In this document: positions 1 to 64,000 of the stretch, piece after piece
Position numbering within the stretch: position 1 is the stretch's first letter
Layout of the letters: the number at the start of each line of letters is the position of its first letter
Origin: Amoebophrya sp. A120
Lineage: Eukaryota; Protista; Dinoflagellata
Assembly (NCBI GenBank): GCA_905178155.1
Contig: CAJINV010000001.1
Coordinates: forward strand, 4,630,747 to 4,694,746
DNA: 64,000 bases
Direction of reading: 5' to 3'
Made by a program: the position numbers and the translations under genes
Notes under the pieces: generated by a model
Database searches by the model: none
Seen by the model: the letters and a program-made list of their open reading frames with translations, nothing else
Told to the model about the DNA's origin: nothing

Positions 1-387
1 ATAAGCTTTGAATGCGAATCCGGAAGCCCCCGATGACCCAGATACCTTCCTGGCCAGGGGGCCAGTTTCTCATGCAGGGGGCTTGCAGAAGAAGGAGTGG
101 GACTGTAATCAAAAATAAATAGCGCCAAAGCGCGGCCCGCAGGGCCGCGCTTTCGCCGCGCGGCTGGTTAGGCTTTCGCGCTGGTTAGAATTTCGCGCAC
201 GCATTTGGTTACCAATATCGCCCTCCGGGCGCGACCTTCATACCTGAAAGAACCGGGGCGACTTGCTTCCATTGCTGGTCCTGGTGAAGACGCACCACCA
301 GCGAGGTTTTTTTTCGTTTGTATTTGATGTTTATGTATAATTTCTATTTGAATCAAGCTAGCTTTTTTCTACCGGATAAGTCAGGTA

Positions 388-3300
388 ATGAGTCTGGACG
401 CCGAAGCGGGGCGAGACTTGATGCAGATGCATGCTTTTTTGCACACCAAGGTGAACCGGACTCCCTCCGCAGCGGGTGGCGCAGCGCAAACAAGCGCGCC
501 GAATCCCGACCCGCGGGAGTTCGTTCCCCGCGCGAAACCGGACTTACGGGACTCCCACCCCAGCGGGTACTGGAGAGCCTTGCGAGCGCTTTTTTCGGCG
601 GAGACGACACTCATCCAAAATGAATGGCAGAACAAGTGGACGGAGGTGCATACGCAGCAACCGGATGAACAAGCAGCCCGAGCGGCGTATCGGCGACACT
701 TCGCAGCGGAAGTGGGGGACACCGCTCACGAAACAGACCTTTTCGACGAGCATCGATCGCAGGCCACGCTGGACAAACGGACGGAGCAGGACTGGACACC
801 GCAGCAGAAAACGAGGCAGGCCCAGGCCATCTTCCTCCTTTCGCACGTGGCGGACCACATCGACACAGTTTACGAGCATCGCGCAGGTGCGGCAAGAGCA
901 GATGTGTCCATAACATACCCAGGAGGGGAGTCAAACGTTAGCGACTTGTCGGACAGTCGCGACTTCGAAGTGGAGGCCACATGCGGGAGAAGCTCCGATG
1001 CAAACAATTCCAAGGTCTTTCACGAGAACAACAATTATTGTGTGAGGATGAAAGTGTATCACTCAGAAAAAAAGAAACCTGTAGCACAGCATGCGACGGC
1101 GTAGACTTTTCGAGATAGTACGTGAATAACGTCTGTCTCGCTTTGTTGCATGTCGGTGACATAAGTGGGGTGGCGGCGGCCCGTAACAGAATTTTGTATC
1201 GATTGCGTCATCACAGAGCCTTTATCAATCATGGCAAACAAGGTATTTTTTCTGTGTCATAAAAGTGTATTTCAGAAATGGGACAAAGACCAGCGTGACG
1301 TCGAGAAGAAGGGGCAGACGTTCGTACAAAAGGGAAAGATTCCGAGACAGCGTTTCGACGGTATCCAGACTACCTACTTCGGAGGCAGTTCCCAAAGAAC
1401 CTGGTACCTACTGGGTCCGGGTGACTATGTCGTGGGCTTAGACCCCAGAAGCAACGGACAATCGGAATACGAAGCGGAGTATCAAAATGAAAAATCCCCC
1501 CTCCCCCATATCAAAAGGGAAATCTATGATGGGATTTGTGTACACAAATCGGATCTGTCTTGCAGTAGAGCACTGCGCGCAGACCCTAAGGCTGGGCCGG
1601 GGTCTTCTGGTGTAGGCCCTTAGCATGGCAGATGTCTGCCCTGTAGGCCTTACAGCATTACAAATCGCCTGTAGAGCGCGGCGGACTCTCTGGATTTGCA
1701 TGGTTGCAAGACAGACAGGATTTGGCCACGAATCTGTGTCGGAAATCTCGAGACGGATGCGTTCGCAATGTGGGGAGGGGGGATTTTTTCCCGCAATACG
1801 GAGCACAACATGGCTCCCCAGTCTGCGTGGCGCGAGTCGTCGACGCCTTCCCACGCCGCCCATGACGATCCGGCCGGAGGGGAAAACAACACGCGCCATC
1901 AACTAGAGCGTGTGGGACAGTGGTACGATCGTCGCGCTGCGAGCGCACACGACCGGTGGCTATACGACGACGGACAGCGACGAAAGAGAGCCTTGGAGGA
2001 GGACATGAAAGAGAAGCTGAGCGCTCGCATCCGTCAATCTATCGCAAGGAAAACTTCCCGTGTGCCCGTGCTGTTCCTACCCCGTTCTTGCGTGCTGACC
2101 CACCTGGCGTAAATGCCCCTTGAAGGAGCTGGTCGGTCAGAATTGAAATTCGCAATGCGCGAAGTCGTTCGACTATATGCATGGCCGCTCCGCTGCTGTT
2201 GCATGAAGCACACCTTTTTGCAGACGCCCAAGCTAGTCTATCCAGTCACATCTTTCTTGAGGGTTGCGTGTGCGTTTTGACTGGTTTTAGGAGCGGCGCA
2301 GATTTGCAGCTTTGCATGAAGGGCTTCAGTCACGCATGAAAATGGACGGCCCGGGCTCGCCTTTGCTTTTCCGCGTGACAAAGGCAGAACGTACTCTCAT
2401 TCGGCACGCCACGCCGGCTCGTCTGGACGGCTTCGTGACGTCCGCGTACAGTGAAAGTGAGCGGACGCGTTTTGCTACCCGGAAGCTGTGGGCGGGGAAA
2501 CTGAAAACTTCGGCGAAGCTGACGCTGCGACAGCGGTGGCTCTGGTACGGCGGTGCCAAGTTTCATGAGTCCATGACGGGGGCCGTGATGCCGCACGACA
2601 GCTTTTTCGGGACGAGCACACCGTGGATGGATTGGCAAGGCAACTGGAATGGAAGATGGCTCGACTACCAGTTCCATGCTGTGGTGCGCGAAACCGGCGC
2701 CGAGGACGATGCAAGCTTCCGGCAGGGGAGCGGCCAAACCGATCCGTGGAACCTCGAAAATTTTCCTATCCTCTGCAAAGAAATATTGCGCAGACGCGCT
2801 TCATTGATCATCTGCTCCGTCCAGTGGTTCGTTGTGAAGTATGTATGTGAAAATCATGTCGTACGTACGTACTGGCGACCCTTGTTCAGGGAAAATCTTC
2901 CGAACCGCCTCAGGGGTCGTGCACTTTCGAAACAGTTAAAACAGACACCCACTGTACTTGCTTGTACGGTACTTACAACATAATTACCGTGTCCCCCTGA
3001 TGGAGAGGGCCAGCGCGATAGATCTTTGCAGTTGATATCTTTTGCGCTACTTCACCTGTACGCCTGGGACGCAGGAGCCCGGATCTACAAGGCGACGCCG
3101 AAACCAAACCGTGAGGCGGTGTGGTCTGAAGCCCCAGCTGAAGCCAAGAATACGTCCGGCGAGTACAGCTACCGCTACAGACCCGTAGATAATGCTGGAG
3201 GTTTTGATTCGCAAGAGCTGGATGCGGAAGGTCAGAATCACCGTGCGGCCTACGGCGCTGCGCTACAACAGCACATAACGGGGGTGCCCTGGGCCCTTGA

Positions 3301-6300
3301 AAACGGTTATTTCGCCCGCGGCTCCCGAAGAAGGCAACAACACACGACCAGAGATGTCAACAACCAGCTCGAGAGTACGAGTAGGGAGGAGTACGAGGAC
3401 GAATGGCAAATTCCGCGACGGCCGGTGCCGGGTACCGGACCTCGGTACCCGGCGCCATTTCGACCTCAGGTGGTTATTACAGGGAAAAATGCACCCACCC
3501 CAAAAGTTGCAATACTTGAGAGTGCGAAGTTTCCAAATGAAAACTTTGTGTCATGCATGAAAGGACTATGAATCTTTCTGATGCAGAGTCTGGTCGTATA
3601 CAGCATCGCCTGCATGACAATCGCCGCGCTTGCTGGGGTATTCTGCAATAACAAATTTTTGCTATTCACGACTGCAAATCTGATATATGCAAGAGGGCGA
3701 GTGTTTCCATTGAAAATGAAAAGGTTTGTAATTACAAATGCTCCCAAGTTCTGTCTGGGGTGAGGGCATTTTTCCTGACAATAGTGGTGGTGCAGAGTTT
3801 AGGGGAGGGCACAGTTTCCACCTCTCCCGTCTTCCGCCACTTCCTGCTGAACTCGTACGTGGGCTCCACGACGATCTCGGCTGCCACGCCCGCGGACGGC
3901 GCGGCGGCTACGGAACTCGAGTTGCGCAAAAGACTGCACGAGCTGCTGGTGCGCGGGCTTTACTACACGTCGCACCGAGCCACCATAGCCGTGTCCTCGG
4001 TTTCGGGACGGCGCAGCGCAGGTGCCGTACTCCTTCCTGGGGGTGGTGCCGGGGCGGATGTGGAGCAGAAGCTGCTGGCGGACGGGTATCGACGAGTGAG
4101 CACCACGGGGGTTAATCCCCCCAGCGAGTGGGAGCGCAGCGCAACGGAAATGCGGCAGCAGCGGTGGTGGACCCTGCGGAGCATCCTGGCCGCGCCGCTG
4201 GTGGTCGAGAAAGACCAGCAGAGCGAGTACCGACTGCAGGTGCGGCACGAGCTCCAGCTGTCGCTGCTGCTGCACGGGTTCGAGCGGACCCCGCAGTTTC
4301 TGCAGGAGCAGGGGCCTCTGCTACTGTTCTACATGGTGGCGCTCTCCGACCCTTGGGGCTTCCTCGATCAGGCGGGGCTGGACCGGGAGCGGTTCGCGCG
4401 GTTCTTCCGCACGCAGGTGCTCGACCACTTGAAGGCCAGCAAGCCGCTCGCAACGTTGATGGAGGCCGTGACGCAAGGCGCCTCGCACCGGGCCGCGAGA
4501 CTGGAGTCTGCGCGCGCCGCGGGCCACGGAGACGTGCTACGCCTCCGGGTGTTCTACCGGCTGTTGTTCAAGCTGTGCCAGTTCCTACGGGCGTTCTTCC
4601 CCGATCTGGAGGCGCCGGACGCAGCAGCCCCCTCGCTATCAAATGCAACTAGGTCGGAGTCTGGATCATCAGTGCACATGCTTGTGGTCGTGCTGTTTTT
4701 CCGTGACTCAGAAGGCATGCAGGCTCTAGCATCACTTACAGGTAGTTTTGAGACGGCATGACAAGTGCGCTGCTGCACTTCCGCTCAGCATGGGCATGAA
4801 GAAATACAACTTTTGTGGAGTAGTAAATTCAAGGACGGAACATATCAACATCCGGCAGCACGTTGCGATGTTTTCGCAGCTCTGCCCCTAGAAAATCTCC
4901 TGCGTCCGAAGCTCCTTGCGGCAACGGAGCAAAGTTCTTTATTCGATTTGGTGCAGTCCGGTCGTATGCATGAAAAAAATCCCCTGTCTCGGTAGCAAGA
5001 CATGGGTACAACTATTAACTTTTGCTGTCCTCTATGTGGGAGAGATTTATTTCTTGGTGTAGGTTGAAATATGCGCATGATCCAGACCTAGACGTGTTTA
5101 CAGTGGATACAACCCCCCGGCGGGCGGTGACGACGTGCAGGGGCTGCGGGTGCTGCTGGAAGGGTATCTGCTGGAGCTGCACCAGCTCGTGGTGGGTGAC
5201 CTGGCCGCGGCCGATCGCGCGCGACGGGCTCCTGCTGCCGACCGTGCAGAGGCGGGCGAAGCGGACGGGGAGCAGGACCGCGCCTGGAACCAACTCAGAG
5301 AGGAGGCGATCTACCACGTGCACCGCGTGAGTCAGGATGCGCTGGTTGTGGAGGCCCTTTTCTTCGGATCCGCCCGGGAAGCGTCCTACGTGTATCACGC
5401 CCGGTGCCGCGGGGGCCTTGGTACCGATAGCGAAGACGGCACCATCAACACGTCACCATCACCCCGGACGAACCTGTGTCTGTCTAACGCCATTTTTCTG
5501 AACTGCCTCTCGCGCCGATATTACCTCGAGTCTGAGCACGCGGGACGGCTAGTGATCGATCAGATGGAGATATCCAAGAAAAAAAGATTGTAGGTGTAAC
5601 TTTTTTGGCTGATCAGCATTATGGCAGGACAGCAGAAACCTGTCATGCGCAGATAGCATGTCAAAACGCGCTTGAATGGACCACCCTGCAATGCATATGT
5701 CCAGCATGACAGACGCAATCATCTTACGTGTTGCGCATCACGACAAACTTACACTAACAATGTTTTTTTCCTGCATAGGAGAAGCACGATCTCGCCCGGG
5801 CGCGGTTGTGGATTCGCCAGGCCGACTACGCCGAGCAGCGGGCTGTGGCTGGCAACCCCCGGAGCTTCGCGAGTGCAAGTACCAGGCATGGAGTCGCGTG
5901 GTGTGTCGTGGATGTGTTCTGGCCACCGGATGCCGGTCGTGAGGAGACGCCTGAGACTCGCCTGGGAGCTTGGGGCACGTGGGGACAGGAAGATTTGTTC
6001 GTGAAAGTTACGGATGGAGGCGTAGAAAAGGCGATCAACCCCATGACGGGGGCCGCGATGCTGGTGGAGGGGCAAGCGCAGTTCGAAAACTTCCCAAAGA
6101 TCCCGCGCGGCTGGGCCCGAAGCCCCTTGTTTCAGCGCCTGTTCTCTCAGCCGTCAGACTTTGTGCAGTGCCTGGTACGGGAGGTGAGCGTTTACGGGCA
6201 GCGGTACTTCCAGATTCGCAATTCTCGGGTACGAGACTTACTCTTTCGCCCGGAGTCCACAGCAGGCGGGGACGGACTGCCCGAGAATTCCAGTCCGCGG

Positions 6301-9300
6301 GTGTACTGGCGAAGGCCGGGCACCTCTGAGCTGTTCGAGTTGTCCCGTGCGGAAGAAGTGGAGGACCTAGCGCGGGAGGTCGAGCGGAGCGCACCCCAGC
6401 TGGGCAAAACGCGGACGGTGTGGACGATATCAAATGCAAAAATGTCTGGGTCTGGAAGATTGCTAGATTTGTGATGCAGGTCTTCCATGACCCACGCGGT
6501 CTTGCATGCACGGCCTAGCGCGACAGGTTCTGTGAGATCTCTATTATGCCTTTGTTCCTGCGTGAGAGACTGTCTCTAAAAAACTTGTTTAAAAGTGGAC
6601 CTCTTTTGGTAATCATGCAACACTTTAGAGCTTGACCCAATCTCCCCGAGATCAAGCCCGTAGGCTTTGTTCGTAAAGGGGGTGACTTTGGTTTTAGAGC
6701 AATCTTCCACTCGTGATAGACAAAGGCTAGTGCATTAAAGGTTGAGGGGTCGAATGAATCACGCAACAGAAATTTTTCCACGATCCAGATGTAGCATGAC
6801 AAGCTACACTCTTCCTGACCCAGACATTTCTTCAATGTATAGACGACACTGCGGGACAAGTTTGACTTTTGGGTGAAGCAGAACCCGGACGAACGGGGGA
6901 CAGCCGCCGCGTTAGCGCCGGCGGTCTTACTGGCTGTGAAGCGGGAGAGAGCACGGGGGGAACCAGAGCCGCTCATCCCCTATCCTGAGTAAAAACGTCC
7001 CCACACCAGAGATGTAATGCAGATTTGCAAAGACAGGAAGACTCGTAATACGCATCCCCATGAGAGCCATTTCCAATCGTGTTTTGGAATTTGTGATGCT
7101 CTGAACAGGATGAGCAGATGAATCTGTGATGCGGCTGCACTTGCTAACCTGCACTACACTGCAGAGTGCAACTTGTCATGCGTGACTCACAAAACTCCTA
7201 GGTTTGTGTTGCAAAATCCCCATCCTGACTCTGGTGTGGCTACGTTTTTACTCAGGATATCCCCTCGGGCGTAGTCAGTCACCCGCAGGCGATGTTCACA
7301 CTCACGGAGGCGGGGTACCTGACGCCCCACCGCAGTGACTCCACGGGCTTGCCGAAAGACTACGCAAACCTGTTTGGCACAGTGCAGGCGTATCAACATG
7401 CAGCTCAAGAACGCGGCGTGGGCGGCGAGGGCCGGACGATCTCGTGGCGCCTGCTGGCGCAGGGAAATATCGTTGGCGGGGATTTGGACCAACAAGCCTT
7501 AGTGCGGCAGTTGCTTCGCAGCGGTGGCAGGGATGTGACCGGCCTAGACCTGAACCCACAGTATGTCCGCGACATGGTCGGACGGGTGCGAGAGGGCAAG
7601 GGAATCACGCAGATGGGCATTTCTATGAAGTGCAAGTATGTTGTCTGGGTCCTCCGGAAGACCGCAGGACGAGTTTCCCATGCTATTGTTCCATGACCCG
7701 ATGAAAGGTCTAGCATGCAAGCCCTGATATTTTACAGGGTTGCAGAAGTAGGTGTCTCAAACTCAATGACTAAGCCGCATGTTGACAAGGTTCGTCTACT
7801 TCCGGCGTGTCAGTAAAGTGGGCATCAACTTTTGCTGTCCATGCATGACAGATTTTTGTGCGGTTTCATGTGCGCACGACGAGTTTGCACGCTTCCAGAC
7901 CCAGATCGATATTTGCAATGCATAATTTCGGTGGAGGCGCAACTGAGTTGGGAGGCGCATGAAGTACCAGTACGCGAGGACGGGTCCGCCGAGAGGCTGA
8001 TCGCGAACGCAGTGCAATTTCCGTTGCTGGCTGCGGGGCGCGGGGACTCCGCCACCTGGTTGACGTTTGTGCGGCCGGGGGAACTCAGCCCGTGGCACCG
8101 CTATTGGCACGCAGCCGAGGACCCGACGTACGTCCTCGCGCGAAGGGCCGTCGTTCCCGGATGGCCGAGCTTGCGCCACGCGATTGCCTTGCGCGAACGC
8201 CCCGCACGGCCGGAGGATGATGTTGACGATTATTACAACCACGTAGTACAAGGAGCAGGAGCAGCTGCACAAGCGCATCGCAACATGGACGAGGTCCAGC
8301 GGACGGAGAACACGTGGACGCAGCTGCGTTCGTTGCGGCTTCTGGTCCTGCGCACCGCACTGCCGCTGCAGCAAGCCCGGAATATCGACCTGATTCGGGA
8401 CTACGCCGTCACGGTCCCGGAGCTTCGTGGCATCCAGGCTGCAGGAGCGCCACTGCCGCAATACGTTGTGATCGATGCGAAAACGCAGGATCAACAACCT
8501 TACGAGGAATTCATAATCCAAGCAGAAGGCGAGGGCGACACACAACTACAGGAACAAGCTCCGCAGGAGCCAGGTGCTGGCGCGGCAGTTCAAGTCGAAG
8601 AGCCAGGTCAGTGCCCGATATGTCTGGACGACATTGATATGAACAGCCAAGAGTACGTTTACTGCGCGGGAGGTCGAAGACTTAACCACTATTTCCACAA
8701 GGCATGCAGCGGGGATCACGCCAGGGAAAACTCAGAGGCGCGGTGCCCATTGTGCAGAGAAGCAGGGGGGTTTAGGATTGCCAATGCTGGTCCAAACATG
8801 GGCAGCCGGTACCCGCCAGCCAGGAATGCGGCGGCGGGAGCTCCTGCGGCGGCGGGAGCTGCACAGGAGGTGGATTTCTTTTCTGTAGTACCGCGGCGCG
8901 AAGACGCAAGCTGGAGAGGCCCGTCCGAGGAGGTACAGGTTGCCCGACCCGACGTCGAGCGTGCAGAGTTGAATGCGCCTTTCCTCGGCGACGCGGAGGC
9001 GCAGACGCAGGCGGAGCTGTACCTCGCCTACCTGTCGTATGGAAGTGCCATGCGGGGAATCCTCGAATTCGATCTATATTGGAACAATTTGAATGCAGAT
9101 GCACCCCCCGCCATTTCTACAACCAGGCTCATGCGAGTCGTTATGGTGGTGGCCCGAGAATGATGGCCGTGGCACTTCTCGGTTGCCCGTGTCGTACTCA
9201 TTCTCCGTGCGCGACGCCCTTCATCTACGCCCTATGGCCAGTAGGAAGGCAAAGGACGCCGCGTGTTTGTAGTTTAGTGTGAGTCCTCTCTGTCTCCACC

Positions 9301-12300
9301 ATTCTCGGCCAGTGGTCCCCGTAGCCACACCATTTCCGGCTTCGTCTCATGTTTTTCGCGCGCGAGGCCGGGTGAGGCTAGTCCTAGTACAACTTTTTGT
9401 ATTGTTTGCGAGTGAAAACTGAAAGGTATATTCTCATTAAATCTTACATTGAGGATTTTCCCACCTGGTGCTTCCATACCTCCCTTGTGCTCCCGGAGGC
9501 TCGTCCCACGCAGGCGATGGAGATGCTGCGACACATGGTGAACCCGTTGACCACCTACTCGGCTGAGTCCAAAGGCATTTTGCGGAACATGGTGCGGTCG
9601 AAGGCCGCGGCCGCGGCAACGAAACAAGACCGGTCGCACCCGGACGCGCTGCGGGCCCGCTTGGTGGCGCTGGCGCGGCTGCTGCGCAACGAGCTCCGCC
9701 ACAGCGCCAACGGAGCAGGGGAGGCGCCTGCGGAAGCTGCCGAAATGGCCAAGGAAATCGCGGGCGAGATTGAGCAGCTGGTTCGCGGCGGAGTAGCGCT
9801 GCGGTCGCTGCGGCTGAATACTCGCGCTCAGACGAATTTCTTGGGTGAACACGACGAAGCAGCTGTCCTCGATTGGGTTTTAAACCACTGCGGCGAGGCG
9901 GCAACCGCGGATGTAATTTATCGCGATTACAAGAACTCTAAATTTTCAACCCCGCGTGGCTTGGAAAGTCGTGCGCTTGGTGATCAATTTTTGCGCACGT
10001 CAGATTCAGACCAAACTCTGCATGCGGGCTGCTCGTGTAAATACTTCCCTGTTCTTCGCAGCCGCATGCCGTGGGAACACTGTATATGAGTACTTATGTA
10101 TTTATTTGTTGATATATCAGGTCCTGTTCTTGCCGGCTCGCCTGTTGACAAGGGTCGTCCAAGATGCTTGCGCGAAATTTTTTTCATGTTCATTGATGAT
10201 AGGCATTCCGGGGAGGTTTTCGTTATTTAGGCAGAGAGGTCTGGCGCAGACGACCACGCGCAGGAACGTTGGCACAGTAGCAAAACAGCCACTATAAATG
10301 AAATCACAGTTGTTGTATTACTAGGTCGAGTTGCATTTGTTCCATAGCGTGCCCCAGGCCGCGGGGGGGTATATTGATTTTTTCATCGTGATAGTCCACG
10401 CAAAGCGATCGAAGCCTTCGCGAAAGCCGAGGCAAGTACCGCAGTACAGCCAAACCTGCTCGTCAAGCTCGGAACGCTGGAGCGAATGGATGACACAGTG
10501 CCGGCTGCGTGGCGCATTGCAAACTACGCGAACAGTGGTGGGGCCGCAACAGCCGGGTTTCTGTTGATGCCCCCGGGGCAACGAGATAACTTGTCGCAAC
10601 ACAGGAGCGGGGAGCAAGAACTACAGGAGTTCATGTCTCAGTACGTTTACAGCGAGCAAGGGCTTTCCGACCGCGACAAGAGAAACCGGCGCGAAGCCTT
10701 GGCCGGCGGAGTTTTGCAGCGGCGGAATCTGAGAGATCATTGTGCAGAGATCAATCGGCTCCATAATTCGGGGACTCGTCACCGGCCTGGTGATAAGGCT
10801 CTCCTTCGCCTGCGTGGCTTTTACGGCTGGGTCAAGGGCGTAGATAGTGCTGAAGCAACAGAGGTCCGAGTCCGCCTGGAAAGAAAGCTTGTCTGGATGC
10901 TTGGTTCGGAATCTCTGGATTTGCAGCAGTGGCGGCCACCACGACCCGACCATGAAACCGAATTTGCGAGAGAACGTCGGAGGCACTTACTGCTGACGTG
11001 TTCTTCCACTTATTTTCTGATGCGAGCATTGCTGTGGACGCGTGCCAGAAGAGTCCCCCTTCCCGACCCGCCTCAGTTTCCGTGGGAAAGAAATCAAAAC
11101 GCACCTGGCCAAGGCAACAGAGCGAGGCAAGCGCACCAGGCGGAGGCAAGCGCACCTGGCGACGGCAATTGGGTAGACATTGATTCGCTAAACCTTCGGA
11201 CGGAGCTCGACACAAACGTTTTCTTGGACAGTGGAAACGGTTCTCGGCATTACCACGTCGTGAACACCCAAAACAGGTCGGAGAGGCTGGTGGTCAGACG
11301 AGCGACGGCCGGGGTAACGGCGACGGAGGACGATCCTCAGTACCGTAGTTTGCGGGAGGAGCAGCACAGGAAGGAGCGGGAGCTTGCACACACAGAAGCC
11401 AGTCTTCCGGGTGCGCGTGCACAGTTACGAGCGAGCGTGCAAGCGACGCAAAACTTGCGGGACCAAATAAATGATCGGTGGACATTTCGTACGCTTCCCC
11501 AAGGGGAGCGAGACAGAGTATGGGGTCTTTATTTTGACGCACAGAACCGAGAGACCCGGCCGCGCGATCAGGTACAAACTCTCGAGGGACAGCAAAGAGA
11601 TCTCACGAGGCAGATCGAAGGACTGAAAACGAATCGCAAGAACCACTGGATGCGAGTTCGCTCGCAGTGGATTAAAATGGAGTGGAAAGCTCGTGCGTTG
11701 GAGCCCTGGCTCATGCAAGTGCAGAATGACGTGATTGCCCCTTTTCAGCAACACTTGGACGATATTCGTTTCACCGGAGCAGCAGCAGACGTCGCGACGA
11801 CGTCGAATTTAGACCAGTTCCCTCCGCGACGCGCTGATCGATTAGCGTCGGTTTTCGGCGGACCGACACGCGCCCAGGTCCGGGCACTGCGCCCCGGACA
11901 GCGGCCCGCCCGGCTGACTTTGCCCGAACCTGCCAGGTCCCAGACTGCTTTGGAATGGCTGCGCGGCCGCCGAGAACCAGACGCCTCCGTGCGACTCGTA
12001 GCGGACGACGAGCCTCTTGGGAAAGCCCGCGCTGTGGTGCGAGAGCTAGGTCGAGGCAAGTTGTTCTTTCGGGACCTTCTCGACGCCGTTTCACCCGAGG
12101 CGAACCAGCAGCAAGCGGGCCCGATTCTCGAGGAGCTGCTACACCGCTACGAAAGAGACCGGGACACGGCCCGCGTTTTGGAGCGCGCAGCGCTGGAGAG
12201 CGTCCTGTTTCTCACCCCGACCGGCACGACCGGCGACGCAGAGGAGGCGGTGCTGACCTACCTGCACCGGTCCCGCAGCGTGTGGCGCATGCATGACCTG

Positions 12301-15300
12301 GTGCGCCTCGTCGCCGAGGACCCCTACTTGGGGATGGATCTGGTCTGGTGGCGGGAGAAGCTCCGCGCCGAGACCGCGGTCACATTCGCGCTCGTAGAGA
12401 AGGTCCGACTCTACTGCGTGGCGTACCTCTTGCTGCAGTCGCGCCTCACGCAAACCCGCGCAGTTTTGCGAGAGTTGGCCGCGGCCCAGCAGCCCGACCA
12501 TGTTGCGGGTGTGCAGCCACCACACGAACTGACGGAGACGGCGGCGCGGAACTTGTGGGACCTAGGCCTGTCCCAGTGCATGCGGTACGACCCGGCGGTG
12601 TACCCGATGTACCTCGCGTTTGACGCCACCCAGGGCTTGATGATGTGGCCGGCGCAGGTGGAGACCCTGAAAAAGCTCGTGCAGCGCGAAGTACACCTCC
12701 TGGAAACGGGTCAAATCGTGAAGACCTCGGGCTTCTCGCCGCGGCTCCTCCGGCAGCCCTTGTTCAGCAGTCCGCTGGTGGCCCTACCAAATGAAATCAG
12801 CAGTGCAGCCTCGTCCGGCGTTTTGTGGCGCGTGACCGGGTTCGGCGAGGACAAGCGCTGGGTCGAGGTGACGCACCCAGCAGGTGCTGGTCTTGAGGCC
12901 GGTGGCCCCACCAGCACGACCACCGGATTTGTGTGGTACACGGACTTGCAAGTTCCGGACTCCGTCTTCCTTCCGGGCGAGCGCGTGCGCTTCCGCTCGC
13001 TGCCGGCGGGAGGAGATCAGTCCGTCGTGCGGAACGGCAGTTTCGCGCGGGTGCGGTACGTCGCGAACAGCAGCGAGGGCGTGCAGACCGCGGACGCGTT
13101 CCTGGTGCTGGAGCTGGAGGAGCAGCCCGGAGCCGCGCAGCAGCCTCCGTACACCCCGGTCACGGTGAAGCTGGACTACCCAACCGCGTACGCGGCGTTG
13201 GAGCGCGTGGAAGATGAAGCGGAGTCCTCGTCCTCGCCGGGCAGCACGCAGCTCACCTCGTTCACCAGCGTGTCCGAGCAGCTGCGCATGGGCGCCGGGA
13301 AAACCAAAGTGTTGTCGGGCCTATGCATTGCAAAAGTATCGTACTAGTATAAATTGCATTACAAATTTTATCAGAAAGAAAAATGGAATTTGTAATGCTA
13401 ATTCAGGTAAAAAGGTCGGTTTGTCATGCATGACTGCAATTCATACGAGTACGATACTTTTGCACAGGATAGGGCCGGACCCTCGCGACCGTGGGCAGCA
13501 CGCACCGCATCCCGGTCTTGGTGTTCACCGACGCCCTGCACGCGTCCAACACGCAGGACATCCGCAGCACCGTACGCACGCAGGGCAAGGACGTCGAGGT
13601 TTTGTCCTTCGCGGTGCACGCGAACGGCACAGTGGGCTACCTGTCCTGGCTAAAGAACAAGCTCCTGGAAGCGAAGCGCACGGGCCAAGTGATTTTCACA
13701 GCGAAGGCGAAGGATCTGCAGGGCCTGGTGGCGGCCGTTAACCTGAAGTTCGAGAAGCTGCGCACGTTGATGCGCCAGGTGCACGACTCGCAGATGTGGA
13801 TCGAGCGCGAACGCCGCGCCCAACCGGATGCAGTCGGTGCGGAGGAGGACGACGACGAGATGGAACAGCGGCTCTACGCGCAGTGGCTCGGCAGCATGCG
13901 TCGCAATGTGCAAGCCAATGATGTCCTGGAGGGTATGAATCAGGAGTATCGCAACTGCGTCGTCAAGGTTCTGGGCATGGACGAGGGACGCCTCGCGCGA
14001 AAGGAGCGCCCGGAGCCGGAGTGCGCCAACGGCGAGTCGGCCCTGGCGCCCCTGCAAGAAAGGGCGTACCAGGCCGGGGAGACCATGCGGGTGCTGTTGC
14101 TGCTGTTCGAGGTGCTCGACATTCTGTCCAGCGACGGCCACACGCTGTTCGACGAAGTGGATTCCTTGCTGGCCTGGAACAAGCAGCTGAATCTTCCGGC
14201 GGGCGACCGCATGCCGGTTCCGGCCACCTCTATCAATGAGGTCATGAAGATCTGGTGGGAGTTGCTGATGTGCGACAGCCACGAACTCGCGGAGGAAGTA
14301 GTAGGCTCGGGAAGCGCTGGCCCCGCTGCAGTCCAACCACCTGCGGCCGCGAGTCCTTCACCTCTTCGTGGCCCAGATGGCGCACCGGCCGCGCCGGCTA
14401 CTGCTGCGCAAGCAACGACTGCTGCCGCCGGCCTGGCCCGGACGAGGACCACTCCTGCGCCGCGGTACAAACGGGTTCTGGATTTGGTCGTGCGGAACGC
14501 GCACAGCAAGATGCCGCAGTCCTTCTACGACGAGTCGATTCTGCCGAAACTGGCCGACGATGTTTGCCGCCGGCTGGTCAAGGAGACGCTGGGAAAACCA
14601 CAGAAGCGGCCGGGGGACGACGTGGCCAAGGTTCGGTTCGGGGAGGGCCAGTTGCAGCGGCAGCAGGACAACTGCAAGGGCTTTCTGCTGTCCACTTCGC
14701 TGCACCACTTTTCCAGGGACAACAAGGGAATGGCGCTGGACGCATGGAGCTTCATCAACACACTCCCGCGAACCGTCCCGCTGTACGACCAGGTCCGCGA
14801 GAGCGGATCCGCGGCCAAGCACGTGCTCGGGAACATCGCGCGCGAGTCGCTGTCCAAGCAAACCAACGTGCACTACGGGCGCAGCCAGATTGTGCACGAC
14901 TTCGAGGGGGCCATGCCCTACAAGGCCGCGGAGACCCCGAGCGAGTCTTCCAAAACGGAGATGTCGCTCTACAAGGACGTGTACGAAGCCATGAGCAAGA
15001 CCATACTGACCTACCTGTCCGAACCGTGGGACGCGGAGATGGCGACGAAGGACGTGTTCGTACTGCCCGGGTTTGCGACCTCCACCGAGAGCATCAGCCA
15101 GCGACTGGCGCAACAAGCCCAGCAGGCCGGACCGCTCGCGCAAAAGAGTCGCCGCGTCCCGCAGAAGATCAGCGAGCTGCACTACCAGACGCGCCGCCTG
15201 ATCAAGCTGATCCGCCGCGAGTGCCGCGAGAATTTCGGCCGGAGTGACACGGACCACGCGCTCAAGCCGCCGGACAACTTCTTCCTTGGTGTCGAAAAAT

Positions 15301-18300
15301 TTTCCGAGGAGCTGAGCCGGATCCTGGCCGAAGAGCATGTACACGTCAACAACCTAGAAGGTGGTCCAGAGCAAGCTCATGGTCCTCCACCCCGGATCAA
15401 CATCAACAACCCCGGTAGAAGTTCTGCCAGAGCGCCGGCAGGAGCAGCTGCGCTACCTCCTGCGGCAACTGCGGGTCGTTCCACCCCAGCAGCTGCGTCC
15501 CACGAGGGTGCTCCTGGTGCGACGTCGACAACCGCCACCGAGGCGCCGGAACCGAAGTGGGCGCCGCTGGAGAAGGCACTTTGGGAGGAGGGCGACGAGG
15601 AGGGGCTGCCCACGTTCGCCACCGTGGTGCGGTTCCGCCACCTGCTGGAGCGGAACCGGACCAACACGCTGGTCGTGCCGGCGCTGCTGATGTGGTACCT
15701 GAGCCGCATGGTGTTCCCGGACAAGCACCAGCTGTCGCTGTACGCGGTCCAGGCCAACGCCGGGTCGGTGGAGCTGGCCACGCTGACCCACCAGAGCCAG
15801 GGCTTCTCCGGCACCACGGCGGACGAGATGACCCAGGCGCTGAACACGCAGAAGGCCATGACGCGCGTCGACCGGCGGGGTCGCGGCGAGTTGGCGGTCA
15901 CGTACACGGACGAGTTCGACACGGCCGAAGAGGTGCGGCACGTCCTCCTGAACGGCCACACCTCCGTTCTGGACAACCTGGACGAGAAGTTGCTGCAACG
16001 CCCGGACCGGTTCCTCTTCGAGGTCGCGCGCCGGTCGAACGTGGACGACCAGCACCGGACGGAGGGCAGTTACCCCGGCTACCACTACCGGGACTACGTG
16101 GGAGGAACGTTGCAGCCCAGAGAGCTCCAGCCTGAGAACCGGCCGGCGGCGGTGAAGTTCCACGAGTTTTCGGCCTTCATCGACGCGGGGGCCTACTTCA
16201 GCATGAACAAAATGCCGCGGAAGGAGGTCGCGTGCCGGCTGCTGTACGCGTGGAACACGCTGAACGCGGACAAGGACGTTATCGCGTTCTACGAGGACAA
16301 GACGCCGGGCCAGTCCACGTTGATGTTGTACCGGTACCAGACCCTTTTCCCCTCCGGGCGTTTCCCCGGCGCGTCGGCTGCCGTGGCCGACCGGCGGGGA
16401 CGTGAGGACAACGGTTGGCTGGACGGGGTGTGTGCGAAGCGATGGCACCGGGAGGACGAAGCGCACGCAGTGTACACGACCGGGGAGGAAGACCGGGACT
16501 ACTGGTGCCCGTCGGATGACGAGGAACAATACGTGCAGAGCCAGTGCGACGCCGCGGTGCTGCCGGCCCCGCTGGAAGTGATCGGGAGTCAGTACGAGAG
16601 CATCGCCGAGGCAGCGGGCTTTGCGTCCGTGCAGGAGCTCGAGTGGCACTTGGTGATGTACTACGACCAGGCGCACGTTATCGGGGCCGACGTGAAGTGG
16701 AAGAACCGCGCGCTGATGTCCCTGTCCGACAAGACCGGGCGCGACGCGGCGGCCCAGGGTGCGATGCGCGCGCGCGGGCTGTTCAAACCTCCGCTTCCCC
16801 AGTACCAGTTCATCACGTTCGTGATTGAGCGCCGCGTTTCCGAGGTCATCAAGCGGTTCCGAGCGGACGCAAAGGCGCTTCCCGCACTGGACGAAGACGA
16901 GGCAGCTTTCCGTGCCCTTCCAGAGGCCGAGCGGCAACAACGGGTCCTCGCGCACAACAAGGAAACCCGGCGTCGCAACCACACACGCGTGCGCTACTTC
17001 CTGACCGAGATGGAACGAACGGTGGCAGAACAGGCGGCAGCTGGAGCCGCACCGCCCGCCGCCGCGGACGGCTCTGGTGCCAGTGGTTCTTCTGCAAGCG
17101 GTGCGCGATCCGTCGCGGCCGCGGTGCAACAACTGAATCACGCCGGTCGTGAGTTTCAGATCAGTCTGGATCGCACAAGTGGCGAAATCGGGGTGCAGGA
17201 AGAAGCTGTTGTGGCTCCCGCAAGCCAGCCGGGCACACCGACCGAACCAGGCGGCTCCGCCGACGGGAGTGAGGAGGAGGACGAGGACGACGCAGCAGTG
17301 CCGCAGGCCCTTGTAGCGGAAGCGGACGCAAGGTTCAGCGACGAGGGAGATCTTCGCGTGCGGGATTTGGCTGCCTACGCCTGGCACCTGCAGGACGAGG
17401 TACTAGTTGTACCCTTTGAGTTGTGCAGTATGCGTTCCTGATGTAGTCACATGATAGACAAGATCATGATATTGTGGTTGCGAAGATACTTGTTTTTAGC
17501 ATTTCATCATGCACGTTTAGAAGAAGGCAGAGGCACTGAACTAGAAGGTATTGACCCAAAAGTTTTTAATATTGGTTTTCGATTCTTGTTACTTCCGTAT
17601 AGTAAAAGTTGTACATGAAAATAACATGAAACAGGGCGAGAAGCGCAACTTCGCAATGTCGATTCCGATGCAGCTGACGGCTATGACGCGTGCGCTGCTT
17701 GGCACGCTTCGGGGCGTGGCGTTTTTTCGGCCGTACCTCGGCAACATCCCGGACGACGAGAGCGCGCTGGGCCAAATGCTGCGCACAGACACCGAGTACG
17801 AGTACTGGCGGCAGACTGAGGTCGCGGCCCCGTCCGCCGAGGACACGCTGCGTGCCTTCCAGATCGCGTTGGGTGTGCACGACCGTATCAAGGACTTCAT
17901 GCTGGTCTCGTACGAGAACCCGGAGTGGGTGTGGCAGACCTACAGTCCGGTCAAGTACATGGTGAATCCGCTGGACAACGTGAAGGGCTCGGTGGTGGGC
18001 ATGGCCCGCAGCCTCCGGTGGAACGTGGGGGCGCTGGTCCCCGCACAGATGCTGCGAGCGTGGGAGCGCGCCACCTACCTGTGGGTGGAGCGCGCGAACC
18101 TGCACCTGGACAAGCTGCCCACCCGCGTACTGGGGTCGAAGGACACCCACTCGGACCCGAACGGGGCGGAGGTACAGACGGAGGTGCAGCTGGAGCTGGA
18201 GCAGGACCTGCAGCTCGAAGTCGGCCTCCAGCTGGACGAGGCGCCCCTGGCGCGCGACCTTCGAGCGAAAGCGACCAATAAGTACGGATTGGTGGCGCCT

Positions 18301-21300
18301 TTGGTGGTCGCCGACAACGAAAACATCAACACCTTCGGCGACCGTTGGGTTCGGCAACACGTTGCACTGCGGCTCCCTGGGATGAACCGTGACAGAGTGG
18401 AGGACTGGGTCGGTCGTTCGGACCAAGGGCGGATTCCGATCCGGGGGGGCTACAGTCTCCTTCCCGCATTCTACGCGGCGGACGCCAGTTTGCCCTCCTT
18501 CTACCGCTGGTCCAGCTTCACCGCCGTCGCAATCCGCGCGACCGCGAATCTCGTCGCGCGAGCCGCGCCGCTGGCTTTGCCGCTCGCGGACCAGGCACAA
18601 CGCGCGGGCGAAGAGCGCGCTAGGGTGCTCGACTTCCTGAAAAACGACAGCGAGCTGTTCCGGGGAACCGTGCGCGCGCGCACCATCCTGGGCGAGATGC
18701 AGAGACACGCGGCCCCGTCCTGGCGTGTGCTGACGGACGACCCGAACCTGGTGTCTCCAGACCTGTACTTGTCCAGCGATGCCGCGCAGCCCTGGGAGGG
18801 GCTGCAGTCCTGGAAAACCTTCCTGCGGCCGATGGAGCGGTACCTACAGAAGGCGTTGCTGGTGGAGGACAAGCGGGTGCGTAGCATGACCTTCCAGCTC
18901 GAAGTCAACACCTTTTTCGAGGTACCGAACTTGTCCGAGCAAGAGAGGATCGCCGTGCGCGAGTGGGCGGTGCTGAAGCGGAACGGCAATCTGGAGCAGG
19001 AGGTCGGGAGGCCGGTCCGCCGCGGGAACGGGGCGATCACCGACCTGTCGCGCCCCAGCCAACTTGCTATCACCGCGCTGGGCTTGTGGCCGCGGGCGCC
19101 TGGGACTCCGCCGGAACCGAAACCTGCGGCCACGCGCGCGCGGCGGGCGCTATTCGAGAAGGTCCTGGCGCAGTTGGAGAAATCGCGGTTACTGGAGGCC
19201 ATGGTGCGGAACCCGATCGAGAAGAAATACAGCCTGTTACTGCAGAACCCTCTGGACGAGGTGGCGCAGCCGAACCTGCGCAAGTTCGAGCGGGAGCAGG
19301 GCAAGCGGCTGGCGCGCAGTTTGGACGATGCCAGCAAGAGGGAATTGGAGGCCGAGTTGAAGAGGATTCTATTTGGGGATTCCAACCAGCTGCTGTCATT
19401 TGTGGCCAACGAGGAAGTACAAGAGCCCGTCTCTGCAGTACCTGCTGCCGTGGCGGTTGTGGATCCGGCAGCCGGAGAACCCGCGCAGCCGGCACCCGTA
19501 GAACCCGCACTGCCGGCAGCCGGAGTACCAGTGCCGCCCGCGGCCGGAGCACGCTCACCGCCGGCAGCCGTAGAACCTGCGCAGCCGGCAGCCGTAGAAC
19601 CCGCACAGCCGTCAGCCGGAGTACCAGTGCCACCAGCGGCCGGAGAACCCGCACAGCCGCCAGCCGGAGTACCCGTGCAGCCGGCAGCCGTAGAACCCGC
19701 ACAGCCGTCAGCCGGAGTACCCGCACCGCCAGCGGCCGGACAGCCCGCTGCATCCACTACGGCTCCACGGCCCAAAGCACGCCCGGCCGCGAAGCAAGCT
19801 GCACGCGGTGCGGCGCACAATGCTTTCGATGCCATCGACCTTTCGCTCTTATCGGCAAAATTCTCGCCACGCTCGCAGGAAGATGTCAGGGATGCAGATG
19901 CTAACAGAGCGCTCTGGGTGCATTCCAGCGGCGAAGACAGTGACTTTGTTGATCATTCTGGCGGGGAAGCGAGCGACGCAGCTACGCAACCGTCGCCGAG
20001 CGCTTTGCGCCGGGAGGACCGCACGCTTACGCTGACTTTCTCTCTGTCAGTCAAAGACTCGTTCTTCAACGCGGGGGAGGGCGAGCATCCGGTCACCAGC
20101 CCGGGCGGCGTGAAACTGCGTGCCGCGTTGAACGCGCTGCGGTCTCTCGTTCAGGACGCTGTCACCACCGAAAACAACCGGGGAATCCTCACCCTCAAGG
20201 AACTTAAGCCTGCGCCGAAACCGACGGCCGTTCCGCAGCAGCCACAGAGCGTGGCGGATGGACACCGAGTTGTTTCTCCCGCAGCTACTGCTGAGCAGCA
20301 GCAGGCACAAGGCGCGGTGATTGGCGTTAGAACTCCTGCTGTGCCGGCGACCGCGGATCAGCAGCCGCTGTCGCCGGGCGCTGCGGGCGATGCGGCCGCT
20401 CCGGCGGGTACCTCGCAAGACGGAGCAACAGGACGAGATCCCGCGACCGCACAACCGGCCCCGGCGTCCCCTTCCGATGGTGCGAGCTCGGATTCTTCAC
20501 CAGAACCACCGGAGGATGGGGCGGCCCGCAACCTTGAACCGGACACGACCCGTGGCTGGTTCCAGGACGGCGTTGCGCTTGAGGACGCCGCGCAGGACTT
20601 CGAGGTGCCACTGCAGCTGGCGGCCCCCGAGAAGTTAATTCAACTGCAAACCGCACTGCACAAGTTTTTCTACGCGGATAGCCCCTCGCCCTCCAAGAGT
20701 CTCGTCGCACGGTTCGCCGTGGGGAAGGAGCTGTCGTTGTACACGCGGAACATGAGCCCCGACTTCCTGACGGGCACGGACGAGGTGACCGAAGCGCAGG
20801 CGAACGAACTAGCCGTGCTGCGACACCGCATGGTGTTCCTGACGAACATCGAAACCACACGATTCGTCACGCTGCTGCGAACCTTGCAAAACGGCGGGGT
20901 TCCGGAAGCGCAGCGGTTGCGCCCCGGGCAGGAGTGCGACTCGGCGAGTCAGGCGTTCCAGCGCAGCAGCTTGCGCAGCGTTTGGGTCGTGGACCACATG
21001 GGCGCCGTGGCCGGAACTGCTTGTTGGCGCCCGAGTTTGCAAACGCCGACCCTGCAGCTGCAAAGGCACTTCCGCGAAGTCTTCCCCGCCGCGAAGGAAA
21101 CGGCGGAGCGGGTTCTGCTAGAAAACTCCCCGGACGACAAACGCCTTCAGGCCGAGAATGTCATGTTCTCTTTCCGCAATGTTGCCGCTGGTCCAGCGGG
21201 GGCACAGCAGGAACCAGGAGTGGCGGGCAAGGCCGACGCCCGCGACATCCTGCAGGGCAGCAAGCTGGAGCTGCTGAACATCGTGCACGACCGGGCGCGC

Positions 21301-23078
21301 GGGAAGTTGCTAGCACAAAGCATCTTCCTGAAGCGCGGCATTCAAAATCTGTTGCAGCACATGCGCGAGTTGAAGTTGGTCAATACACGACAGCAGCTGC
21401 CGGAGTCGAAAACGCTGCAAGAGGGCGAGCGGGTGATCGTCTTGAACGAGCCGAACCCAAACGCCGGCAGAGAGTTCTGTCCGGTCCGCATCCGCACCGA
21501 GTTGGTGCCCATTCCGGTCCAGGCTCCGTCCGCCCCGGTTTCATCAGGCGGCTTCCTCGCGCCGCGTCCAGCAGGTAGTCAAGGACAAGCTTCATCTTTG
21601 CCGCCACAACAGGGTGAAGACGCTGCGCCAGAAGAAGATCCCGCGACAGAGCGTCGAGGACGAACTGCATCTTTGCCGCCACAAGCAGGTAGCCAACAGA
21701 CTGTTGCGCCGCAGCAGGGGGCTGGAGCAGACCCCGCGGCAGGAGTTCCAGGTGCTCGATCGTCGCCGGTTGTTCCAACCGCTGGCCCGCTGCAGGGCGC
21801 AACACCAGAGCCGGCAGCAACACCAGAGTCGGCCGCACCTAGGGGACGAGCCTCATCGCAGCCACCAGCAGGGGGTGCTCCGCATGGTGGAGGTCTAGCA
21901 GCTGCGTCCGCATCGGGAAGTGGTCAAGGGCGAACTTCGTCTGTGCCCCCTATGATGAGAATTAGACAAGGAGAAACAATATTCCAACCGTTGGCGCCGA
22001 CCCACCCTCTGATTGCGGAAACTGCCACCTGTTTGTACGGCTACAAGGAGGTCGGTCGCCGGCGTCGCGTGATTTTGTTCGATGAAGAGACCACGGTCCA
22101 AGGGGTACAGCAACTCGTGCGGGACGAAATCAACGCGCGCAACGACGGTCAGCAGACGCGGTTCAAGCTTGTGGTCGGCGCGCCGCTGCAGGCGGTTCAC
22201 GCCCTGCTTCCGGAGTCGCTGCAGGGCGCGGCTGCCTCGCCGCAGCAGGAGGCACGCAAGCGGCTGGTGGCACGGTTCCTGCCGAACGTGGAGCGGCCGG
22301 ATCAGACCGCGGCGCGCAACTACCTGCTGTCCCTGACGAGAGACGGCTCGCCGCGCCCGCGTTATTACGACGTTCCGGGACTGAAAACCTCCTCGCACCA
22401 GGAAAAGCAAGCCGTGAAAAATGTGTACATCGACAACCTGCTCGGCGCGGACGAGGAGGAGGAAGCAGAAGACCGCGCCGGCGGAGGCGGAGGCGGAGCG
22501 ACCGACGGGGCGGGTGCTCCTGGCTCGCCTCGCCCGGGTGTAGCAACTACGGGCGGCAACCGCAATCAGCGTCCGGTGCGGACGACGCCGTGGGACGACC
22601 TGGACGTGCGCGATCGCCGCCTGGCCCTGCTGCTCGCCTCCGTGCTGGCCAAGCCGGACCAGGACGCGCAACTGGAACTCGACCGCGACATGCTGCAGAC
22701 GAGCAAAGAGGTGAAGGCGCTGCTACCGCTGGAGCGCCAAGCCAAGGTGTCCAGTTCGCTGAACCATATCAAATGTAAAAATGTCTGGGTCTGGAAGCTT
22801 GCCAGGTTTGTGATGCATATTTTGGAATACTTTTGATGTCTGTGATGCATGCTCTAGCATGACAGATTTTTCGAGGCCTTTGTGATGCCTCTACCGCATG
22901 AGAAATGCCCTCTCCACGTAGCACAAACTGAAGTCCTTTTGCTGATCATGCAACACAAATCTTTAGAATGAATCCAAACACAGCATCACAAGTTGCAACC
23001 TTCCAGACCCGGACAACATTTTTGCAATTCATAAACCAGCGGCTCATGCAACTCCGGTCGGGCCGCGACGACCTGTAA
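388..23078 (+). CDS. Giant multi-exon protein (roughly 6000 aa if one gene): RING-H2 finger plus DUF3638/DUF3645-like P-loop NTPase region
   Basis: Successive + strand ORFs join in frame after removal of 12 TIR elements (+5 nt each) and a GT-AG intron (17400-17634); stop TAA at 23076-23078. Motifs: RING CPIC..C..H..H..C..CPLC (~8612-8757), QLRMGAGKTKV, FDEVDSLL, MPYKAAETPS, GFSGTT, FIDAGA, YYDQAHVIGADVK, QGAMRARGL. Two joins (~2110-2300 and ~9160-9450) are unresolved, so this could be 2-3 genes; ~9450-23078 is continuous. Confidence 0.7.
1057..1261. mobile_element. Degenerate TIR intron element (205 bp)
   Basis: TATCACTCAGAAAAAAAGAAACCT...AGGTATTTTTTCTGTGTCATA; AAAGTG on both flanks. Removing the element +5 nt gives in-frame MKV/VFQKW; removing +6 nt runs into a stop. 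Confidence 0.55.
1480..1798. mobile_element. TIR intron element, family B (319 bp)
   Basis: TATCAAAATGAAAAATCCCCC...GGGGGATTTTTTCCCGCAATA; DR CGGAG; spliced EYEAE/HNMAP in frame. Confidence 0.9.
2767..3037. mobile_element. Degenerate TIR intron element (271 bp)
   Basis: TATCCTCTGCAAAGAAATATTGCGC...GCGCGATAGATCTTTGCAGTTGATA; flanks diverged (TTTCC/TCTTT); element +5 nt removal gives in-frame ENFP/ALLHLY. Confidence 0.7.
3475..3783. mobile_element. TIR intron element, family C (309 bp)
   Basis: TATTACAGGGAAAAATGCACCCACCCC...GGGGTGAGGGCATTTTTCCTGACAATA; DR GTGGT; spliced PQVVVQSL. Confidence 0.9.
4637..5109. mobile_element. Degenerate family A-like TIR intron element (473 bp)
   Basis: TATCAAATGCAACTAGGTCGGAGTCTGGATCAT...ATGATCCAGACCTAGACGTGTTTACAGTGGATA; flanks diverged (CTCGC/CAACC); element +5 nt removal gives in-frame APS/PPAGGDDVQG. 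Confidence 0.65.
5571..5777. mobile_element. TIR intron element, singleton (207 bp)
   Basis: TATCCAAGAAAAAAAAGATTGTAGGTGTAA...TTACACTAACAATGTTTTTTTCCTGCATA; DR GGAGA; spliced QME/KHDLARARLWIRQ. Confidence 0.85.
6428..6841. mobile_element. TIR intron element, family A, internally expanded (414 bp)
   Basis: TATCAAATGCAAAAATGTCTGGGTCTGGAAG...CTTCCTGACCCAGACATTTCTTCAATGTATA; DR GACGA; spliced WT/TLRDKF. Confidence 0.9.
6981..7259. mobile_element. TIR intron element, singleton (279 bp)
   Basis: Near-perfect 30-bp TIR TATCCTGAGTAAAAACGTCCCCACACCAGA / TCTGGTGTGGCTACGTTTTTACTCAGGATA; DR TCCCC; spliced LIP/SGVVSHPQAMFT. Confidence 0.92.
7624..7924. mobile_element. TIR intron element, divergent family A (301 bp)
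   Basis: TATGAAGTGCAAGTATGTTGTCTGGGTC...GACCCAGATCGATATTTGCAATGCATA; DR ATTTC; spliced MGIS/VEAQ. Confidence 0.88.
9919..10393. mobile_element. Highly degenerate TIR intron element (475 bp)
   Basis: TATCGCGAT..CCCCGCGTGGCTTGG...CCAGGCCGCGGGG..ATCGTGATA; no recognisable DR, but element +5 nt removal gives an open frame ADVI/RKAIEAF into the 10486 ORF. Confidence 0.55.
13322..13471. mobile_element. Short TIR intron element (150 bp)
   Basis: TATGCATTGCAAAAGTATCGTACT...AGTACGATACTTTTGCACAGGATA; DR GGGCC; spliced GKTKVLSG/RTLATVG. Confidence 0.92.
17400..17634 (+). other. Canonical GT-AG intron in the giant gene
   Basis: GAG|GTACTA...AACAG|GGC; phase-0 join QDE/GEKRNF restores the frame. Confidence 0.7.
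19465..19752 (+). repeat. Coding tandem repeat, 12 x 24 bp (PAAGEPAQ-like octapeptide)
   Basis: Units PAAGEPAQ, PAAVEPAQ, PSAGVPVP and variants, in the 17551 ORF frame. Confidence 0.9.
22767..23033. mobile_element. TIR intron element, family A (267 bp)
   Basis: TATCAAATGTAAAAATGTCTGGGTCTGGAAG...CTTCCAGACCCGGACAACATTTTTGCAATTCATA; DR AACCA; spliced SLNQRLMQLRSGRDDL*. Confidence 0.92.
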
Positions 23079-24645
23079 TAAGTTTGCAGACCGAAAGTAG
23101 AAGTGCAAGCGGGCGCCATACTTCTATATCGGGTAGTCGCAACCAGTGAAAACGAACAAATCACTGCAGTGGTTTTACACCTAAGTCTAACTGCAGGAAC
23201 TACTTCTACTGAACGAAGATCTCGGTTGTAGAAATATATAAAGCACCCAAGAAAAACACAAGTGTAAGCCATACCGGATCATGACATAAGACATTTCAGA
23301 TTTTTGCCGCAAACATCGAGGTCTTTTTCAATGCTTGCGGATCCTCCATACCTAATGAGACGGAGTTAGGCTGTCGCTTGCTGCTGAAGTATGCTTCTTA
23401 TGACAGCCTCGGAGGAGAAGTCTCTGCAGGCGATAAACATTGTTTTGGAAGTTTTGAATAGAAAAATGATAGAACAATTTTAGACATTGCATAATAATGT
23501 ACGTAGGTAAGGGTACTAGGGCACCAGGTGGGCCCGTTTATTTGAGTAAACAGATACGTGGATGATAGCGCGACGTGTATGATAGCAAGCAAATTCACAG
23601 AAAAGTGCACTACAGTTGTAGCAGTTTACGGGAGATGAATGCTGAAGTGAGTGTTGGTACCGTATCATCTGCGGGCCATACTTTTTCTACACTTTCTGCT
23701 TCACGACCATTAATACATGAAATTTTTTTGGCTTTCCTAATGCCGACATGTTCTATGTGATTACTTAGGTCAAAAACTGTGAACACTGGCAACCTGAACC
23801 TACACGAACCGAGTTCGCCCGCAAGGCAGTCACATATACATGAGGATGCAGACCGCGATTGCCGGACAATCCAGTGTCGGGTTTTTGTGTAGAAATGAAG
23901 GTATGGACTATTTGAAAACTACTCTGCATCAAGTTCTACTTCATTCATTGAGGAGTCCATTTCGGATCCGTAGCTCGGGATCCGATCGTAGTGGAAAACG
24001 GACGAAAGTTCTTCCGAGAAGCATGATCAACGTTCTTGGTGCTAGAAGAAATGTGAATATAAGAGGATCAGTCCTTCGTTAAAAGATCACGATCAGGTGA
24101 TCAACACTCAAGCTTTAACCAGAGCCAAGAAGCTCCACGATCGAAAAGGACAAGACTCGACAAGTGATCAATTGAAAATTATTTCCAGAGTTGACAAAAC
24201 CAAAACGAAAACCCGCACATTTGATTCCAGATCCGCATAAGTAGGCATTTCGTGATGTGGAATCTGAATATGCTCGGTCGTGTAGTTCAACCATAAAAAA
24301 ATGTTGAGAATCCTTGCCCGCGCAGTCGCTTCCCCGACTGTATTCGAACAAGACATGCTGCTCAGCCTCGATACTTACTTACTTCCTCCAGCGACCGAAC
24401 TGCAACTAGGTAGTGAACGAATGATTACGTTGATGGAAGTAGTTGAATTCTAGGTATAATGTTGCCGCTACTGCGAATCAACTCATCTTTACAGTTGCCT
24501 TTGCGTAGTTTCCTAGATTTTTAAGAATACATTTACTTTCTGCGAAGCTATTCGTGCAACTAGAGCGTAGAATCAGGACCACCGCGCTTTAGCGCTTTGC
24601 TTTATCACTCAGCTGGAAAGAACGGTTTTCTACCGCTTGAACGAC

Positions 24646-27239
24646 ATGGCGCTGGCAGTGAGCTACTTCAACGACACCCCGGTGTACAACCTGACTGCTG
24701 GGCGGTCCACACCTCAGTTCATCGAAGAGGCGGCGAAGAACAACAAGTCGCTCAGGTACCTACTACAACAGGGGAACAAATATTTACGCTTTGATAATAG
24801 TATTTGCTTCTGCCACAAGAGGTTCTTCGCTGCATAAAAAAGGTACTGCGTGCAGCAGCTCCTCGTAGTTCCAGCGAGTTGCTTGCAATCTTCCATTGAG
24901 ACCTCCGTAAAGATTTTCCCTGTGCCGGCAGGGTGTACAATTGAAATCTGAATCGAATGACACTGTATCGAACGACTCTACAGGTACAATGAGGAATTTA
25001 GGAACCGCGTTGAACTGCTGCAGGACTTCGAGTTCCCCGCAACCAGCTCACGCGTGAAAGCGAGCCGGGACGGCAGATACATTTGTGCCACGGGCGGGTA
25101 CCCCTGGGAAATGCGGATGTTTGACACCGAAGACTTGGGCATGAAGTTCTGCCGAAGGGTGGACCATGAAATCGTGGACTTCTGCTTTCTCTCGGACGAC
25201 TACCGAAAGTTGGCGTTTCTGCAAAGTATAGTGCTTTCGTGTGTTTTTTAATAGTTGTGTTTACACGACGTGCCAGGTCTAGTTTCGCCATTGTGGTGCA
25301 AGAATGCGTAGAAGTAACGATGCGGATATTTCAATGGAAAGAACCGCTTTGGTCGTTTTATTTGCATTTGTTCAGCACTCTTAGGTCAAAGAGCAGTCGT
25401 TAGCCTCGATTTCAACATGAGAAGAATTGCACCGAAAATGTAAATGAATTGTGTCACTTCTGAGTATTCTCCATCACACGACAGGCGACCGCACACTGGA
25501 ATTCCACGCGCAGTATGGGCTCCACCACAAGCTTCGCGTGCCGAAGTTTTGCCGGTCTTTGGTGTACCACCCGGACAGCTGTGTGTTGTTTGCCGCGGGC
25601 GACGGGGACGAGGTCTACCGCTTGGACTTGGAGCAGGGGACTTTCCTCACGCCGCTCCACTCGGCAAAGTGCGACCAGGTGAACCAGGCCTGCCTGAATC
25701 CCCGCATGCCCCTGTTGGCCTGCGCGGGCACGGCCACGGGCGACGAAACCACCGGGCTGGTGGAGTTCTGGGACCTGCGGGACGCCGGGCGCGCGGTCAG
25801 CTTTTTGCGCCAGGAGGACGCGGGCATCACCGCCGTGGACTTTGCTCCCAGCGGCATGCACTTCTGCTTCGGCGACGAAAGGGGAGTGGTGCGCGTGTTC
25901 GATATACGCTCGGCTAAGCCCTTGAGCACCCGGGACCACCGGAATGAGCTCCCAATCAAGGCCGTGAAATATTTCGACGCCGGGGGAATAACTACAGAAT
26001 CAGCAACATCTTTGCTAACCGGCACGACGGCAAGAGCTTCCTCCTCCTCCAGCAATATTATCGCCAGCTGCGACGCGCGCTGCATCAAGCTGTGGGAGTA
26101 CGGAAGTTCAAATTCAAGCAGTTCCACTTCTTTCGACAATTCTAGGAGTAGATCAACTGCGGACGAACAACAATCGGAAATAAAAAACGATTCCACGCAG
26201 AGCAACAGCCGGATTCTCGCCGCCATCGAGTCCCCGGGCGGCGCGGTGCTGAACGACATCAGTTTCTACCCATCTTCCTCCCTGTTGTTCGCCGCCACCG
26301 ACGAGCAGCGCGTCGGGTGCTACTTCCTGCCCTCGCTGGGCGCGGCGCCGCAGTGGTGCAGCTTCCTGGACCACATGACGGAGGAGCTGGCGGAGATATC
26401 AAAAGGAAAAATCCCCCTTCCCCATATCGAAACGAAGTTTCTGATGCTGGATTTCCGTACACAAATCAGATTTGTCTTCCAGTAGAGGACTGCAGGCATA
26501 TGTCAAGCCCCAGTCGAGAGGTTTTGACGTAGGCGCCTAGCATGGCAAACGTGTATGCTCTAAGCCCAATAGCATCACAAACCTGCATCAAAAGCGGGGC
26601 GCTCTCTGGACTTGCCTTCTTGCAAGACAGACAGGATTTGAGGCAACAAGTGCGCTGCCTCACAAATTTTCAGAAGGATGCGTTTTCAATATGGGGAGGG
26701 GGGATTTTTCCTTACGATAGGAGACCCAGCGACAGCACTTATACGAGGACCACACTTTCCTGTCCAAGGAGCAGGTGCACGACCTCGGGGCCGCGGACCT
26801 GCTCGGCACAAAGTACCTGCTCCCCTACCAGCACGGGTTTCTGATGGACGTGCGGACGTTCGAGAAGATGAAGCGGATTCAGCAGGAGGAGAGGGGCGGG
26901 GCGGACCTGTTCGACTACGAGCAGAAGCTGGAGCAGTCCCGCAAGAAGCAGATGGAGCAGAACCGCCCGATGCGCGTTCCGGACGCCGCGAAGCTGGCGA
27001 AGACGCGCGTGCAGGCGAACCAGAAGCTGTTCGACAAGCTGCAGGACCGGGTGGACTCCCGGCAGACGGAATTACGAAGGAAAAAGGACCAGGTGGCCAA
27101 CGCCGGGAAGAAATTGCTGGAAGACGACCGGTTTGCCAAAATGTTCAGCAACCCCGATTTCGAAATCGAAGAAGCAGAAATCAGACAAGAGTCTGGCGTG
27201 GCAAAAGACCGAGCGAAAAAGCGAAAGCGAATTGGATAA
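24646..27239 (+). CDS. NOL10: Nucleolar protein 10 / Enp2 (WD40 ribosome biogenesis factor)
   Basis: RVELLQDFEFP, DGRYICATG, LSDDYRKLAFLQSDRTLEFH, EVYRLDLEQG, LGAAPQWCSFLDHMTEEL, DDRFAKMFSNPDFEI. GT-AG introns 24756-24983 and 25226-25484, plus TIR element 26397-26719. Confidence 0.93.
26397..26719. mobile_element. TIR intron element, family B (323 bp)
   Basis: TATCAAAAGGAAAAATCCCCCTTCCCCATAT...ATATGGGGAGGGGGATTTTTCCTTACGATA; DR GGAGA; spliced EELAE/TQRQHLYEDH. Confidence 0.93.
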
Positions 27240-28574
27240 ACGATTGCTGGCGCCGCGAGGGCCCTATCTTTCTGATTGTGATAGATCGTATTGATCGATA
27301 TTCATTTCAACATCTTCTTGCGACATTTTTTCTTATCCATGCGGACCACTTAGAAGCTTGTGTACATCATCTTCAGCACGAGGAGGTGACCAGCCTATTG
27401 ATTCGTTGCAGTGTAAGTAGTTTAGGAGACGAGGTGGACGAGGGCTCCGAGAAAAAAAAAATAGCTGCATCACACTTGCAGCAACACCAAGCAGTTATCT
27501 CTCTGTGCGGTCGCTGTTTGAAGAATTTAGCACTGCTGTCGCACCAGCGAGATCAGATTTTCTCCGTGCTCACGACAACAATAAACAATGTTTTCTACTA
27601 GAATTCGAAATCGAAATCACTGTCGGTCTGCTTTACCAGCACATCTGCAGCCTCGGAAGTTTGTATTTCGTCCCAAATAGAAACGGTTGCACTCTAGTGC
27701 TGTGATCTGCTATCAGAGTCAAAAGTGAAAAAATCGGTTCGTGCAACAAAAAGACAGCAACATCGTGCGACATCATTTTGACTTCCTCGTGCACGAAGAT
27801 AGAAGAAGATAGAGCACCAGAAGCGCAGACTGGCAAGGCCAGAACTCTCGGTAATAAATCGTGCAATGCGAAGTTCCGAATAGATTGAAAATCGGTATAG
27901 ATACCGTTTGTCCCGTTGCTCTTGCTGCCGTACAAAACAAAGTGTTTCGGTGATTTTGATTTTCACAACGTACACCCGTCTGAAGATGGCATATCTTCGT
28001 TCATCTTGTTCTGCACTGGTGTGCTACTGCATTTCTTATGCTGGAGCAGCACTTTGGTATTCCTTCTTCGTGCAGCCTCCAGTACTACAAGTTGAGGACG
28101 AATTTTCAAAAGGAAAGCGCTTGCTTATTCTTCTTTTCTCCACAGGACCCCAACTTACACTATTCTCAACGCAGCTTTTCTGTTAAGGCTTCAATTAGAT
28201 ACTACCCAGCAGTAGAGTGATTTCCAATAGTCAGTCTCCTTTTGCAAGGATGCCGGACTGAGGAGGAAGGAACATATAACAGATGGTGCCGATGGTAGTG
28301 CGTGACTGGGCCTCGCTGTCCAGCGGTGGTTAAGGTTTTTGCACCAGATGCACCCCTGTGGTAGTTATTGAAGTTTTCTAGAAAATCGAGCAAGTTTTTC
28401 TCTCACATTTTTGTTCTGGTTCGGAAAAGCGACGGCACACAGTTCATTGTTTTTATTTTCCGTTCCAATTTTATTTTCTTTTTCAATCATCTGTGAACCT
28501 GGTCTATTTTTTATTTGAGTAGCCGCAGGGGCACTACACCAGAAAAGCAGTATAAGTTCATCTCCGATCGCGCG

Positions 28575-31500
28575 ATGGCGTCGTTCGGCAGCGTGCTGAA
28601 CCACGTCCGACGGGACATGCTCCAGAAGAACATGGAGGAGTCGGACGAGGAGCCGGAGGCGCGGAAGCGCAAGTACGACGCCATCGCGCTGCTCACCGGG
28701 CAGCAGCGTACCGAGGCGGACGCCGCGGCCTCCTCCCCGGAGGACGGCGATGGCGGGGGAAAGCGGATCTCCCCCGAGGCCAGCGCGGAGGAGAAGCGGC
28801 GCATCATAGACGCGAGACTAGAACAGGAGGCCCGGGAGCGGCGGCTCAGCTCCGGGCAAAAGTTCCCGATCGGCGCGGGCGCGGCGGCGAAGAGAAAACA
28901 AACATCCTCCACGTCGTCGCTGGGCGAGTATGATGACATGCCTCCGACTTTGGAGGACGGCGAGCCCGAGGTGATCACTCTAGACCCCCCACCGGGACCA
29001 GGGGCCGCGAATGATGGTGCACCAGGAGCTGCTGCACCGGGGGGTGGTCCACAACATCAACACCCCGGTCCACCCGCGGCCGGGATGGGGATCAGCGGGT
29101 TGCTCGGAGCGTTCGGCGGGAAGAAGGCGATAGCCGCGGAGGAACCAGAAAAGCGAAAGCCGTCGGCGCAGAGCAGCGTGAAGGCGCTCGGGATGCACGG
29201 CATCCGCCAGGGCAGCACGCAGATTGACCTTGAGGAAGTGCAAAACAAGGAGAAGCAGCAGCAGGAGGAGGAAGGCAACAAGGTGGAGGAGCGCCGGGTG
29301 TACATGTCCCGGGCCAGCGACGGCACCTCGAAAAACCATATTCTGGAGGCCGAGAAGGAGACCAGCGAGCGGGACAAGGAGCGCGAGGAGGCAGAGCTGC
29401 TCGGGAACGACGAGTGGCAGCTGTGGAACCAGCGGTGGCGCGAGGCCCGGGGCGGCAAGCTCGGGTACCTGCCGATCTTCCACCCCGACTGCACGACCAG
29501 GACGATCTGGCAAGTGCTGATGGTATTCCCCCTGATGTACATGGGCACCGTGGTGCCCTACCGACTCGCCTTCATAGACTTCCGGATCTACCCCCTGAGC
29601 GAACAGGAAGCGCAGTTCAAAGTGCCGATAATCGAGGACGGGAACGGGTGGGAGATCACCGACACCCTGTTGGACATCTTCTTCTGGGCGGATCTGTTCT
29701 TCAACTTCTTCGTGGCCTACTTTGACCTGGGCGGCAGGCTACACAGCCACCCACATAGCATATGGAAAAACTACTTGGGCGGGTGGTTCACGCTAGACCT
29801 ACTGGCGTGTTTACCCGCGGCCTTCTGGTCAAGTCTGGTATCCGTATCGGCCGACTCAAACGCGAACAAGGTAAAAGAATTCTTTCGTACGAAGATCAAC
29901 GATAAAAGTTTTCACATCAACCGACCACGAGTTATTGTTTGAGAAAGTATGTGTATGACTAATGAATTGTTCTTACAGTCTAAAAATCAACGACTGTGTA
30001 GTTTCTGTAAGTACAAGGGAAACAGCAATGATTTCTTCCCTCTAAACATCACAAAAGTATTTTCAAAATTATTTCAAATAACAGATAACGCGGCTTCCTC
30101 AACTGTACCGGATCGGGCGGTTGGCCCGGCTGTCGAAGATCGGGAAGGCGAGCCAGGTGATGCGCACGTTTCTGCAAAGGCTGAACCAAAACAGTATCAT
30201 GTTTTACATATCCTCCACCCTGGGCAAGAGTCGTCTGGCCAACGTTTCCAAGTTCCTGATCGTCCTGTTATTCGTGTCTCACATCTTCGGGTGCTTCTGG
30301 TACTTGCTCGCGGCCATGCACGAGAATCCGCTGGACACCTGGGTGGGTAACCGGAGCCTAAACCGGCCGGACGGGACGACAATGTACATGATCGAGCAAA
30401 CCCCGAGCTACCAGTGGCTGACCTGCATATACTTTATCCTCACCGTCTGCACCACGGTCGGGTTCGGGGACATCACCCCGTTCACCGAGGCGGAACTCAT
30501 CTTTACCACCATGCTGATGCTGTTCGGCGCGGTGATCAACTCGGTCATAGTGTCTGAGGTGATCGCGGTGCTCACCCGGGTGGACCAGAGCAACCAGGAG
30601 CTCAACAGGAAAACCTCTTCGATCACAAACTTCTTCAAGAAGAGCTGCATCAAGGACAACAAAATCGAATCGAAGATAAGACTGGTACAACTCATTTCAT
30701 TTTCCATGTTCTTTTTCGATATAATCGGTAGAGTCCGAGACGTGCTTTTGTATACGAATGCTGATTTTTGGCGAATGAAAAGCCCGCTCTTGGTTTCAAT
30801 CCGTGAAGAAAAAAAACTTGTAGGTCGTGGTATACTTATGCGACGAGTGTGTCGGGTTGTTTTCTCATTCTCAAGGCAAAAAAGTTCGTTCCTTTTCGTT
30901 TCGGAAGAACAGAGCTTCTTTGAATAACCACGACAGGTCGCGGAGTACCAAACGCGGGAAAAGTACGCGGAGATTTCCTCAGGCAGGGAGGACGACTGGA
31001 AATCGTTTTGGGAAATTTGCACCTCTATGTCGACGCCTTTGCAGCGGGCGGTCGCGAAGCGGGCGCACGCGGGGGCCGTCTGGAGGTCGCAGTTTGTGAA
31101 GCACAGCAAGCTCAAATTTGAGGGCATATCACTCATGCTTGCCGTCTTTCTGCAGAAGAGAATTTGCCAGAAGGGGTTTGTCTTCTACCGCAACGGGGAG
31201 CAGGCGCAGGGCCTGTACCTAATCGTCAAGGGGAGTTTGAGCTACTGCGCGGTGCCCAGTGACATGGGGGGGATCGCAAACATCCGAATGGTGGAAAACC
31301 TCGTGGAGCTGGACGTCAACAGCGGACTGGTAAAACTCATGATATTAATGACTGAAAGGGGTTTCTGTCTCAATTCGCAAAGGGTGATAAAGTAATATGA
31401 TGAAATGAAAAAGAATAAGAATATAGAAAAACTGCATGATGTATGAGATGAAGCTACCATCTTGTAGAGCAAACTGCTTTGCATGTCGCGCATCAAAGTA

Positions 31501-32475
31501 GAACTCGTCCTACGCACTTACTTCCATTTAGCCGGTCGACGCCTATCGCATAAAAGAAAACTATTTGCACTGAAAAATAATACCAGGTGCGGCGTTACCC
31601 CTACACGCTGCATGGGCGAGATTCCTACGTGGGCGAGTACGAGTTGATCGTGCCCGGGGCGAGGATATCAACTGCAAAAATGTCTGGGTCTGGACGACTG
31701 CTAAGTTTGTCATGCATATTTTGAATGGCCCATGATGTCTGTTATGCATGACCTAGCATCACAGATTTTTAGAGGGCTTTGCGATGCCTCTACTGCATGA
31801 GAAATGCCCTCTCCGTGTAGCACAAACTGGAGTCCTCTTGCTGGGCATGCAACGCAAATTTTTTTAGAATCCAGAGACAGCATTACAAGTTTAGAATCTT
31901 CCAGACCCAGACATATTTGCATTTGATAGAGGAAAAGCATTCTACGCGCGGAGAACGAGTGCGAGGTGCTTTTGCTGACGCGGTCGGACTTCATCATTCT
32001 GTGCTACGCCTTCCCGGTGATACTAGAAAACCTGCGGGGGCACGCGCGGCGACGGGAGGAGCGCCGAAACTGGCGGTTCAAGAGGCACACGAAGACGTGG
32101 TCCTACGAGTCCCTGGCCGCGGCGCACATCCAGGAGGCCTGGAGGGAGGTGAAGAAGCGGCGAACGGGGGCGAAGATGAAGCGAGCCTTCAACAAGGTAC
32201 ACAAACTCGCCGCACAAACCATTCTGGGCAAGGGCAAGAAGACGGCGCTCGAGCGCAGCCGCGCGGACCTGTTCATGGAGATGGCGAAGCAGGAGGAGCG
32301 GCGGCAGTACGGGGGCCGCGACCCCGAGAGCCCAGCCACGCTGCACGATCTGCACAAGATGACGCACGACACACAAGTGGTGCGCACGCAGGTGTACGAG
32401 CTCACCCGCATGGTGGAGCAGATCTACTTTGCCAATGCGGGCGTCAACTCGGGCGACATCGTGCAGACCGACTAG
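28575..32475 (+). CDS. Voltage-gated / cyclic-nucleotide-binding-domain cation channel (HCN/EAG-like)
   Basis: S1-S3 segments, YLGGWFTLDLLACLP, S4 RIGRLARLSKIGK, pore TTVGFGDITP, CNBD (VFYRNGEQAQGLYLIVKGSL..YVGEYELI). GT-AG introns (e.g. 29871-30084) plus TIR element 31666-31928. Confidence 0.88.
31666..31928. mobile_element. TIR intron element, family A (263 bp)
   Basis: TATCAACTGCAAAAATGTCTGGGTCTGG...CCAGACCCAGACATATTTGCATTTGATA; DR GAGGA; spliced PGAR/KSILRAENECEV. Confidence 0.93.
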
Positions 32476-32574
32476 TAGTCGCGTGTCTTATGTGGTTTGT
32501 TGCTGTGTACGAAAAGGTTTGAGTGAAATTTTAACAAAGGCTAAGAAATTAAAAGCAGTGCAATTCAGCACGAG

Positions 32575-32690
32575 AAGTTTACACTTTATAACATCATCTT
32601 ATTCACACAAGTTTACACTTTATAACATCATCTTATTCACACAAGTTTACACTTTATAACATCATCTTATTCACACAAGTTTGCACTTTA
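32575..32690. repeat. 34-bp tandem repeat, three full copies plus a partial one
   Basis: AAGTTTACACTTTATAACATCATCTTATTCACAC repeated head-to-tail with no spacers, downstream of the channel gene. Confidence 0.95.
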
Positions 32691-33762
32691 GTTCACATAC
32701 ACTACGTACATGTTTTTTTAACTCTTATGGCAACACAAGTAGAATTCAAGCGATTCTATCACAATTAAGTGACAAGAACCCGAGAGCAGTATGCTTGTTA
32801 ACCGAGTTTTTTCCCGTATTTTCCCCCCTCGAGTTGCAAAATTTTCACAGGCGCATATGGAAGTAAAAGCATTTTATCACCGTCGGTAGAGTTCTTAAAT
32901 TAAAGGAGCATACAAAACTTTGTGGAAGCTACTCCTAGAGTCGGTTTGTGATTGCGGCCGCAATTTTTGCATAGATTTTTCAGCGCATAAGTTTCCTCAC
33001 AACTCGGCTTGTAGTCATTCCAGTTGCTTTGTTGTAGCATGCCCTTCACCCGTCATGATGGACAGACAAAACGGTAAATGCATTCTTACTTCTTCTTTTT
33101 CTTTCCCTCTATCTTCCTACTTCTCCTTGAGGCGACGTCGCTCGAGGTCGGGCTTTGCTAGCAGGTCCTACCAGTTGTCACCTGCAGAGCGGCTCCATCG
33201 TGAAAGTGTGTTCATGCGAATCTGTGCGACGCATGCGACGATTCATGTGTCGCAAAATATTTTTCCCAATGACACGGTATCGGTGAATAAAGCGCGACGT
33301 TCTTGTCATCGTGCCTCCATTTCATGTCGAGTCGGTCGTTCGCATCGCATTCGGAAGAGAACCAGTCTATTACTTGTTCCCGTTGAAATCAAATATCGGT
33401 TTTCGTACACACAAGGTTTTTGGAAAACGTACACGCCGTGACGTCCACCCTTATTTCGAGACACCGTCCTCCGAGCCTCTATGATTGGAGCTAAGTTTAG
33501 CTGAAATTTCGTATTTTTCGTCTCTGTAGTTATCATCACGCGTTTTTTTCTCAATCCAATGACAGCAGGAACCACGACCCTTTCGTGAGCAACACTCTGA
33601 AATTTACTTTTTAACAAGTGTAACTATCGGATAGCAGCAAAGCCAAATAACGCTCATCTTCTCGATCAAACTTTTGCTTTTCGCTAAATCCTCCTTTTCT
33701 ACAACATCTACTTCGCCGACTCGAGTTAGCAATACGTATAAAGATAAACCTCCTTGCCTAAC

Positions 33763-35748
33763 ATGCCGCCGGCCGCGAAGAAGAACGCAATGAAGAAACA
33801 GTCGCCCGCCGCGAAGAAGAAAACCGCAAAGAAGTCCTCCGCGGCGGGGAACACCAAAGGGAAGAAGAACAACGCGAATGCGAAGAAAAGCAAGAAGAAC
33901 CGCATCGAAGACCATCTGAACCGCGTGGAGGCCGCGTTGATTTTCGGTTACGGGTGCCCGCGACACCCGGTCCTGGAAAAAATGCTGCGGCCCTGCCTTG
34001 CCGTCTGCGACTCCGGACGGCAGCCGCTGCAGAAAAAGGGCGTGGAGATGCTCTCCGCGCAGGTGCATCACATCTCCAACGTGTTGACCAAAAAGTACCA
34101 CGAAAAGCGGGACTTCATCCACAACGCCCCCCTGATTCAGGCGGACATTGTGAAGACCGCGGACCACCTGGCGCAACAGTTGCACAACCTCAACGACCAG
34201 CACGACGGCTTGAAAGCCCGGCTCAACCAGGAGGAGAGCTTCGAGCAAGACGCGAAACAGGCCGTGCAGGACGCAAACAAGTTCCGGGAGGACGTGTATT
34301 ACATACTTGCTCGCTGTTATTGTTTTTTCGTAAACCTAAATCCGCTCATGAGTGAAGTGGAAATTTTGATTTTTGCCAAATCGTTACACCGTGCGGTTTC
34401 AATTGCCAAAGTTATGACATAAGACAGAGAAATTCTGTAAGGAGAATATCAAGCTTGAATGAAAGCGATGTTTTTTTACACAAAATACAAAACAGGTTCA
34501 ACGCCACGCCGATTCTGTCCAAGCAGCTGCAGCAAGTCCGCGAGGTGGAGAAGAACCAGTTTCAAAAGATGCTGGACCACCCGCCGCAGGGCGCGAAATT
34601 TCAAAAAGAGATGAAGCAAATCAGCAACCTGTTTGAGAAGGTCGTGGAGCTCGACGAGGCGGTGCTGGTCGCTCTGCCCGCCGCCCTGCAGAAGCTATTG
34701 AGAGGAAAAATCCCCCCTCCCCATATTGAAAAGGTATGTTTTCGAAAATTTGTGTTGCTGATTTGTGACCACAAATCAGGTTTGTCTTGCAAGAAGAAAA
34801 GTGCAGAGGCATCCGCCCAATTGTGGAAGCGATTTGGCATGCTGTTGGTCCTAGAGGGTAGCCGTTTGCAATTCTGAACAACTAGACCTGAGCGCTCCAA
34901 CCTAGGCTGCGGATCTGGCCGCAGTGCCTTACCGCAAGACAAGTCGGATTTGTGTACGCAAATCAGCATCAGAAATGTCCATTTTGATAGGGAGAGGGGG
35001 GATTTTTCATTTTGATAGAAGCTGCCGGCCAACCGGGGCCCCTTCGACGACATGACGCTGCAGGAAACGAAGAAGCAGCTGCGAAATTGGATTCTGGACA
35101 CGGAGTTCAAAATTGGCAACCAGAGCAACCGGGAACTGGACGCGGACGCGAAGGTACTTGTTTTTACTGGTCTGATGGGAGGAGCTGGAGCTGCTCTTTC
35201 TGGTTTTGGATTTTTAATTTTAGTAGAATACTGGCTTCATGATCATCGTCAAGAGAATAAAGAAAAGTTTTGCTGGTGCAGCTGTTCTCATACTTCAAAT
35301 ACCACTAGAATGAGGAGGGGGGACGCATTCCGCGTGTTATAGATATGATATCTCTGTGTTTGCACATCATCATCAGGTGAAGCATGCGGAGGACGAGCTA
35401 CAGCAGTGCAAGGCGAACACGCAGACCGCCCGGGAGCTGCTCCAGACGGTGGACGACAATTTGAAGCGCAACAAGGAAGAAACCAAGGAGAATGAAAAGC
35501 GGCGAAAAACGCATCCCAAGAACGTGGAGAGCGCGGAGATCGAGCGGCAAGAGGCGGAGAAGGACGTGCACAAGTTCGCGGATGTTTTAGCCAGCTTTGA
35601 ATTTCTCAAGAATCGCGCCACGACGGACGGCTCGGATGCGTTGATGCTGGGCGACCGGGAGGGTTTGCTGGAACTGGAAGATTCACCTATGGGCGACGAG
35701 GACGACGACGACGACGAGGACGACGAGGATGAGGACGACGAGCTGTAA
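33763..35748 (+). CDS. Hypothetical coiled-coil protein with Lys-rich N-terminus and acidic C-terminus
   Basis: GC-rich exons joined across probable GT-AG introns (~34294-34496, ~35154-35376) and TIR element 34696-35017; no family recognised. Confidence 0.7.
34696..35017. mobile_element. TIR intron element, family B, reverse orientation (322 bp)
   Basis: TATTGAGAGGAAAAATCCCCCC...GGGGGGATTTTTCATTTTGATA; DR GAAGC; interior resembles the reverse complement of the 1480 copy. Confidence 0.92.
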
Positions 35749-36408
35749 GCAGTGTGGAGTTTCATTTTGTGTATCATCGAGCATACTCACAACTCTCACA
35801 CAGAAAGCTTTTTTTTTTCCTAGTGAAGAAGTCCGAGTCTGCTCGAAGCCGCAAGCCAGAAGCCTTCGAACCCGCTCCGCGAACTCTTGGGATAAATTTT
35901 TTACCCATGATTTTTGCTTTACACCTTCCTTACCATTGCCTACCCAAGAATTCCATTATTCTACTCCACTTTTACAAGTACAATAGAAATGTCAGAACTT
36001 CCACGGATAGAAGCAGCATCTCTCGCCCTCGTGTGACTAGGTTTACCTCACCTCAAGACCCAACTAGAACTGTACACTACGTCGGTTCGTATTCCCGAAC
36101 CCTGACAAGACGCGATACCCCACCCAAATCTGGACATGTATTCCAATAAAATCTACTCGCAGTTCCCAACGACTTTCGACTTGCAGACGCAAGGCACAGG
36201 AAGTTCCATCAGTTTTTCAAAATATGATCACGTGAGGAGCCACAGCACCGGGTAACTGCAGGCGTAGCGATTTTGAAGCTTTGTTCCCGCCATTACTGAG
36301 GGCTTTGCGTAGTTCATCTCGAAGGAGCGCGATGGTGAGAGATACAGAAGTAGTCACGTGTAGTAGTACAGCTTAAACACCATGCAGGACTTCTTCTTGG
36401 ACATATAA

Positions 36409-37057
36409 GAACGGGGTCACAAAATGTCCGACTAAGTCCTCGGGGGACCTGCGACCCACCCAGCCGGGTGGGCCTTAGGTCCCCTGTCCCAATAATTAAG
36501 TTATCTATGACTCCGCCACAGCTCGCGTCCGCCCATATTGTTTTCTCGCCGTTCGTTTTTGTGGGTGTAAATCTGTATTTGTATTAGAGTTTTGCACTAT
36601 TGCACTTGTGCCTCCTTTTGTCGCTATTTATCCAAGAAAAGAGCTTATTTGGTGGGTGTAAATCTGTGATGCAGAAAATGCAAAACTGTTTCACAGGAAA
36701 CTGCAGAAACACTTTTGCATTTTCCGCATCACAGGTCCCTTTTGCGTAAAAACGGCTTTGCATTTTCTGCATCACAGATTTAACCCACAACAAAGCTTTT
36801 TTCTTGGATCAGTGCAGTGCACAAGTGTTTTTTCTTGGATAAGTGCAGTCGCAGTGCGCAAATACAATAATACATAAGCTACTGCGTCACAGATTGACAC
36901 CCACGAGAAAGAACGGCGAGAAAACTGGAGCGGGCGGACGCGAGCTGTGGCGGATTCGTAACTTAATTCTACATTGGGACAGGGGACCTAAGGCCCACCC
37001 AGCTGGGTGGTTCGCAGGTCCCCCGAGGACTTAGTCGGACATTTTGTGACCCCGTTC
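36409..37057. mobile_element. Intergenic foldback MITE (649 bp), TAA target-site duplication, PIF/Harbinger-like
   Basis: GAACGGGGTCACAAAATGTCCGACTAAGTCCTCGGGG.../...CCCCGAGGACTTAGTCGGACATTTTGTGACCCCGTTC; imperfect arms of ~170 bp plus inner inverted repeats; TAA at 36406-36408 and 37058-37060; no convincing coding ORF. Confidence 0.85.
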
Positions 37058-37215
37058 TAACTTGATGGCGAGTCGTGAATTCCGTAGAAAGGTCAAAATG
37101 TTCTGGTGATCGAGGTTCCTTGTCCTGAAGTCTGCGAGGACTTGCGGACCAGGACATCAACCCTACCAGGATGGCGCCCGGCACTGTACCATTCCCGCGG
37201 TCGCCGTTTTCGACG

Positions 37216-39023
37216 ATGCGGTTCGGTCTTTTTATACCGCTTGTCTTCCGCATCACAAATGCTGCTAGCGATACCGGGTTCTCCTACGACTACAGCAGAC
37301 ATGGGGCCGACTGGGTCGCGGGCATGTGCTCCTCTACCGAGCGGCAGAGCCCCGTCGCGCTCACGACCGCCGGGCTGGCCCCGACGGGCAATCTCGTGTA
37401 CAATTACATATCGGACATGGAGCACGGGTTCCCGATGCTGAATAACGGACATACCATCACCGCGGACTTCATGGGCCTCGGCGTAGGGGGTCTGGCGTAT
37501 AACAACGGGTGGTACAATATGCACAGGAAAATATAAACCCATCCACATCCAATTTGTCATGCAAAACACGTATCAAGTCACGTGTTTGTCATGCAATAAA
37601 TGGATTTGGATGGGTTTTTCTTTTTTTCTGTGGATATACAATCTTCTGTCCGTAAACTTCCACAGCCCCAGCGAACACGTGTACGACGGGCAGCACTTCC
37701 CGCTGGAGGCGCATTTGGTTCACAAACGGTCGGACAGCGACCACTTAGTCATCGTTGCCGTTCCCTTCAGCGGGGAGTCAGGCAGCGCCGGGTCGTCAGG
37801 CAGTAGCGCGGGAGGAGGTGCGGCGGGAAGTGCAACGGCGTTTCTGGAAAAAAGACGAGAGGTTGTCGCTCACGCGAACAAGGACAACTTTTTGGAAGAA
37901 GAGTTGTCAACTTCATCCACTGCGAGAAGAAAGCAGTCGGCGGGGTCCCTGCTCGCTTCGTTTGGGTTAGGCATTCCGGCCAACGTCGGCCAGACCATGT
38001 TCGCGGCGCCACCCGTGGATTTTGCGCAGTTTTATGGTGAAGGCGGGGAGTTTGTCGAGTACGGCGGCAGCTTGACCGCGCCTCCCTGTGCAGAGACCGC
38101 AACGTGGTTCGTTCGTAAAGAGCCGGTTGCAGGTAAAACTGTAGAAGTTTGTGCGGTCTGCAACTTCTATGTGAAGATGCGCCTACGTAAAAATCGTGAT
38201 TTACATTCATTATCATAATTCTACTCACCTGTCCGGCGTGAAGAACCACGAATGACTCTGGTAAAATTTACCACCACCTCAAGAATATCCCAGGCGCCGA
38301 AGCGGACGTACCAAAGTTCGCGACCGCGATATTACAGTGAAAAGTGCCCCCCACCCCCAAAGTGGCAAAAATTTGTGATGCGAAGTTTCCAAATGAAACC
38401 TTTTTGTCATGCATGAAAGAAATATGAATATTTCTGATGCAGATTCTAGTGGTGTTTAGCATCGCTTGCATGACAAGCACCGCTCTCGCTGGGATCTTTT
38501 GCAATGCAAATTTTTGCTATTCACGATCGGAAATCTGTGATGCTGATACATGCAAGAGGGCGAATGTTTCATTTGGAAAGGTTTGCAATACAAATGCTTT
38601 CAAGTTCGGGGGTGGGGGCGTTTTTCATTGTAATACGCGATCATGCAGATGACGAACGGGCAGGGTAACAACCGACAGCCGATGCCTCTGAACGGGCGAC
38701 CGGTGGCGCTCCGCACCGCCGTGCAGGAAAACCCACCGGCCGCGCAGCCGCCCGCCAGCATGTCCGCAAGTGGGTCGCAGTCGGAGGGGGAAAAGCAGTC
38801 GCAGCGCGAGTACCAGGCACTGATGTGGGCGAAGGAGGCGATGGAGGAGGCGAAGGCAGCGAAGGAATACGTGAAAACCCTCGACGACAAACTGCGCGCA
38901 TCCACGCCGGTGGATCCAACAACCGGGTCCAGTCCGGCTGCCGCGGCAGCGCCCGCTGCCGCCCCGACGGCGGCAGTAGTCACGGACGTGTCCCAGGTCG
39001 CGACGCCCATTCAGGCCAGGTAA
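37216..39023 (+). CDS. Alpha-carbonic anhydrase-like protein, probable signal peptide
   Basis: YDYSRHGADW, RQSPVAL, NNGHTI, NFHSPSEH..LEAHLVH, YGGSLTAPPCAETATWFV, NNRQPMPLNGR. Two TIR elements and one GT-AG intron (~38133-38293); the 3' end could continue past a GT at 39020. Confidence 0.88.
37518..37636. mobile_element. Minimal TIR intron element (119 bp)
   Basis: TATGCACAGGAAAATATAAACCCATCCA...TGGATGGGTTTTTCTTTTTTTCTGTGGATA; DR TACAA; spliced GWYN/LLSVNFH. Confidence 0.9.
38330..38635. mobile_element. TIR intron element, family C (306 bp)
   Basis: TATTACAGTGAAAAGTGCCCCCCACCCC...GGGGTGGGGGCGTTTTTCATTGTAATA; DR CGCGA; spliced ATA/IMQMTNG. Confidence 0.93.
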
Positions 39024-39810
39024 AAGGGGAAGACTCTCGGTCATATGGAGTAGACATTGTTTTCTTTTCCATCTTTATTTCCGATCAGGAATCGCAAATG
39101 AAATACGAATACCAGCAGCGACGAGGTGCTGCTGCTGTTGTGTGTGGTGGGGCGACACGAAAAACCTCATAAGTATGCTCCATAAACCTAGCAGAGCAGG
39201 TGCTGTTTTTGTTCTAGTACATGGCAAAATAATCCAACCAGATTGATGCACGAGTGGTCAATATCGGAAAGCCAAAGGCAGAAAGTGTAGATTTGAAAAC
39301 TGCGGTATCGTGGTGCATCGGTAATTGGAGACTTCGGCATGTGAATTTCTTAAGCGAGCAAAGAGCATCTGGATGCTCATCGGTTACTTTTTTCGGACGT
39401 CATAGATAAATTCGAATTGTTGTGCCTCTGTTCCAAGACGAAGGTTCTGGGGAATAGCATCGCGTCCTTTTGCGGCAAGTGTACTTCATCGCGATTGATG
39501 AGTCCCTACATGACATTGACACCAGGCAACTTTGTAGTTACAGAAAGATCGTCCCCTATTTCCATTCGTTTTTCCTACCCAGACGCATTGCCCCGTCGTA
39601 AGTACAAGAACTTCCTTGTCGCAGTTTACTCACATATGGTGCATACTCTTCCCGCACTTACCAGTGATTCTTTCCCGAGCTTTGCTTGAATGTTAAGTAC
39701 TTATAGACCTTCACCTTTTGTTTCCTTGTGAGAAGACTCCGTGCTGCGCCGCCTCTTTTTCGAGCTCTAGATGTCGGCGAGTGAAGATTTTTTGTGACCC
39801 ACAAAAGAAC

Positions 39811-42239
39811 ATGAAAGGAACTACGGCTGCAGTCCCACCCCGAGCCCCTTTTGCCGGTTTTCGGTTTTACCTGAAGCTATGTTTGGTCTACTCCACCCTG
39901 TTTGTCCTCCTCCCGTTCTACTTCCTCGTCCCACCGCTGGAGCAGAGCTTCTACCTCTTGCTGCTTTTCAACCTCATCCCGCTGATAACCACCCATGTGT
40001 GGTTTTGGATCCATATTCTCGGCACGGTACCGCTGTTGATTCTCCTCTTTCCCATGTTTGCTTTACTCCACCCGGAATGGGACGCGGCCATCCTTTTCGA
40101 GGGCGCGGCGCCGGCGCAGCTTCCGGTGATTTACTTCCACCCAGACCTCGCGGAAAGGTTGGATCACAAGCTCGCGTGGAGAAAAGCGCTGGAGGCAGAA
40201 CGAGTTCCCATGCCAGACTTGGTGGGAGTCCTGCAAATAGAAATCCGGAGAACTACTGGTGTCGACTTTAGATCTTCTGAGACGACGGAAGACAACGACG
40301 CCAGTAGTGCTGCCGGAATATTAAACGAGGATGAACGAGAGGACGACGAAATGGACGACTCTTCGGACCACCACTCTTACCTGGGTCTCTACGGAAGCCA
40401 CGACCACCACGACGTGTTTGACCACGCTAGCGGAAAGTACTTAACCTGTGTGCGGTTTCAGGACGCGCACGCATGGCGAAAAAATAGCAGAAGTGGTAGC
40501 GAAGGAGTAGATCGTGAAAAGCAGAAAGGTCAAACAGAAGCAACGGAAAAGAAGGAAATCGCAGGAGCAGCTGGTGCGCCACATCACCCGGCAGATGAGG
40601 GGCTGAAAATGATTGACCTTGAAAAGCAACTCGTGATCAAGCCGGACGTCGGGACGTTTGGCATCGGTGTGCAGGTCGAAAGTTTGCGAAACTTTCTGCA
40701 CGCTACCAAAAGTAAAAATGTCTGGGTCTGGAAACTTGTGATGCTGGGTGGCGTCTCATGATGAGGCTGCAAATGCTGGCTCAGCATGACAAGTTTCTGA
40801 GCTCCTAGGTGTTGCCTATTCTGCATGACAAACTGCGCTTCTGCATCACAGAAAAACGGAGCTCTTGGGCAACGTGCGTGACAGATTTAAGAGTCATGCC
40901 AGACAAGCATGACAAACATGAATTTTTCCAGACCCAGACACTTTTACATTTGATACACGCGCGGTTACTGCAAAAAGGCGTGTCTTTTGAGGAGAACATC
41001 GAGAAGAGCGGCGTTGCGGGAACATTGGAGAAGTTGGCGTGTCCTCCCCAGGTGGACGGTGTTCTTGCCGCTGCTGGTACAACTGCAGAAACTAGTCTGG
41101 TGGTCACGTCGCGCGAAACCTACATCATTGAAGAACTTTTGCACGACGCCGAGGACAGTTCACTGGCACGGACCTACCGGCTAACCACGATGATGGACCA
41201 TCGGCGCGGGGAGGGAAAGCAAGCCGTGACAGGAGACACGAAATCAGTACAGGACGTTGATGAACAGGAAGGCAATTTTTACGAAATGAAGAACACCGAA
41301 ATGCTAGAGAACAGCGACGCAAGTAGAACTCCTGCGACTTCATTACCCCGGGCCACTGCCGTGGGGCTTTTGCAGGTTGCGGATAAGGCTAGCAAGCAGG
41401 TGTCGAATCGCGGTGAAATCGAGGTTTTGGATCCGTCTACTGCGTTCGACGGCTCGAAGAAGGAGCTGTCCTACGAGACCACTCGCGACCAGGTGGTCCG
41501 GCTCCACAGTGCGTACTTTCCCCAAGCCCCCTCTATCGGCTGGGACCTGCTCTTCGACGCGAGTCGCGGCGGTTTCGTGGTGCTGGAGGGAAATCTCGGC
41601 GCCGGCATCTGCTGGCGAAACGCGGTCGCCTGTCCGAAGCTGTTAGCCACGGCGGACACGTTCTTTCGGGCCTTCTACCGGGAGCGGGTGGTGCCGAGAT
41701 TGAGAAAGCACGTCGCGCTGTATTTCGGGGTGTCGCCAGTGGAGAACGATTTGCGAGCTTTTTTCTCGACCATGGCCTTGATTTTAACCGTCAACGCGAT
41801 CGTTCTCACCGTGCCATTCACGGTCGTTTTCGCGTGTCGACGGCTAATGATCTGTGCGTGTCTGCCGATAACAACAGATCTCGATGAAAGCGGTCTAGAT
41901 GCGGACATCGAGAGCAATATCAACGATAGGGATGAAGTTCCTGAGGAAGACGGCGCAGCTTCGGTGAACAATCAGAAAGGTATCGTATCCATTGCGTACG
42001 TGCAGGGACGACCTTCCGCGCAGGACAGCGCTGCAGTCTGTTTTTGTTTCCCACGTATAGCGGGAATATTTTGTCGCAATTGCTTCTTGCTAACATGTGG
42101 TTTCCTTCACCGAGTTTTCAATTGTGGACCTAGTGTGCAGACAATAAAGATACCCTCCATGTGGTCCGACTTTCATTTCAAAAAAGTCGCCTCCCAAGAA
42201 GCAAACGACATAGAACTTGGAGCCTACGTTCGCGAGTAG
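39811..42239 (+). CDS. Membrane-anchored ATP-grasp fold protein (sugar-transfer-associated ATP-grasp-like)
   Basis: N-terminal hydrophobic helices; DHKLAWRKALEAERVPMP, LVIKPDVGTFGIGV, YIIEELL, IGWDLLFD..FVVLEGN; C-terminal hydrophobic helix; interrupted by TIR element 40704-40955. Confidence 0.7.
40704..40955. mobile_element. TIR intron element, family A (252 bp), starts TAC
   Basis: TACCAAAAGTAAAAATGTCTGGGTCTGGAAA...TTTCCAGACCCAGACACTTTTACATTTGATA; DR CACGC; spliced FLHA/RLLQ. Confidence 0.92.
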
Positions 42240-43117
42240 ATGAAACCGCTCTGAAATTTTTAGACGTAATATTTATAGTAGGGTAGTTACCGTGATTGAA
42301 CAACGATACAGAATACAAAGCTCAGATAGATACGCTTGTGGTCCTCATAGATTTTCTAATCCATGCTGATGCACATCTAACTGTATTTTAGTTGACGAGG
42401 GATGTCGAAATTCACTGCTACTTAAGGTAAGAACAATTCCATATCATAGTGCACACGAGAACCTCCACTCAAAAGTTCACCTAGAACATACGCATTAAGA
42501 CACATGAACCCAGTTCCATTTTCTCTGCGGCCTGTGCCGTTAGCTGGCCTGGTACAACAAACAGCATGAAAGAATATAGGAAAAAAGCACCTGCTTCTTT
42601 GAGCTTGAAAGCATACGAGTGCCTGCAAAGCTGTTCGAGTGAAAATCATCGCAACTCAGAAACTTTTTTTCCGTCGCAGTCGCAAACCGCCCTCGTCGTT
42701 TGCAACGAGAGAAAGATGCAAAGCTATTCTGATGAGAAACGCAAAATTGGCCCTTCTGTTTCTTTTTTGATAAATATGAAGTTGCGCGTTGACGCCGCGT
42801 TTAGTAGTGTTTTTTCATCCTATTCCTAGTTGCGCAAGCGCATGAATACGAGAGACGACCTACTTACCGCCGCACGCAATCGGACCTGAATCCAAACGAC
42901 AAACACGCCCAAGTAGTGGACATCATACCCTAGAGAGTTCCTGAGCCACCTCCGAAAGCACTTCTTTTGAAAGAAAAAAGGAAAAGGAAAACCCATTTCA
43001 CGAGGGAAGAATTCCATGAATTCCAAAGTATACAACTTGCGATCTTAGAAAGGGTGAGATATGACTTAGACAGAGAAGCTCTTCGCTAGATTTGATTTAG
43101 AAATTAGTAAAATAAAG

Positions 43118-46100
43118 ATGCAGAATAACATGTCAAATTTCAACTACGGGGACTTCCTCGCGTCCTGCGAAGAGGAGTTACTGAACGCCGACAGTATCGA
43201 CGTGTCTCTCGACCGCGTGAGTCAAGTCACAGTGGGTACCAGCAAAGCGTCCTCCTCTGTCAGCCGGGTTCGGCTGCACGTCAGCAGCAGGCGGAACAGC
43301 GTCGTGTCCACAACCGTCAGCGAGTCGTTGGACGTGCGGTACAGGACGGCGTTGTTGGAAGATGATGAGTGCGGCTCCGAAAGTGAAGACGAGGAGGAGA
43401 TCGGACAAAGATCCTCCCGGTACGTCACCGTCGCTGCCGCGGGAACAACGGTATAGGATTTTGCATTTAAGTACGTACTTTATGAATGTCATTTTTAGCA
43501 GGCGGTTCGTGTCGCTTTCGGGCAGTGACTGAAAGAAATAATTGGAAGAAAACATCATGTTCGTGTTTGAGATGAAAACAGTAAAACCAGAAGACCAATA
43601 AAAATGATCCCTATACCATAGGTATGCGCCCGCTCTTCTGCCGCAGAGAACAACGACGACGGCGGCACAACAAGCGCCATCGCATCACGCGACGCCAATG
43701 CGAGCATGCGATTAGAAAACCTTACCTTAACCCCCTCCTTGCTCCCGGTGTTCGCGGCCTACATCGGCACCGCGGTGAAATCGCTCGCCAGTTCGCTGCC
43801 GGCGCCCGCGTTGACCGCCATCAACCAGTTGCCGATGAAGGTCTCCGGCTTTTCGCCCACGGATTTCGACGCCACGGTGGTCGGGCACGAGTTGCAGACG
43901 CACGTCGGGCTACTCTCCCTCGCCTCCTCCGTCGGGTTTATCGGTTCCCTGCGCGGCTTGAACAACATGAAAACCGCGAAGCAGGGCAACTACATGGGCA
44001 TGGCGGCTACCGCGATGGGGATCCTCTCCGTCCTCGCCAGTCCCGGATTCGGCGCGCACTACGGCCGCTTCCTCGCCTGCTTCCTCGCGGCGGGCGGCGT
44101 GGGCTACACCGTCGCGGAGTCCGTCGCCATGGAGGAGATGCCGCAGCTAGTCGCGGGCTTCCACTCCTTCGTCGGCCTCGCGGCCGCGCTCGTCGGCTTC
44201 GCAAACCACTTCGACGGCGGCGCGATCACCGGCTTGCAACTGCTGGAAGAGTACCTGGGCGTGGGCATCGGGGCCCTGACCTTCACCGGGTCGGTTGTCG
44301 CGGCGGGCAAGCTATCAAATGTAAAAATGTCTGGGTCTGGAAGAATGCGAGATTTGTCATGCACGTTTTGCATGAGCCATGATGTCTGTGATGGATATAC
44401 CCTAGCAATAGAGATTTTTTGAAGGCTTCTTGATGCCTATTCCGCATGACAAATGCCTTCTCAGCGTAGCAAAAATTGCATTCCCTTTGGTACTCATGCA
44501 ATACAGATTTTTTTGGAATCTCAATGTAGCATCACAAGTTGCATTCTTCCAGACCCAGACATTTTTACATTTGATACAAGTTGCACGGATCAATCAGCGG
44601 CGCACCGGTGATTTTGGACCAGAGGTGGACGTTGAACGGGATGGCATTCGCCGCGTCCGCGCTGATGGGCCTGCTGTACATCCAGGGCGGCGGCCACACG
44701 ACGTACCTGGTGTTGAACGCGCTGGCCTGGGCGGGCTTGGGGGTCAACATGGTGATGCCGGTCGGTGGGGCGGACATGCCGGTGGTGGTCTCCCTGTTGA
44801 ATTCCTTTTCCGGTATTGCCACGTCCGCCGCGGGCTTCATGCTCCGAAACGACTTGCTCACCATCACGGGTGCGCTCGTCGCTTCCTCCGGTGCGCTGTT
44901 GTCCAGCATTATGTGCAAGGGGATCAATCGGAGTCTCGCGAACGTCCTGCTCGGCGGCTTTGGCACGGACGGCAGCAGTGTGCCCTCGGGCGGCGCCAGC
45001 GGGTCCGGTGGTCCGCAGGGCCAGCACCGCGAAATGTCGCACGACGCGTGCGCGCAGGCGCTGTGTGAGGCGAAGCGCATCGTCATCGTGCCGGGGTACG
45101 GACTCGCGGTCGCGCGCGCGCAGCAGAAATTGCAAGAGTTGGTCTCTACCCTCCGTGCGATGAAGAAGACGGTGCACTTCGCGATCCACCCGGTGGCTGG
45201 CCGGTTGCCGGGACACATGAATGTGTTGCTCGCGGAGGCGAACGTGCCCTACGAAATCGTGCGCGAGATGGACGAAATTAACGACGTGATCACCAGTTAC
45301 GATGTGGCGATCGTGATCGGGGCGAATGACATTGTATTTTTTTGCTACAAGAACGCGTTTTAGTGGTTTTGATTCTTTGACATTCTGGTCGATCATGTAT
45401 GAACAATTTTATTTGCATCTCGACCACAGGTTAACCCAGCTACCGTTTCCGACACGAGTTCCCCTATTTACGGCATGCCGGCGATCGAGATTTGGAAAAT
45501 CCCGCGTTGCATCGTGCTCAAGCGGTCGATGGCCACGGGCTACTCCGGCGTGGAAAACCCGCTGTTCTATCTGGACAACGTGCGCATGCTGTTTGGCGAT
45601 GCCCGCGCCAGCACGGAGCAGCTGGTCACCATGGTCAACGAGAAGAAGCAGAACCACCAGGGCAGCAAGACGCAGCCGGAGCCGGAGAGCGAGGAGGAAA
45701 CGCTCGAGTTTTTGAACCGCGACGAGGAAAAGAACTTTCCGGAACCCAACAAGGTCCTGGGCATTCTCAAGGAGAACGCCGCGGACGGCAAGGAAAAGCG
45801 CGTCAGCGTTACCCCGAACGTGATCCCGAAGCTGCGGAAACTGGGCTTCAAGTTGGTCATGGAGTCCGGTGCGGGCGAGCAGTCCAACTACCCGAATTCC
45901 AGTTACGTGGAAAAAGGAGTGGAAGTCCTCCAAAGTCGCGACGAGGTGTTCAAGCAGGCCAATGTGGTTCTGCAGGTACAGATGTATGAGATCATATCTT
46001 CTTATGTTTTGTGTTTTGATTTAGCGATTTTCATTTTTGGTTGAACAAATCTCCACCCGCCTTTTTATCTTCATGTAAGAACTAGGGTTGCGATTCTTGT

Positions 46101-47747
46101 CTCGCGTTTTATCATCCCCAGGTTTCCGAGCCGCTCCCCGAGGACCTGCAGAAGTTGTCGAAGTCCCAAATTTGCGTGTCTATTTGGGGAATGTACGGCA
46201 AGGAGTCCATCATCGAGCAGACCCGGGCGAACCCCACGCGCCCGACGCTGTTCAACATGGCGTTGATTCCGCGGATTTCCCGGGCGCAGGCGCTCGACGT
46301 GCTCACGTCCATGGCCAACATCGCCGGCTATCGTGCGGTGCTGGACGCGTTCCGGTTCTTCCCGAAGTTCGCGAAGCCCTCCACGACCGCGAGCGGGAAC
46401 ACCCCGCCGGCGAAGGTGTTCATCGTGGGTGCCGGCGTCGCGGGGTTGTCCGCTATCGCCACCGCGCACGGCTTGGGCGCCAAGGTGTTCGCTTCCGACG
46501 TCCGATCCGCTGCGAAGGAGCAGGTGGAGTCCATGGGCGCGGAGTTCGTCGAGGTGCAGGGCATGATCCAGGGCGAGGGTGCTGGCGGCTACGCGCGCGA
46601 TATGGGGGAGGAGTTTAAGGAACGGCAGAAACAGCTGTACGCCAAGATGTGCAAGGAGTGCGACATTGTGGTCACGACCGCCTTGATCCCCGGCCGCGCG
46701 GCGCCAGTGGTGGTGACAGAGGAAATGGTGCTGTCGATGAAACGGGGAAGTGTCATCGTCGACCTGGCTGCGTTGAACGGTACTTACTATTATGTGACTG
46801 GACGATGACGTTCCATTTTTTCATTAATTCTCCTAACCGGATAGAAGCATCTGGCTCTCGTTTTCACAAATAGTTGTGTGTGACAAGCTGTCAAGCATGT
46901 GCTTCTGTTTCAGCAGAAATCTCAAGAGCGTAAAAATCTCTTGTAATCTTTTCGTTCCCCAACCCCAGGTGGTAACTGCGAGCTGACCCAGAAGGACGAA
47001 GAGGTTGTTTCTGAGAATGGTGTGACCATCATCGGCAAGACCAACTACCCTTCGGAGATGGCGCCGCAGGCCAGCGACTTTCTGGCGCGCAACTTCTACG
47101 CTTTCTTGGATGTGTTGTGCAACAGCGACCCGACCCACCAATTGAAGAGGTTGAATATGGAGGACCAGGTCATCCGTGACTCCGTCGTCGTCTACGAGGG
47201 CGCTTTGATGTACCCGCCGCCGAAGCAGCCCGAGCCGGTCCAGCCGAAGGCGGCCGCGGCGGTGATGAACAATGCGAGCGAGTTGGCCAACGCGGAGATG
47301 AACAATGCGGCCGAGACCCTCCCGCCGGGCATGCTGATGACGGTGTTGGACTGGATCGGCGAGCACAGTGAGGAGCTGGCCATGTTCCTCGGCACTGGCT
47401 TCCTCCTCGCGGTCGGGTTGGGGACCAACATCCCGCCGGAGGAAATCACGCACCTGGGGTACTTCGTGCTCAGTCTGATGATCGGGAACTTCACCGTCGC
47501 CTCCGTTACCCCGGCGTTGCACACGCCCCTGATCTCCGTCACGAACGCGATTTCCGGCATCATCGTCATCGGCGGGATGCTGCAGCTCGGCGGCCCGCTG
47601 CTGTCCGCAAAGGTGGCTTCGGCGATGCTGGCGATCTTTTTCTCCTCCGTCAACATCGTCGGCGGGTTCGCGGTTACCGCAAGGATGCTCAACATGTTCC
47701 GGTCCGAAACTTCGAATCCACCAAGCCGACAGGCCAGTCGGCAGTGA
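43118..47747 (+). CDS. NNT: NAD(P) transhydrogenase, single-chain beta-alpha order
   Basis: EEMPQLVAGFHSFVGLAA, TFTGSVVAAGKL, GGADMPVVVSLLNS, IVPGYGLAVARAQ, HPVAGRLPGHMNVLLAEA, then EKRVSVTP, GAGVAGLSAI, TPALHTPLISVTNAISG. GT-AG introns (e.g. 43451-43621) plus TIR element 44313-44576. Inclusion of the first exon is inferred from an in-frame splice. Confidence 0.95.
44313..44576. mobile_element. TIR intron element, family A (264 bp)
   Basis: 34-bp perfect TIR TATCAAATGTAAAAATGTCTGGGTCTGGAAGAAT; DR CAAGC/CAAGT; spliced AAGK/LHG in a conserved motif. Confidence 0.95.
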
Positions 47748-48929
47748 GGAAAGACCCGACTTCTTGGGTCCAAACTTCAGCAGGCTTACGCAGCAACTTT
47801 TGATTATTGCGACTACTTACTCTTACACGACTTCTTCTTCATCCAGCAAGCGACAAGTAAATTTTCCTCGAATCTTCGGAAGCTGCGAGAACATCTCTCG
47901 ACGAACGCTTTTGCACCCCTTGTGCCCCGCAGATGAAGTTTTTTTACGTTCCTAGAACAGAAAGTAGTAAACCAGTAGATTGATTATACCTTTTGTTCGC
48001 ATAAGAATATCCTTCAACGGCGACTTTTCGTTTTCCCACCTGAACCGAAATACCAAGTATGCAAGTATGAATTTTCTTGGAATTATCAAATTTTATATGA
48101 TACTTTGATATCATTGGAATATCATCAATTTTGACGACAATTTGGGCGAACTTTACTTTGACGGTCCTGGTTTCTCAGACCGAGCGCGAAAAATGCAGTA
48201 CAGTAAAAGGTAGACTGTTTATTTAGATGAGCAGTAAAATAGATTCTCGACCACCTAGAACTTACCCTATCCGTGTCCAGAGCAAAATATTTCCGGAACT
48301 TCCTACTTTGTTTGGAGCTAGCACAGTTTTTCAGCGGCGTGCTGGTTTCACCCTATCTACGAGAACTCGAGAACTCTTTTCTCATCTTTTTAGCGAACTT
48401 TCTTTTCCGCGCGCGACCCGAAATATCTTTTCGTCTCCTTTGATCGATGAAGACGGTACTCAGACTCGGACCCCTCCACTGATCCGAACCGCGTGCGAAG
48501 ACTTTTACCGGAGAAGCGAGTAACCAGAAGGCCGCGCTACGTGGTACAGCCGATAAGTTTTTGTCAGTGGACGCTTCGAGGATGTTCCTCTTCCACCCGC
48601 ACATGATATGGTTGCAAAGAGCGCCCCGGATCAAAGCGAACTGAAATTCTTGAAAAGCGATCTTTCTGTCGTTTGCTTGAAAGGTATTTTTGTCGTCTCG
48701 GCAGTATCGTACTTCTACTTACTTGTAGATAGTTCGTTGTGCCTCAGCTTCTGGTCGTGTCCTCATCAGTTTTGCAGCAATCTTCTGGTCTGTACTAGCG
48801 GTATTTAACAAACATTGAAAGAACAATGTGAAATACGCTTGCCCCCGATTCTTGCGATTTTTTTCTTATTTCTAAACTTTTGTATTCGTCTCACCAACAC
48901 CCCATACGAAAAACACACGTTTCAAAAAC

Positions 48930-51036
48930 ATGGTTCGACTCCAGCCCGGGAACAAGCCCGGCGCTGCGGCGTCGGGCGGTGGGGCGCGCGAGAAGGAGCA
49001 GAAAAACAGCGACCTCACCGGGAATACTATGCGAATACAGACGGCGCGCGGCAAGGTTTATCTTTTCGGAGTCCGCCTGTTTCAGAACGACTGGACCGGC
49101 ACGGTGATAACCGGGTTGATTCTCGGTATATTCGTGGCCAAGTGCTGCGGCTACTTCGGATGGTCCGCGCCGGGGTCGGACGAGGCGTATTACACCTTGG
49201 CGTGTCTGTTTCTTATCTACGGCATGCTGCTGGCTGCGGATCTGCAAAAGAGCATCGGCGTGGACGTGGTACTCCTCGCTTGCCTTTCGGTCGCGTTTCT
49301 GATAAAACACTCGGATTCCATCCTGCACCCGAGTAGTAACTTTGAGGTCAACTGGGTCCGTCCGGTGGCGTTCACGGTGTTTGGAATACCAATACAGAGC
49401 TTCGGGATCTGCATGGCCGCGGCGTTTCTGGTGTGCCACGAACTCGCAGAACGGGAGTTCTCAGTGAATAAGGTATAGAATTATATTTTTCCGGATGTGC
49501 GACACCGGATGAAATTTTGATTGTTCCTTGTTCCCTACGTCATCATTGATTTCACAAACATATCACCCATTTCAGATAGAATGTGCCGCGGGTCCGCTTT
49601 TGGTTGCAGCGACGGTCGGGGGCCTTTTCGGTGCAAAGGTGCACTACGTAATCTTGAATGCCCACATAGACGACGCCGCGTTTTTTGCCCCAGGCTTGGT
49701 GTGGCAAGGCGGAGCACTCATGGGGGCTGCCTGCGTTATTGCGTACGTGAAGGTACTAGCGAATTTTGTCAACTGCGGGTTCTTCATCTGCTTGACGCAT
49801 AATCTATCAATTGTGCATGACTAGTATTACATCAAAAAAAACCGGCACAAAGTCTCGTCCACAGAACCATGAAAATTCTCATCGACAGTCCTTCTCCACT
49901 GAGATCGTTCACCGCGTATTAGACGTGTCCGCGCCCTTGCTCCCGCTCGGGCACGCGATCGGAAAAATCGGCTGCTTTGTCTCGGGCGACGGTTGCTACG
50001 GCCCCCACAGCAGCTACTACTTCGCGATGAGCTTCCCGCACGGTCGGCTGCCGACGAAAAGGCCGGTGCACCCGACTCCCATCTACGAAATGATCCTTTC
50101 CGGGCTGGTTTTCCACTACCTGTGGACGCGACGGCACGTCGCGCTGTGGTTCAAGGGGGACTATCAAATGTAAAAGTGTCTGGGTCTGGAAGACTCATGC
50201 TGTTTTTGCATGACACAGAAGGTCTGGCATGGAAGCTCTAGCATCACACGTCTCGAGAAGCTTCCGCAATGCCGAATCCGCATGACAAATGCCGCACTCT
50301 GGTGACAGAAAGTGGGCAACTTTTGCTAACTATGCATGAGAGATTTTTATGTGTTGTGAAATGCGCATCACAAGTTTGTCTTCTTCCAGACCCAGACATT
50401 TTTGCAATTCATAGGGACCAAACGACGCTGATGTTCCTCCTGACCAGCGTCACGAGGTTTATCACGGAAATTATTACAATGAAAAATGCCCCCACCCCAG
50501 AACTTGGCAGCATTTGTATTGCGAACCTTTCCAATGGAAACACTCCCCGTCTTGCACATATCAGCATCACAAATCCTCCATGCTGAATAGCTCAGATTTG
50601 TGTTGCAAAGGAGCACAACAGCAGCCGCATCTGTTATGCAAAAGATACCTTGCGCACCTAAATTCTGCATCAGCAATGAATGCTCGTAGTCCTTTCATGC
50701 AAGACGAAAATCTTTCATTTGGAAACTTTGCATGAGAAACTTTTGCCGGGGGCATTTTTCATTGTAATAGAAATTTGGCGAGACCACAACCACGACGGCC
50801 AGGCCGAGCCGCTGTGGCCCTGGAATCAGCAGCAGATGATCTGCGCCTGGGTCTTCGTCTTGTCCTGCGTCACCCGACTACTCATCCGATGGCAGGCATT
50901 TGTAGAAACGAGCAAGGCCAACGCGCCATTAGTGCCTGGAGAGAACAAAGGGGAAGAAGGGGGAAAGAACGCAAATGAGAGCAACGCCAGACAAACCGTA
51001 AACACGGGTGGCACCACATCGAAAAAGAAAAGATAA
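48930..51036 (+). CDS. lgt: Prolipoprotein diacylglyceryl transferase (Lgt)-like protein
   Basis: PVAFTVFGIPIQSFG, GGLFGAKVHYVI, GLVWQGGALMG, LDVSAPLLPLGHAIGKIGCFVSGDGCYG, VHPTPIYE, RFITEIWRD. Two probable GT-AG introns and two TIR elements. Confidence 0.85.
50162..50413. mobile_element. TIR intron element, family A (252 bp)
   Basis: TATCAAATGTAAAAGTGTCTGGGTCTGGAAGA...TCTTCCAGACCCAGACATTTTTGCAATTCATA; DR GGGAC; spliced FKGD/QTTLMF. Confidence 0.93.
50472..50769. mobile_element. TIR intron element, family C, reverse orientation (298 bp)
   Basis: TATTACAATGAAAAATGCCCC...GGGGCATTTTTCATTGTAATA; DR GAAAT; spliced RFITE/IWRD. Confidence 0.93.
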
Positions 51037-51824
51037 CGACTTTATTATAGGTCGAACTGACATAAGAATGAACACCAATGTTGAGAAAGAGAAGAAGAAG
51101 CATTTCTTTGCGGCTTCCAAGAAGCCCCATGCGCTTTCCACATCGCAACGTCGACATTTGCAAAAACTCGACAAGAGTTTGTGATGGACGAGGTGATGTT
51201 GCATCTTTCAGTTTCAGAGAGCATATCTTCTCGCCGTTACAGAAGCTGCTCAAAAAAGGATTGGCTCCAAGACGATCTATCTATAATTCACTACTACCCG
51301 TCGAACTTCGAAGATCTCTCGGCCGTGCAGCAGCGCTCTCGGATGATCCTACTTGAACATCGCTCAAATCACTTTTGATCCACGATTTCGTGTCGTACCC
51401 ACATTATACGGTGAGATCAACGACGAGGGTTTTATGCTGATAAAAATGCGCGATCAAGAACAAATGCGGATCAGATTTTACCTTTATTTCACCTGTTCAG
51501 AAAAGTTCTGCTTGAAGACGAAAGTTCGTTCCATCGGTCGTCTCTCCGAGGGTCAGTCAATTGTTTTCATACGGCTCTGTATTTTGCTCTTACATTCAAC
51601 ACAGACCACATAAGTACTAGCGACACTTTTCTCTTAGACCTGTACTCTCCATTTTTAGCTTCACCCGATTTTCAAACCCACACCTCGTATACTATCACTT
51701 TACGACGCGTCTCTCTTTTCGTCACAGATTTTTGTCCCCAAAGTACTAACCTATACGACTTCCTTATTCAGCCATTCGCTTGACTAGCTTTTTGATCCGC
51801 CGTCGTCCTGCAGTACGTCGTAGC

Positions 51825-54274
51825 ATGAGCAACGCGCTGCGTCTGAACGTGGATTACCTGCGTCAAATTGGACTAGCTGTCGCCATGCCGGAGAACGGAG
51901 TGAGCAACGGAACCGCGGCCGCCGCCGCGCCGGTCAACAAACCCGCAACGGGGTCGGGTGAAGCGGGCGCCAAGAAAAAGGGAAAGAAAAACGAGAAAAA
52001 ACAAATGATCGACCTCGCACCCCCGCATGGCACAAGAGACTTTTTCCCCGAAGAAATGAGAGCAGAACAATGGTATTGACGTAATATTGAATGAACATAA
52101 AAATACTTGTAGTACTGACTTTAGTCGAACAACGCACTGCAGCTGACGCAAGTCATCGTCTGCTTGATCAGATGCAGAAGTTAGTTTTGCTTTGCTGGTT
52201 TTGGTGAAAGGATGTGATCGTCAATATGTATAACCACATTTCCCAGGTTGTTCGACAAGTTTTCTGGCACCGCGAGACGGTTTGGTTTTGAGAAATACGA
52301 CGCACCGGTCCTGGAGAACGTTGCACTGTACGAAAGAAAAGCCGGGGAGGAGATCACGGAGCAGATGTACAATTTCATCGACAAGGACGGCGCGAGCGTG
52401 ACCCTGCGACCCGAGATGACGCCCAGTTTGGCCCGGATGGTGCTCAACCTGATGCGCGAGGAGACGGGCCAGATGGCCACCATGCTGCCGCTCAAGTGGT
52501 ACAGCATCCCCCAGTGCTGGCGCTTTGAAACCACGCAGAGGGGCAGGAAAAGAGAACACTACCAGTGGAACATGGACGTATAAGACTTCTGCATTTTATG
52601 CTAACATAGTAGTTGTCATGGCTAGAACATCAAGAGTCCTCGTAGAGACAACTTTGTCCAAAGGTACTAAATGCTTAATACACACTTCGGTTATTTAATC
52701 CTAACAGCCGTAATCTGGGTCATCAGAATGAATCGAAACGCCTTTGAGTTTTTGAATCCCTTCACTGAACAATAAACAGATGATCGGCGTGGACAATATT
52801 ACCTCTGAAGCCGAGCTGCTCGCGTCCGTGGTGGATTTCTTTGAGTCTGTTGGTCTCACCGCCGCCGACATCAAGATCAAGGTGAACAGCCGGAAGGTTT
52901 TGGGTTTCGTCCTGGCCAAGGCCGGCGTGTCGGACGAGCAGTTCGCCGCGGCCACGGTGATTATCGACAAGCAGGACAAAATTGGCGCGGAGGAGTGCAA
53001 GAAGCAGCTGAACGAACAGCTGAATCTTCCCATGGACACATGTAACAAGATCGTGGACGCAACGGCCGCGGAGACCCTGCAGAAGTTCGCGGAAGTCGCC
53101 GAGGCAACGGACAGTGAGGAAGTACAAGAACTGCAGCAGCTCTTCGATCTCGCGAAGGACTACGGCTACGGGGACTGGTATAGTGTCTTAAGGATGATGC
53201 GGCAAAATAGCAGCAGAGTTGCATGTTTAAAACTTTGTCAACATTCTATAGTTTTTTGAACATTGAACTTGAAGAAAGACAAGTGAGCCGTCGTGAGAAA
53301 CGAAAATTGACGTTGCTGATGAAAAGTATAATTTTAGATTGTTCCATCGAATCACCCCTACAACAGGCTGGTATTCGACGCTTCTGTTGTCCGGGGTCTG
53401 GCGTATTACACGGGTATCGTTTTCGAAGCCAACGACCGCAAGGGGGAGTTCCGCGCAATCTGCGGCGGCGGCAGGTACGACAAGCTGCTTTCCCTGTACG
53501 GGGCGAGTAAGCCGATCTCCATGTGCGGTTTCGGCTTTGGGGACTGCGTGATCATGGAGCTTTTGAAGGAGAAAAAGCTGCTGCCGGAATTTAAGCAGAA
53601 CGCCGACTACTTGGTAGGGTTTTTTGGGTTGGTCATGCCCCTTACGCATTTTGTGTAGTTCAGGCTCAGGAGCTTCATTTTTTGCATGCGGGAGGAACGA
53701 TTTGCGATGACACTGCAGGGAAATAAGCGAAAGCAAGATTTATTGCGAGTCAAAGTTCCGAAGTGGTGATGAAATCCACGCATCTAGTACTAAAATTTTT
53801 CGTTTTATCACTACCAATGGCAAACTCCCCCCCGGTGGCCGGGCACTGCTAAAACGGGCGGTGAAACGTCACTGGGGGTGCAGAAGTGGTCTAACCACTT
53901 CTGCAGAAGCATTTACCTTCTGAGAATTGCACTACAGTATGTGGGAGGCTTTTACCGCTCACCTTAAGAAGCGCACACGTCATTCATTTTATCACTACAA
54001 ACAGGTCTGCGCCTTCAACAAGGACATGCTAGGTCCCGCGATGAAGGTGGCCCGTGAGCTGCGAAAAACCGACAAAACCGTGGTGTTCTACCAGCAGGTC
54101 GCGAAAAAGATCGCGAATGCGTTCAACTACGCCGACCGCATTGGGGCGCGGTACGTCGCGCTTGTGGCTCCGGACGAGTACCAAAACGGCTTGGTCAGGA
54201 TTAAGGACCTGCGCGAGGAGGACGTGGACAAAAAGCAGAAGGACGTACCCATCGAAGAGTTGAAAAACTTGTGA
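51825..54274 (+). CDS. HARS: Histidyl-tRNA synthetase
   Basis: [67 protein letters not shown]-terminal anticodon-binding domain. Only GT-AG-type introns seen. Confidence 0.96.
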
Positions 54275-55560
54275 TGGACATTTGTACTTCTATCCTCTGA
54301 AAATAATAGTACAGTGTCCCCCGAAACAAGTACATACTGAATTTGAAGCTGCATTTATTGCGGTTTTTCTCTTTCCTTTCGCGCGTCGTGTTTGCTGCTT
54401 CGAAGTATTTCACCTGAGCGAATTCGCTTGCCATGGCGAAGCGAAACGCTCACTGTGATCGATTTTCAACGCAAAAAAAAGAAACGCAAAGACCGTAAAA
54501 AAAAGAACGAAATTCAAGTCGCTGCCTGACCCCGTAGTGGTCGGCTGCTCGTTCGAACGCGCAGAGAATGCTTGGAATGCTGTTCCCGAAAAACGAAAAA
54601 GTTTTATAAACGGAGCTCCGCTGTTGAGAACGTCAATCAGTCACAGATGCGTTCCGTTTGTGCAGCGTGCGCGCAGCGTGGATCAAACAATTGTTTCTGT
54701 GGTGGCCAAATCTACAAGCAGCGGCGCGCCTCCGTTCCCTTTTTGCGTGTGGCTTTGGACACCGTGGTGATCGTTTGGAGGCGGCACACGAAAGAAAAAG
54801 AAAAATGAAATTCTTTATTAAGTCTTGGCAGGCGCAGGAATTTCTATTTCACGATTACCATGATGATGTTACACGGTTTTACGAACAGAAACAGCACGTA
54901 AACGAAATATAAATACTGATATTTGTCACTCTTGTACGATACGAATTACACAATTTACTAGGAAGGTGTAATGGCACATACTCGATCTGCCGCCGTTGCC
55001 CTTCAGCTAGAGCAGTGTCCTTGAAGATCTGCGTGGCGCGGACAATTTCAAGCGAAATTCATAGAATCTTCTAACAAAAGGACGTACGCGGTCGACATAG
55101 TCTATTCCCTTCAAAACGCCTACTCGCTCATCATTTTTAATACGCTACTGTTATGTTTTAGTTTTTGTTTGTCATTTCTTTCATCGAACAGGCCGAATCG
55201 AACGAAGTAGATGTCTAATCCTTCAGGAGCATTTTTTGTATCGAGATTAGAACTCTTTGCCGTAATATGATGTTCTTGTAGGAACCACTGTCGCTGTGCT
55301 GGTGAACTACGCGCTAATGTCTGACACCCTAGCGCTAGAAGAATGGGGACTCGTCAGCACTCGTCGAAAATCCCACCGAAAAATACAACCTATTCCGGAT
55401 TTGTTTAGTGAAAGATTTTGCAGCTGCTCTACTTCGGGAGAGTCAGCGGGGACAAGCCGGCCAGGAGCCCTAATTTGTAAAAGTAGACCTGGGCCTAGAT
55501 AGAACAGCCACTGTGCACGACCGGCATTTGTCGTTCTTCTCCTAGGCCGTGCCGCAGATC

Positions 55561-58500
55561 ATGTATTCCTCCTTCTCATACCCAGGGTCGAAGAGCGCGT
55601 CCAAGGGCGGGAGTAGTACTTACGGGAAGACCGGCAAAGGCGGGGCGGCGGCAAGTAGCTACCAGCAGGCTTACCACCTCGCCAGCGCGCAGCAGCAGCA
55701 CAGCGGGTCCACGGCCTGGGCCGCCGGTGGGTATAATTATCACCAGCCGGCGCACATCAGCGGTTCCTACCTCGGTGCTGCTGGGCCAACGTCTTCGTAC
55801 ATTCCGGATAGTGGGTCGAGTGGGACGAGCGTGGGCTCGTGGCAGGCGCAGAGCCACGCAGAACTGCTGGCGGAGCTGCAAATTCAGCAGTACAATCACG
55901 CGGCGGCCGAGCAATACGGAGTAGAGCAACAGGCTGGTGAGCACTCGTTGTACAGCGCGTCGCCGGAACTCCTGCAACACCAGGCGGAACAGGCAGTGGC
56001 CGCGGCCGGTGCGGTGGGGTACCCAGATTACTCCTCCTACCTGTACAACTCAACAGGAGCTGCTGCAGCGGAACAGCAACAGCACGCCGCGTACTACCAG
56101 CAACTTTCGTCCACGGTGTCGGTCCCGCCGGGCTTCGAACCGGAAGATTCGCAACCGATTTGGGCGGATCACGGGGGAGTAGAGCTGGGAGTAACAGACA
56201 CCAGCACTTCTGCGCGGACTAGCGAAAATATTAAAGGGGAGACCACTTCTGCAGCACTACAAGGTTCTGCTGCAAGCAGGATTTCGCTTATTTCCGTTGG
56301 GACTTCTTCTGCGGGATCGTCCTCCTCCTCGTCAGCAAGCGCGAGCGGGAGCGCAGCCACTTCCTCCGGCAGCTTCAGCAAAGTTACGGACCCTTCGCAA
56401 ATCAAGGAGTTCCATCCCACGTTGAGCCACAGCCCTGCGGGGGATTTGGTGCCGAGCTTAACGGCGGCGTTAGAAGCGTCGCCGGCGGGACCTTGTTCCG
56501 ACTACAAGTATATGGAAGAGGAGTACAGTGCGGGATATCTTCCACCTCCCGAATCATCTTCAACCTCCGCTGAGTCCGTCGCTTCCGCGGCTGCGGCAGC
56601 GTACCACCTGAAGCAGGCAGCGCTGTACGGTAGCTTTCTGCGTGCTGCATCTTCCCAGCACCAGGCCGCGCAACTTGCGGCTGCGGAGCACCTCGACCCG
56701 GCTACGTTTTACGCCACCGGCTTTGCTCCACCGCCGAGCGGGTCCTTGGTCCCATCGCCGGGGCTTTTCGCGGGTGGAGCTGCAGCAGCGAACGCTGCCG
56801 CACTAGCGGCCGGGCTGAAAAACAGCGGCAAGACCACGAGCGCATCCAAAGCCTCTTCTTCGGGAAAGCACCACAAAGGCGGAAAGCAGGGCGGATTCGG
56901 AGGAGGTGCAGCAGCTTTTTCTTCGCACGGCGGCAAGAACGGACACAACATGAAGGGTCCGGCGGGCGGGGCGCATAATGCCTCGAGCAAGCACGACCAA
57001 CATCTTGGGAAGCAGGGGGCCTACGGAAAGACCTCCTTCTCCCCTTCCGCGTCCTCTTCGAACAGCAGCTCGGCCTCGCCGGCGCCAAATAAACCCCAGC
57101 CGCCCAGCAGCACGGCCGTCGCGAATGCGAACTTTGTGCCCCCGATCGGCCAGGGTGGCGTGTTGGCCACGGGTAACACCGGGTCCACGAAGGGAGCGGG
57201 CGGCAAGCACGGGAAAAAGTGGCCCCGCTACCTTCCGGAGTACCCCACGGAGGACTTTTGGAAGTACAGCAGCTTCGGCGACGTGTCAGTATGATAGTGC
57301 ACAACTCCCCCTCCCCCTCATTTGTAATGCAAAATTCCCAACTCACGCTCACGCTCATCCTGTGCCTCCTGGCACGTTTTGCATGACAAGTTCTGGAAGC
57401 CCAAATAGCACTACACTCCTCCGCAAAGTTGTCATGCAAAACCTGCATTCTTGCTGGCACTTGTATTGCCGTTCATGCTATACAAATGAGGGGGAGGGGA
57501 TGTTGTGCACTGTCATAGTCAGAGAGGATTCACTACTTAGGAATCGCCTACAGCTACCTGAACTACTTCAGTGCGCGCACGGAAGAGATCATGGACCGCC
57601 AACGTCAGCGCTCGCGTTTGCTCAAGATGATTCAGTATACGCCACCAACGTCAACAGTCGATGCGCGGGCTCCTTCGTCCACTGGAACTTCTGCAAGCGT
57701 CAAGAGCGACGGCAATGCCAGTTGTGGGGCCAACAAAATAAATTCAATTCCACCGGCGGAGCTCGAGGAGGGCTCCCTCTTTGGCGCTTCCGTGGACGCG
57801 GACGCCATGAAAAAGCGTTTTGACGACCTGACGAACCGCGAGAGGGGCGCTGTGGCTGCGAATTGGTGCGTGATTCGGACCATGCTCGAACTGCAGGAAG
57901 ACCTGGACAGTGCCAGGTTCATCACCTCCGGAGTACCAAACTCGTTCAAGGTCGACCAAGACAACGACGGCCGGGTACTACTTCTATCGGAACTTTGGAG
58001 TTTCATTTTTGCAAATTTGCGCAGGATTTTGATTGCATAAGTTTGCGCGGATTTTTCGTCTGCTCAATATGTTTAGCCGATATCTTTTGAGGATGTGCGG
58101 AAGCGATTCTACATGTACGAAATTTTTGGGACGAAAATAATGAACGCAATACAGACTGGAGCGACCCTGAAGCAGTTGGTCAGGGACTGGTCAGAAGAAG
58201 GCAAAGAAGATACCTAATTGAAAACATTCGACCAAGACAGTGAAATGTGCGCCTAGCAGCTTTACTGCGGAAGTAAAGTTCAATAGGCTGCGGCCAGTTG
58301 CATTTCGTTGTGCTTTGTAAGTATACCGTATGTTTTTGTATCACCATCTTTTTTTATCTATGACTCTCTCGCAGCGGTACAACGTGTTTTGTATTGAGGT
58401 TGAGTGTTTTCATGGTGATTTCTGAGCGCGACCTGGCCTACAAACCGTTGCTTGACGCACTGGAGAAATATTTACCGCTTACCGAAGAGATGAAGAGCGG

Positions 58501-60145
58501 GGTGGCGGATCCACGCGACCACTACCGCGTCAGCGTTCCTGGATGCGGGCTCGCCAGGCTTTTGTTTGAGGTAGCAAATAATTTTCTGTTCTCATCATGT
58601 TGAATGTCATGCAGCATGCAGTATCATGTCGCACATTTTTGAGAATTATACCACTCAGCCGCTCTCTGCTGATCATTATCAAGAATCACAATGAATCGCT
58701 GCAGGTTGTGAACCGAGGGTATTGTGGTGAGGGAAACGAGTTTTCTTGGCACATGATGATGATGGGCGACTTCATCCTAAATTGCTGCGACGAACCGAAT
58801 ATGTACACCATATACCCATGGGCGACGTCATACAAGGAAAAGATCACGGACGAGTAAATAAATATAACATAGAGTAGTTTTTTTTCGATTAAGGTCGCAC
58901 GCAGTGTACTCACGGAGCTCCCTCCTATCCGTGTATAATTATCTGGTCGTCATGTATTGTAGGTATAGTAGCGCCATAGATCATAGAAGTGGAAGTGCAT
59001 GTAGCAGTGTCTAAAGGGCCTCTTTAAATCCATTGCCATACGTTCTTTTACCAGGGGTCGGCTGAAAGGCATCCGGATTCCGGATGTGTCAGTGCTCCGG
59101 GAACTGACCAACCCGAAGCGCACCCTACCCGTGGTCGGCTTCGGGATGGCGTCCGGGGACTTCACTGAGATTTACGGGCGCGAGTCGCAGGTGGGACAGT
59201 GGGACGCGGTCCTGACCTGCTACTTCGTGGACACCGCGCGCAACATCTTTCTCTACATTCGCACCATCGCGAAGATGCTGCGGTCCGGCGGCGTGTGGGC
59301 GAACCTGGGGCCGCTGTTGTGGCACTTCGCGGAGACGCCGTATCAAATGTAAAAGTGTCTGGCTCTGGAAGAATGCAACTTGTCATGCTGATTTTGGATT
59401 CTAAAAAAATCTGTATTGCATGAGCAGCAAAGAGAGTCCAAGTTTTGCTACACGGAAAGAGCATTTGTCATGCGGTATAGGCATCAGGAAGCCCTCACAA
59501 AATCTGTGACGCTAGGGCATGCATCACAGACATCAGGAGTCATGCGAAATGTGCATGACAAACCTGGCAATCTTCCAGACCCAGACATTTTTGCATTTGA
59601 TATGCCGGAGCAGCACTCGATCGAGGTGTCGTACCACGAACTTATGCTCGCGGTCCGCATATCTTAATGAAAAATCCCCCCTCGCCATACTAAAACGGAG
59701 ATTTGTGTAGCGTGATTTGTGACCACAAATCATGTTGTCATGCTAGAAGGCAAAAGATGCGGACTGTAGTGCTGGCTGGCGTGGGAAAGCCTTTCATCTT
59801 CAGCATGCCAGGAGGCAACTGGAAGTGGGAAACAGCATGACAAACTTCCTGCAGTCCAGGCCAAGACTGCGCTTCTTGGCCTTCTAGCAATACAAGGCTA
59901 TAATTTGTGTACGCCAATCCAGCATCACAGATGTCTCTTTCGATATGGGGAGGGGTGATTTTTCCTCGCAATGCCGCAAGTACTTCGTGATTCGGGAGGA
60001 TCGCGACGTCCCCGTGGGACCGGGCTACAACTTCGACGACAACAGCACGCGCAACAACCGGTTTCGCCCAAAGCTCTTCGTGGGCATACGCAACAAGAAA
60101 CCGGTCAAGGGGGAGAGCAACCCGGTGTACAACGAGGAAATGTAG
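55561..60145 (+). CDS. CARNMT1: Carnosine N-methyltransferase (N2227-like) with long low-complexity N-terminus
   Basis: LKQLVRDWSEEG, VPGCGLARLLFE, GNEFSWHMM, GDFTEIYG, WDAVLTCYFVDTARNI, WANLGPLLWHF, SIEVSY. Three TIR elements plus other introns whose exact ends (~57975-59054) I did not all resolve. Confidence 0.88.
57290..57517. mobile_element. TIR intron element, singleton (228 bp)
   Basis: TATGATAGTGCACAACTCCCCCTCCCCCTCATTTGTA...TACAAATGAGGGGGAGGGGATGTTGTGCACTGTCATA; DR GTCAG; spliced GDVS/ERIHYLG. Confidence 0.93.
59341..59602. mobile_element. TIR intron element, family A, reverse orientation (262 bp)
   Basis: TATCAAATGTAAAAGTGTCTGG...CCAGACATTTTTGCATTTGATA; DR CGCCG/TGCCG; interior resembles the reverse complement of the 44313 copy. 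Confidence 0.93.
59660..59973. mobile_element. TIR intron element, family B, reverse orientation (314 bp), ends ATG
   Basis: TATCTTAATGAAAAATCCCCC...GGGGTGATTTTTCCTCGCAATG; DR CCGCA; spliced LAVR/KYFVIRE. Confidence 0.9.
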
Positions 60146-61497
60146 TCGTGAACGCAAATAACAGAGGACTCATCTGGACGAAATCGTGTTTTAGAAAGTT
60201 TTTAAAACTATAGGACGAGCAGGACTACACGACCGGGAAGAACAGCGACACCACTGAAGTCATATTGATACAAAACCCTGTAGATACAAGTATACACATC
60301 ATCAAAATACATCTTGGCAGCGATTTTGCAAACGAAACAGAGTAGGAGCAGCAAAGAGTAAATTTCTCATGTGAATGTTACTTGCTGGCACCGTTCGTTT
60401 GCGTTTCCCTTTCTTTTGCTCAAGACTCTGATGTAGTACCGCCCCCCAGATATTCTTGAAGAAACTACCCTTTCCCTTTCAATCGTTGCAGCTCAGCCTG
60501 TCTTGCGAAGGCACTGGATCAGGCGAGCACTGTACAATTCAAGTCTGGTCCTCTGCTCTTTCACATGTCGAGTTGGGTATTTATTTTGCCACGACGACCA
60601 TGATCCTCGTCAAGCTCTTGCTTAAGCGGCTTAGACAGGGACGATGGTACTATCTGCGCTGCACGAACAAACTGGAATAATTTCGTTGTCGCGAAGCAAA
60701 ATAAAAAAGCTCATGCTCGTCCGTCACCGCACCCCCGCTGTGAAGAATCACCCACAGTAGACGGGTGACATCCAGAGAATGTGCATGTATTGATTCCTTG
60801 CTCGTGACGAGACCGGATGAAGCCGGTCAGCCGGACGGGGGCTCCGGCGGGACGGGCCATCACAACTCTAAATTACCTTGTCTTTGTAGTTCTACTCGAC
60901 GTAACGCTGTTGAAAGTCTGACAGGCAGAAGAGCATAGAAAACAAACTACAGCGATATAATTCTTGAATGATTCAATTTTCACACTCCGATAAGCTAGCT
61001 TCGAAAGCGGAGTGATATTAAAGAGCTAGCTGTGCCTCTTGTCGTGTAAAAGGCACCTACTTTACTGTATCGAGATACCACGACAGCACTAATTCGACTT
61101 CTTTGTATAAAACTGCATTTAAGATAAGGGATGTTAAATGCGAAAGCGAACAATCTAGAAGGAGACAAACGATCTGCATAATCGAACCTTCACTTTTTAG
61201 CACAATCGAATTGAACGACAAAATGCCAAGGTGCCGACTGTTGCAAAACAGCAATTCGAGCAACAAAATTTCGCAAAAGCGACACACAGTTTTGTTCCGG
61301 GGGACAGAGAGTTGCCTCATCAAAGCCGGATACTCGTTTGTTTGATGTTGCGCCGTGTTTTTTTCTCACTGGCCGTTTATTTTGGTTCTCAATGACTTTT
61401 TCCTTTTTGGAGGAAAAAAAGCGAATTATACGTTCTTGCTGTGACCTAACTTACCCGGCGTAAATTCTTCTGCTTGGATGATCAAGTACGTCGATCC

Positions 61498-62709
61498 ATG
61501 ACGAGTATCAGAAAACTAGTTGGTCGCTTGGACAGAAAGACATCGAAAGGTATTATGTTGGTGGGCATGTCCGTGGCCAAGAAATTCGCGAGCAGCGAAC
61601 CGATACAGGCGATCCGTCGTCAAGCGCGAAAGGTTTGTATGCTACAGCTGCAGACGCGTCTCTTTTTATCTTCCTCTGCGTCTACTGCTGAAAGCAGAAC
61701 TGGCGCTGGCAGTGGCACTTTACACGAAAAAATATTGTGTATTGGTCGAGCAGTAGTGACCGCCCACAAGAGCAGTAATCATGCAGGTCAGGGTCACCAG
61801 CAGGTGCAGGTTCCCGGATTTTTGTGCACGGCGACGTCGAGCTTCGGCAGTCCTTCTACTTGCTCAACAATTCGCAACAGGTTCAGCGCGACGTCCACGG
61901 TCTTTCGACCACAAAGTCGCAACTTCTCCTACTTTCCGCGAAAGGACTGGGGGTACGGACGGAGAAAGCAGGTGTATGCGCGGAAGCGGCAGTCGAAGAA
62001 TGCGCGCAACCTGCAACCGCGGTACATGGACAAGGCGAAGCAACGCGAGCAGGTGGTTAACAGCGAGAAGGGGAGCTACATTTACCGGTTCCGCCAGCGG
62101 CAGATTCGGGTGAGTCTGAAGCGGCTGCAGGACTACGGGCGGCTGGTGACCAACCGGAACCTGCAGGATGGCATTGATTTCCTGGAATCCATGGGCCGCC
62201 CGCACGCCGAGCCGATCATTGAGTGTCTGCGGAACGCGCGCGAGAACCTGACGGTTTTCCACGGCAAGGACCCCGCGCGGCTGGTGGTGCAAACCTTCCA
62301 GTGCTTGCGCGGGCGGTACGTGAAAAGCATAAAGTACAAGGCCATGAACAAGGTGGGGATCTGCCGCCACCCCCGGAACCACATTCTCGTCGGCGTGCGC
62401 GAAATGTCCCTGGAAGAATTTTTTCAGAAGGTCTACGTGGTCGGCAAAGTGCCCACGACACTCACCTGGGACATGCGACTAGCTCTGTTTGAGGGGCGGT
62501 GCGGGCCCGAAATGCATCGCCACTGGTCGCCGTATTTGACGAGTACCAGTCGCTGGCTGCACCGCAAGCGGCTGAAGTACCTAGACGCCACCAAGCAGCT
62601 TGACTTCTACAAGCTCCGGGACGAATGGATTGCACGCTACCAAGGCAATTGGTTGCGCAAAACTCGCGAGGCCCGGTCTGCAAGAGGGTTGAGTGAAATA
62701 AAGATATAA
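61498..62709 (+). CDS. MRPL22: Mitochondrial-type ribosomal protein uL22 with long extensions
   Basis: IRVSLKRLQDYGRLVTNRNLQDGIDFL..LRNARENL..DPARLVV..RGRYVKSIKYKAMNKVGICRHPRNHILVGVRE; Ser/Arg-rich presequence-like N-terminus; start codon uncertain. Confidence 0.8.
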   Translation: MTSIRKLVGRLDRKTSKGIMLVGMSVAKKFASSEPIQAIRRQARKVCMLQLQTRLFLSSSASTAESRTGAGSGTLHEKILCIGRAVVTAHKSSNHAGQGHQQVQVPGFLCTATSSFGSPSTCSTIRNRFSATSTVFRPQSRNFSYFPRKDWGYGRRKQVYARKRQSKNARNLQPRYMDKAKQREQVVNSEKGSYIYRFRQRQIRVSLKRLQDYGRLVTNRNLQDGIDFLESMGRPHAEPIIECLRNARENLTVFHGKDPARLVVQTFQCLRGRYVKSIKYKAMNKVGICRHPRNHILVGVREMSLEEFFQKVYVVGKVPTTLTWDMRLALFEGRCGPEMHRHWSPYLTSTSRWLHRKRLKYLDATKQLDFYKLRDEWIARYQGNWLRKTREARSARGLSEIKI

Positions 62710-63262
62710 AGAGTGCACACTTGTTATCGTTGGTTGCAGCTTCTGATGGCTATTGTTTTTACCATCGAGAATTCACTAGCGAGCACTGCGGGCGCCTGGT
62801 GCCTTTTCTGGTATTGATTGATTTATTTTCGATCTTCACTGCGGCGCGCGATCTTCTGGCGCGTGTTGTTTTCGTGCGGCTTTTTTCAATATGCCCCCAA
62901 TATCGTCTTTTCTGCCGAGTCTGTTTGTTTCACGTGCGTGACAGATCAGCTTCAGATCCTGCTTCGGTACGATCCGATTTTTCTTGTTTTCTATTTCCAA
63001 TTTTTTTGCAAACACGTTGACGATGCCTATGTGTTTGGAATTTGGATCTTTGTGCAGCTTGATCACGACAACAAATATCATGATCTTTTACCGCCCATCG
63101 TTGCTTTCCGACAGCCTGGTGTGCCGTTGAAATTTCCTCTTGATATCTTTTGGCGAATGTTCAACTGGCCATTTCAAAAAAATTGATCACTCTGCCCTTA
63201 CAACTAAGTAAAAAGTGTACATGTGAAGTACGTTTCCCACCAGCGCCACACTTGGAAAGAAG

Positions 63263-64000
63263 ATGTTGCCGATCCCGTTGCTGGAGTCGGCGTCGACTTC
63301 CTCTACCACGGGCGGGTCCCACGACATACGAAGGTGTCGATATTCCTTGACAAGGAAATCGGATCGCAGACCTGCCGTTTTAAAGCGGCACGTGAGGAAC
63401 TTGTTGGCAGTCGCGTCAATATGTGGTCGTGTCAGCGCAGTGGTCGACAAGCATGTTTTTTTCAAGGAGCTGCCGCCAGTGTACAGCGAGCCGCGCACCC
63501 TGGTGCTCGCCGAGGATCCAGATGCAGCGAGGGGCCAGTACTCCTTGCTCCTCACAGAGCTGCTGGACCGCAATCACAAGATCGCGTATGCTCCGCTCAA
63601 CATGAAGAACACGCCGCTTTTCGCATACGGGGAGCGCATTTACGAGCACGTTCTGCTGATACCAGGAACCGCGTCGTTCCCCAGCAGCGCGGTGAAGCCG
63701 GTAAAGTGATTGTAGTACATCGCTTTCTTGATTGAACGGGTTCTTCTAGTCGTTCTTTTCCAAAACGAAATCCGCCAGTGTACTATGTGTCACGATGAAG
63801 GGGACTAGCATTGATGGTGAACAATCGAAAGCAAAAAAATATTTCATTATACTAATCCAGCCCGGCTACCGGTCCACGCAAAAGGAACTGGAGATCCAGG
63901 GGCAGCAGAGAGGCAAGGCGAACCCGACGGCAAATTTGTCGGTCACAGAGATGCTGAAATTTATAGACGCTGGCGGCAACGTGTTGTTTTTCGGCAGCAA
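63263..64000 (+). CDS. DDOST: Oligosaccharyltransferase 48-kDa subunit (OST48/WBP1), 5' part, runs off the window
   Basis: RTLVLAED..QYSLLLTELLDRNHKIAY..LFAYGERIYEHVLLIP and, after an intron from 63701, EMLKFIDAGGNVLFFGS; start uncertain. Confidence 0.75.

Follow-up and report, generated by a model that had tools for sequence, protein, structure and literature searches.

Introners of Amoebophrya sp. A120 are removed from RNA as element plus five nucleotides, likely through a fixed cut next to a terminal hairpin

How does a nucleus remove tens of thousands of introns that do not follow the GT-AG rule? In the passages covered of two accounts the question is still open (Farhat et al., 2021, PMC7789003; PMC11282704), and no stated removal mechanism was found in the literature texts searched. 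The window analysed here, a stretch of 64,000 nucleotides from Amoebophrya sp. A120, poses the question in ten host genes, which carry 26 elements with terminal inverted repeats (TIRs). These elements are the already published A120 introners and the phenomenon is not new, as a sequence-only reading of the window had itself judged probable: Farhat et al. (2021, PMC7789003) described, in this very strain, introners that start with TAT and are flanked by direct repeats (DRs), and counted 29,850 repeated introns. Proteins of the window match database records under the name Amoebophrya sp. A120 with 100% identity. The passages covered of that paper agree with the window in an inverted repeat that starts TAT and passes through seven looser bases into a run of As, in inverted repeats of 8-20 nt at the intron ends, in DRs of 3-5 nt over the exon/intron borders (5 bp in Fig. 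S19), and in non-canonical introns with RNA support and genome-wide repetition. The answer towards which we lean, with modest confidence, is that each introner is removed together with 5 nt, likely by a cut at -1/+4 of its hairpin and likely by the U1-less spliceosome of the host.

Introners and their host genes

All 24 elements of the sequence-only reading were recovered, each with TIRs, and two further ones were added (9919-10393 and 58211-58420); the host genes number ten, not the nine first counted. Elements are named below by their first position, L is element length, and r is the number of DR bases drawn from the upstream copy, r=4 meaning that the cut lies at -1/+4 relative to the terminal hairpin.

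388..9163, + strand: host gene 1, at least 1868 aa, C-terminal RING, 10 introners; annotated protein P0025
1057..1261, + strand: introner, DR 2/5; readable as GT-AG at -1/+4; P0025 fits r=4-5
1480..1798, + strand: introner, DR 5/5; junction seen in P0025
2040..2380, + strand: degenerate introner ending ACA, DR 2/5; P0025 fits r=4-5
2767..3037, + strand: introner, DR 2/5; basis, frame only
3475..3783, + strand: introner, DR 5/5; RNA contig piece stops at 3474, plus 14 more letters
4637..5109, + strand: introner, possibly compound, DR 2/5; basis, frame only
5571..5777, + strand: introner, DR 5/5; RNA joint, 212 skipped = L+5
6428..6841, + strand: introner, DR 5/5; RNA joint, 419 skipped = L+5, short side 24 nt
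6981..7259, + strand: introner, DR 5/5; RNA joint, 284 skipped = L+5
7624..7924, + strand: introner, DR 5/5; RNA joint, 306 skipped = L+5, short side 25 nt
9517..23075 (end approximate), + strand: host gene 2, 4139 aa, without Pfam match, 3 introners
9919..10393, + strand: introner missed by the sequence-only reading, DR 0/5; RNA joint, intron 9918-10397, terminal stem in fold
13322..13471, + strand: introner, DR 5/5; bridged by one contig, shorter side 222 nt, 155 skipped = L+5
17400-17634, + strand: canonical intron of host gene 2
22767..23033, + strand: introner near the 3' end of gene 2, DR 5/5; scans and frame
26397..26719, + strand: introner in NOL10, DR 5/5; scan and frame
31666..31928, + strand: introner in ion-channel gene, DR 5/5; scan and frame
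34696..35017, + strand: introner in unnamed gene (33763-35748), DR 5/5; scan and frame
37518..37636, + strand: first introner in carbonic anhydrase, DR 5/5; scan and frame
38330..38635, + strand: second introner in carbonic anhydrase, DR 5/5; scan and frame
40704..40955, + strand: introner starting TAC, DR 5/5; RNA contig piece starts at 40956
43130..47747, + strand: NAD(P) transhydrogenase gene (NNT), 1248 aa
44313..44576, + strand: introner in NNT, DR 4/5; at DR position 5 the RNA shows the base of the downstream copy (r<=4)
49888: acceptor of one canonical intron
50162..50413, + strand: introner in Lgt-like gene (weak Pfam match), DR 5/5; scan and frame
50472..50769, + strand: second introner in Lgt-like gene, DR 5/5; scan and frame
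55561..60145, + strand: carnosine N-methyltransferase gene (CARNMT1), 1011 aa, 4 introners and 3 GT-AG introns
57290..57517, + strand: introner in CARNMT1, DR 5/5; P0001; RNA contig piece stops at 57284, continues 236 nt
58211..58420, + strand: degenerate introner missed by the sequence-only reading, TAC..ATT, TIR 12/20, DR 2/5
59341..59602, + strand: introner in CARNMT1, DR 4/5; P0001 has Thr, not Met (r>=1)
59660..59973, + strand: introner in CARNMT1 ending ATG, DR 5/5

Elements 44313 and 59341 belong to one family and lie in opposite orientations. P0025 was matched to gene 1 by a full HMMER scan; a search for homologues that started from an exon of this gene gave nothing.

The 5-bp DR claimed for 20 of the 24 originally listed elements is there, perfect in 18 and 4/5 in two (44313 and 59341); the other four have 2/5 (1057, 2040, 2767, 4637), and across the 26 elements 20 have 4-5/5. 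Shuffled sequence hardly gives this pattern: a scan of the window for TAT..ATA pairs found DRs of at least 4/5 in 16/27 pairs and in 0-1 pairs in each of 10 shuffles, and a scan free of end letters found perfect DRs in 15/39 pairs, all of them TA(T/C)..ATA, with none in 3 shuffles. The ends are TAT...ATA in most elements, as first described, with exceptions at 40704 and 58211 (starting TAC) and at 59660, 2040 and 58211 (ending ATG, ACA and ATT, respectively). TIRs match at 10-20/20 positions in 25 elements and at 13/20 or more in 24; the elements are 119-475 nt long and contain in-frame stops, and the A120-type pattern (TAT, seven looser bases, at least three As) is seen in the position tables of 165 oriented elements and of the window. 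Copy number is very high, families recurring within the window and DNA depth standing at 42-55 in most element-free bins versus 3e4-2e5 (summed) in element bins. TIR pairs of a sibling genome carry a perfect repeat in 153/243 cases at k=5, in 1 at k=4 and in 0 at k=6. Elements are tolerated in either orientation (15 same, 25 opposite).

These properties (short, non-coding, with TIRs and a fixed 5-bp target-site duplication, TSD) support a classification as non-autonomous TIR DNA transposons of the MITE type, in line with what the letters had first suggested. No transposase was found here, and the window elements are without Copia/Gypsy-like ORFs; the initial remark that none is identified holds for the window and has to be amended for the strain, since Gozashti et al. 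(2025, PMC12130899) list, among 58 A120 introner families, a TIR family 38 with such ORFs. Family 38 is no more than a candidate for mobilising these elements. The passages covered of the same paper class 9 of 11 A120 families considered as TIR DNA elements, as here, give automated TSDs of 2-5 or none with no register stated, and describe one or both splice sites as co-opted from the host in 11/11.

Removal from RNA of element plus five nucleotides

Deleting L+5 at every element yields a single ORF in 10/10 genes, as had been claimed, whereas deleting L+3 or L+4 gives an early stop or loses the terminal stop in 10/10; if retained, 26/26 elements introduce in-frame stops. The predicted gap in RNA was observed: of the 12 elements in the stretch compared with RNA contigs, 6 had joints, all 6/6 of L+5 and scarless, the other 6 being jointless with little or no cover. 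Protein comparisons give the same length. Once introner 44313 is removed, the PNTB profile is contiguous across it at position 142 in NNT; the P0001 exon map together with the TIR register gives 215 nt, or L+5, at 58211; and the orthologue P0023 is colinear at 3/3 sites after L+5 removal. Among oriented perfect-DR elements of the sibling genome, where flanks are unannotated, L+5 came out as the best frame class for 92/122, L+3 for 17 and L+4 for 13, and we tentatively read the 30 non-L+5 elements as noise. Raw RNA runs X9 and X10 placed 128 and 4 reads, mostly at one element end, with exons uncovered.

A hairpin with a short direct repeat is the signature of template switching by reverse transcriptase (RT), and the introners fit it. 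Such artefacts, IES-like excision from DNA or dead genes could in principle explain the gaps, especially as the RNA status of runs X3-X6 is a guess and DNA came from one run only; we nevertheless consider this very improbable. First, retention would truncate the proteins of all 26 elements, NNT and NOL10 included. Second, introner 9919, which has no repeat, is skipped in frame, and the same runs also skip GT-AG introns. Third, the DNA check called for against IES-like excision turned up no excised form in the single run X1, whose contigs, which drop rare variants, are unbroken over 12/14 flank-element junctions, the other 2 not being displayed. Finally, the colinear orthologue speaks against these readings.

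Register of the cut and letters at the junction

A terminal stem that brings the ends together is present, as in the nonconventional introns of euglenids. At least 12/20 TIR pairs form in 19/26 minimum free energy (MFE) folds; element 44313 has a strong stem (z -8.6), 9919 a weak one (z -1.0) and is removed all the same, and the folds of 1057 and 7624 contain 0/20 TIR pairs. The stem begins at +2/-5, and A, C, G and T are each found at the junction positions.

Where in the duplication the cut falls is pinned exactly at one junction, by RNA. Introner 9919 has a joint at 9917|10398 in runs X4 and X5 (both=0), with 480 nt skipped, i.e., L+5 at exactly r=4; its support comes from two contigs, with depths of 4.5 and 2.7, in 2 runs of one sample, and it is flagged "between: not known", the joint table listing no inserted letters. 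Because this element without a DR is still cut at L+5, the DR is not needed for precision. The other fits are r<=4 at 44313 (RNA), r=4-5 at 1057 and 2040 (P0025), r=3-5 at 58211 and r>=1 at 59341 (both P0001), and r=3-4 at the sibling locus L052:1937, from the A120 orthologue; the annotated proteins used may derive from the same RNA data. In all, 7/8 informative junctions fit r=4, the sole value that fits all seven, and it is likely that the cut falls one nucleotide ahead of the terminal hairpin and four beyond its end. The dissenting junction, L052:1298, prefers r<=3 unless a Lys was changed to Arg.

That junction could instead indicate that removal is real and the cut floats within the duplication, guided by the repeat or by slippage, so that -1/+4 would be a small-sample effect. 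A codon-likelihood test on 21 mismatched sibling elements (0, 5.4, 6.2, 5.9, 6.5, 10.2) agrees with this in that, while r=0 was disfavoured, r=4 was not singled out and r=5 scored highest; the legend of Fig. 3 of Farhat et al. (PMC7789003) likewise calls the sites "variable", and that of Fig. S23 points the same way. The exact L+5 cut of the repeat-less 9919 and the value common to seven junctions both stand against a floating cut, which we regard as unlikely. The direction of mutation at each DR position was uninformative on register, and the literature texts searched contain no statement of a -1/+4 register.

With the cut so placed, the initial description of ends without GT-AG signals needs qualification. 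At r=4 GT is present in 4/25 elements and AG in 5/25, both together only in 1057 (1/25), the sole element readable as GT-AG, and 8/139 sibling elements can be so read. Neither G at +1 (38/170 oriented perfect-DR elements, background 29%, p=0.05), which is if anything depleted, nor AG at -2/-1 (18/170, background 7%, p=0.07) points to selection for canonical ends among these 170; A at +1 is enriched (63/170, p=0.0016 uncorrected), and the elements show no enrichment of G+1, A-2 or Y-3. "No signals" is overstated all the same: at -1/+4 the TAT of the TIR falls where the local GTA(T/C) donor has its positions +2..+4, the canonical donors examined in the window being GTA in 24/24 cases and GTA(T/C) in 16 of these. 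The terminal TA is lost at 1 left end and at 8 right ends (p=0.039), a count that omits the doubtful rows L025:1808 and L077:2148 and includes window elements found partly via their left ends; L075 has the left end AAT. TA also forms the transposon end, and transposition alone may account for its being kept. No motif for a branch point was identified, and the elements have a T-run at a place where canonical acceptors show no sharp one. A TIR placed at -1/+4 is kept by 0/22 canonical introns (at most 10/20).

The U12-type donor is RTATCCT, used with U11/U12/U6atac, and N-TATC stands at 119/165 left ends, the second C at only 45. A U12-like reading was set aside, as minor snRNAs are reported absent (Farhat et al., 2021, PMC7789003). 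In Table S4 of that paper 9/9 predominant non-canonical A120 motifs have T at +2 and none is TA-NN or NN-TA, and A25, whose inverted repeat starts TTA, has TT-; this is weaker evidence because, where a junction is ambiguous, annotation moves it towards GT/AT and AG/AC.

A proposed route for removal and its meaning

The route we lean towards would run as follows. A transposase or integrase supplied in trans would insert the element with a 5-bp target duplication, and the TIRs would pair in the pre-mRNA. With an intron N-[TAT...ATA]-NNNN, the mRNA would retain four bases from the upstream copy plus a single one from the downstream copy and so regain the original five. The U6 active site would recognise the terminal TA, which stands at +2/+3 as in host GTA donors. 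The hairpin would take over from U1 and the AG in bringing the 3' cut site near and measuring its place, and the checks made within the intron (G+1 against G-1, A-2 against the branch A) would be loosened. U+2 is paired with U6 A51 in the P complex of yeast, while G+1, G-1 and A-2 find their partners within the intron (10.1101/212811). U1 snRNA was undetected in A25 and A120 (Farhat et al., 2021, PMC7789003), while the Kv strain has it and has mostly GT-AG introns (PMC12005148).

The same elements and geometry could also be served by a spliceosome-independent, hairpin-measuring endonuclease and a ligase, as suspected in euglenids, whose introns with TIRs, TSDs and a staggered stem leave as circles (PMC11282704). 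The lack of enrichment at G+1, A-2 and Y-3, the tolerance of both orientations and the strong terminal stem of 44313 and most folds would suit such an enzyme; the match of T+2 A+3 to the host GTA donor, the GT-AG reading of 1057 in the same register, the better keeping of TA at the 5' than at the 3' end and the removal of old weak-stem elements (9919, 1057, 7624) would not, and no such enzyme has been identified. We hold this alternative to be possible, though rather doubtful.

Known systems resemble the window in part. Euglenid nonconventional introns share a TIR stem that joins the ends, TSD-like repeats, non-canonical junctions and a MITE origin, but belong to a separate lineage, are excised as circles, and have a pyrimidine|purine junction consensus and a stem pairing +4..+6 with -8..-6, neither of which is found here, where +2 pairs with -5 (PMC11282704). 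Fritillaria borealis also has transposon-derived introns with TIRs and TSDs, which an adapted spliceosome removes; these prefer the ends AG-AC/AG-AT after an exonic TAC, whereas here the first and last four bases are essentially free (PMC11282704). The introners of Aureococcus and Micromonas are likewise non-autonomous and become introns on insertion (PMC7789003, PMC9860276), with canonical motifs carried or co-opted, in contrast to GT-AG readability in 8/139 sibling and 1/25 window elements here. For A120 itself, the passages covered of Farhat et al. (2021, PMC7789003) give the ends no clear signature and call the sites variable with respect to the hairpin, where we propose a fixed -1/+4 cut and an N-TA(T/C) mimic of the donor.

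In summary, a fixed -1/+4 register would recast "no signature" as N-TA(T/C) and would account for scarless removal after a 5-bp duplication. A120 might possess a sequence-blind, hairpin-measuring route that always cuts at -1/+4, by which any TIR transposon with a 5-bp TSD would become a scarless intron in either orientation and any target, in the boldest form through a second, non-spliceosomal machine evolved in parallel to the euglenid one; we offer this only tentatively. If the spliceosome acts, a spliceosome lacking U1 is able to dispense with the G+1/G-1 and A-2 checks, taking RNA structure as its ruler. If it does not, these introners would represent a second route of nuclear pre-mRNA splicing.

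Elements and their host genes

A scan for TAT...ATA pairs with terminal inverted repeats (TIRs) returned 27 pairs, 16 of which are flanked by a 5-base direct repeat (DR) matching at 4 or more of 5 positions; each of 10 shuffles yielded 0-1 such pairs. When end letters were left free, 39 TIR pairs were found, of which 15 had a perfect DR, all TA(T/C)...ATA, with 0 in 3 shuffles. Weaker elements were recovered by probing with known ends. All 24 elements of the sequence-only reading were recovered, with DRs of 5/5 in 18, 4/5 in 2 and 2/5 in 4, which bears out its 20 with a matching or one-mismatch repeat; two additions raise its tally of 24 to 26, and the host genes number 10 instead of nine.

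9919-10393, + strand, additional element, from an RNA joint
58211-58420, + strand, additional element, from the exon map of P0001 (annotated CARNMT1 protein)

The 26 elements are 119-475 nt long, lie on the + strand and would each bring in-frame stops if kept in mRNA. Family members lie in the same orientation as the host gene in 15 cases and opposite in 25. As had been proposed, removal of element length plus 5 nt (L+5) gives a single ORF in 10/10 genes; L+3 and L+4 break the frame in all 10. Gene 1 requires ten such removals to yield 1868 stop-free codons. Pfam confirmed NOL10, ion-channel, carbonic anhydrase, NNT and CARNMT1 hosts, in agreement with the housekeeping hosts first named (NNT, NOL10, CARNMT1), and the PNTB profile stops at position 142 before element 44313 (elements are named by first coordinate) and picks up at 142 after it. 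P0001 and P0025 (annotated gene-1 protein), both entered under Amoebophrya sp. A120, are each 100% identical to the corresponding exon. Other features of the window are as follows.

9517-23075, + strand, gene of 4139 aa; Pfam match absent in exons scanned; repeat region at 19417-19796 (24-nt unit)
36408-37058, intergenic palindromic element of 650 nt; 127-nt arms, 91% complementary

The palindrome probably represents a different MITE family; a TAT...ATA element without direct repeat (36629-36841) is nested in it. A moderately repeated segment (53849-53960) lies within the HisRS GT-AG intron 53614-54004, with raised depth and broken DNA contigs nearby, and downstream of the ion-channel gene a 34-nt unit occurs three times in nearly identical form (32575-32690).

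DNA- and RNA-level evidence

In DNA run X1, depth was 42-55 in most element-free bins and 3e4-2e5 (summed) in element bins, so the elements are highly repeated. Contigs of this single run, possibly the source of the window, lose rare variants; they cross unbroken from flank to element, reaching 25-66 nt inside it, at 12/14 junctions (the other two were not displayed). A common empty-site form would break them there; the check for DNA excision, made on X1 alone, thus revealed no excised form. Contigs of X3-X6, one sample whose RNA status is guessed rather than on record, were compared over 301-17800 (12 elements) and gave joints at six, all L+5 (212, 419, 284, 306, 480 and 155 nt), precisely the predicted mRNA gap. 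Joint depth was 2.7-5.1, the short side was <31 nt in two, 9919 alone was supported by two runs, and five of the six were marked 'between: not known', with no inserted letters listed. The GT-AG intron 17400-17634 is skipped by the same run as the element joints; at 40704, 44313 and 57290, X4 contigs depart from DNA precisely at the DR, and within NNT they skip three GT-AG introns. Artefact or DNA excision is accordingly very improbable. Run X9, which leaves the exons here uncovered, has about 115 raw RNA reads at 44527-44576 that pass from the element end into a different flank, possibly from an element kept in some transcript.

A TIR pattern search of a sibling assembly gave 131 loci, one of which (L052) lies in a gene 85% identical to an A120 protein. 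Among 243 sibling TIR pairs, perfect DRs peak sharply at five bases (153, against 1 of four and 0 of six), which upholds the proposed 5-bp target duplications. TIR families are common to both genomes, and adjacent sibling elements are often just 20-100 nt apart.

Register of the cut

A perfect DR hides the cut, so the register (r, the DR bases that mRNA takes from the upstream copy) is readable only from decayed DRs. Element 9919-10393 (DR 0/5) has an unambiguous joint in RNA contigs, 9917|10398, that is, r=4, which places the cut 1 nt ahead of TAT and 4 nt past ATA. At 44313, NNT RNA has the base of the downstream copy at DR position 5 (r<=4). The annotated proteins, which may derive from the same RNA as X3-X6, agree with r=4-5 at both 1057 and 2040 (P0025), with r=3-5 at 58211 and with any r>=1 at 59341 (both P0001). 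In L052, one element restores the Asp of the A120 orthologue only at r=3-4, and the next demands r<=3 for Lys, barring a Lys to Arg change. Thus r=4 is consistent with 7/8 informative junctions, and those seven share no other value. A cut floating within the duplication would accommodate the L052 exception and a codon-likelihood test that did not single out r=4, but 9919, joined without ambiguity in the absence of a DR, makes it improbable. Since that element is still cut at r=4 and most decayed DRs agree, the duplication renders removal scarless and does not guide the cut.

Splice signals, mobility and prior description

In this register the intron reads N-TA(T/C)...ATA-NNNN. Canonical donors in the window, chosen by reading and frame with seven introns supported by RNA or P0001, are GTA in 24/24 (GTAC 8, GTAT 8, GTAA 6, GTAG 2). 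They lack a G+5 consensus, in agreement with U1 snRNA being reported, in the text available, as undetected in A25/A120; it was detected in the Kv strain, whose introns are mostly GT-AG. The claimed absence of GT-AG signals holds for 24/25 elements and fails at 1057, readable as GT-AG at r=4. The 9-nt repeat that flanks 1057 (1051-1059/1262-1270) is shifted by one base, which corresponds to L+6. Both P0025 and the ORF nevertheless follow L+5, with GT-AG ends, and 1057 may be an old introner turned canonical.

We somewhat favor removal by an adapted spliceosome. In Table S4 of Farhat et al. (PMC7789003), as far as available, T occupies +2 in each of the nine predominant non-canonical motifs of A120, among which TA-NN and NN-TA are both absent, and nine of nine A25 motifs begin TT, where the A25 repeat starts TTA; this is supportive only, as annotation, given an ambiguous junction, shifts it to a familiar motif. 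Right ends have lost the terminal TA in 8 cases and left ends in 1 (p=0.039; two doubtful rows omitted, window elements partly detected via left ends). Within the yeast P complex the partner of U+2 is U6 A51, whereas G+1 is paired to G-1 and A-2 to the branch adenosine (10.1101/212811, in part), so the base kept by the elements is the one read by an snRNA. Terminal TA may instead be retained for transposition alone. Against the spliceosome, 170 oriented perfect-DR elements have G+1 in 38 (background 29%), AG in 18 (background 7%) and A+1 in 63 (enriched), such that surviving insertions are not drawn towards canonical ends, and the left end of the L075 element is AAT. No branch point was identified, and GT-AG is readable at any placement in just 8/139 sibling elements. 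The duplication's fifth base (intron +1 if r=4) is A-skewed (37% vs 26%), with no T skew at the mirror position (170 elements, window and loci). Non-spliceosomal removal by nuclease and ligase is a less likely but serious possibility, with a suspected parallel in euglenid TIR/TSD introns, which have a similar staggered stem and are excised as circles (PMC11282704, in part); the snRNA-read base favors the adapted spliceosome.

The elements encode nothing, consistent with the 'non-autonomous' label. Copia-type integrases typically generate five-base duplications. This makes the A120 TIR family carrying Copia/Gypsy-like ORFs described in part of Gozashti 2025 (PMC12130899) a lead and candidate mobiliser; putative transposases were found only in A25 in the available text of Farhat (PMC7789003).

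That text also reports >60% non-canonical introns in A120 and introner elements with inverted repeats of 8-20 nt (TAT, seven looser bases, then an A run) and direct repeats of 3-5 nt, with a 5-bp example in the supplement. The anatomy is identical, so the phenomenon is already published, as the sequence-only reading had suspected: the window elements are real, spliced and known Amoebophrya introner elements. What goes beyond publication is the likeness of N-TA(T/C) to the canonical donors and a register that is probably fixed at -1/+4; neither was found in the literature searched, which covered the running text, not the figures, of some of the primary papers.

What the first reader, a model, noticed from the sequence alone, without database searches (positions are those of the whole stretch)
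1480..50769. Shared end code across unrelated families: TAT-N7-AAAA ... TTTT-N7-ATA
Families whose TIRs are otherwise unrelated align on one spacing: TATCAAATGT-AAAAA (A), TATCAAAATG-AAAAA (B), TATTACAGGG-AAAAA (C), TATCCTGAGT-AAAAA (6981), TATGCATTGC-AAAA (13322), TATGCACAGG-AAAA (37518), TATCCAAGAA-AAAAA (5571). The 3' ends mirror this. The 57290 element and some degenerate copies deviate. Inference: this is the recognition signature of one transposase or excision factor. It also places a U-run 11-15 nt from the 3' end in either orientation, which could serve as a polypyrimidine tract.
Basis: partly seen in the sequence, partly recalled or inferred. Interest (0 to 1): 0.75.

Follow-up and report, generated by a model that had tools for sequence, protein, structure and literature searches.

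The report
Published end code of jumping introns
The shared end pattern is real but already published: it marks small transposon-like inserts, likely spread by one transposase, that interrupt the genes of what is likely the marine parasite Amoebophrya and, where RNA could be checked, are cut out of the message to the exact base.

Summary
The pattern is real: TAT-N7-AAAA occurs 52 times against 4.6 expected, and 34 of the 52 are ends of 23 short elements with inverted repeats and mostly 5-bp target duplications. It is already published. Farhat et al. 2021 describe Amoebophrya A120 introner ends as TAT, seven variable bases, then at least three As. Gozashti et al. 2025 list one A120 family as Ginger, '5-bp TSD, TA/TA termini'.

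RNA contigs skip element plus one duplication at 2 of 8 sites laid. Reading frame fits that cut in 81 of 87 scorable cases.

The A-run survives family weighting but is absent from 3 of 11 multi-copy families. The polypyrimidine idea gets no support. The families are not unrelated: 312 of 314 copies carry an internal GCATGACAA-like motif, which I did not find in print. It suggests one transposase, which I did not find. The scan has noted similar hairpin introns in other genomes, but not this sequence.

The parts
1057..1261 (.). element, 205 bp, TAT..ATA, 6-bp flanking repeat
2767..3037 (.). degenerate element, TIR 18/25, no clear TSD, no A-run
3475..3783 (.). element, family C, exact 5-bp TSD
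4637..5109 (.). degenerate family-A-like element, 473 bp, no clear TSD
5571..5777 (.). element, ~210-bp family, exact 5-bp TSD
6428..6841 (.). family A element with extra internal DNA, exact 5-bp TSD
6981..7259 (.). element, ~279-bp family, exact 5-bp TSD
7624..7924 (.). degenerate family-A-like element, exact 5-bp TSD, A-run broken at both ends
13322..13471 (.). element, ~151-bp family, exact 5-bp TSD; removing it with one TSD joins 979 and 1322 stop-free codons
22767..23033 (.). family A element, exact 5-bp TSD
26397..26719 (.). family B element inside a NOL10-like gene, exact 5-bp TSD
31666..31928 (.). family A element, exact 5-bp TSD; an RNA contig piece starts at 31929
34696..35017 (.). 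family B element, exact 5-bp TSD
37518..37636 (.). 119-bp element upstream of a carbonic anhydrase match in the same frame, exact 5-bp TSD
38330..38635 (.). family C element, exact 5-bp TSD; an RNA contig piece starts at 38636
40704..40955 (.). family A element with TAC start; RNA contig skips 257 nt = element plus one TSD
   Evidence: (X4 record 7)
44313..44576 (.). family A element in the NAD(P) transhydrogenase beta domain; RNA skips 269 nt = element plus one TSD; folds as a long hairpin
50162..50413 (.). family A element, exact 5-bp TSD
50472..50769 (.). family C element, exact 5-bp TSD
57290..57517 (.). element of a family without the A-run; exact 5-bp TSD, 4 internal motifs, joins 579 and 173 stop-free codons
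59341..59602 (.). family A element, 5-bp TSD with one mismatch
59660..59973 (.). family B element ending in ATG, exact 5-bp TSD
43625..45333 (+). two host exon stretches of the transhydrogenase gene on either side of the 44313 element: PNTB profile positions 4-140 upstream and 142-388 downstream

Best explanation
These are short non-autonomous inverted-repeat elements (introners) of the published Amoebophrya A120 type, likely all mobilised by one integrase-like (Ginger-type) transposase, which sit in either orientation between 5-bp duplications and are removed from mRNA together with exactly one duplication at the two sites where RNA shows the joint. Step 1 (inferred): a transposase supplied in trans binds the repeated internal GCATGACAA-like sites, cuts at the TAT..ATA ends and inserts with a 5-bp stagger. 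The A-run is a frequent but dispensable part of the end. Step 2 (shown at 2 sites by RNA, supported by frame in 81 of 87): the transcript loses element plus 5 nt, which restores the pre-insertion message whatever the target sequence. Step 3 (inferred): the paired ends fold into a hairpin that brings the two duplications together, and the cut falls inside the duplication with no fixed splice dinucleotide.
For: Farhat 2021, section 11, gives the same end motif for A120 introners, and the Fig. S19 legend shows 5-bp direct repeats. In Gozashti 2025 Dataset S2, A120 fam38 is TIR DNA/Ginger with '5-bp TSD, TA/TA Termini', and the text reports ORF homology to Copia/Gypsy sequences. In 145 metagenome loci carrying the same families, 271 of 291 five-bp-TSD/TIR pairs start with TAT. 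Of 385 TAT..ATA pairs chosen without any TSD condition, 269 have an exact 5-bp TSD and 41 have one mismatch. The internal motif is in 312 of 314 copies, at 16.2 per kb against 0.32 per kb in shuffles. GCATGACA, derived from the largest family alone, is in 57-100% of copies of each of the other 10 multi-copy families and in at most 2% of shuffles. 29 of its 30 window matches lie in the 23 elements. RNA-like contigs X1 and X4 skip 44308-44576, and X4 skips 40699-40955, in runs whose contigs also skip four GT-AG introns. PNTB runs 4-140, one split codon, then 142-388 across the 44313 element. Orientation is near random (40:39 in the largest family), and the first TSD base is G in only 63 of 194, so no AG acceptor is required. 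The 44313 element folds as a hairpin with z = -8.7.
Against: No autonomous element or transposase was found. Of five candidates over 600 bp, three are chance pairings of separate copies and two are family-A copies with inserts. Those inserts' short ORFs were only read by eye, and only about 0.6 Mb was searched. Farhat 2021 found no transposase in A120 and argued against general transposase-mediated mobilisation. A 5-bp TSD is not the 6 bp typical of IS3EU/GingerRoot. RNA joints are shown for only 2 of the 8 elements laid, from assembled contigs whose RNA status is a guess, and the tables were truncated. The frame test only resolves length modulo 3, and 6 of 87 cases disagree. The internal motif could bind a splicing or chromatin protein instead. 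No call names the host.
Confidence: 0.7

Rival explanations
1. The end code and internal motif are kept by the splicing machinery, not by a transposase. The U-run 11-15 nt from the 3' end would act as a polypyrimidine tract and the motif as a protein-bound splicing signal, so different transposons converge on one splicing code.
For: The elements are removed exactly despite lacking GT-AG. U1 was not found in Amoebophrya. One of the four RNA-shown GT-AG introns has TTTT in the same register. GCATGAC contains a weak branch-point-like UGAC (recalled consensus).
Against: The run is not better kept at the sense 3' end (9 versus 16 discordant cases). Three families lack it and still keep frame in 4 of 5 copies. 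In 58 predicted GT-AG introns, T is 0.16-0.28 at -15 to -12 (only 1 of 4 known introns was recovered exactly). 0 of the 4 RNA-shown GT-AG introns carry the internal motif. Splicing alone would not fix the duplication at 5 bp.
Confidence: 0.15
2. The elements are excised from DNA in a life stage or nucleus, like ciliate internal eliminated sequences (recalled analogy), and the end code is the excisase signature.
For: Removal of element plus one direct repeat, whatever the sequence, is what precise DNA excision would give. X1 and X4 are RNA only by guess.
Against: The X1/X4 contigs also lack four GT-AG introns, so they are mRNA. Contigs of the DNA-like run X8 (flat depth about 45) run unbroken across the flanks about 26 nt into the elements (records 15 and 16), and no excision joint is among its listed rows (512 joints not shown). 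Only one DNA run was laid.
Confidence: 0.05
3. The families descend from one old element. The shared ends and motif are inherited remnants, and several enzymes or an RNA-based copy route (reverse splicing) now spread them.
For: Loose single-linkage BLAST joins 302 of 314 element cores. Farhat 2021 favours a copy-paste route and found no A120 transposase.
Against: Invariant TAT ends (0.97-0.99 family-weighted) and a fixed 5-bp duplication beside 33-35% identity in neighbouring end positions indicate ongoing constraint. Both orientations occur equally, which reverse splicing would not give (inference).
Confidence: 0.1

Closest known systems
Introner elements of Amoebophrya sp. A120 (Farhat et al. 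2021, PMC7789003)
   Same: End motif TAT + 7 variable nt + at least 3 A, inverted repeats, direct repeats at the exon/intron border (5 bp in the Fig. S19 legend), non-canonical junctions, hairpins, co-oriented genes.
   Different: The paper gives direct repeats as 3-5 nt and rules out general transposase mobilisation. Here the duplication is 5 bp in most copies, and an internal motif links all families; I did not see that motif in the text or supplement text.
A120 introner families in Gozashti et al. 2025 (PMC12130899), especially fam38
   Same: TIR DNA elements of about 106-320 bp, similar to my family medians of 109-321 bp. Fam38 (about 808 bp) is listed as Ginger, '5-bp TSD, TA/TA Termini', with LTR-integrase-like homology.
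   Different: Only fam38 is given this class. Most of the other 57 A120 rows carry superfamily 'Unknown' (one is Mutator). No fam38 sequence was available to compare with these elements.
IS3EU/GingerRoot and Ginger2 DNA transposons (PMC10045372, PMC6839031)
   Same: TA..TA termini (IS3EU/GingerRoot), integrase-related DDE transposases, 4-5-bp TSD in Ginger2 according to PMC10045372.
   Different: IS3EU/GingerRoot TSDs are usually 6 bp and GingerRoot TIRs 100-150 bp. Ginger elements end TG..CA. No transposase is in hand here.
Introners of Micromonas, Aureococcus and Polarella; non-canonical introns of Fritillaria and euglenids (review PMC11282704)
   Same: MITE-like introns with TIRs and TSDs that are spliced out.
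   Different: In Micromonas one splice site is carried and one co-opted from the TSD, and Fritillaria favours AG-AC/AG-AT. Here no splice dinucleotide is fixed.

Membership tests
Amoebophrya A120-type introner elements | Ends begin TAT, 7 variable nt, at least 3 A | tested here: met
   34 of 46 window ends with AAAA; 16 of 21 families have majority AAA
Amoebophrya A120-type introner elements | Terminal inverted repeats forming a hairpin | tested here: met
   fold z = -8.7 for one element
Amoebophrya A120-type introner elements | 3-5-nt direct repeats at the borders | tested here: met
   exact 5 bp in 18 of 23 window elements and in 269 of 385 TSD-blind pairs
Amoebophrya A120-type introner elements | Repeated, in families | tested here: met
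   21 families among 314 copies; depth of 1e4-1e5 over elements against about 45 in flanks in X8
Amoebophrya A120-type introner elements | Spliced from mRNA at non-GT-AG junctions | tested here: met
   2 of 8 elements laid are skipped in RNA-like contigs; frame fits in 81 of 87
Amoebophrya A120-type introner elements | Host is Amoebophrya | not tested
   No call names the host. Inferred from the motif, family lengths and co-oriented genes (204 net + of 208 coding bins).
IS3EU/GingerRoot | TA..TA termini | tested here: met
   300 of 353 pairs are TAT..ATA
IS3EU/GingerRoot | 6-bp TSD | tested here: not met
   5 bp; a 6-bp repeat in 1 of 23 window elements
IS3EU/GingerRoot | Integrase-like DDE transposase in autonomous copies | tested here: inconclusive
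   none found in about 0.6 Mb; whole genome not held
Ginger1/Ginger2 | TG..CA termini | tested here: not met
   ends are TA..TA; TG..CA
U2-type GT-AG intron with polypyrimidine tract | AG acceptor and GT donor at the junction | tested here: not met
   first TSD base is G in 63 of 194; joint read as CA..TA at 44307/44577, able to slide 4 nt

The most novel reading that the evidence does not exclude
All TAT-ended introner families of this lineage, including those without the A-run, are one superfamily. They are moved by a single TA-ended, 5-bp-TSD Ginger-like integrase that binds a repeated GCATGACAA site, and they are excised from RNA by a sequence-blind route guided by the hairpin and the duplication, cutting inside the 5-bp repeat. 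The junction diversity reported as unprecedented would then simply be random target sequence.
Probability: 0.45. Interest if true: 0.55.

Novelty: already known. Interest (0 to 1): 0.22.

Why it matters
The headline motif adds nothing to the literature. The side results bear on an open question: Farhat et al. could not say how A120 introners spread or are spliced without U1. A shared internal site, a fixed 5-bp duplication, equal orientation and removal of exactly one duplication give direct tests: find the fam38-like integrase, test binding to GCATGACAA, and map cut sites at mismatched duplications. They also give a simple annotation rule: delete the TAT..ATA element plus 5 nt.

Tried and rejected
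Viral-contig hits L001 and L002 for the family-A end are chance matches inside an AT-rich phage helicase-like ORF. Three further viral scans gave 0 hits.

L058:3331-9527 (6,197 bp) looked autonomous but is two separate copies of the 151-bp family with host exons and other elements between them. L055 (1,031 bp) and L070 (4,208 bp) are also chance pairings of separate copies. L061 (972 bp) and L042 (631 bp) are family-A copies with inserts, and their short ORFs show no obvious integrase by eye; these ORFs were not scanned against Pfam. A crude integrase-motif search of 1,493 ORFs from the loci printed no hit.

A G bias at the first TSD base, seen in 10 of 20 window copies, vanished in 194 oriented copies. 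G1-only versus C5-only was 54:32 (p = 0.023), but G is equally common at TSD position 5 (65 of 194), so this reflects strand composition.

Rfam found 0 matches in the window. The 2026 raw-read run X12 matched only element ends, so it gave no splice data. No genome is held for the window or the loci. One search failed on a frame slip and was rerun. RNA joints were read for window 31200-51100 only; the 15 elements outside that stretch have no RNA check.
Full report
Observation. The cited ends are present at the cited places. TAT-N7-AAAA matches 52 times on both strands, against 4.61 ± 2.10 in 100 shuffles. A scan that assumed neither TAT nor an A-run picked out pairs flanked by exactly 5 bp: 16 of 19 pairs at k=5 start with TAT, and none do at k=3, 4, 6, 7 or 8. 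Relaxed scans gave a catalogue of 23 elements. 34 of 46 ends carry the full motif, and 18 of 23 elements have an exact 5-bp duplication.

Setting. The window is eukaryotic, with Pfam matches to RING, NOL10, ion channel, carbonic anhydrase, transhydrogenase and L22 domains (8 of the 23 ORFs matched). Its genes lie almost all on one strand. No genome is held.

Already in print. Farhat et al. [quoted passage not shown] Their Fig. S19 legend shows 5-bp direct repeats. They found no transposase in A120 and rejected general transposase mobilisation. Gozashti et al. 2025 (PMC12130899; passages, supplement legends and all 58 A120 rows of Dataset S2) class most A120 families as TIR DNA of unknown superfamily. 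They class fam38 as Ginger with '5-bp TSD, TA/TA Termini' and report LTR-integrase-like homology. That the host is an Amoebophrya of this kind is my inference; no call names it.

Splicing. In window 31200-51100, which holds 8 catalogued elements, RNA-like contigs of X1 and X4 join 44307 to 44577 (269 nt = 264 + 5), and X4 joins 40698 to 40956 (257 = 252 + 5). The same runs skip four GT-AG introns. Two more contig pieces start at the first base after an element (31929, 38636). The other four elements are not among the rows shown. The DNA-like run X8 runs into the elements and lists no such joint, though 512 joints were not shown. The two duplications at 44313 differ at base 5, and the RNA has the downstream base, so the 5' cut lies before base 5. 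PNTB profile positions 4-140 and 142-388 flank this element.

A larger sample. One metagenome scan with the family-A end gave 145 loci, about 0.6 Mb, holding the same families. The contigs listed all share one accession prefix. The sample is biased to family A, and other families are incidental. Of 353 five-bp-TSD/TIR pairs from these loci plus the window, 319 were within one mismatch of TAT..ATA (34 dropped) and 314 remained after removing duplicates. They form 21 families, 11 of them multi-copy. But three multi-copy families have no A-run. In 194 of 314 copies that could be oriented by a codon model trained on window ORFs, keeping one duplication fits the frame in 81 of 87, 48 of 49 and 21 of 21 cases at rising stringency. 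The test resolves length only modulo 3. Orientation is about even in the seven families checked, and the first duplication base is G in 63 of 194.

The families share an internal repeated motif, GCA[AT][GCT]A[CG]A[AG], best seen as GCATGACAA. It occurs in 312 of 314 copies, at 16.2 per kb against 0.32 in shuffled elements and 2.0 outside catalogued elements, where uncatalogued copies remain. The pattern was fitted after the fact, so I derived the top 8-mer from the largest family alone: it is in 57-100% of copies of each of the other 10 families and in at most 2% of shuffles. In the window, 29 of 30 matches (2.4 expected) lie in the 10% of bases covered by elements. Repeated internal sites are typical transposase binding sites (established knowledge, recalled); that role is inferred here. 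I did not find the motif in print: paper searches and a text search of the Farhat supplement. Figures, theses and subscription papers such as Roy et al. 2023 (seen only as a reference) were out of reach, so it may be described there.

Polypyrimidine idea. It is not supported. The A-run is kept only at the sense 5' end in 16 copies and only at the 3' end in 9 (153 both, 16 neither), although selecting for paired ends dampens any asymmetry. Families without it keep frame in 4 of 5 scorable copies. 58 predicted GT-AG introns have no T-run at -15 to -12, but that predictor recovered only 1 of 4 known introns exactly. One of those four known introns does have TTTT in that register.

Transposase. 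Not found. TA..TA ends fit IS3EU/GingerRoot, but their duplication is usually 6 bp (PMC10045372 and PMC6839031, passages), so I do not file the elements there. They work like integrase-mobilised MITEs, and fam38 is the best lead.

A weak lead. Among 57 duplications with one mismatch, 34 differ at an outer base, against 40% expected (p = 0.004). 19 of 29 scorable mismatches are synonymous, against 31% expected at random, but p = 0.07 against an even mix. This could mean the cut slides within the middle bases, or that matching inner bases are needed. It is not settled.

Earlier scan notes on other genomes describe similar hairpin introns. None covers this genome or sequence. They did not shape the reading, which was set. 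The review PMC11282704 was read in passages.

Verdict. The headline is already known. Interest is low (0.22), carried by the shared internal motif and the one-duplication rule.

Noticed in passing
window 36408-37058: A 651-bp foldback element with 127-bp arms (91% complementary) and AG..CT ends, with no TAT ends and no clear duplication. It is multi-copy in X8 (bin depth 2,335-4,118) and holds three copies of the same internal motif.
   Followed up: partly
all elements, window and L003-L147: Internal repeated motif GCATGACAA shared by every multi-copy family; not found in print.
   Followed up: yes
57 elements with one duplication mismatch (window, loci): Mismatches favour the outer bases (34 of 57) and are often synonymous (19 of 29), which may reveal where the cut falls.
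   Followed up: partly
window 10486-17441 and 17551-22836: Very long ORFs without a Pfam match; the first is joined to 979 + 1322 codons once the 13322 element is removed.
   Followed up: no
L058:3200-9700: Extreme density: at least 11 repeat-covered segments in 6.2 kb, separated by short exons.
   Followed up: partly
L061:6790-7761, L042:3862-4492, window 6428-6841, window 4637-5109: Family-A copies carrying 150-700 bp of extra DNA. The L042 insert is about 70% similar to a stretch elsewhere (L010-L012), which suggests capture of host DNA.
   Followed up: partly
window 1057-1261; L055:6329-6608: Rare 6-bp and 8-bp flanking repeats on otherwise typical elements.
   Followed up: no
window 2767-3037 and 4637-5109: Elements with inverted ends but no matching duplication; their RNA junctions would place the cut without ambiguity.
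   Followed up: no
run X12 at window 44527-44576: A 2026 run with the same species label matches only the family-A end, with different internal and flanking sequence, so it likely comes from another strain or locus carrying the family.
   Followed up: no
L021:3577-3817: A 17-nt tandem array paired with an inverted copy.
   Followed up: no

Follow-up and report, generated by a model that had tools for sequence, protein, structure and literature searches.

The introner elements of Amoebophrya sp. A120 have been described in PMC7789003 as MITE-like, falling into many families and lacking a dinucleotide signature, with borders left unknown or variable and splice sites called variable. [quoted passage not shown] S19. 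It also reports U2, U4, U5 and U6 along with 83 of 89 spliceosomal proteins, while U1 was not detected and no cognate transposase was found in A120; an A120 family that is flanked by TIRs and shows integrase-like homology is described in PMC12130899. The elements and both kinds of repeat are thus already published for A120, and introners in two orientations are published for other algae, so the system presented here is not a new one. In bioRxiv 10.1101/2020.10.14.339549 the phase bias of Polarella and Aureococcus introners is explained by splice-site recruitment. Full-text searches returned no statement on orientation independence for Amoebophrya, with the supplements of PMC12130899 and PMC9860276, bioRxiv supplements, figures and subscription papers outside their scope; in the searched text of PMC7789003, 'orientation' is used only of genes and 'strand' is absent.

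Introner elements of the window

Exons of the window (the whole 64-kb stretch of DNA analysed) match annotated Amoebophrya sp. A120 proteins at 100% identity, as best or sole match in three of three protein searches, and the gene model assembled from RNA joints equals P0001 in 1011/1011 residues. The first-pass annotation had placed all host genes on the plus strand, in agreement with Pfam matches on plus-strand exons (CARME, PNTB, LGT, NOL10, Carb_anhydrase and HisRS; 8 of 14 queries) and with plus-strand GT..AG introns in the same contigs. Its repeat families A, B and C were recovered where it had put them. Missing from it were two family A copies, at 6428 and at 40704, along with nine further elements built in the same way, and it had not recognised the repeats as published Amoebophrya introners.

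Judged by their sequence, the repeats are the A120 introner elements of PMC7789003 and MITE-like. Their inverted repeats start with TAT, seven variable nucleotides and at least three As, the exception being the element at 57290, which has no A-tract; they are repeated, non-GT-AG and absent from transcripts; and like MITEs they are short and numerous, with terminal inverted repeats and a target duplication of constant length. This duplication is exactly 5 bp in 161 of 193 copies, which were detected without requiring a duplication. In a second assembly our detector returned 320 elements from the real sequence and 0 from block-shuffled sequence. DNA depth over the window was 1e4-2e5 in element bins against about 45. 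An Rfam scan of the window gave 0 matches. A stem-only detector for decayed copies was dropped because of register errors and 91 null against 470 real matches. The elements may be mobilised by a cut-and-paste transposase acting in trans.

The elements of the window are listed below, with strand given where it was called; 'element+5' denotes the element plus one 5-nt copy of the duplication.

1480-1798, plus (forward): family B introner; duplication CGGAG/CGGAG; element+5 excision leaves one open frame
26397-26719, plus (forward): family B introner in NOL10-like gene; duplication GGAGA; orientation by core comparison
34696-35017, minus (reversed): family B introner; duplication GAAGC; annotated P0023 spans the exact excision
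59660-59973: sister family of B with same inverted ends and different core; 3' end ATG; duplication CCGCA; 319 nt (314+5) skipped, 4/4 runs
3475-3783, plus (forward): family C introner; duplication GTGGT
38330-38635, plus (forward): family C introner in carbonic anhydrase gene; duplication CGCGA
50472-50769, minus (reversed): family C introner in Lgt-like gene; duplication GAAAT; 303 nt (298+5) skipped, 4/4 runs
6428-6841, plus (forward): family A introner, exceeding the other members by about 150 nt; duplication GACGA; P0024 spans excision
22767-23033, plus (forward): family A introner at 3' end of very long coding region; duplication AACCA
31666-31928, plus (forward): family A introner; duplication GAGGA
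40704-40955, plus (forward): family A introner; 5' end TAC; duplication CACGC
44313-44576, plus (forward): family A introner inside PNTB domain; duplication copies CAAGC and CAAGT differ at base 5
50162-50413, plus (forward): family A introner in Lgt-like gene; duplication GGGAC; 257 nt (252+5) skipped, 4/4 runs
59341-59602, minus (reversed): family A introner inside carnosine N-methyltransferase domain; duplication copies CGCCG and TGCCG differ at base 1; 267 nt (262+5) skipped, 4/4 runs
57290-57517: member of a further introner family that lacks the A-tract at positions 11-14; duplication GTCAG; 233 nt (228+5) skipped, 4/4 runs
58211-58420: decayed introner TAC...ATT, 15-bp end-to-end stem kept; duplication GAAGA/TCTGA; 215 nt skipped, 4/4 runs; fold z -2.74
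5571-5777: introner of another family; duplication GGAGA; P0024 spans excision
6981-7259: introner of another family; duplication TCCCC; P0024 spans excision
7624-7924: diverged A-like introner; duplication ATTTC; P0024 spans excision
13322-13471: 150-nt introner family; duplication GGGCC
37518-37636: introner of 119 nt within the carbonic anhydrase gene; duplication TACAA
4637-5109: decayed TAT...ATA element; duplication decayed, CTCGC/CAACC; element+5 removal restores open frame; lies outside the stretch covered by P0024, a partial protein
9919-10393: decayed TAT...ATA element; duplication lost, TAATT/GTCCA

The 44313 element interrupts the PNTB profile, which matches over 4-142 before it and 142-388 after it, and homologues cross the 59341 site gap-free or with an unrelated insert.

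Orientation and removal

To call orientation in the window, 80 nt were trimmed off both ends and the cores aligned, so that the inverted repeats could not decide the outcome. Four copies had been proposed as reversed, and three of these hold. The family B core at 34696 scored z 14.2 reversed and 2.3 same against 1480, one of the two comparisons suggested at the outset, and 12.1 and 2.3 against 26397. For the family C core at 50472 the values were 8.2 and 1.7 against 3475, and 12.2 and 2.2 against 38330. In the other suggested comparison, the family A copy at 59341 gave core z 17.8 reversed and 1.6 same against 44313, and it has 84.5% identity over 265 nt to the reverse complement of that copy; all six of its family A comparisons were reversed. 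The fourth copy, at 59660, had to be given up as a reversed family B element: its core z was at most 5.0 both ways with contradictory calls, clustering sets it in a separate sister family of five, the other four of which align forward, and the family B profile gives a tie (129.1 vs 128.0 bits). It is forward if anything.

Host strand could be assigned for 172 of the 320 elements of the second assembly, as predicted by a coding model trained on the window. Seven of eight families occur in both orientations, as Aureococcus and Polarella introners do (family A 52:42, p 0.35; B 7:4; C 3:1), and in a stricter set of 100 copies family A stood at 28:24. No k-mer strand bias within elements survived 590 tests (best p 0.004). 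Within a family, forward and reversed copies have the same ends and carry the core on opposite strands, which makes them a natural control.

Removal was read from spliced contigs of four runs from one sample, presumed to be RNA. Each of the 13 joints listed was present in 4/4 runs; seven are GT..AG and six non-canonical, and all six listed non-canonical joints (50162, 50472, 57290, 58211, 59341 and 59660) correspond to element+5. Comparison of the junction position between orientations, as had been called for, gave the same exact element+5 skip in forward 50162 and in reversed 50472 and 59341, and 59660 behaves alike. The 57290 element, without an A/T-tract, is nonetheless removed. That the elements act as introns is borne out by contigs for 50162, 50472, 59341 and 59660, and is supported for 34696 by public annotation (protein P0023). 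Removal is blind to orientation, independent of target sequence and scarless. We regard orientation-independent removal as almost certain for the A120 introner elements, and it probably follows from the symmetry of their ends.

Splice sites, cut register and mechanism

GT-AG in any of six registers was found in 5 of 120 coding copies against 6.4+-2.3 expected, i.e. at chance level, and none of the six RNA-confirmed elements has the GT/GC...AG ends of canonical U2-type introns. Recruitment of GT/AG from the target duplication was therefore rejected; the elements neither carry nor recruit canonical sites as Aureococcus and Polarella introners do. No constrained dinucleotide was found at either intron end, the duplication bases match the exon background, and no branch-like motif was seen (TACTAAC, two matches in 167 elements). 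At the 5' end the first two bases of the element are the same in 172/172 copies, and at the 3' end they are changed in 5/172, an asymmetry (0 vs 5) of about p 0.06; 5' end variants are TAC (3) and TAA (1).

Imperfect duplications limit where the cut may lie, and copies with mismatched duplications allow it to be mapped from existing RNA-seq. The 59341 joint keeps upstream duplication base 1, where the mismatch lies, and sets a bound of at least 1. At the decayed 58211 copy the skip runs from 58209 to 58423 (GA..CT, with up to 2 further right possible), which places the cut behind base 3, 4 or 5 of the duplication and gives a bound of at least 3. The upper bound of 4 comes from 44313, where contig X4 begins at 44577 with downstream base 5 (one side, among the matches listed). 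Given one common register we infer that the cut follows base 3 or base 4 of the duplication; it should be noted that these bounds come from three sites, one of them from one side only, under an assumed single rule.

In 56 of 100 copies the first base of the duplication is a third codon position (p 4.5e-6), which under register 4 would put 56% of the introns in phase 0. Register 1, or a preference for certain targets, would account for this bias as well, and in a looser set the two contig strands differed in it. Mismatches within duplications fall at bases 1 and 5 in 17 of 26 strand-called copies and in 28 of 53 copies overall (p 0.07), and were not relied on.

The best explanation, to which as a whole we would give about an even chance, is that MITE-like introners with symmetric ends readable either way are removed by a relaxed major spliceosome. 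The inverted ends would offer an identical 5' motif, 3' motif and end-to-end stem in either orientation, at one common register of 3 or 4. With register 4 the intron would start N-TAT, giving T at +2 and TAY at +2..+4, like the local donors (GTAY in 7 of 10 RNA-confirmed canonical ones), and would end four bases past ATA at an unconstrained dinucleotide. All nine 'predominant' A120 non-canonical site types in Table S4 of PMC7789003, in the part available, have T at +2, although site placement inside exact duplications depends on the aligner. The hairpin might bridge the ends and substitute for U1/AG recognition, with catalysis by a U2/U5/U6 spliceosome. The first-pass annotation had argued that spliceosomal introns are directional and that the signal must hence be the symmetric stem or palindromic motifs. 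Orientation independence is real and the symmetric ends must carry the signal; the step from directionality to the stem does not follow, since terminal inverted repeats present the same directional TAT-N7-AAAA (5') and TTTT-N7-ATA (3') either way. A spliceosome is compatible with such blindness: introners that make ordinary spliceosomal introns whichever way they are inserted have been published for Polarella and Aureococcus.

Possible, if somewhat doubtful, is removal without a spliceosome, in which a structure-guided nuclease and a ligase would recognise the stem at the ends, with cuts at set distances, along the lines suggested for the nonconventional introns of euglenids; this corresponds to the stem reading of the first-pass annotation. 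Such removal would suit the lack of a constrained dinucleotide at either end, the U1 that was not found in A120 (PMC7789003), and Euglena, where introns use a code of paired motifs and spacers and form circles and where distinct machinery has been suggested. The predicted end-to-end duplex is strong, -23.9 to -62.9 kcal/mol in 7/7 elements tested vs -4.0 to -11.1 in 10/10 canonical introns, resembling the predicted stem of euglenid introns, and it is retained in decayed 58211. Against it, the TAY match to GTAY donors, the T at +2 of Table S4 and the weak 5' asymmetry favour a donor-like reading, and 15% of canonical A120 introns share the IR/DR build (PMC7789003). Pairing at arm positions 4-7 extends to no more than 70-136 of 172 copies, while positions 1-3 are preserved, and selection for pairing on the RNA strand was not seen: G-U excess was counted in 51 elements and A-C excess in 61 (p 0.40), and in 83 of 167 elements it is the sense strand that folds better. 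This last result also speaks against the best explanation given above, as do the undetected U1, the lack of a branch-like motif, the removal of 57290 and the state of the ends, which are kept no better in exonic copies (56 of 63) than in apparently non-coding ones (22 of 24), the latter class being small and contaminated, with 263 of 350 in the unclear class.

We find it improbable that the signal is, in place of the terminal stem, an array of mirror-placed short motifs and CATG/TGCA palindromes whose binding protein would mark the element for removal. Only the ends and such motifs are common to both orientations: TGT[GC]ATGC peaks in the second tenth of 167 host-sense elements (85 matches) and its complement GCAT[GC]ACA in the ninth (79 matches), and elements have CATG at 12.6 per kb, canonical introns at 7.3 and exons at 2.8. 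Yet mirror-placed subterminal motifs are the usual look of transposase binding sites, the motifs alone cannot set a base-exact cut, and decayed 58211 retains its ends and stem.

Excision at the DNA level (empty alleles, another strain or somatic excision), with the joined contigs coming from empty DNA, is very improbable and was rejected: although the runs are only presumed to be RNA, a joint lacking the element and one duplication also looks like an empty site, and joints of the DNA run X5 are those among the matches listed (137 more exist), the reading is largely refuted by the seven GT..AG introns skipped in the same contigs, by contigs of X5 that extend into elements with a depth like that of the flanks (44.8 over 59580-59725 vs 41-46), and by the 58211 joint, which uses part of both decayed duplication copies, something that an empty pre-insertion site would have no need of.

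Beyond the relaxed spliceosome, we tentatively raise a rather unlikely possibility, a splicing code without any invariant dinucleotide, in which a TAT...ATA hairpin would be cut one base 5' of TAT and four 3' of ATA by a U1-less spliceosome or a new enzyme. As the cut offset would then equal the 5-bp stagger of the transposase, an exonic insertion would be removed scarless in either orientation. Exonic insertion would be nearly free, tens of thousands of intron gains would be explained, and a phase-0 excess to which no recruited splice sites contribute would undo the proto-splice-site explanation.

Comparison with known systems

DNA-transposon introners inserted in either orientation and removed scarless, like those of A120, are described for Polarella glacialis (ILE classes 2, 3, 6, 7, 8 and 10; bioRxiv 10.1101/2020.10.14.339549), and Aureococcus introners, as cited there, are likewise scarless introns in either orientation. 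Those introners carry GT/GC/GA and AG or recruit them from the duplication, whereas the A120 elements recruit none and show a phase bias despite this.

The nonconventional introns of euglenids and hemistasiids (PMC12501133, PMC12621601, PMC11282704) are similar to the A120 elements in having no GT-AG, paired ends and short direct repeats at the junction, motifs a few bases inside the borders with a longer 3' spacer, and a proposed MITE origin. The euglenid code uses CAG/CTG with spacers of 3 and 5-6 nt and a purine exon start, in contrast to TAT/ATA and putative spacers of 1 and 4 in A120, whose ends do not follow N3CDG / CHG-N5-6 with a purine exon start. Circular excision products have been shown in Euglena, and the lineages are unrelated. 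In Fritillaria borealis (PMC11282704, PMC13326754), too, there are non-GT-AG introns that derive from MITEs, and an adapted spliceosome removes them; these have the dinucleotide consensus AG-AC or AG-AT and a fixed target motif, neither of which is present in A120.

Relative to Farhat et al. 2021 (PMC7789003), the present analysis gives a 5-bp duplication, element+5 removal in both orientations and a register narrowed to 3-4, and thereby adds constraints on how a eukaryote without detected U1 removes a majority of non-GT-AG introns.

Elements of the window and their removal from transcripts

Self-comparison and end scans found 23 elements of 119-475 nt (19 clear, four decayed or diverged) interrupting + strand coding regions of the window. 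They begin with TAT (TAC at 40704 and 58211) and end with ATA (ATG at 59660, ATT at 58211), an A-tract at element positions 11-14 is usual rather than universal, and 5-bp direct repeats flank them. The detector returned 18 elements in the window and 302 in the fetched loci against 0 in shuffled sequence, and the repeat was exact in 161/193 copies of a set detected without requiring one. From this anatomy we infer a transposase origin. The families, A, B and C among them, match one another weakly by profile, and the A copy at 6428-6841 exceeds the other A copies in length by about 150 nt, though the annotation still reads through it exactly. CATG and TGCA palindromes occur in all elements, more weakly in canonical introns, and are common to families with different ends, as are the mirror-placed motifs TGT[GC]ATGC / GCAT[GC]ACA.

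Joints were scored over 49950-60250 in the contig runs X1-X4 (one sample, one study, RNA presumed). Each of the 13 joints listed (10 flagged 'between: not known' in the joint listing) was present in 4/4 runs; seven are GT..AG, and six skip an element plus one copy of its 5-bp duplication.

Elements skipped in the contigs of runs X1-X4 (start in the window, + strand host genes; length skipped)
50162, forward family A; 257 nt
50472, reversed family C; 303 nt
57290; 233 nt
58211, decayed; 215 nt
59341, reversed family A; 267 nt
59660; 319 nt

The first-pass annotation had claimed that the elements act as introns both ways, and the skipping at forward 50162 and reversed 50472 and 59341 bears this out. 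Splicing the last gene at its seven joints yields a protein identical to annotated P0001 over 1011/1011 residues, and the alignment of carnosine N-methyltransferase homologues spans the 59341 site. Further, 34696 is read across in annotated P0023, and 5571, 6428, 6981 and 7624 in P0024, evidence which is not independent of RNA-seq. Base-exact removal persists at decayed 58211.

Several other features were seen. The 651-nt intergenic palindromic element at 36408-37058 (74% self-complementary) has ends unlike the TAT...ATA elements and is probably another MITE family. A very long coding region lies at 9517-23080 (about 4,000 aa if joined); two of its exons (979 and 1306 aa) gave no Pfam match, and it holds a short in-frame tandem array at 19459-19748. 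Another short array, intergenic and with a period of about 34 nt, lies at 32575-32690. The NAD(P) transhydrogenase gene at 43700-47750 has its beta part (PNTB) first, and one transcript runs on into downstream coding sequence, which we take to be the alpha part. In the carnosine N-methyltransferase at 55560-60146, about 560 aa of low-complexity sequence extend the N-terminus beyond that of the aligned homologues.

Orientation of the elements

Once the inverted ends are removed, the copies at 34696 (B), 50472 (C) and 59341 (A) match their family mates only as reverse complement (z 8-20 reversed vs <=3.7 in the same orientation, close mates), so their reported reversal stands. The same call for 59660 as family B is unsupported, since the B profile ties at 129.1 vs 128.0 bits; its ends are as in B, its core is different, and it falls in a five-member sister family whose other four members align forward. 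The stretch 59660-59973 looks like a mosaic (outer 10 nt resembling forward B, the next 60-70 nt reversed B, the core that of the sister family), and judging from the sequence an arm exchange is possible.

A pattern scan of a second assembly gave 139 loci (405 kb) with the same families, copies being up to 96% identical with no exons in common among the longest matches. The loci were picked by a perfect family-A end, which biases them toward young copies and toward neither orientation. Host strand is here a prediction and not derived from RNA: a coding model, with the window exons as its training set, assigned it to 172/320 elements. On this predicted strand 7/8 families occur in both orientations: A 52:42 (p 0.35), B 7:4, C 3:1, and the five others 11:6, 12:7, 8:9, 2:1 and 0:2. 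A stricter set (n=100), in which an open frame of 180 nt had to span the excised site, gave 28:24 for family A; 70 strand calls agreed with the earlier ones, 30 were previously uncalled and none contradicted.

Removal signal and position of the cut

The duplication bases have exon background composition, and among 120 copies GT-AG in any register was found in 5, against an expected 6.4, and G[TCA]-AG in 13, against 14.6, hence nothing is recruited from the target. Two parts are constant: the end motif, and a stem predicted to form between the two ends, at -23.9 to -62.9 kcal/mol in seven elements and -4.0 to -11.1 in canonical introns (n=10); predicted fold z is -7.8 for 59341 and -2.7 for decayed 58211. 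Arm positions 1-3 are paired in 167-170/172 copies and positions 4-7 in only 70-136/172, where it should be noted that positions 1-3 and 11-14 belonged to the detection criteria. The earlier proposal placed the signal in a symmetrical stem or palindromic motifs. Its end symmetry agrees with the constant ends and predicted stem; the stem as an RNA-level signal gained no support, as tests for selection on it were blank. The comparison of coding and non-coding elements was also blank (small, contaminated non-coding class). Orientation-independent removal is well supported as real and as explained by the symmetry of the element ends.

The register, i.e. the number of upstream-duplication bases before the cut, is invisible where duplications are exact and visible where they are mismatched. 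The decayed elements 58211-58420, 4637-5109 and 9919-10393, with diverged duplications, are natural markers of it. Contigs retain base 1 of the upstream duplication at 59341 and bases 1-3 at 58211, and base 5 of the downstream duplication is retained at 44313 (one side seen); if one rule applies, the register is 3 or 4. Four points, each weak, favour 4. It gives N|TAT, resembling canonical donors here (GTAY in 7/10). In Table S4 of PMC7789003, T stands at +2 in 9/9 predominant A120 non-canonical site types, a placement the aligner may have set. The first two element bases are invariant at the 5' end (172/172) and changed in 5/172 at the 3' end. Finally, of 100 coding insertions in the second assembly and window, 56 have the first duplication base at codon position 3 (position 2, 27; position 1, 17; p 4.5e-6), which with register 4 means phase 0. 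This excess occurs although the target supplies no splice-site bases.

Mechanism and known systems

The best reading of removal, to which we give about an even chance, is a relaxed major spliceosome with an end hairpin and a fixed 3' cut. N-UAU would be read as donor, the hairpin would draw the two element ends together, and the 3' cut would fall four bases past AUA. Stem-guided non-spliceosomal removal, of the kind proposed for euglenids, is a tentative second. That mirror-placed internal motifs carry the signal seems unlikely. Loss at the DNA level is hardly credible; DNA run X5 has the filled form at flank depth, with element bins up to 1e4-2e5.

Three window exons are 100% identical to annotated Amoebophrya sp. 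A120 proteins, and the elements fit the A120 introner elements as published, which in PMC7789003 have inverted repeats of TAT, seven variable bases and then As, plus direct repeats, and are without a dinucleotide signature; the same paper gives U1 as undetected in A120. This class has been described before in the strain, and introners of both orientations have been described in other organisms. The orientation-blindness, fixed 5-bp geometry and register clue were not found in the texts searched and are small additions to what is known; with them, data already available can be used to test an open splicing question. Polarella introners, as published, recruit splice-site bases from the target, whereas the elements here do not.
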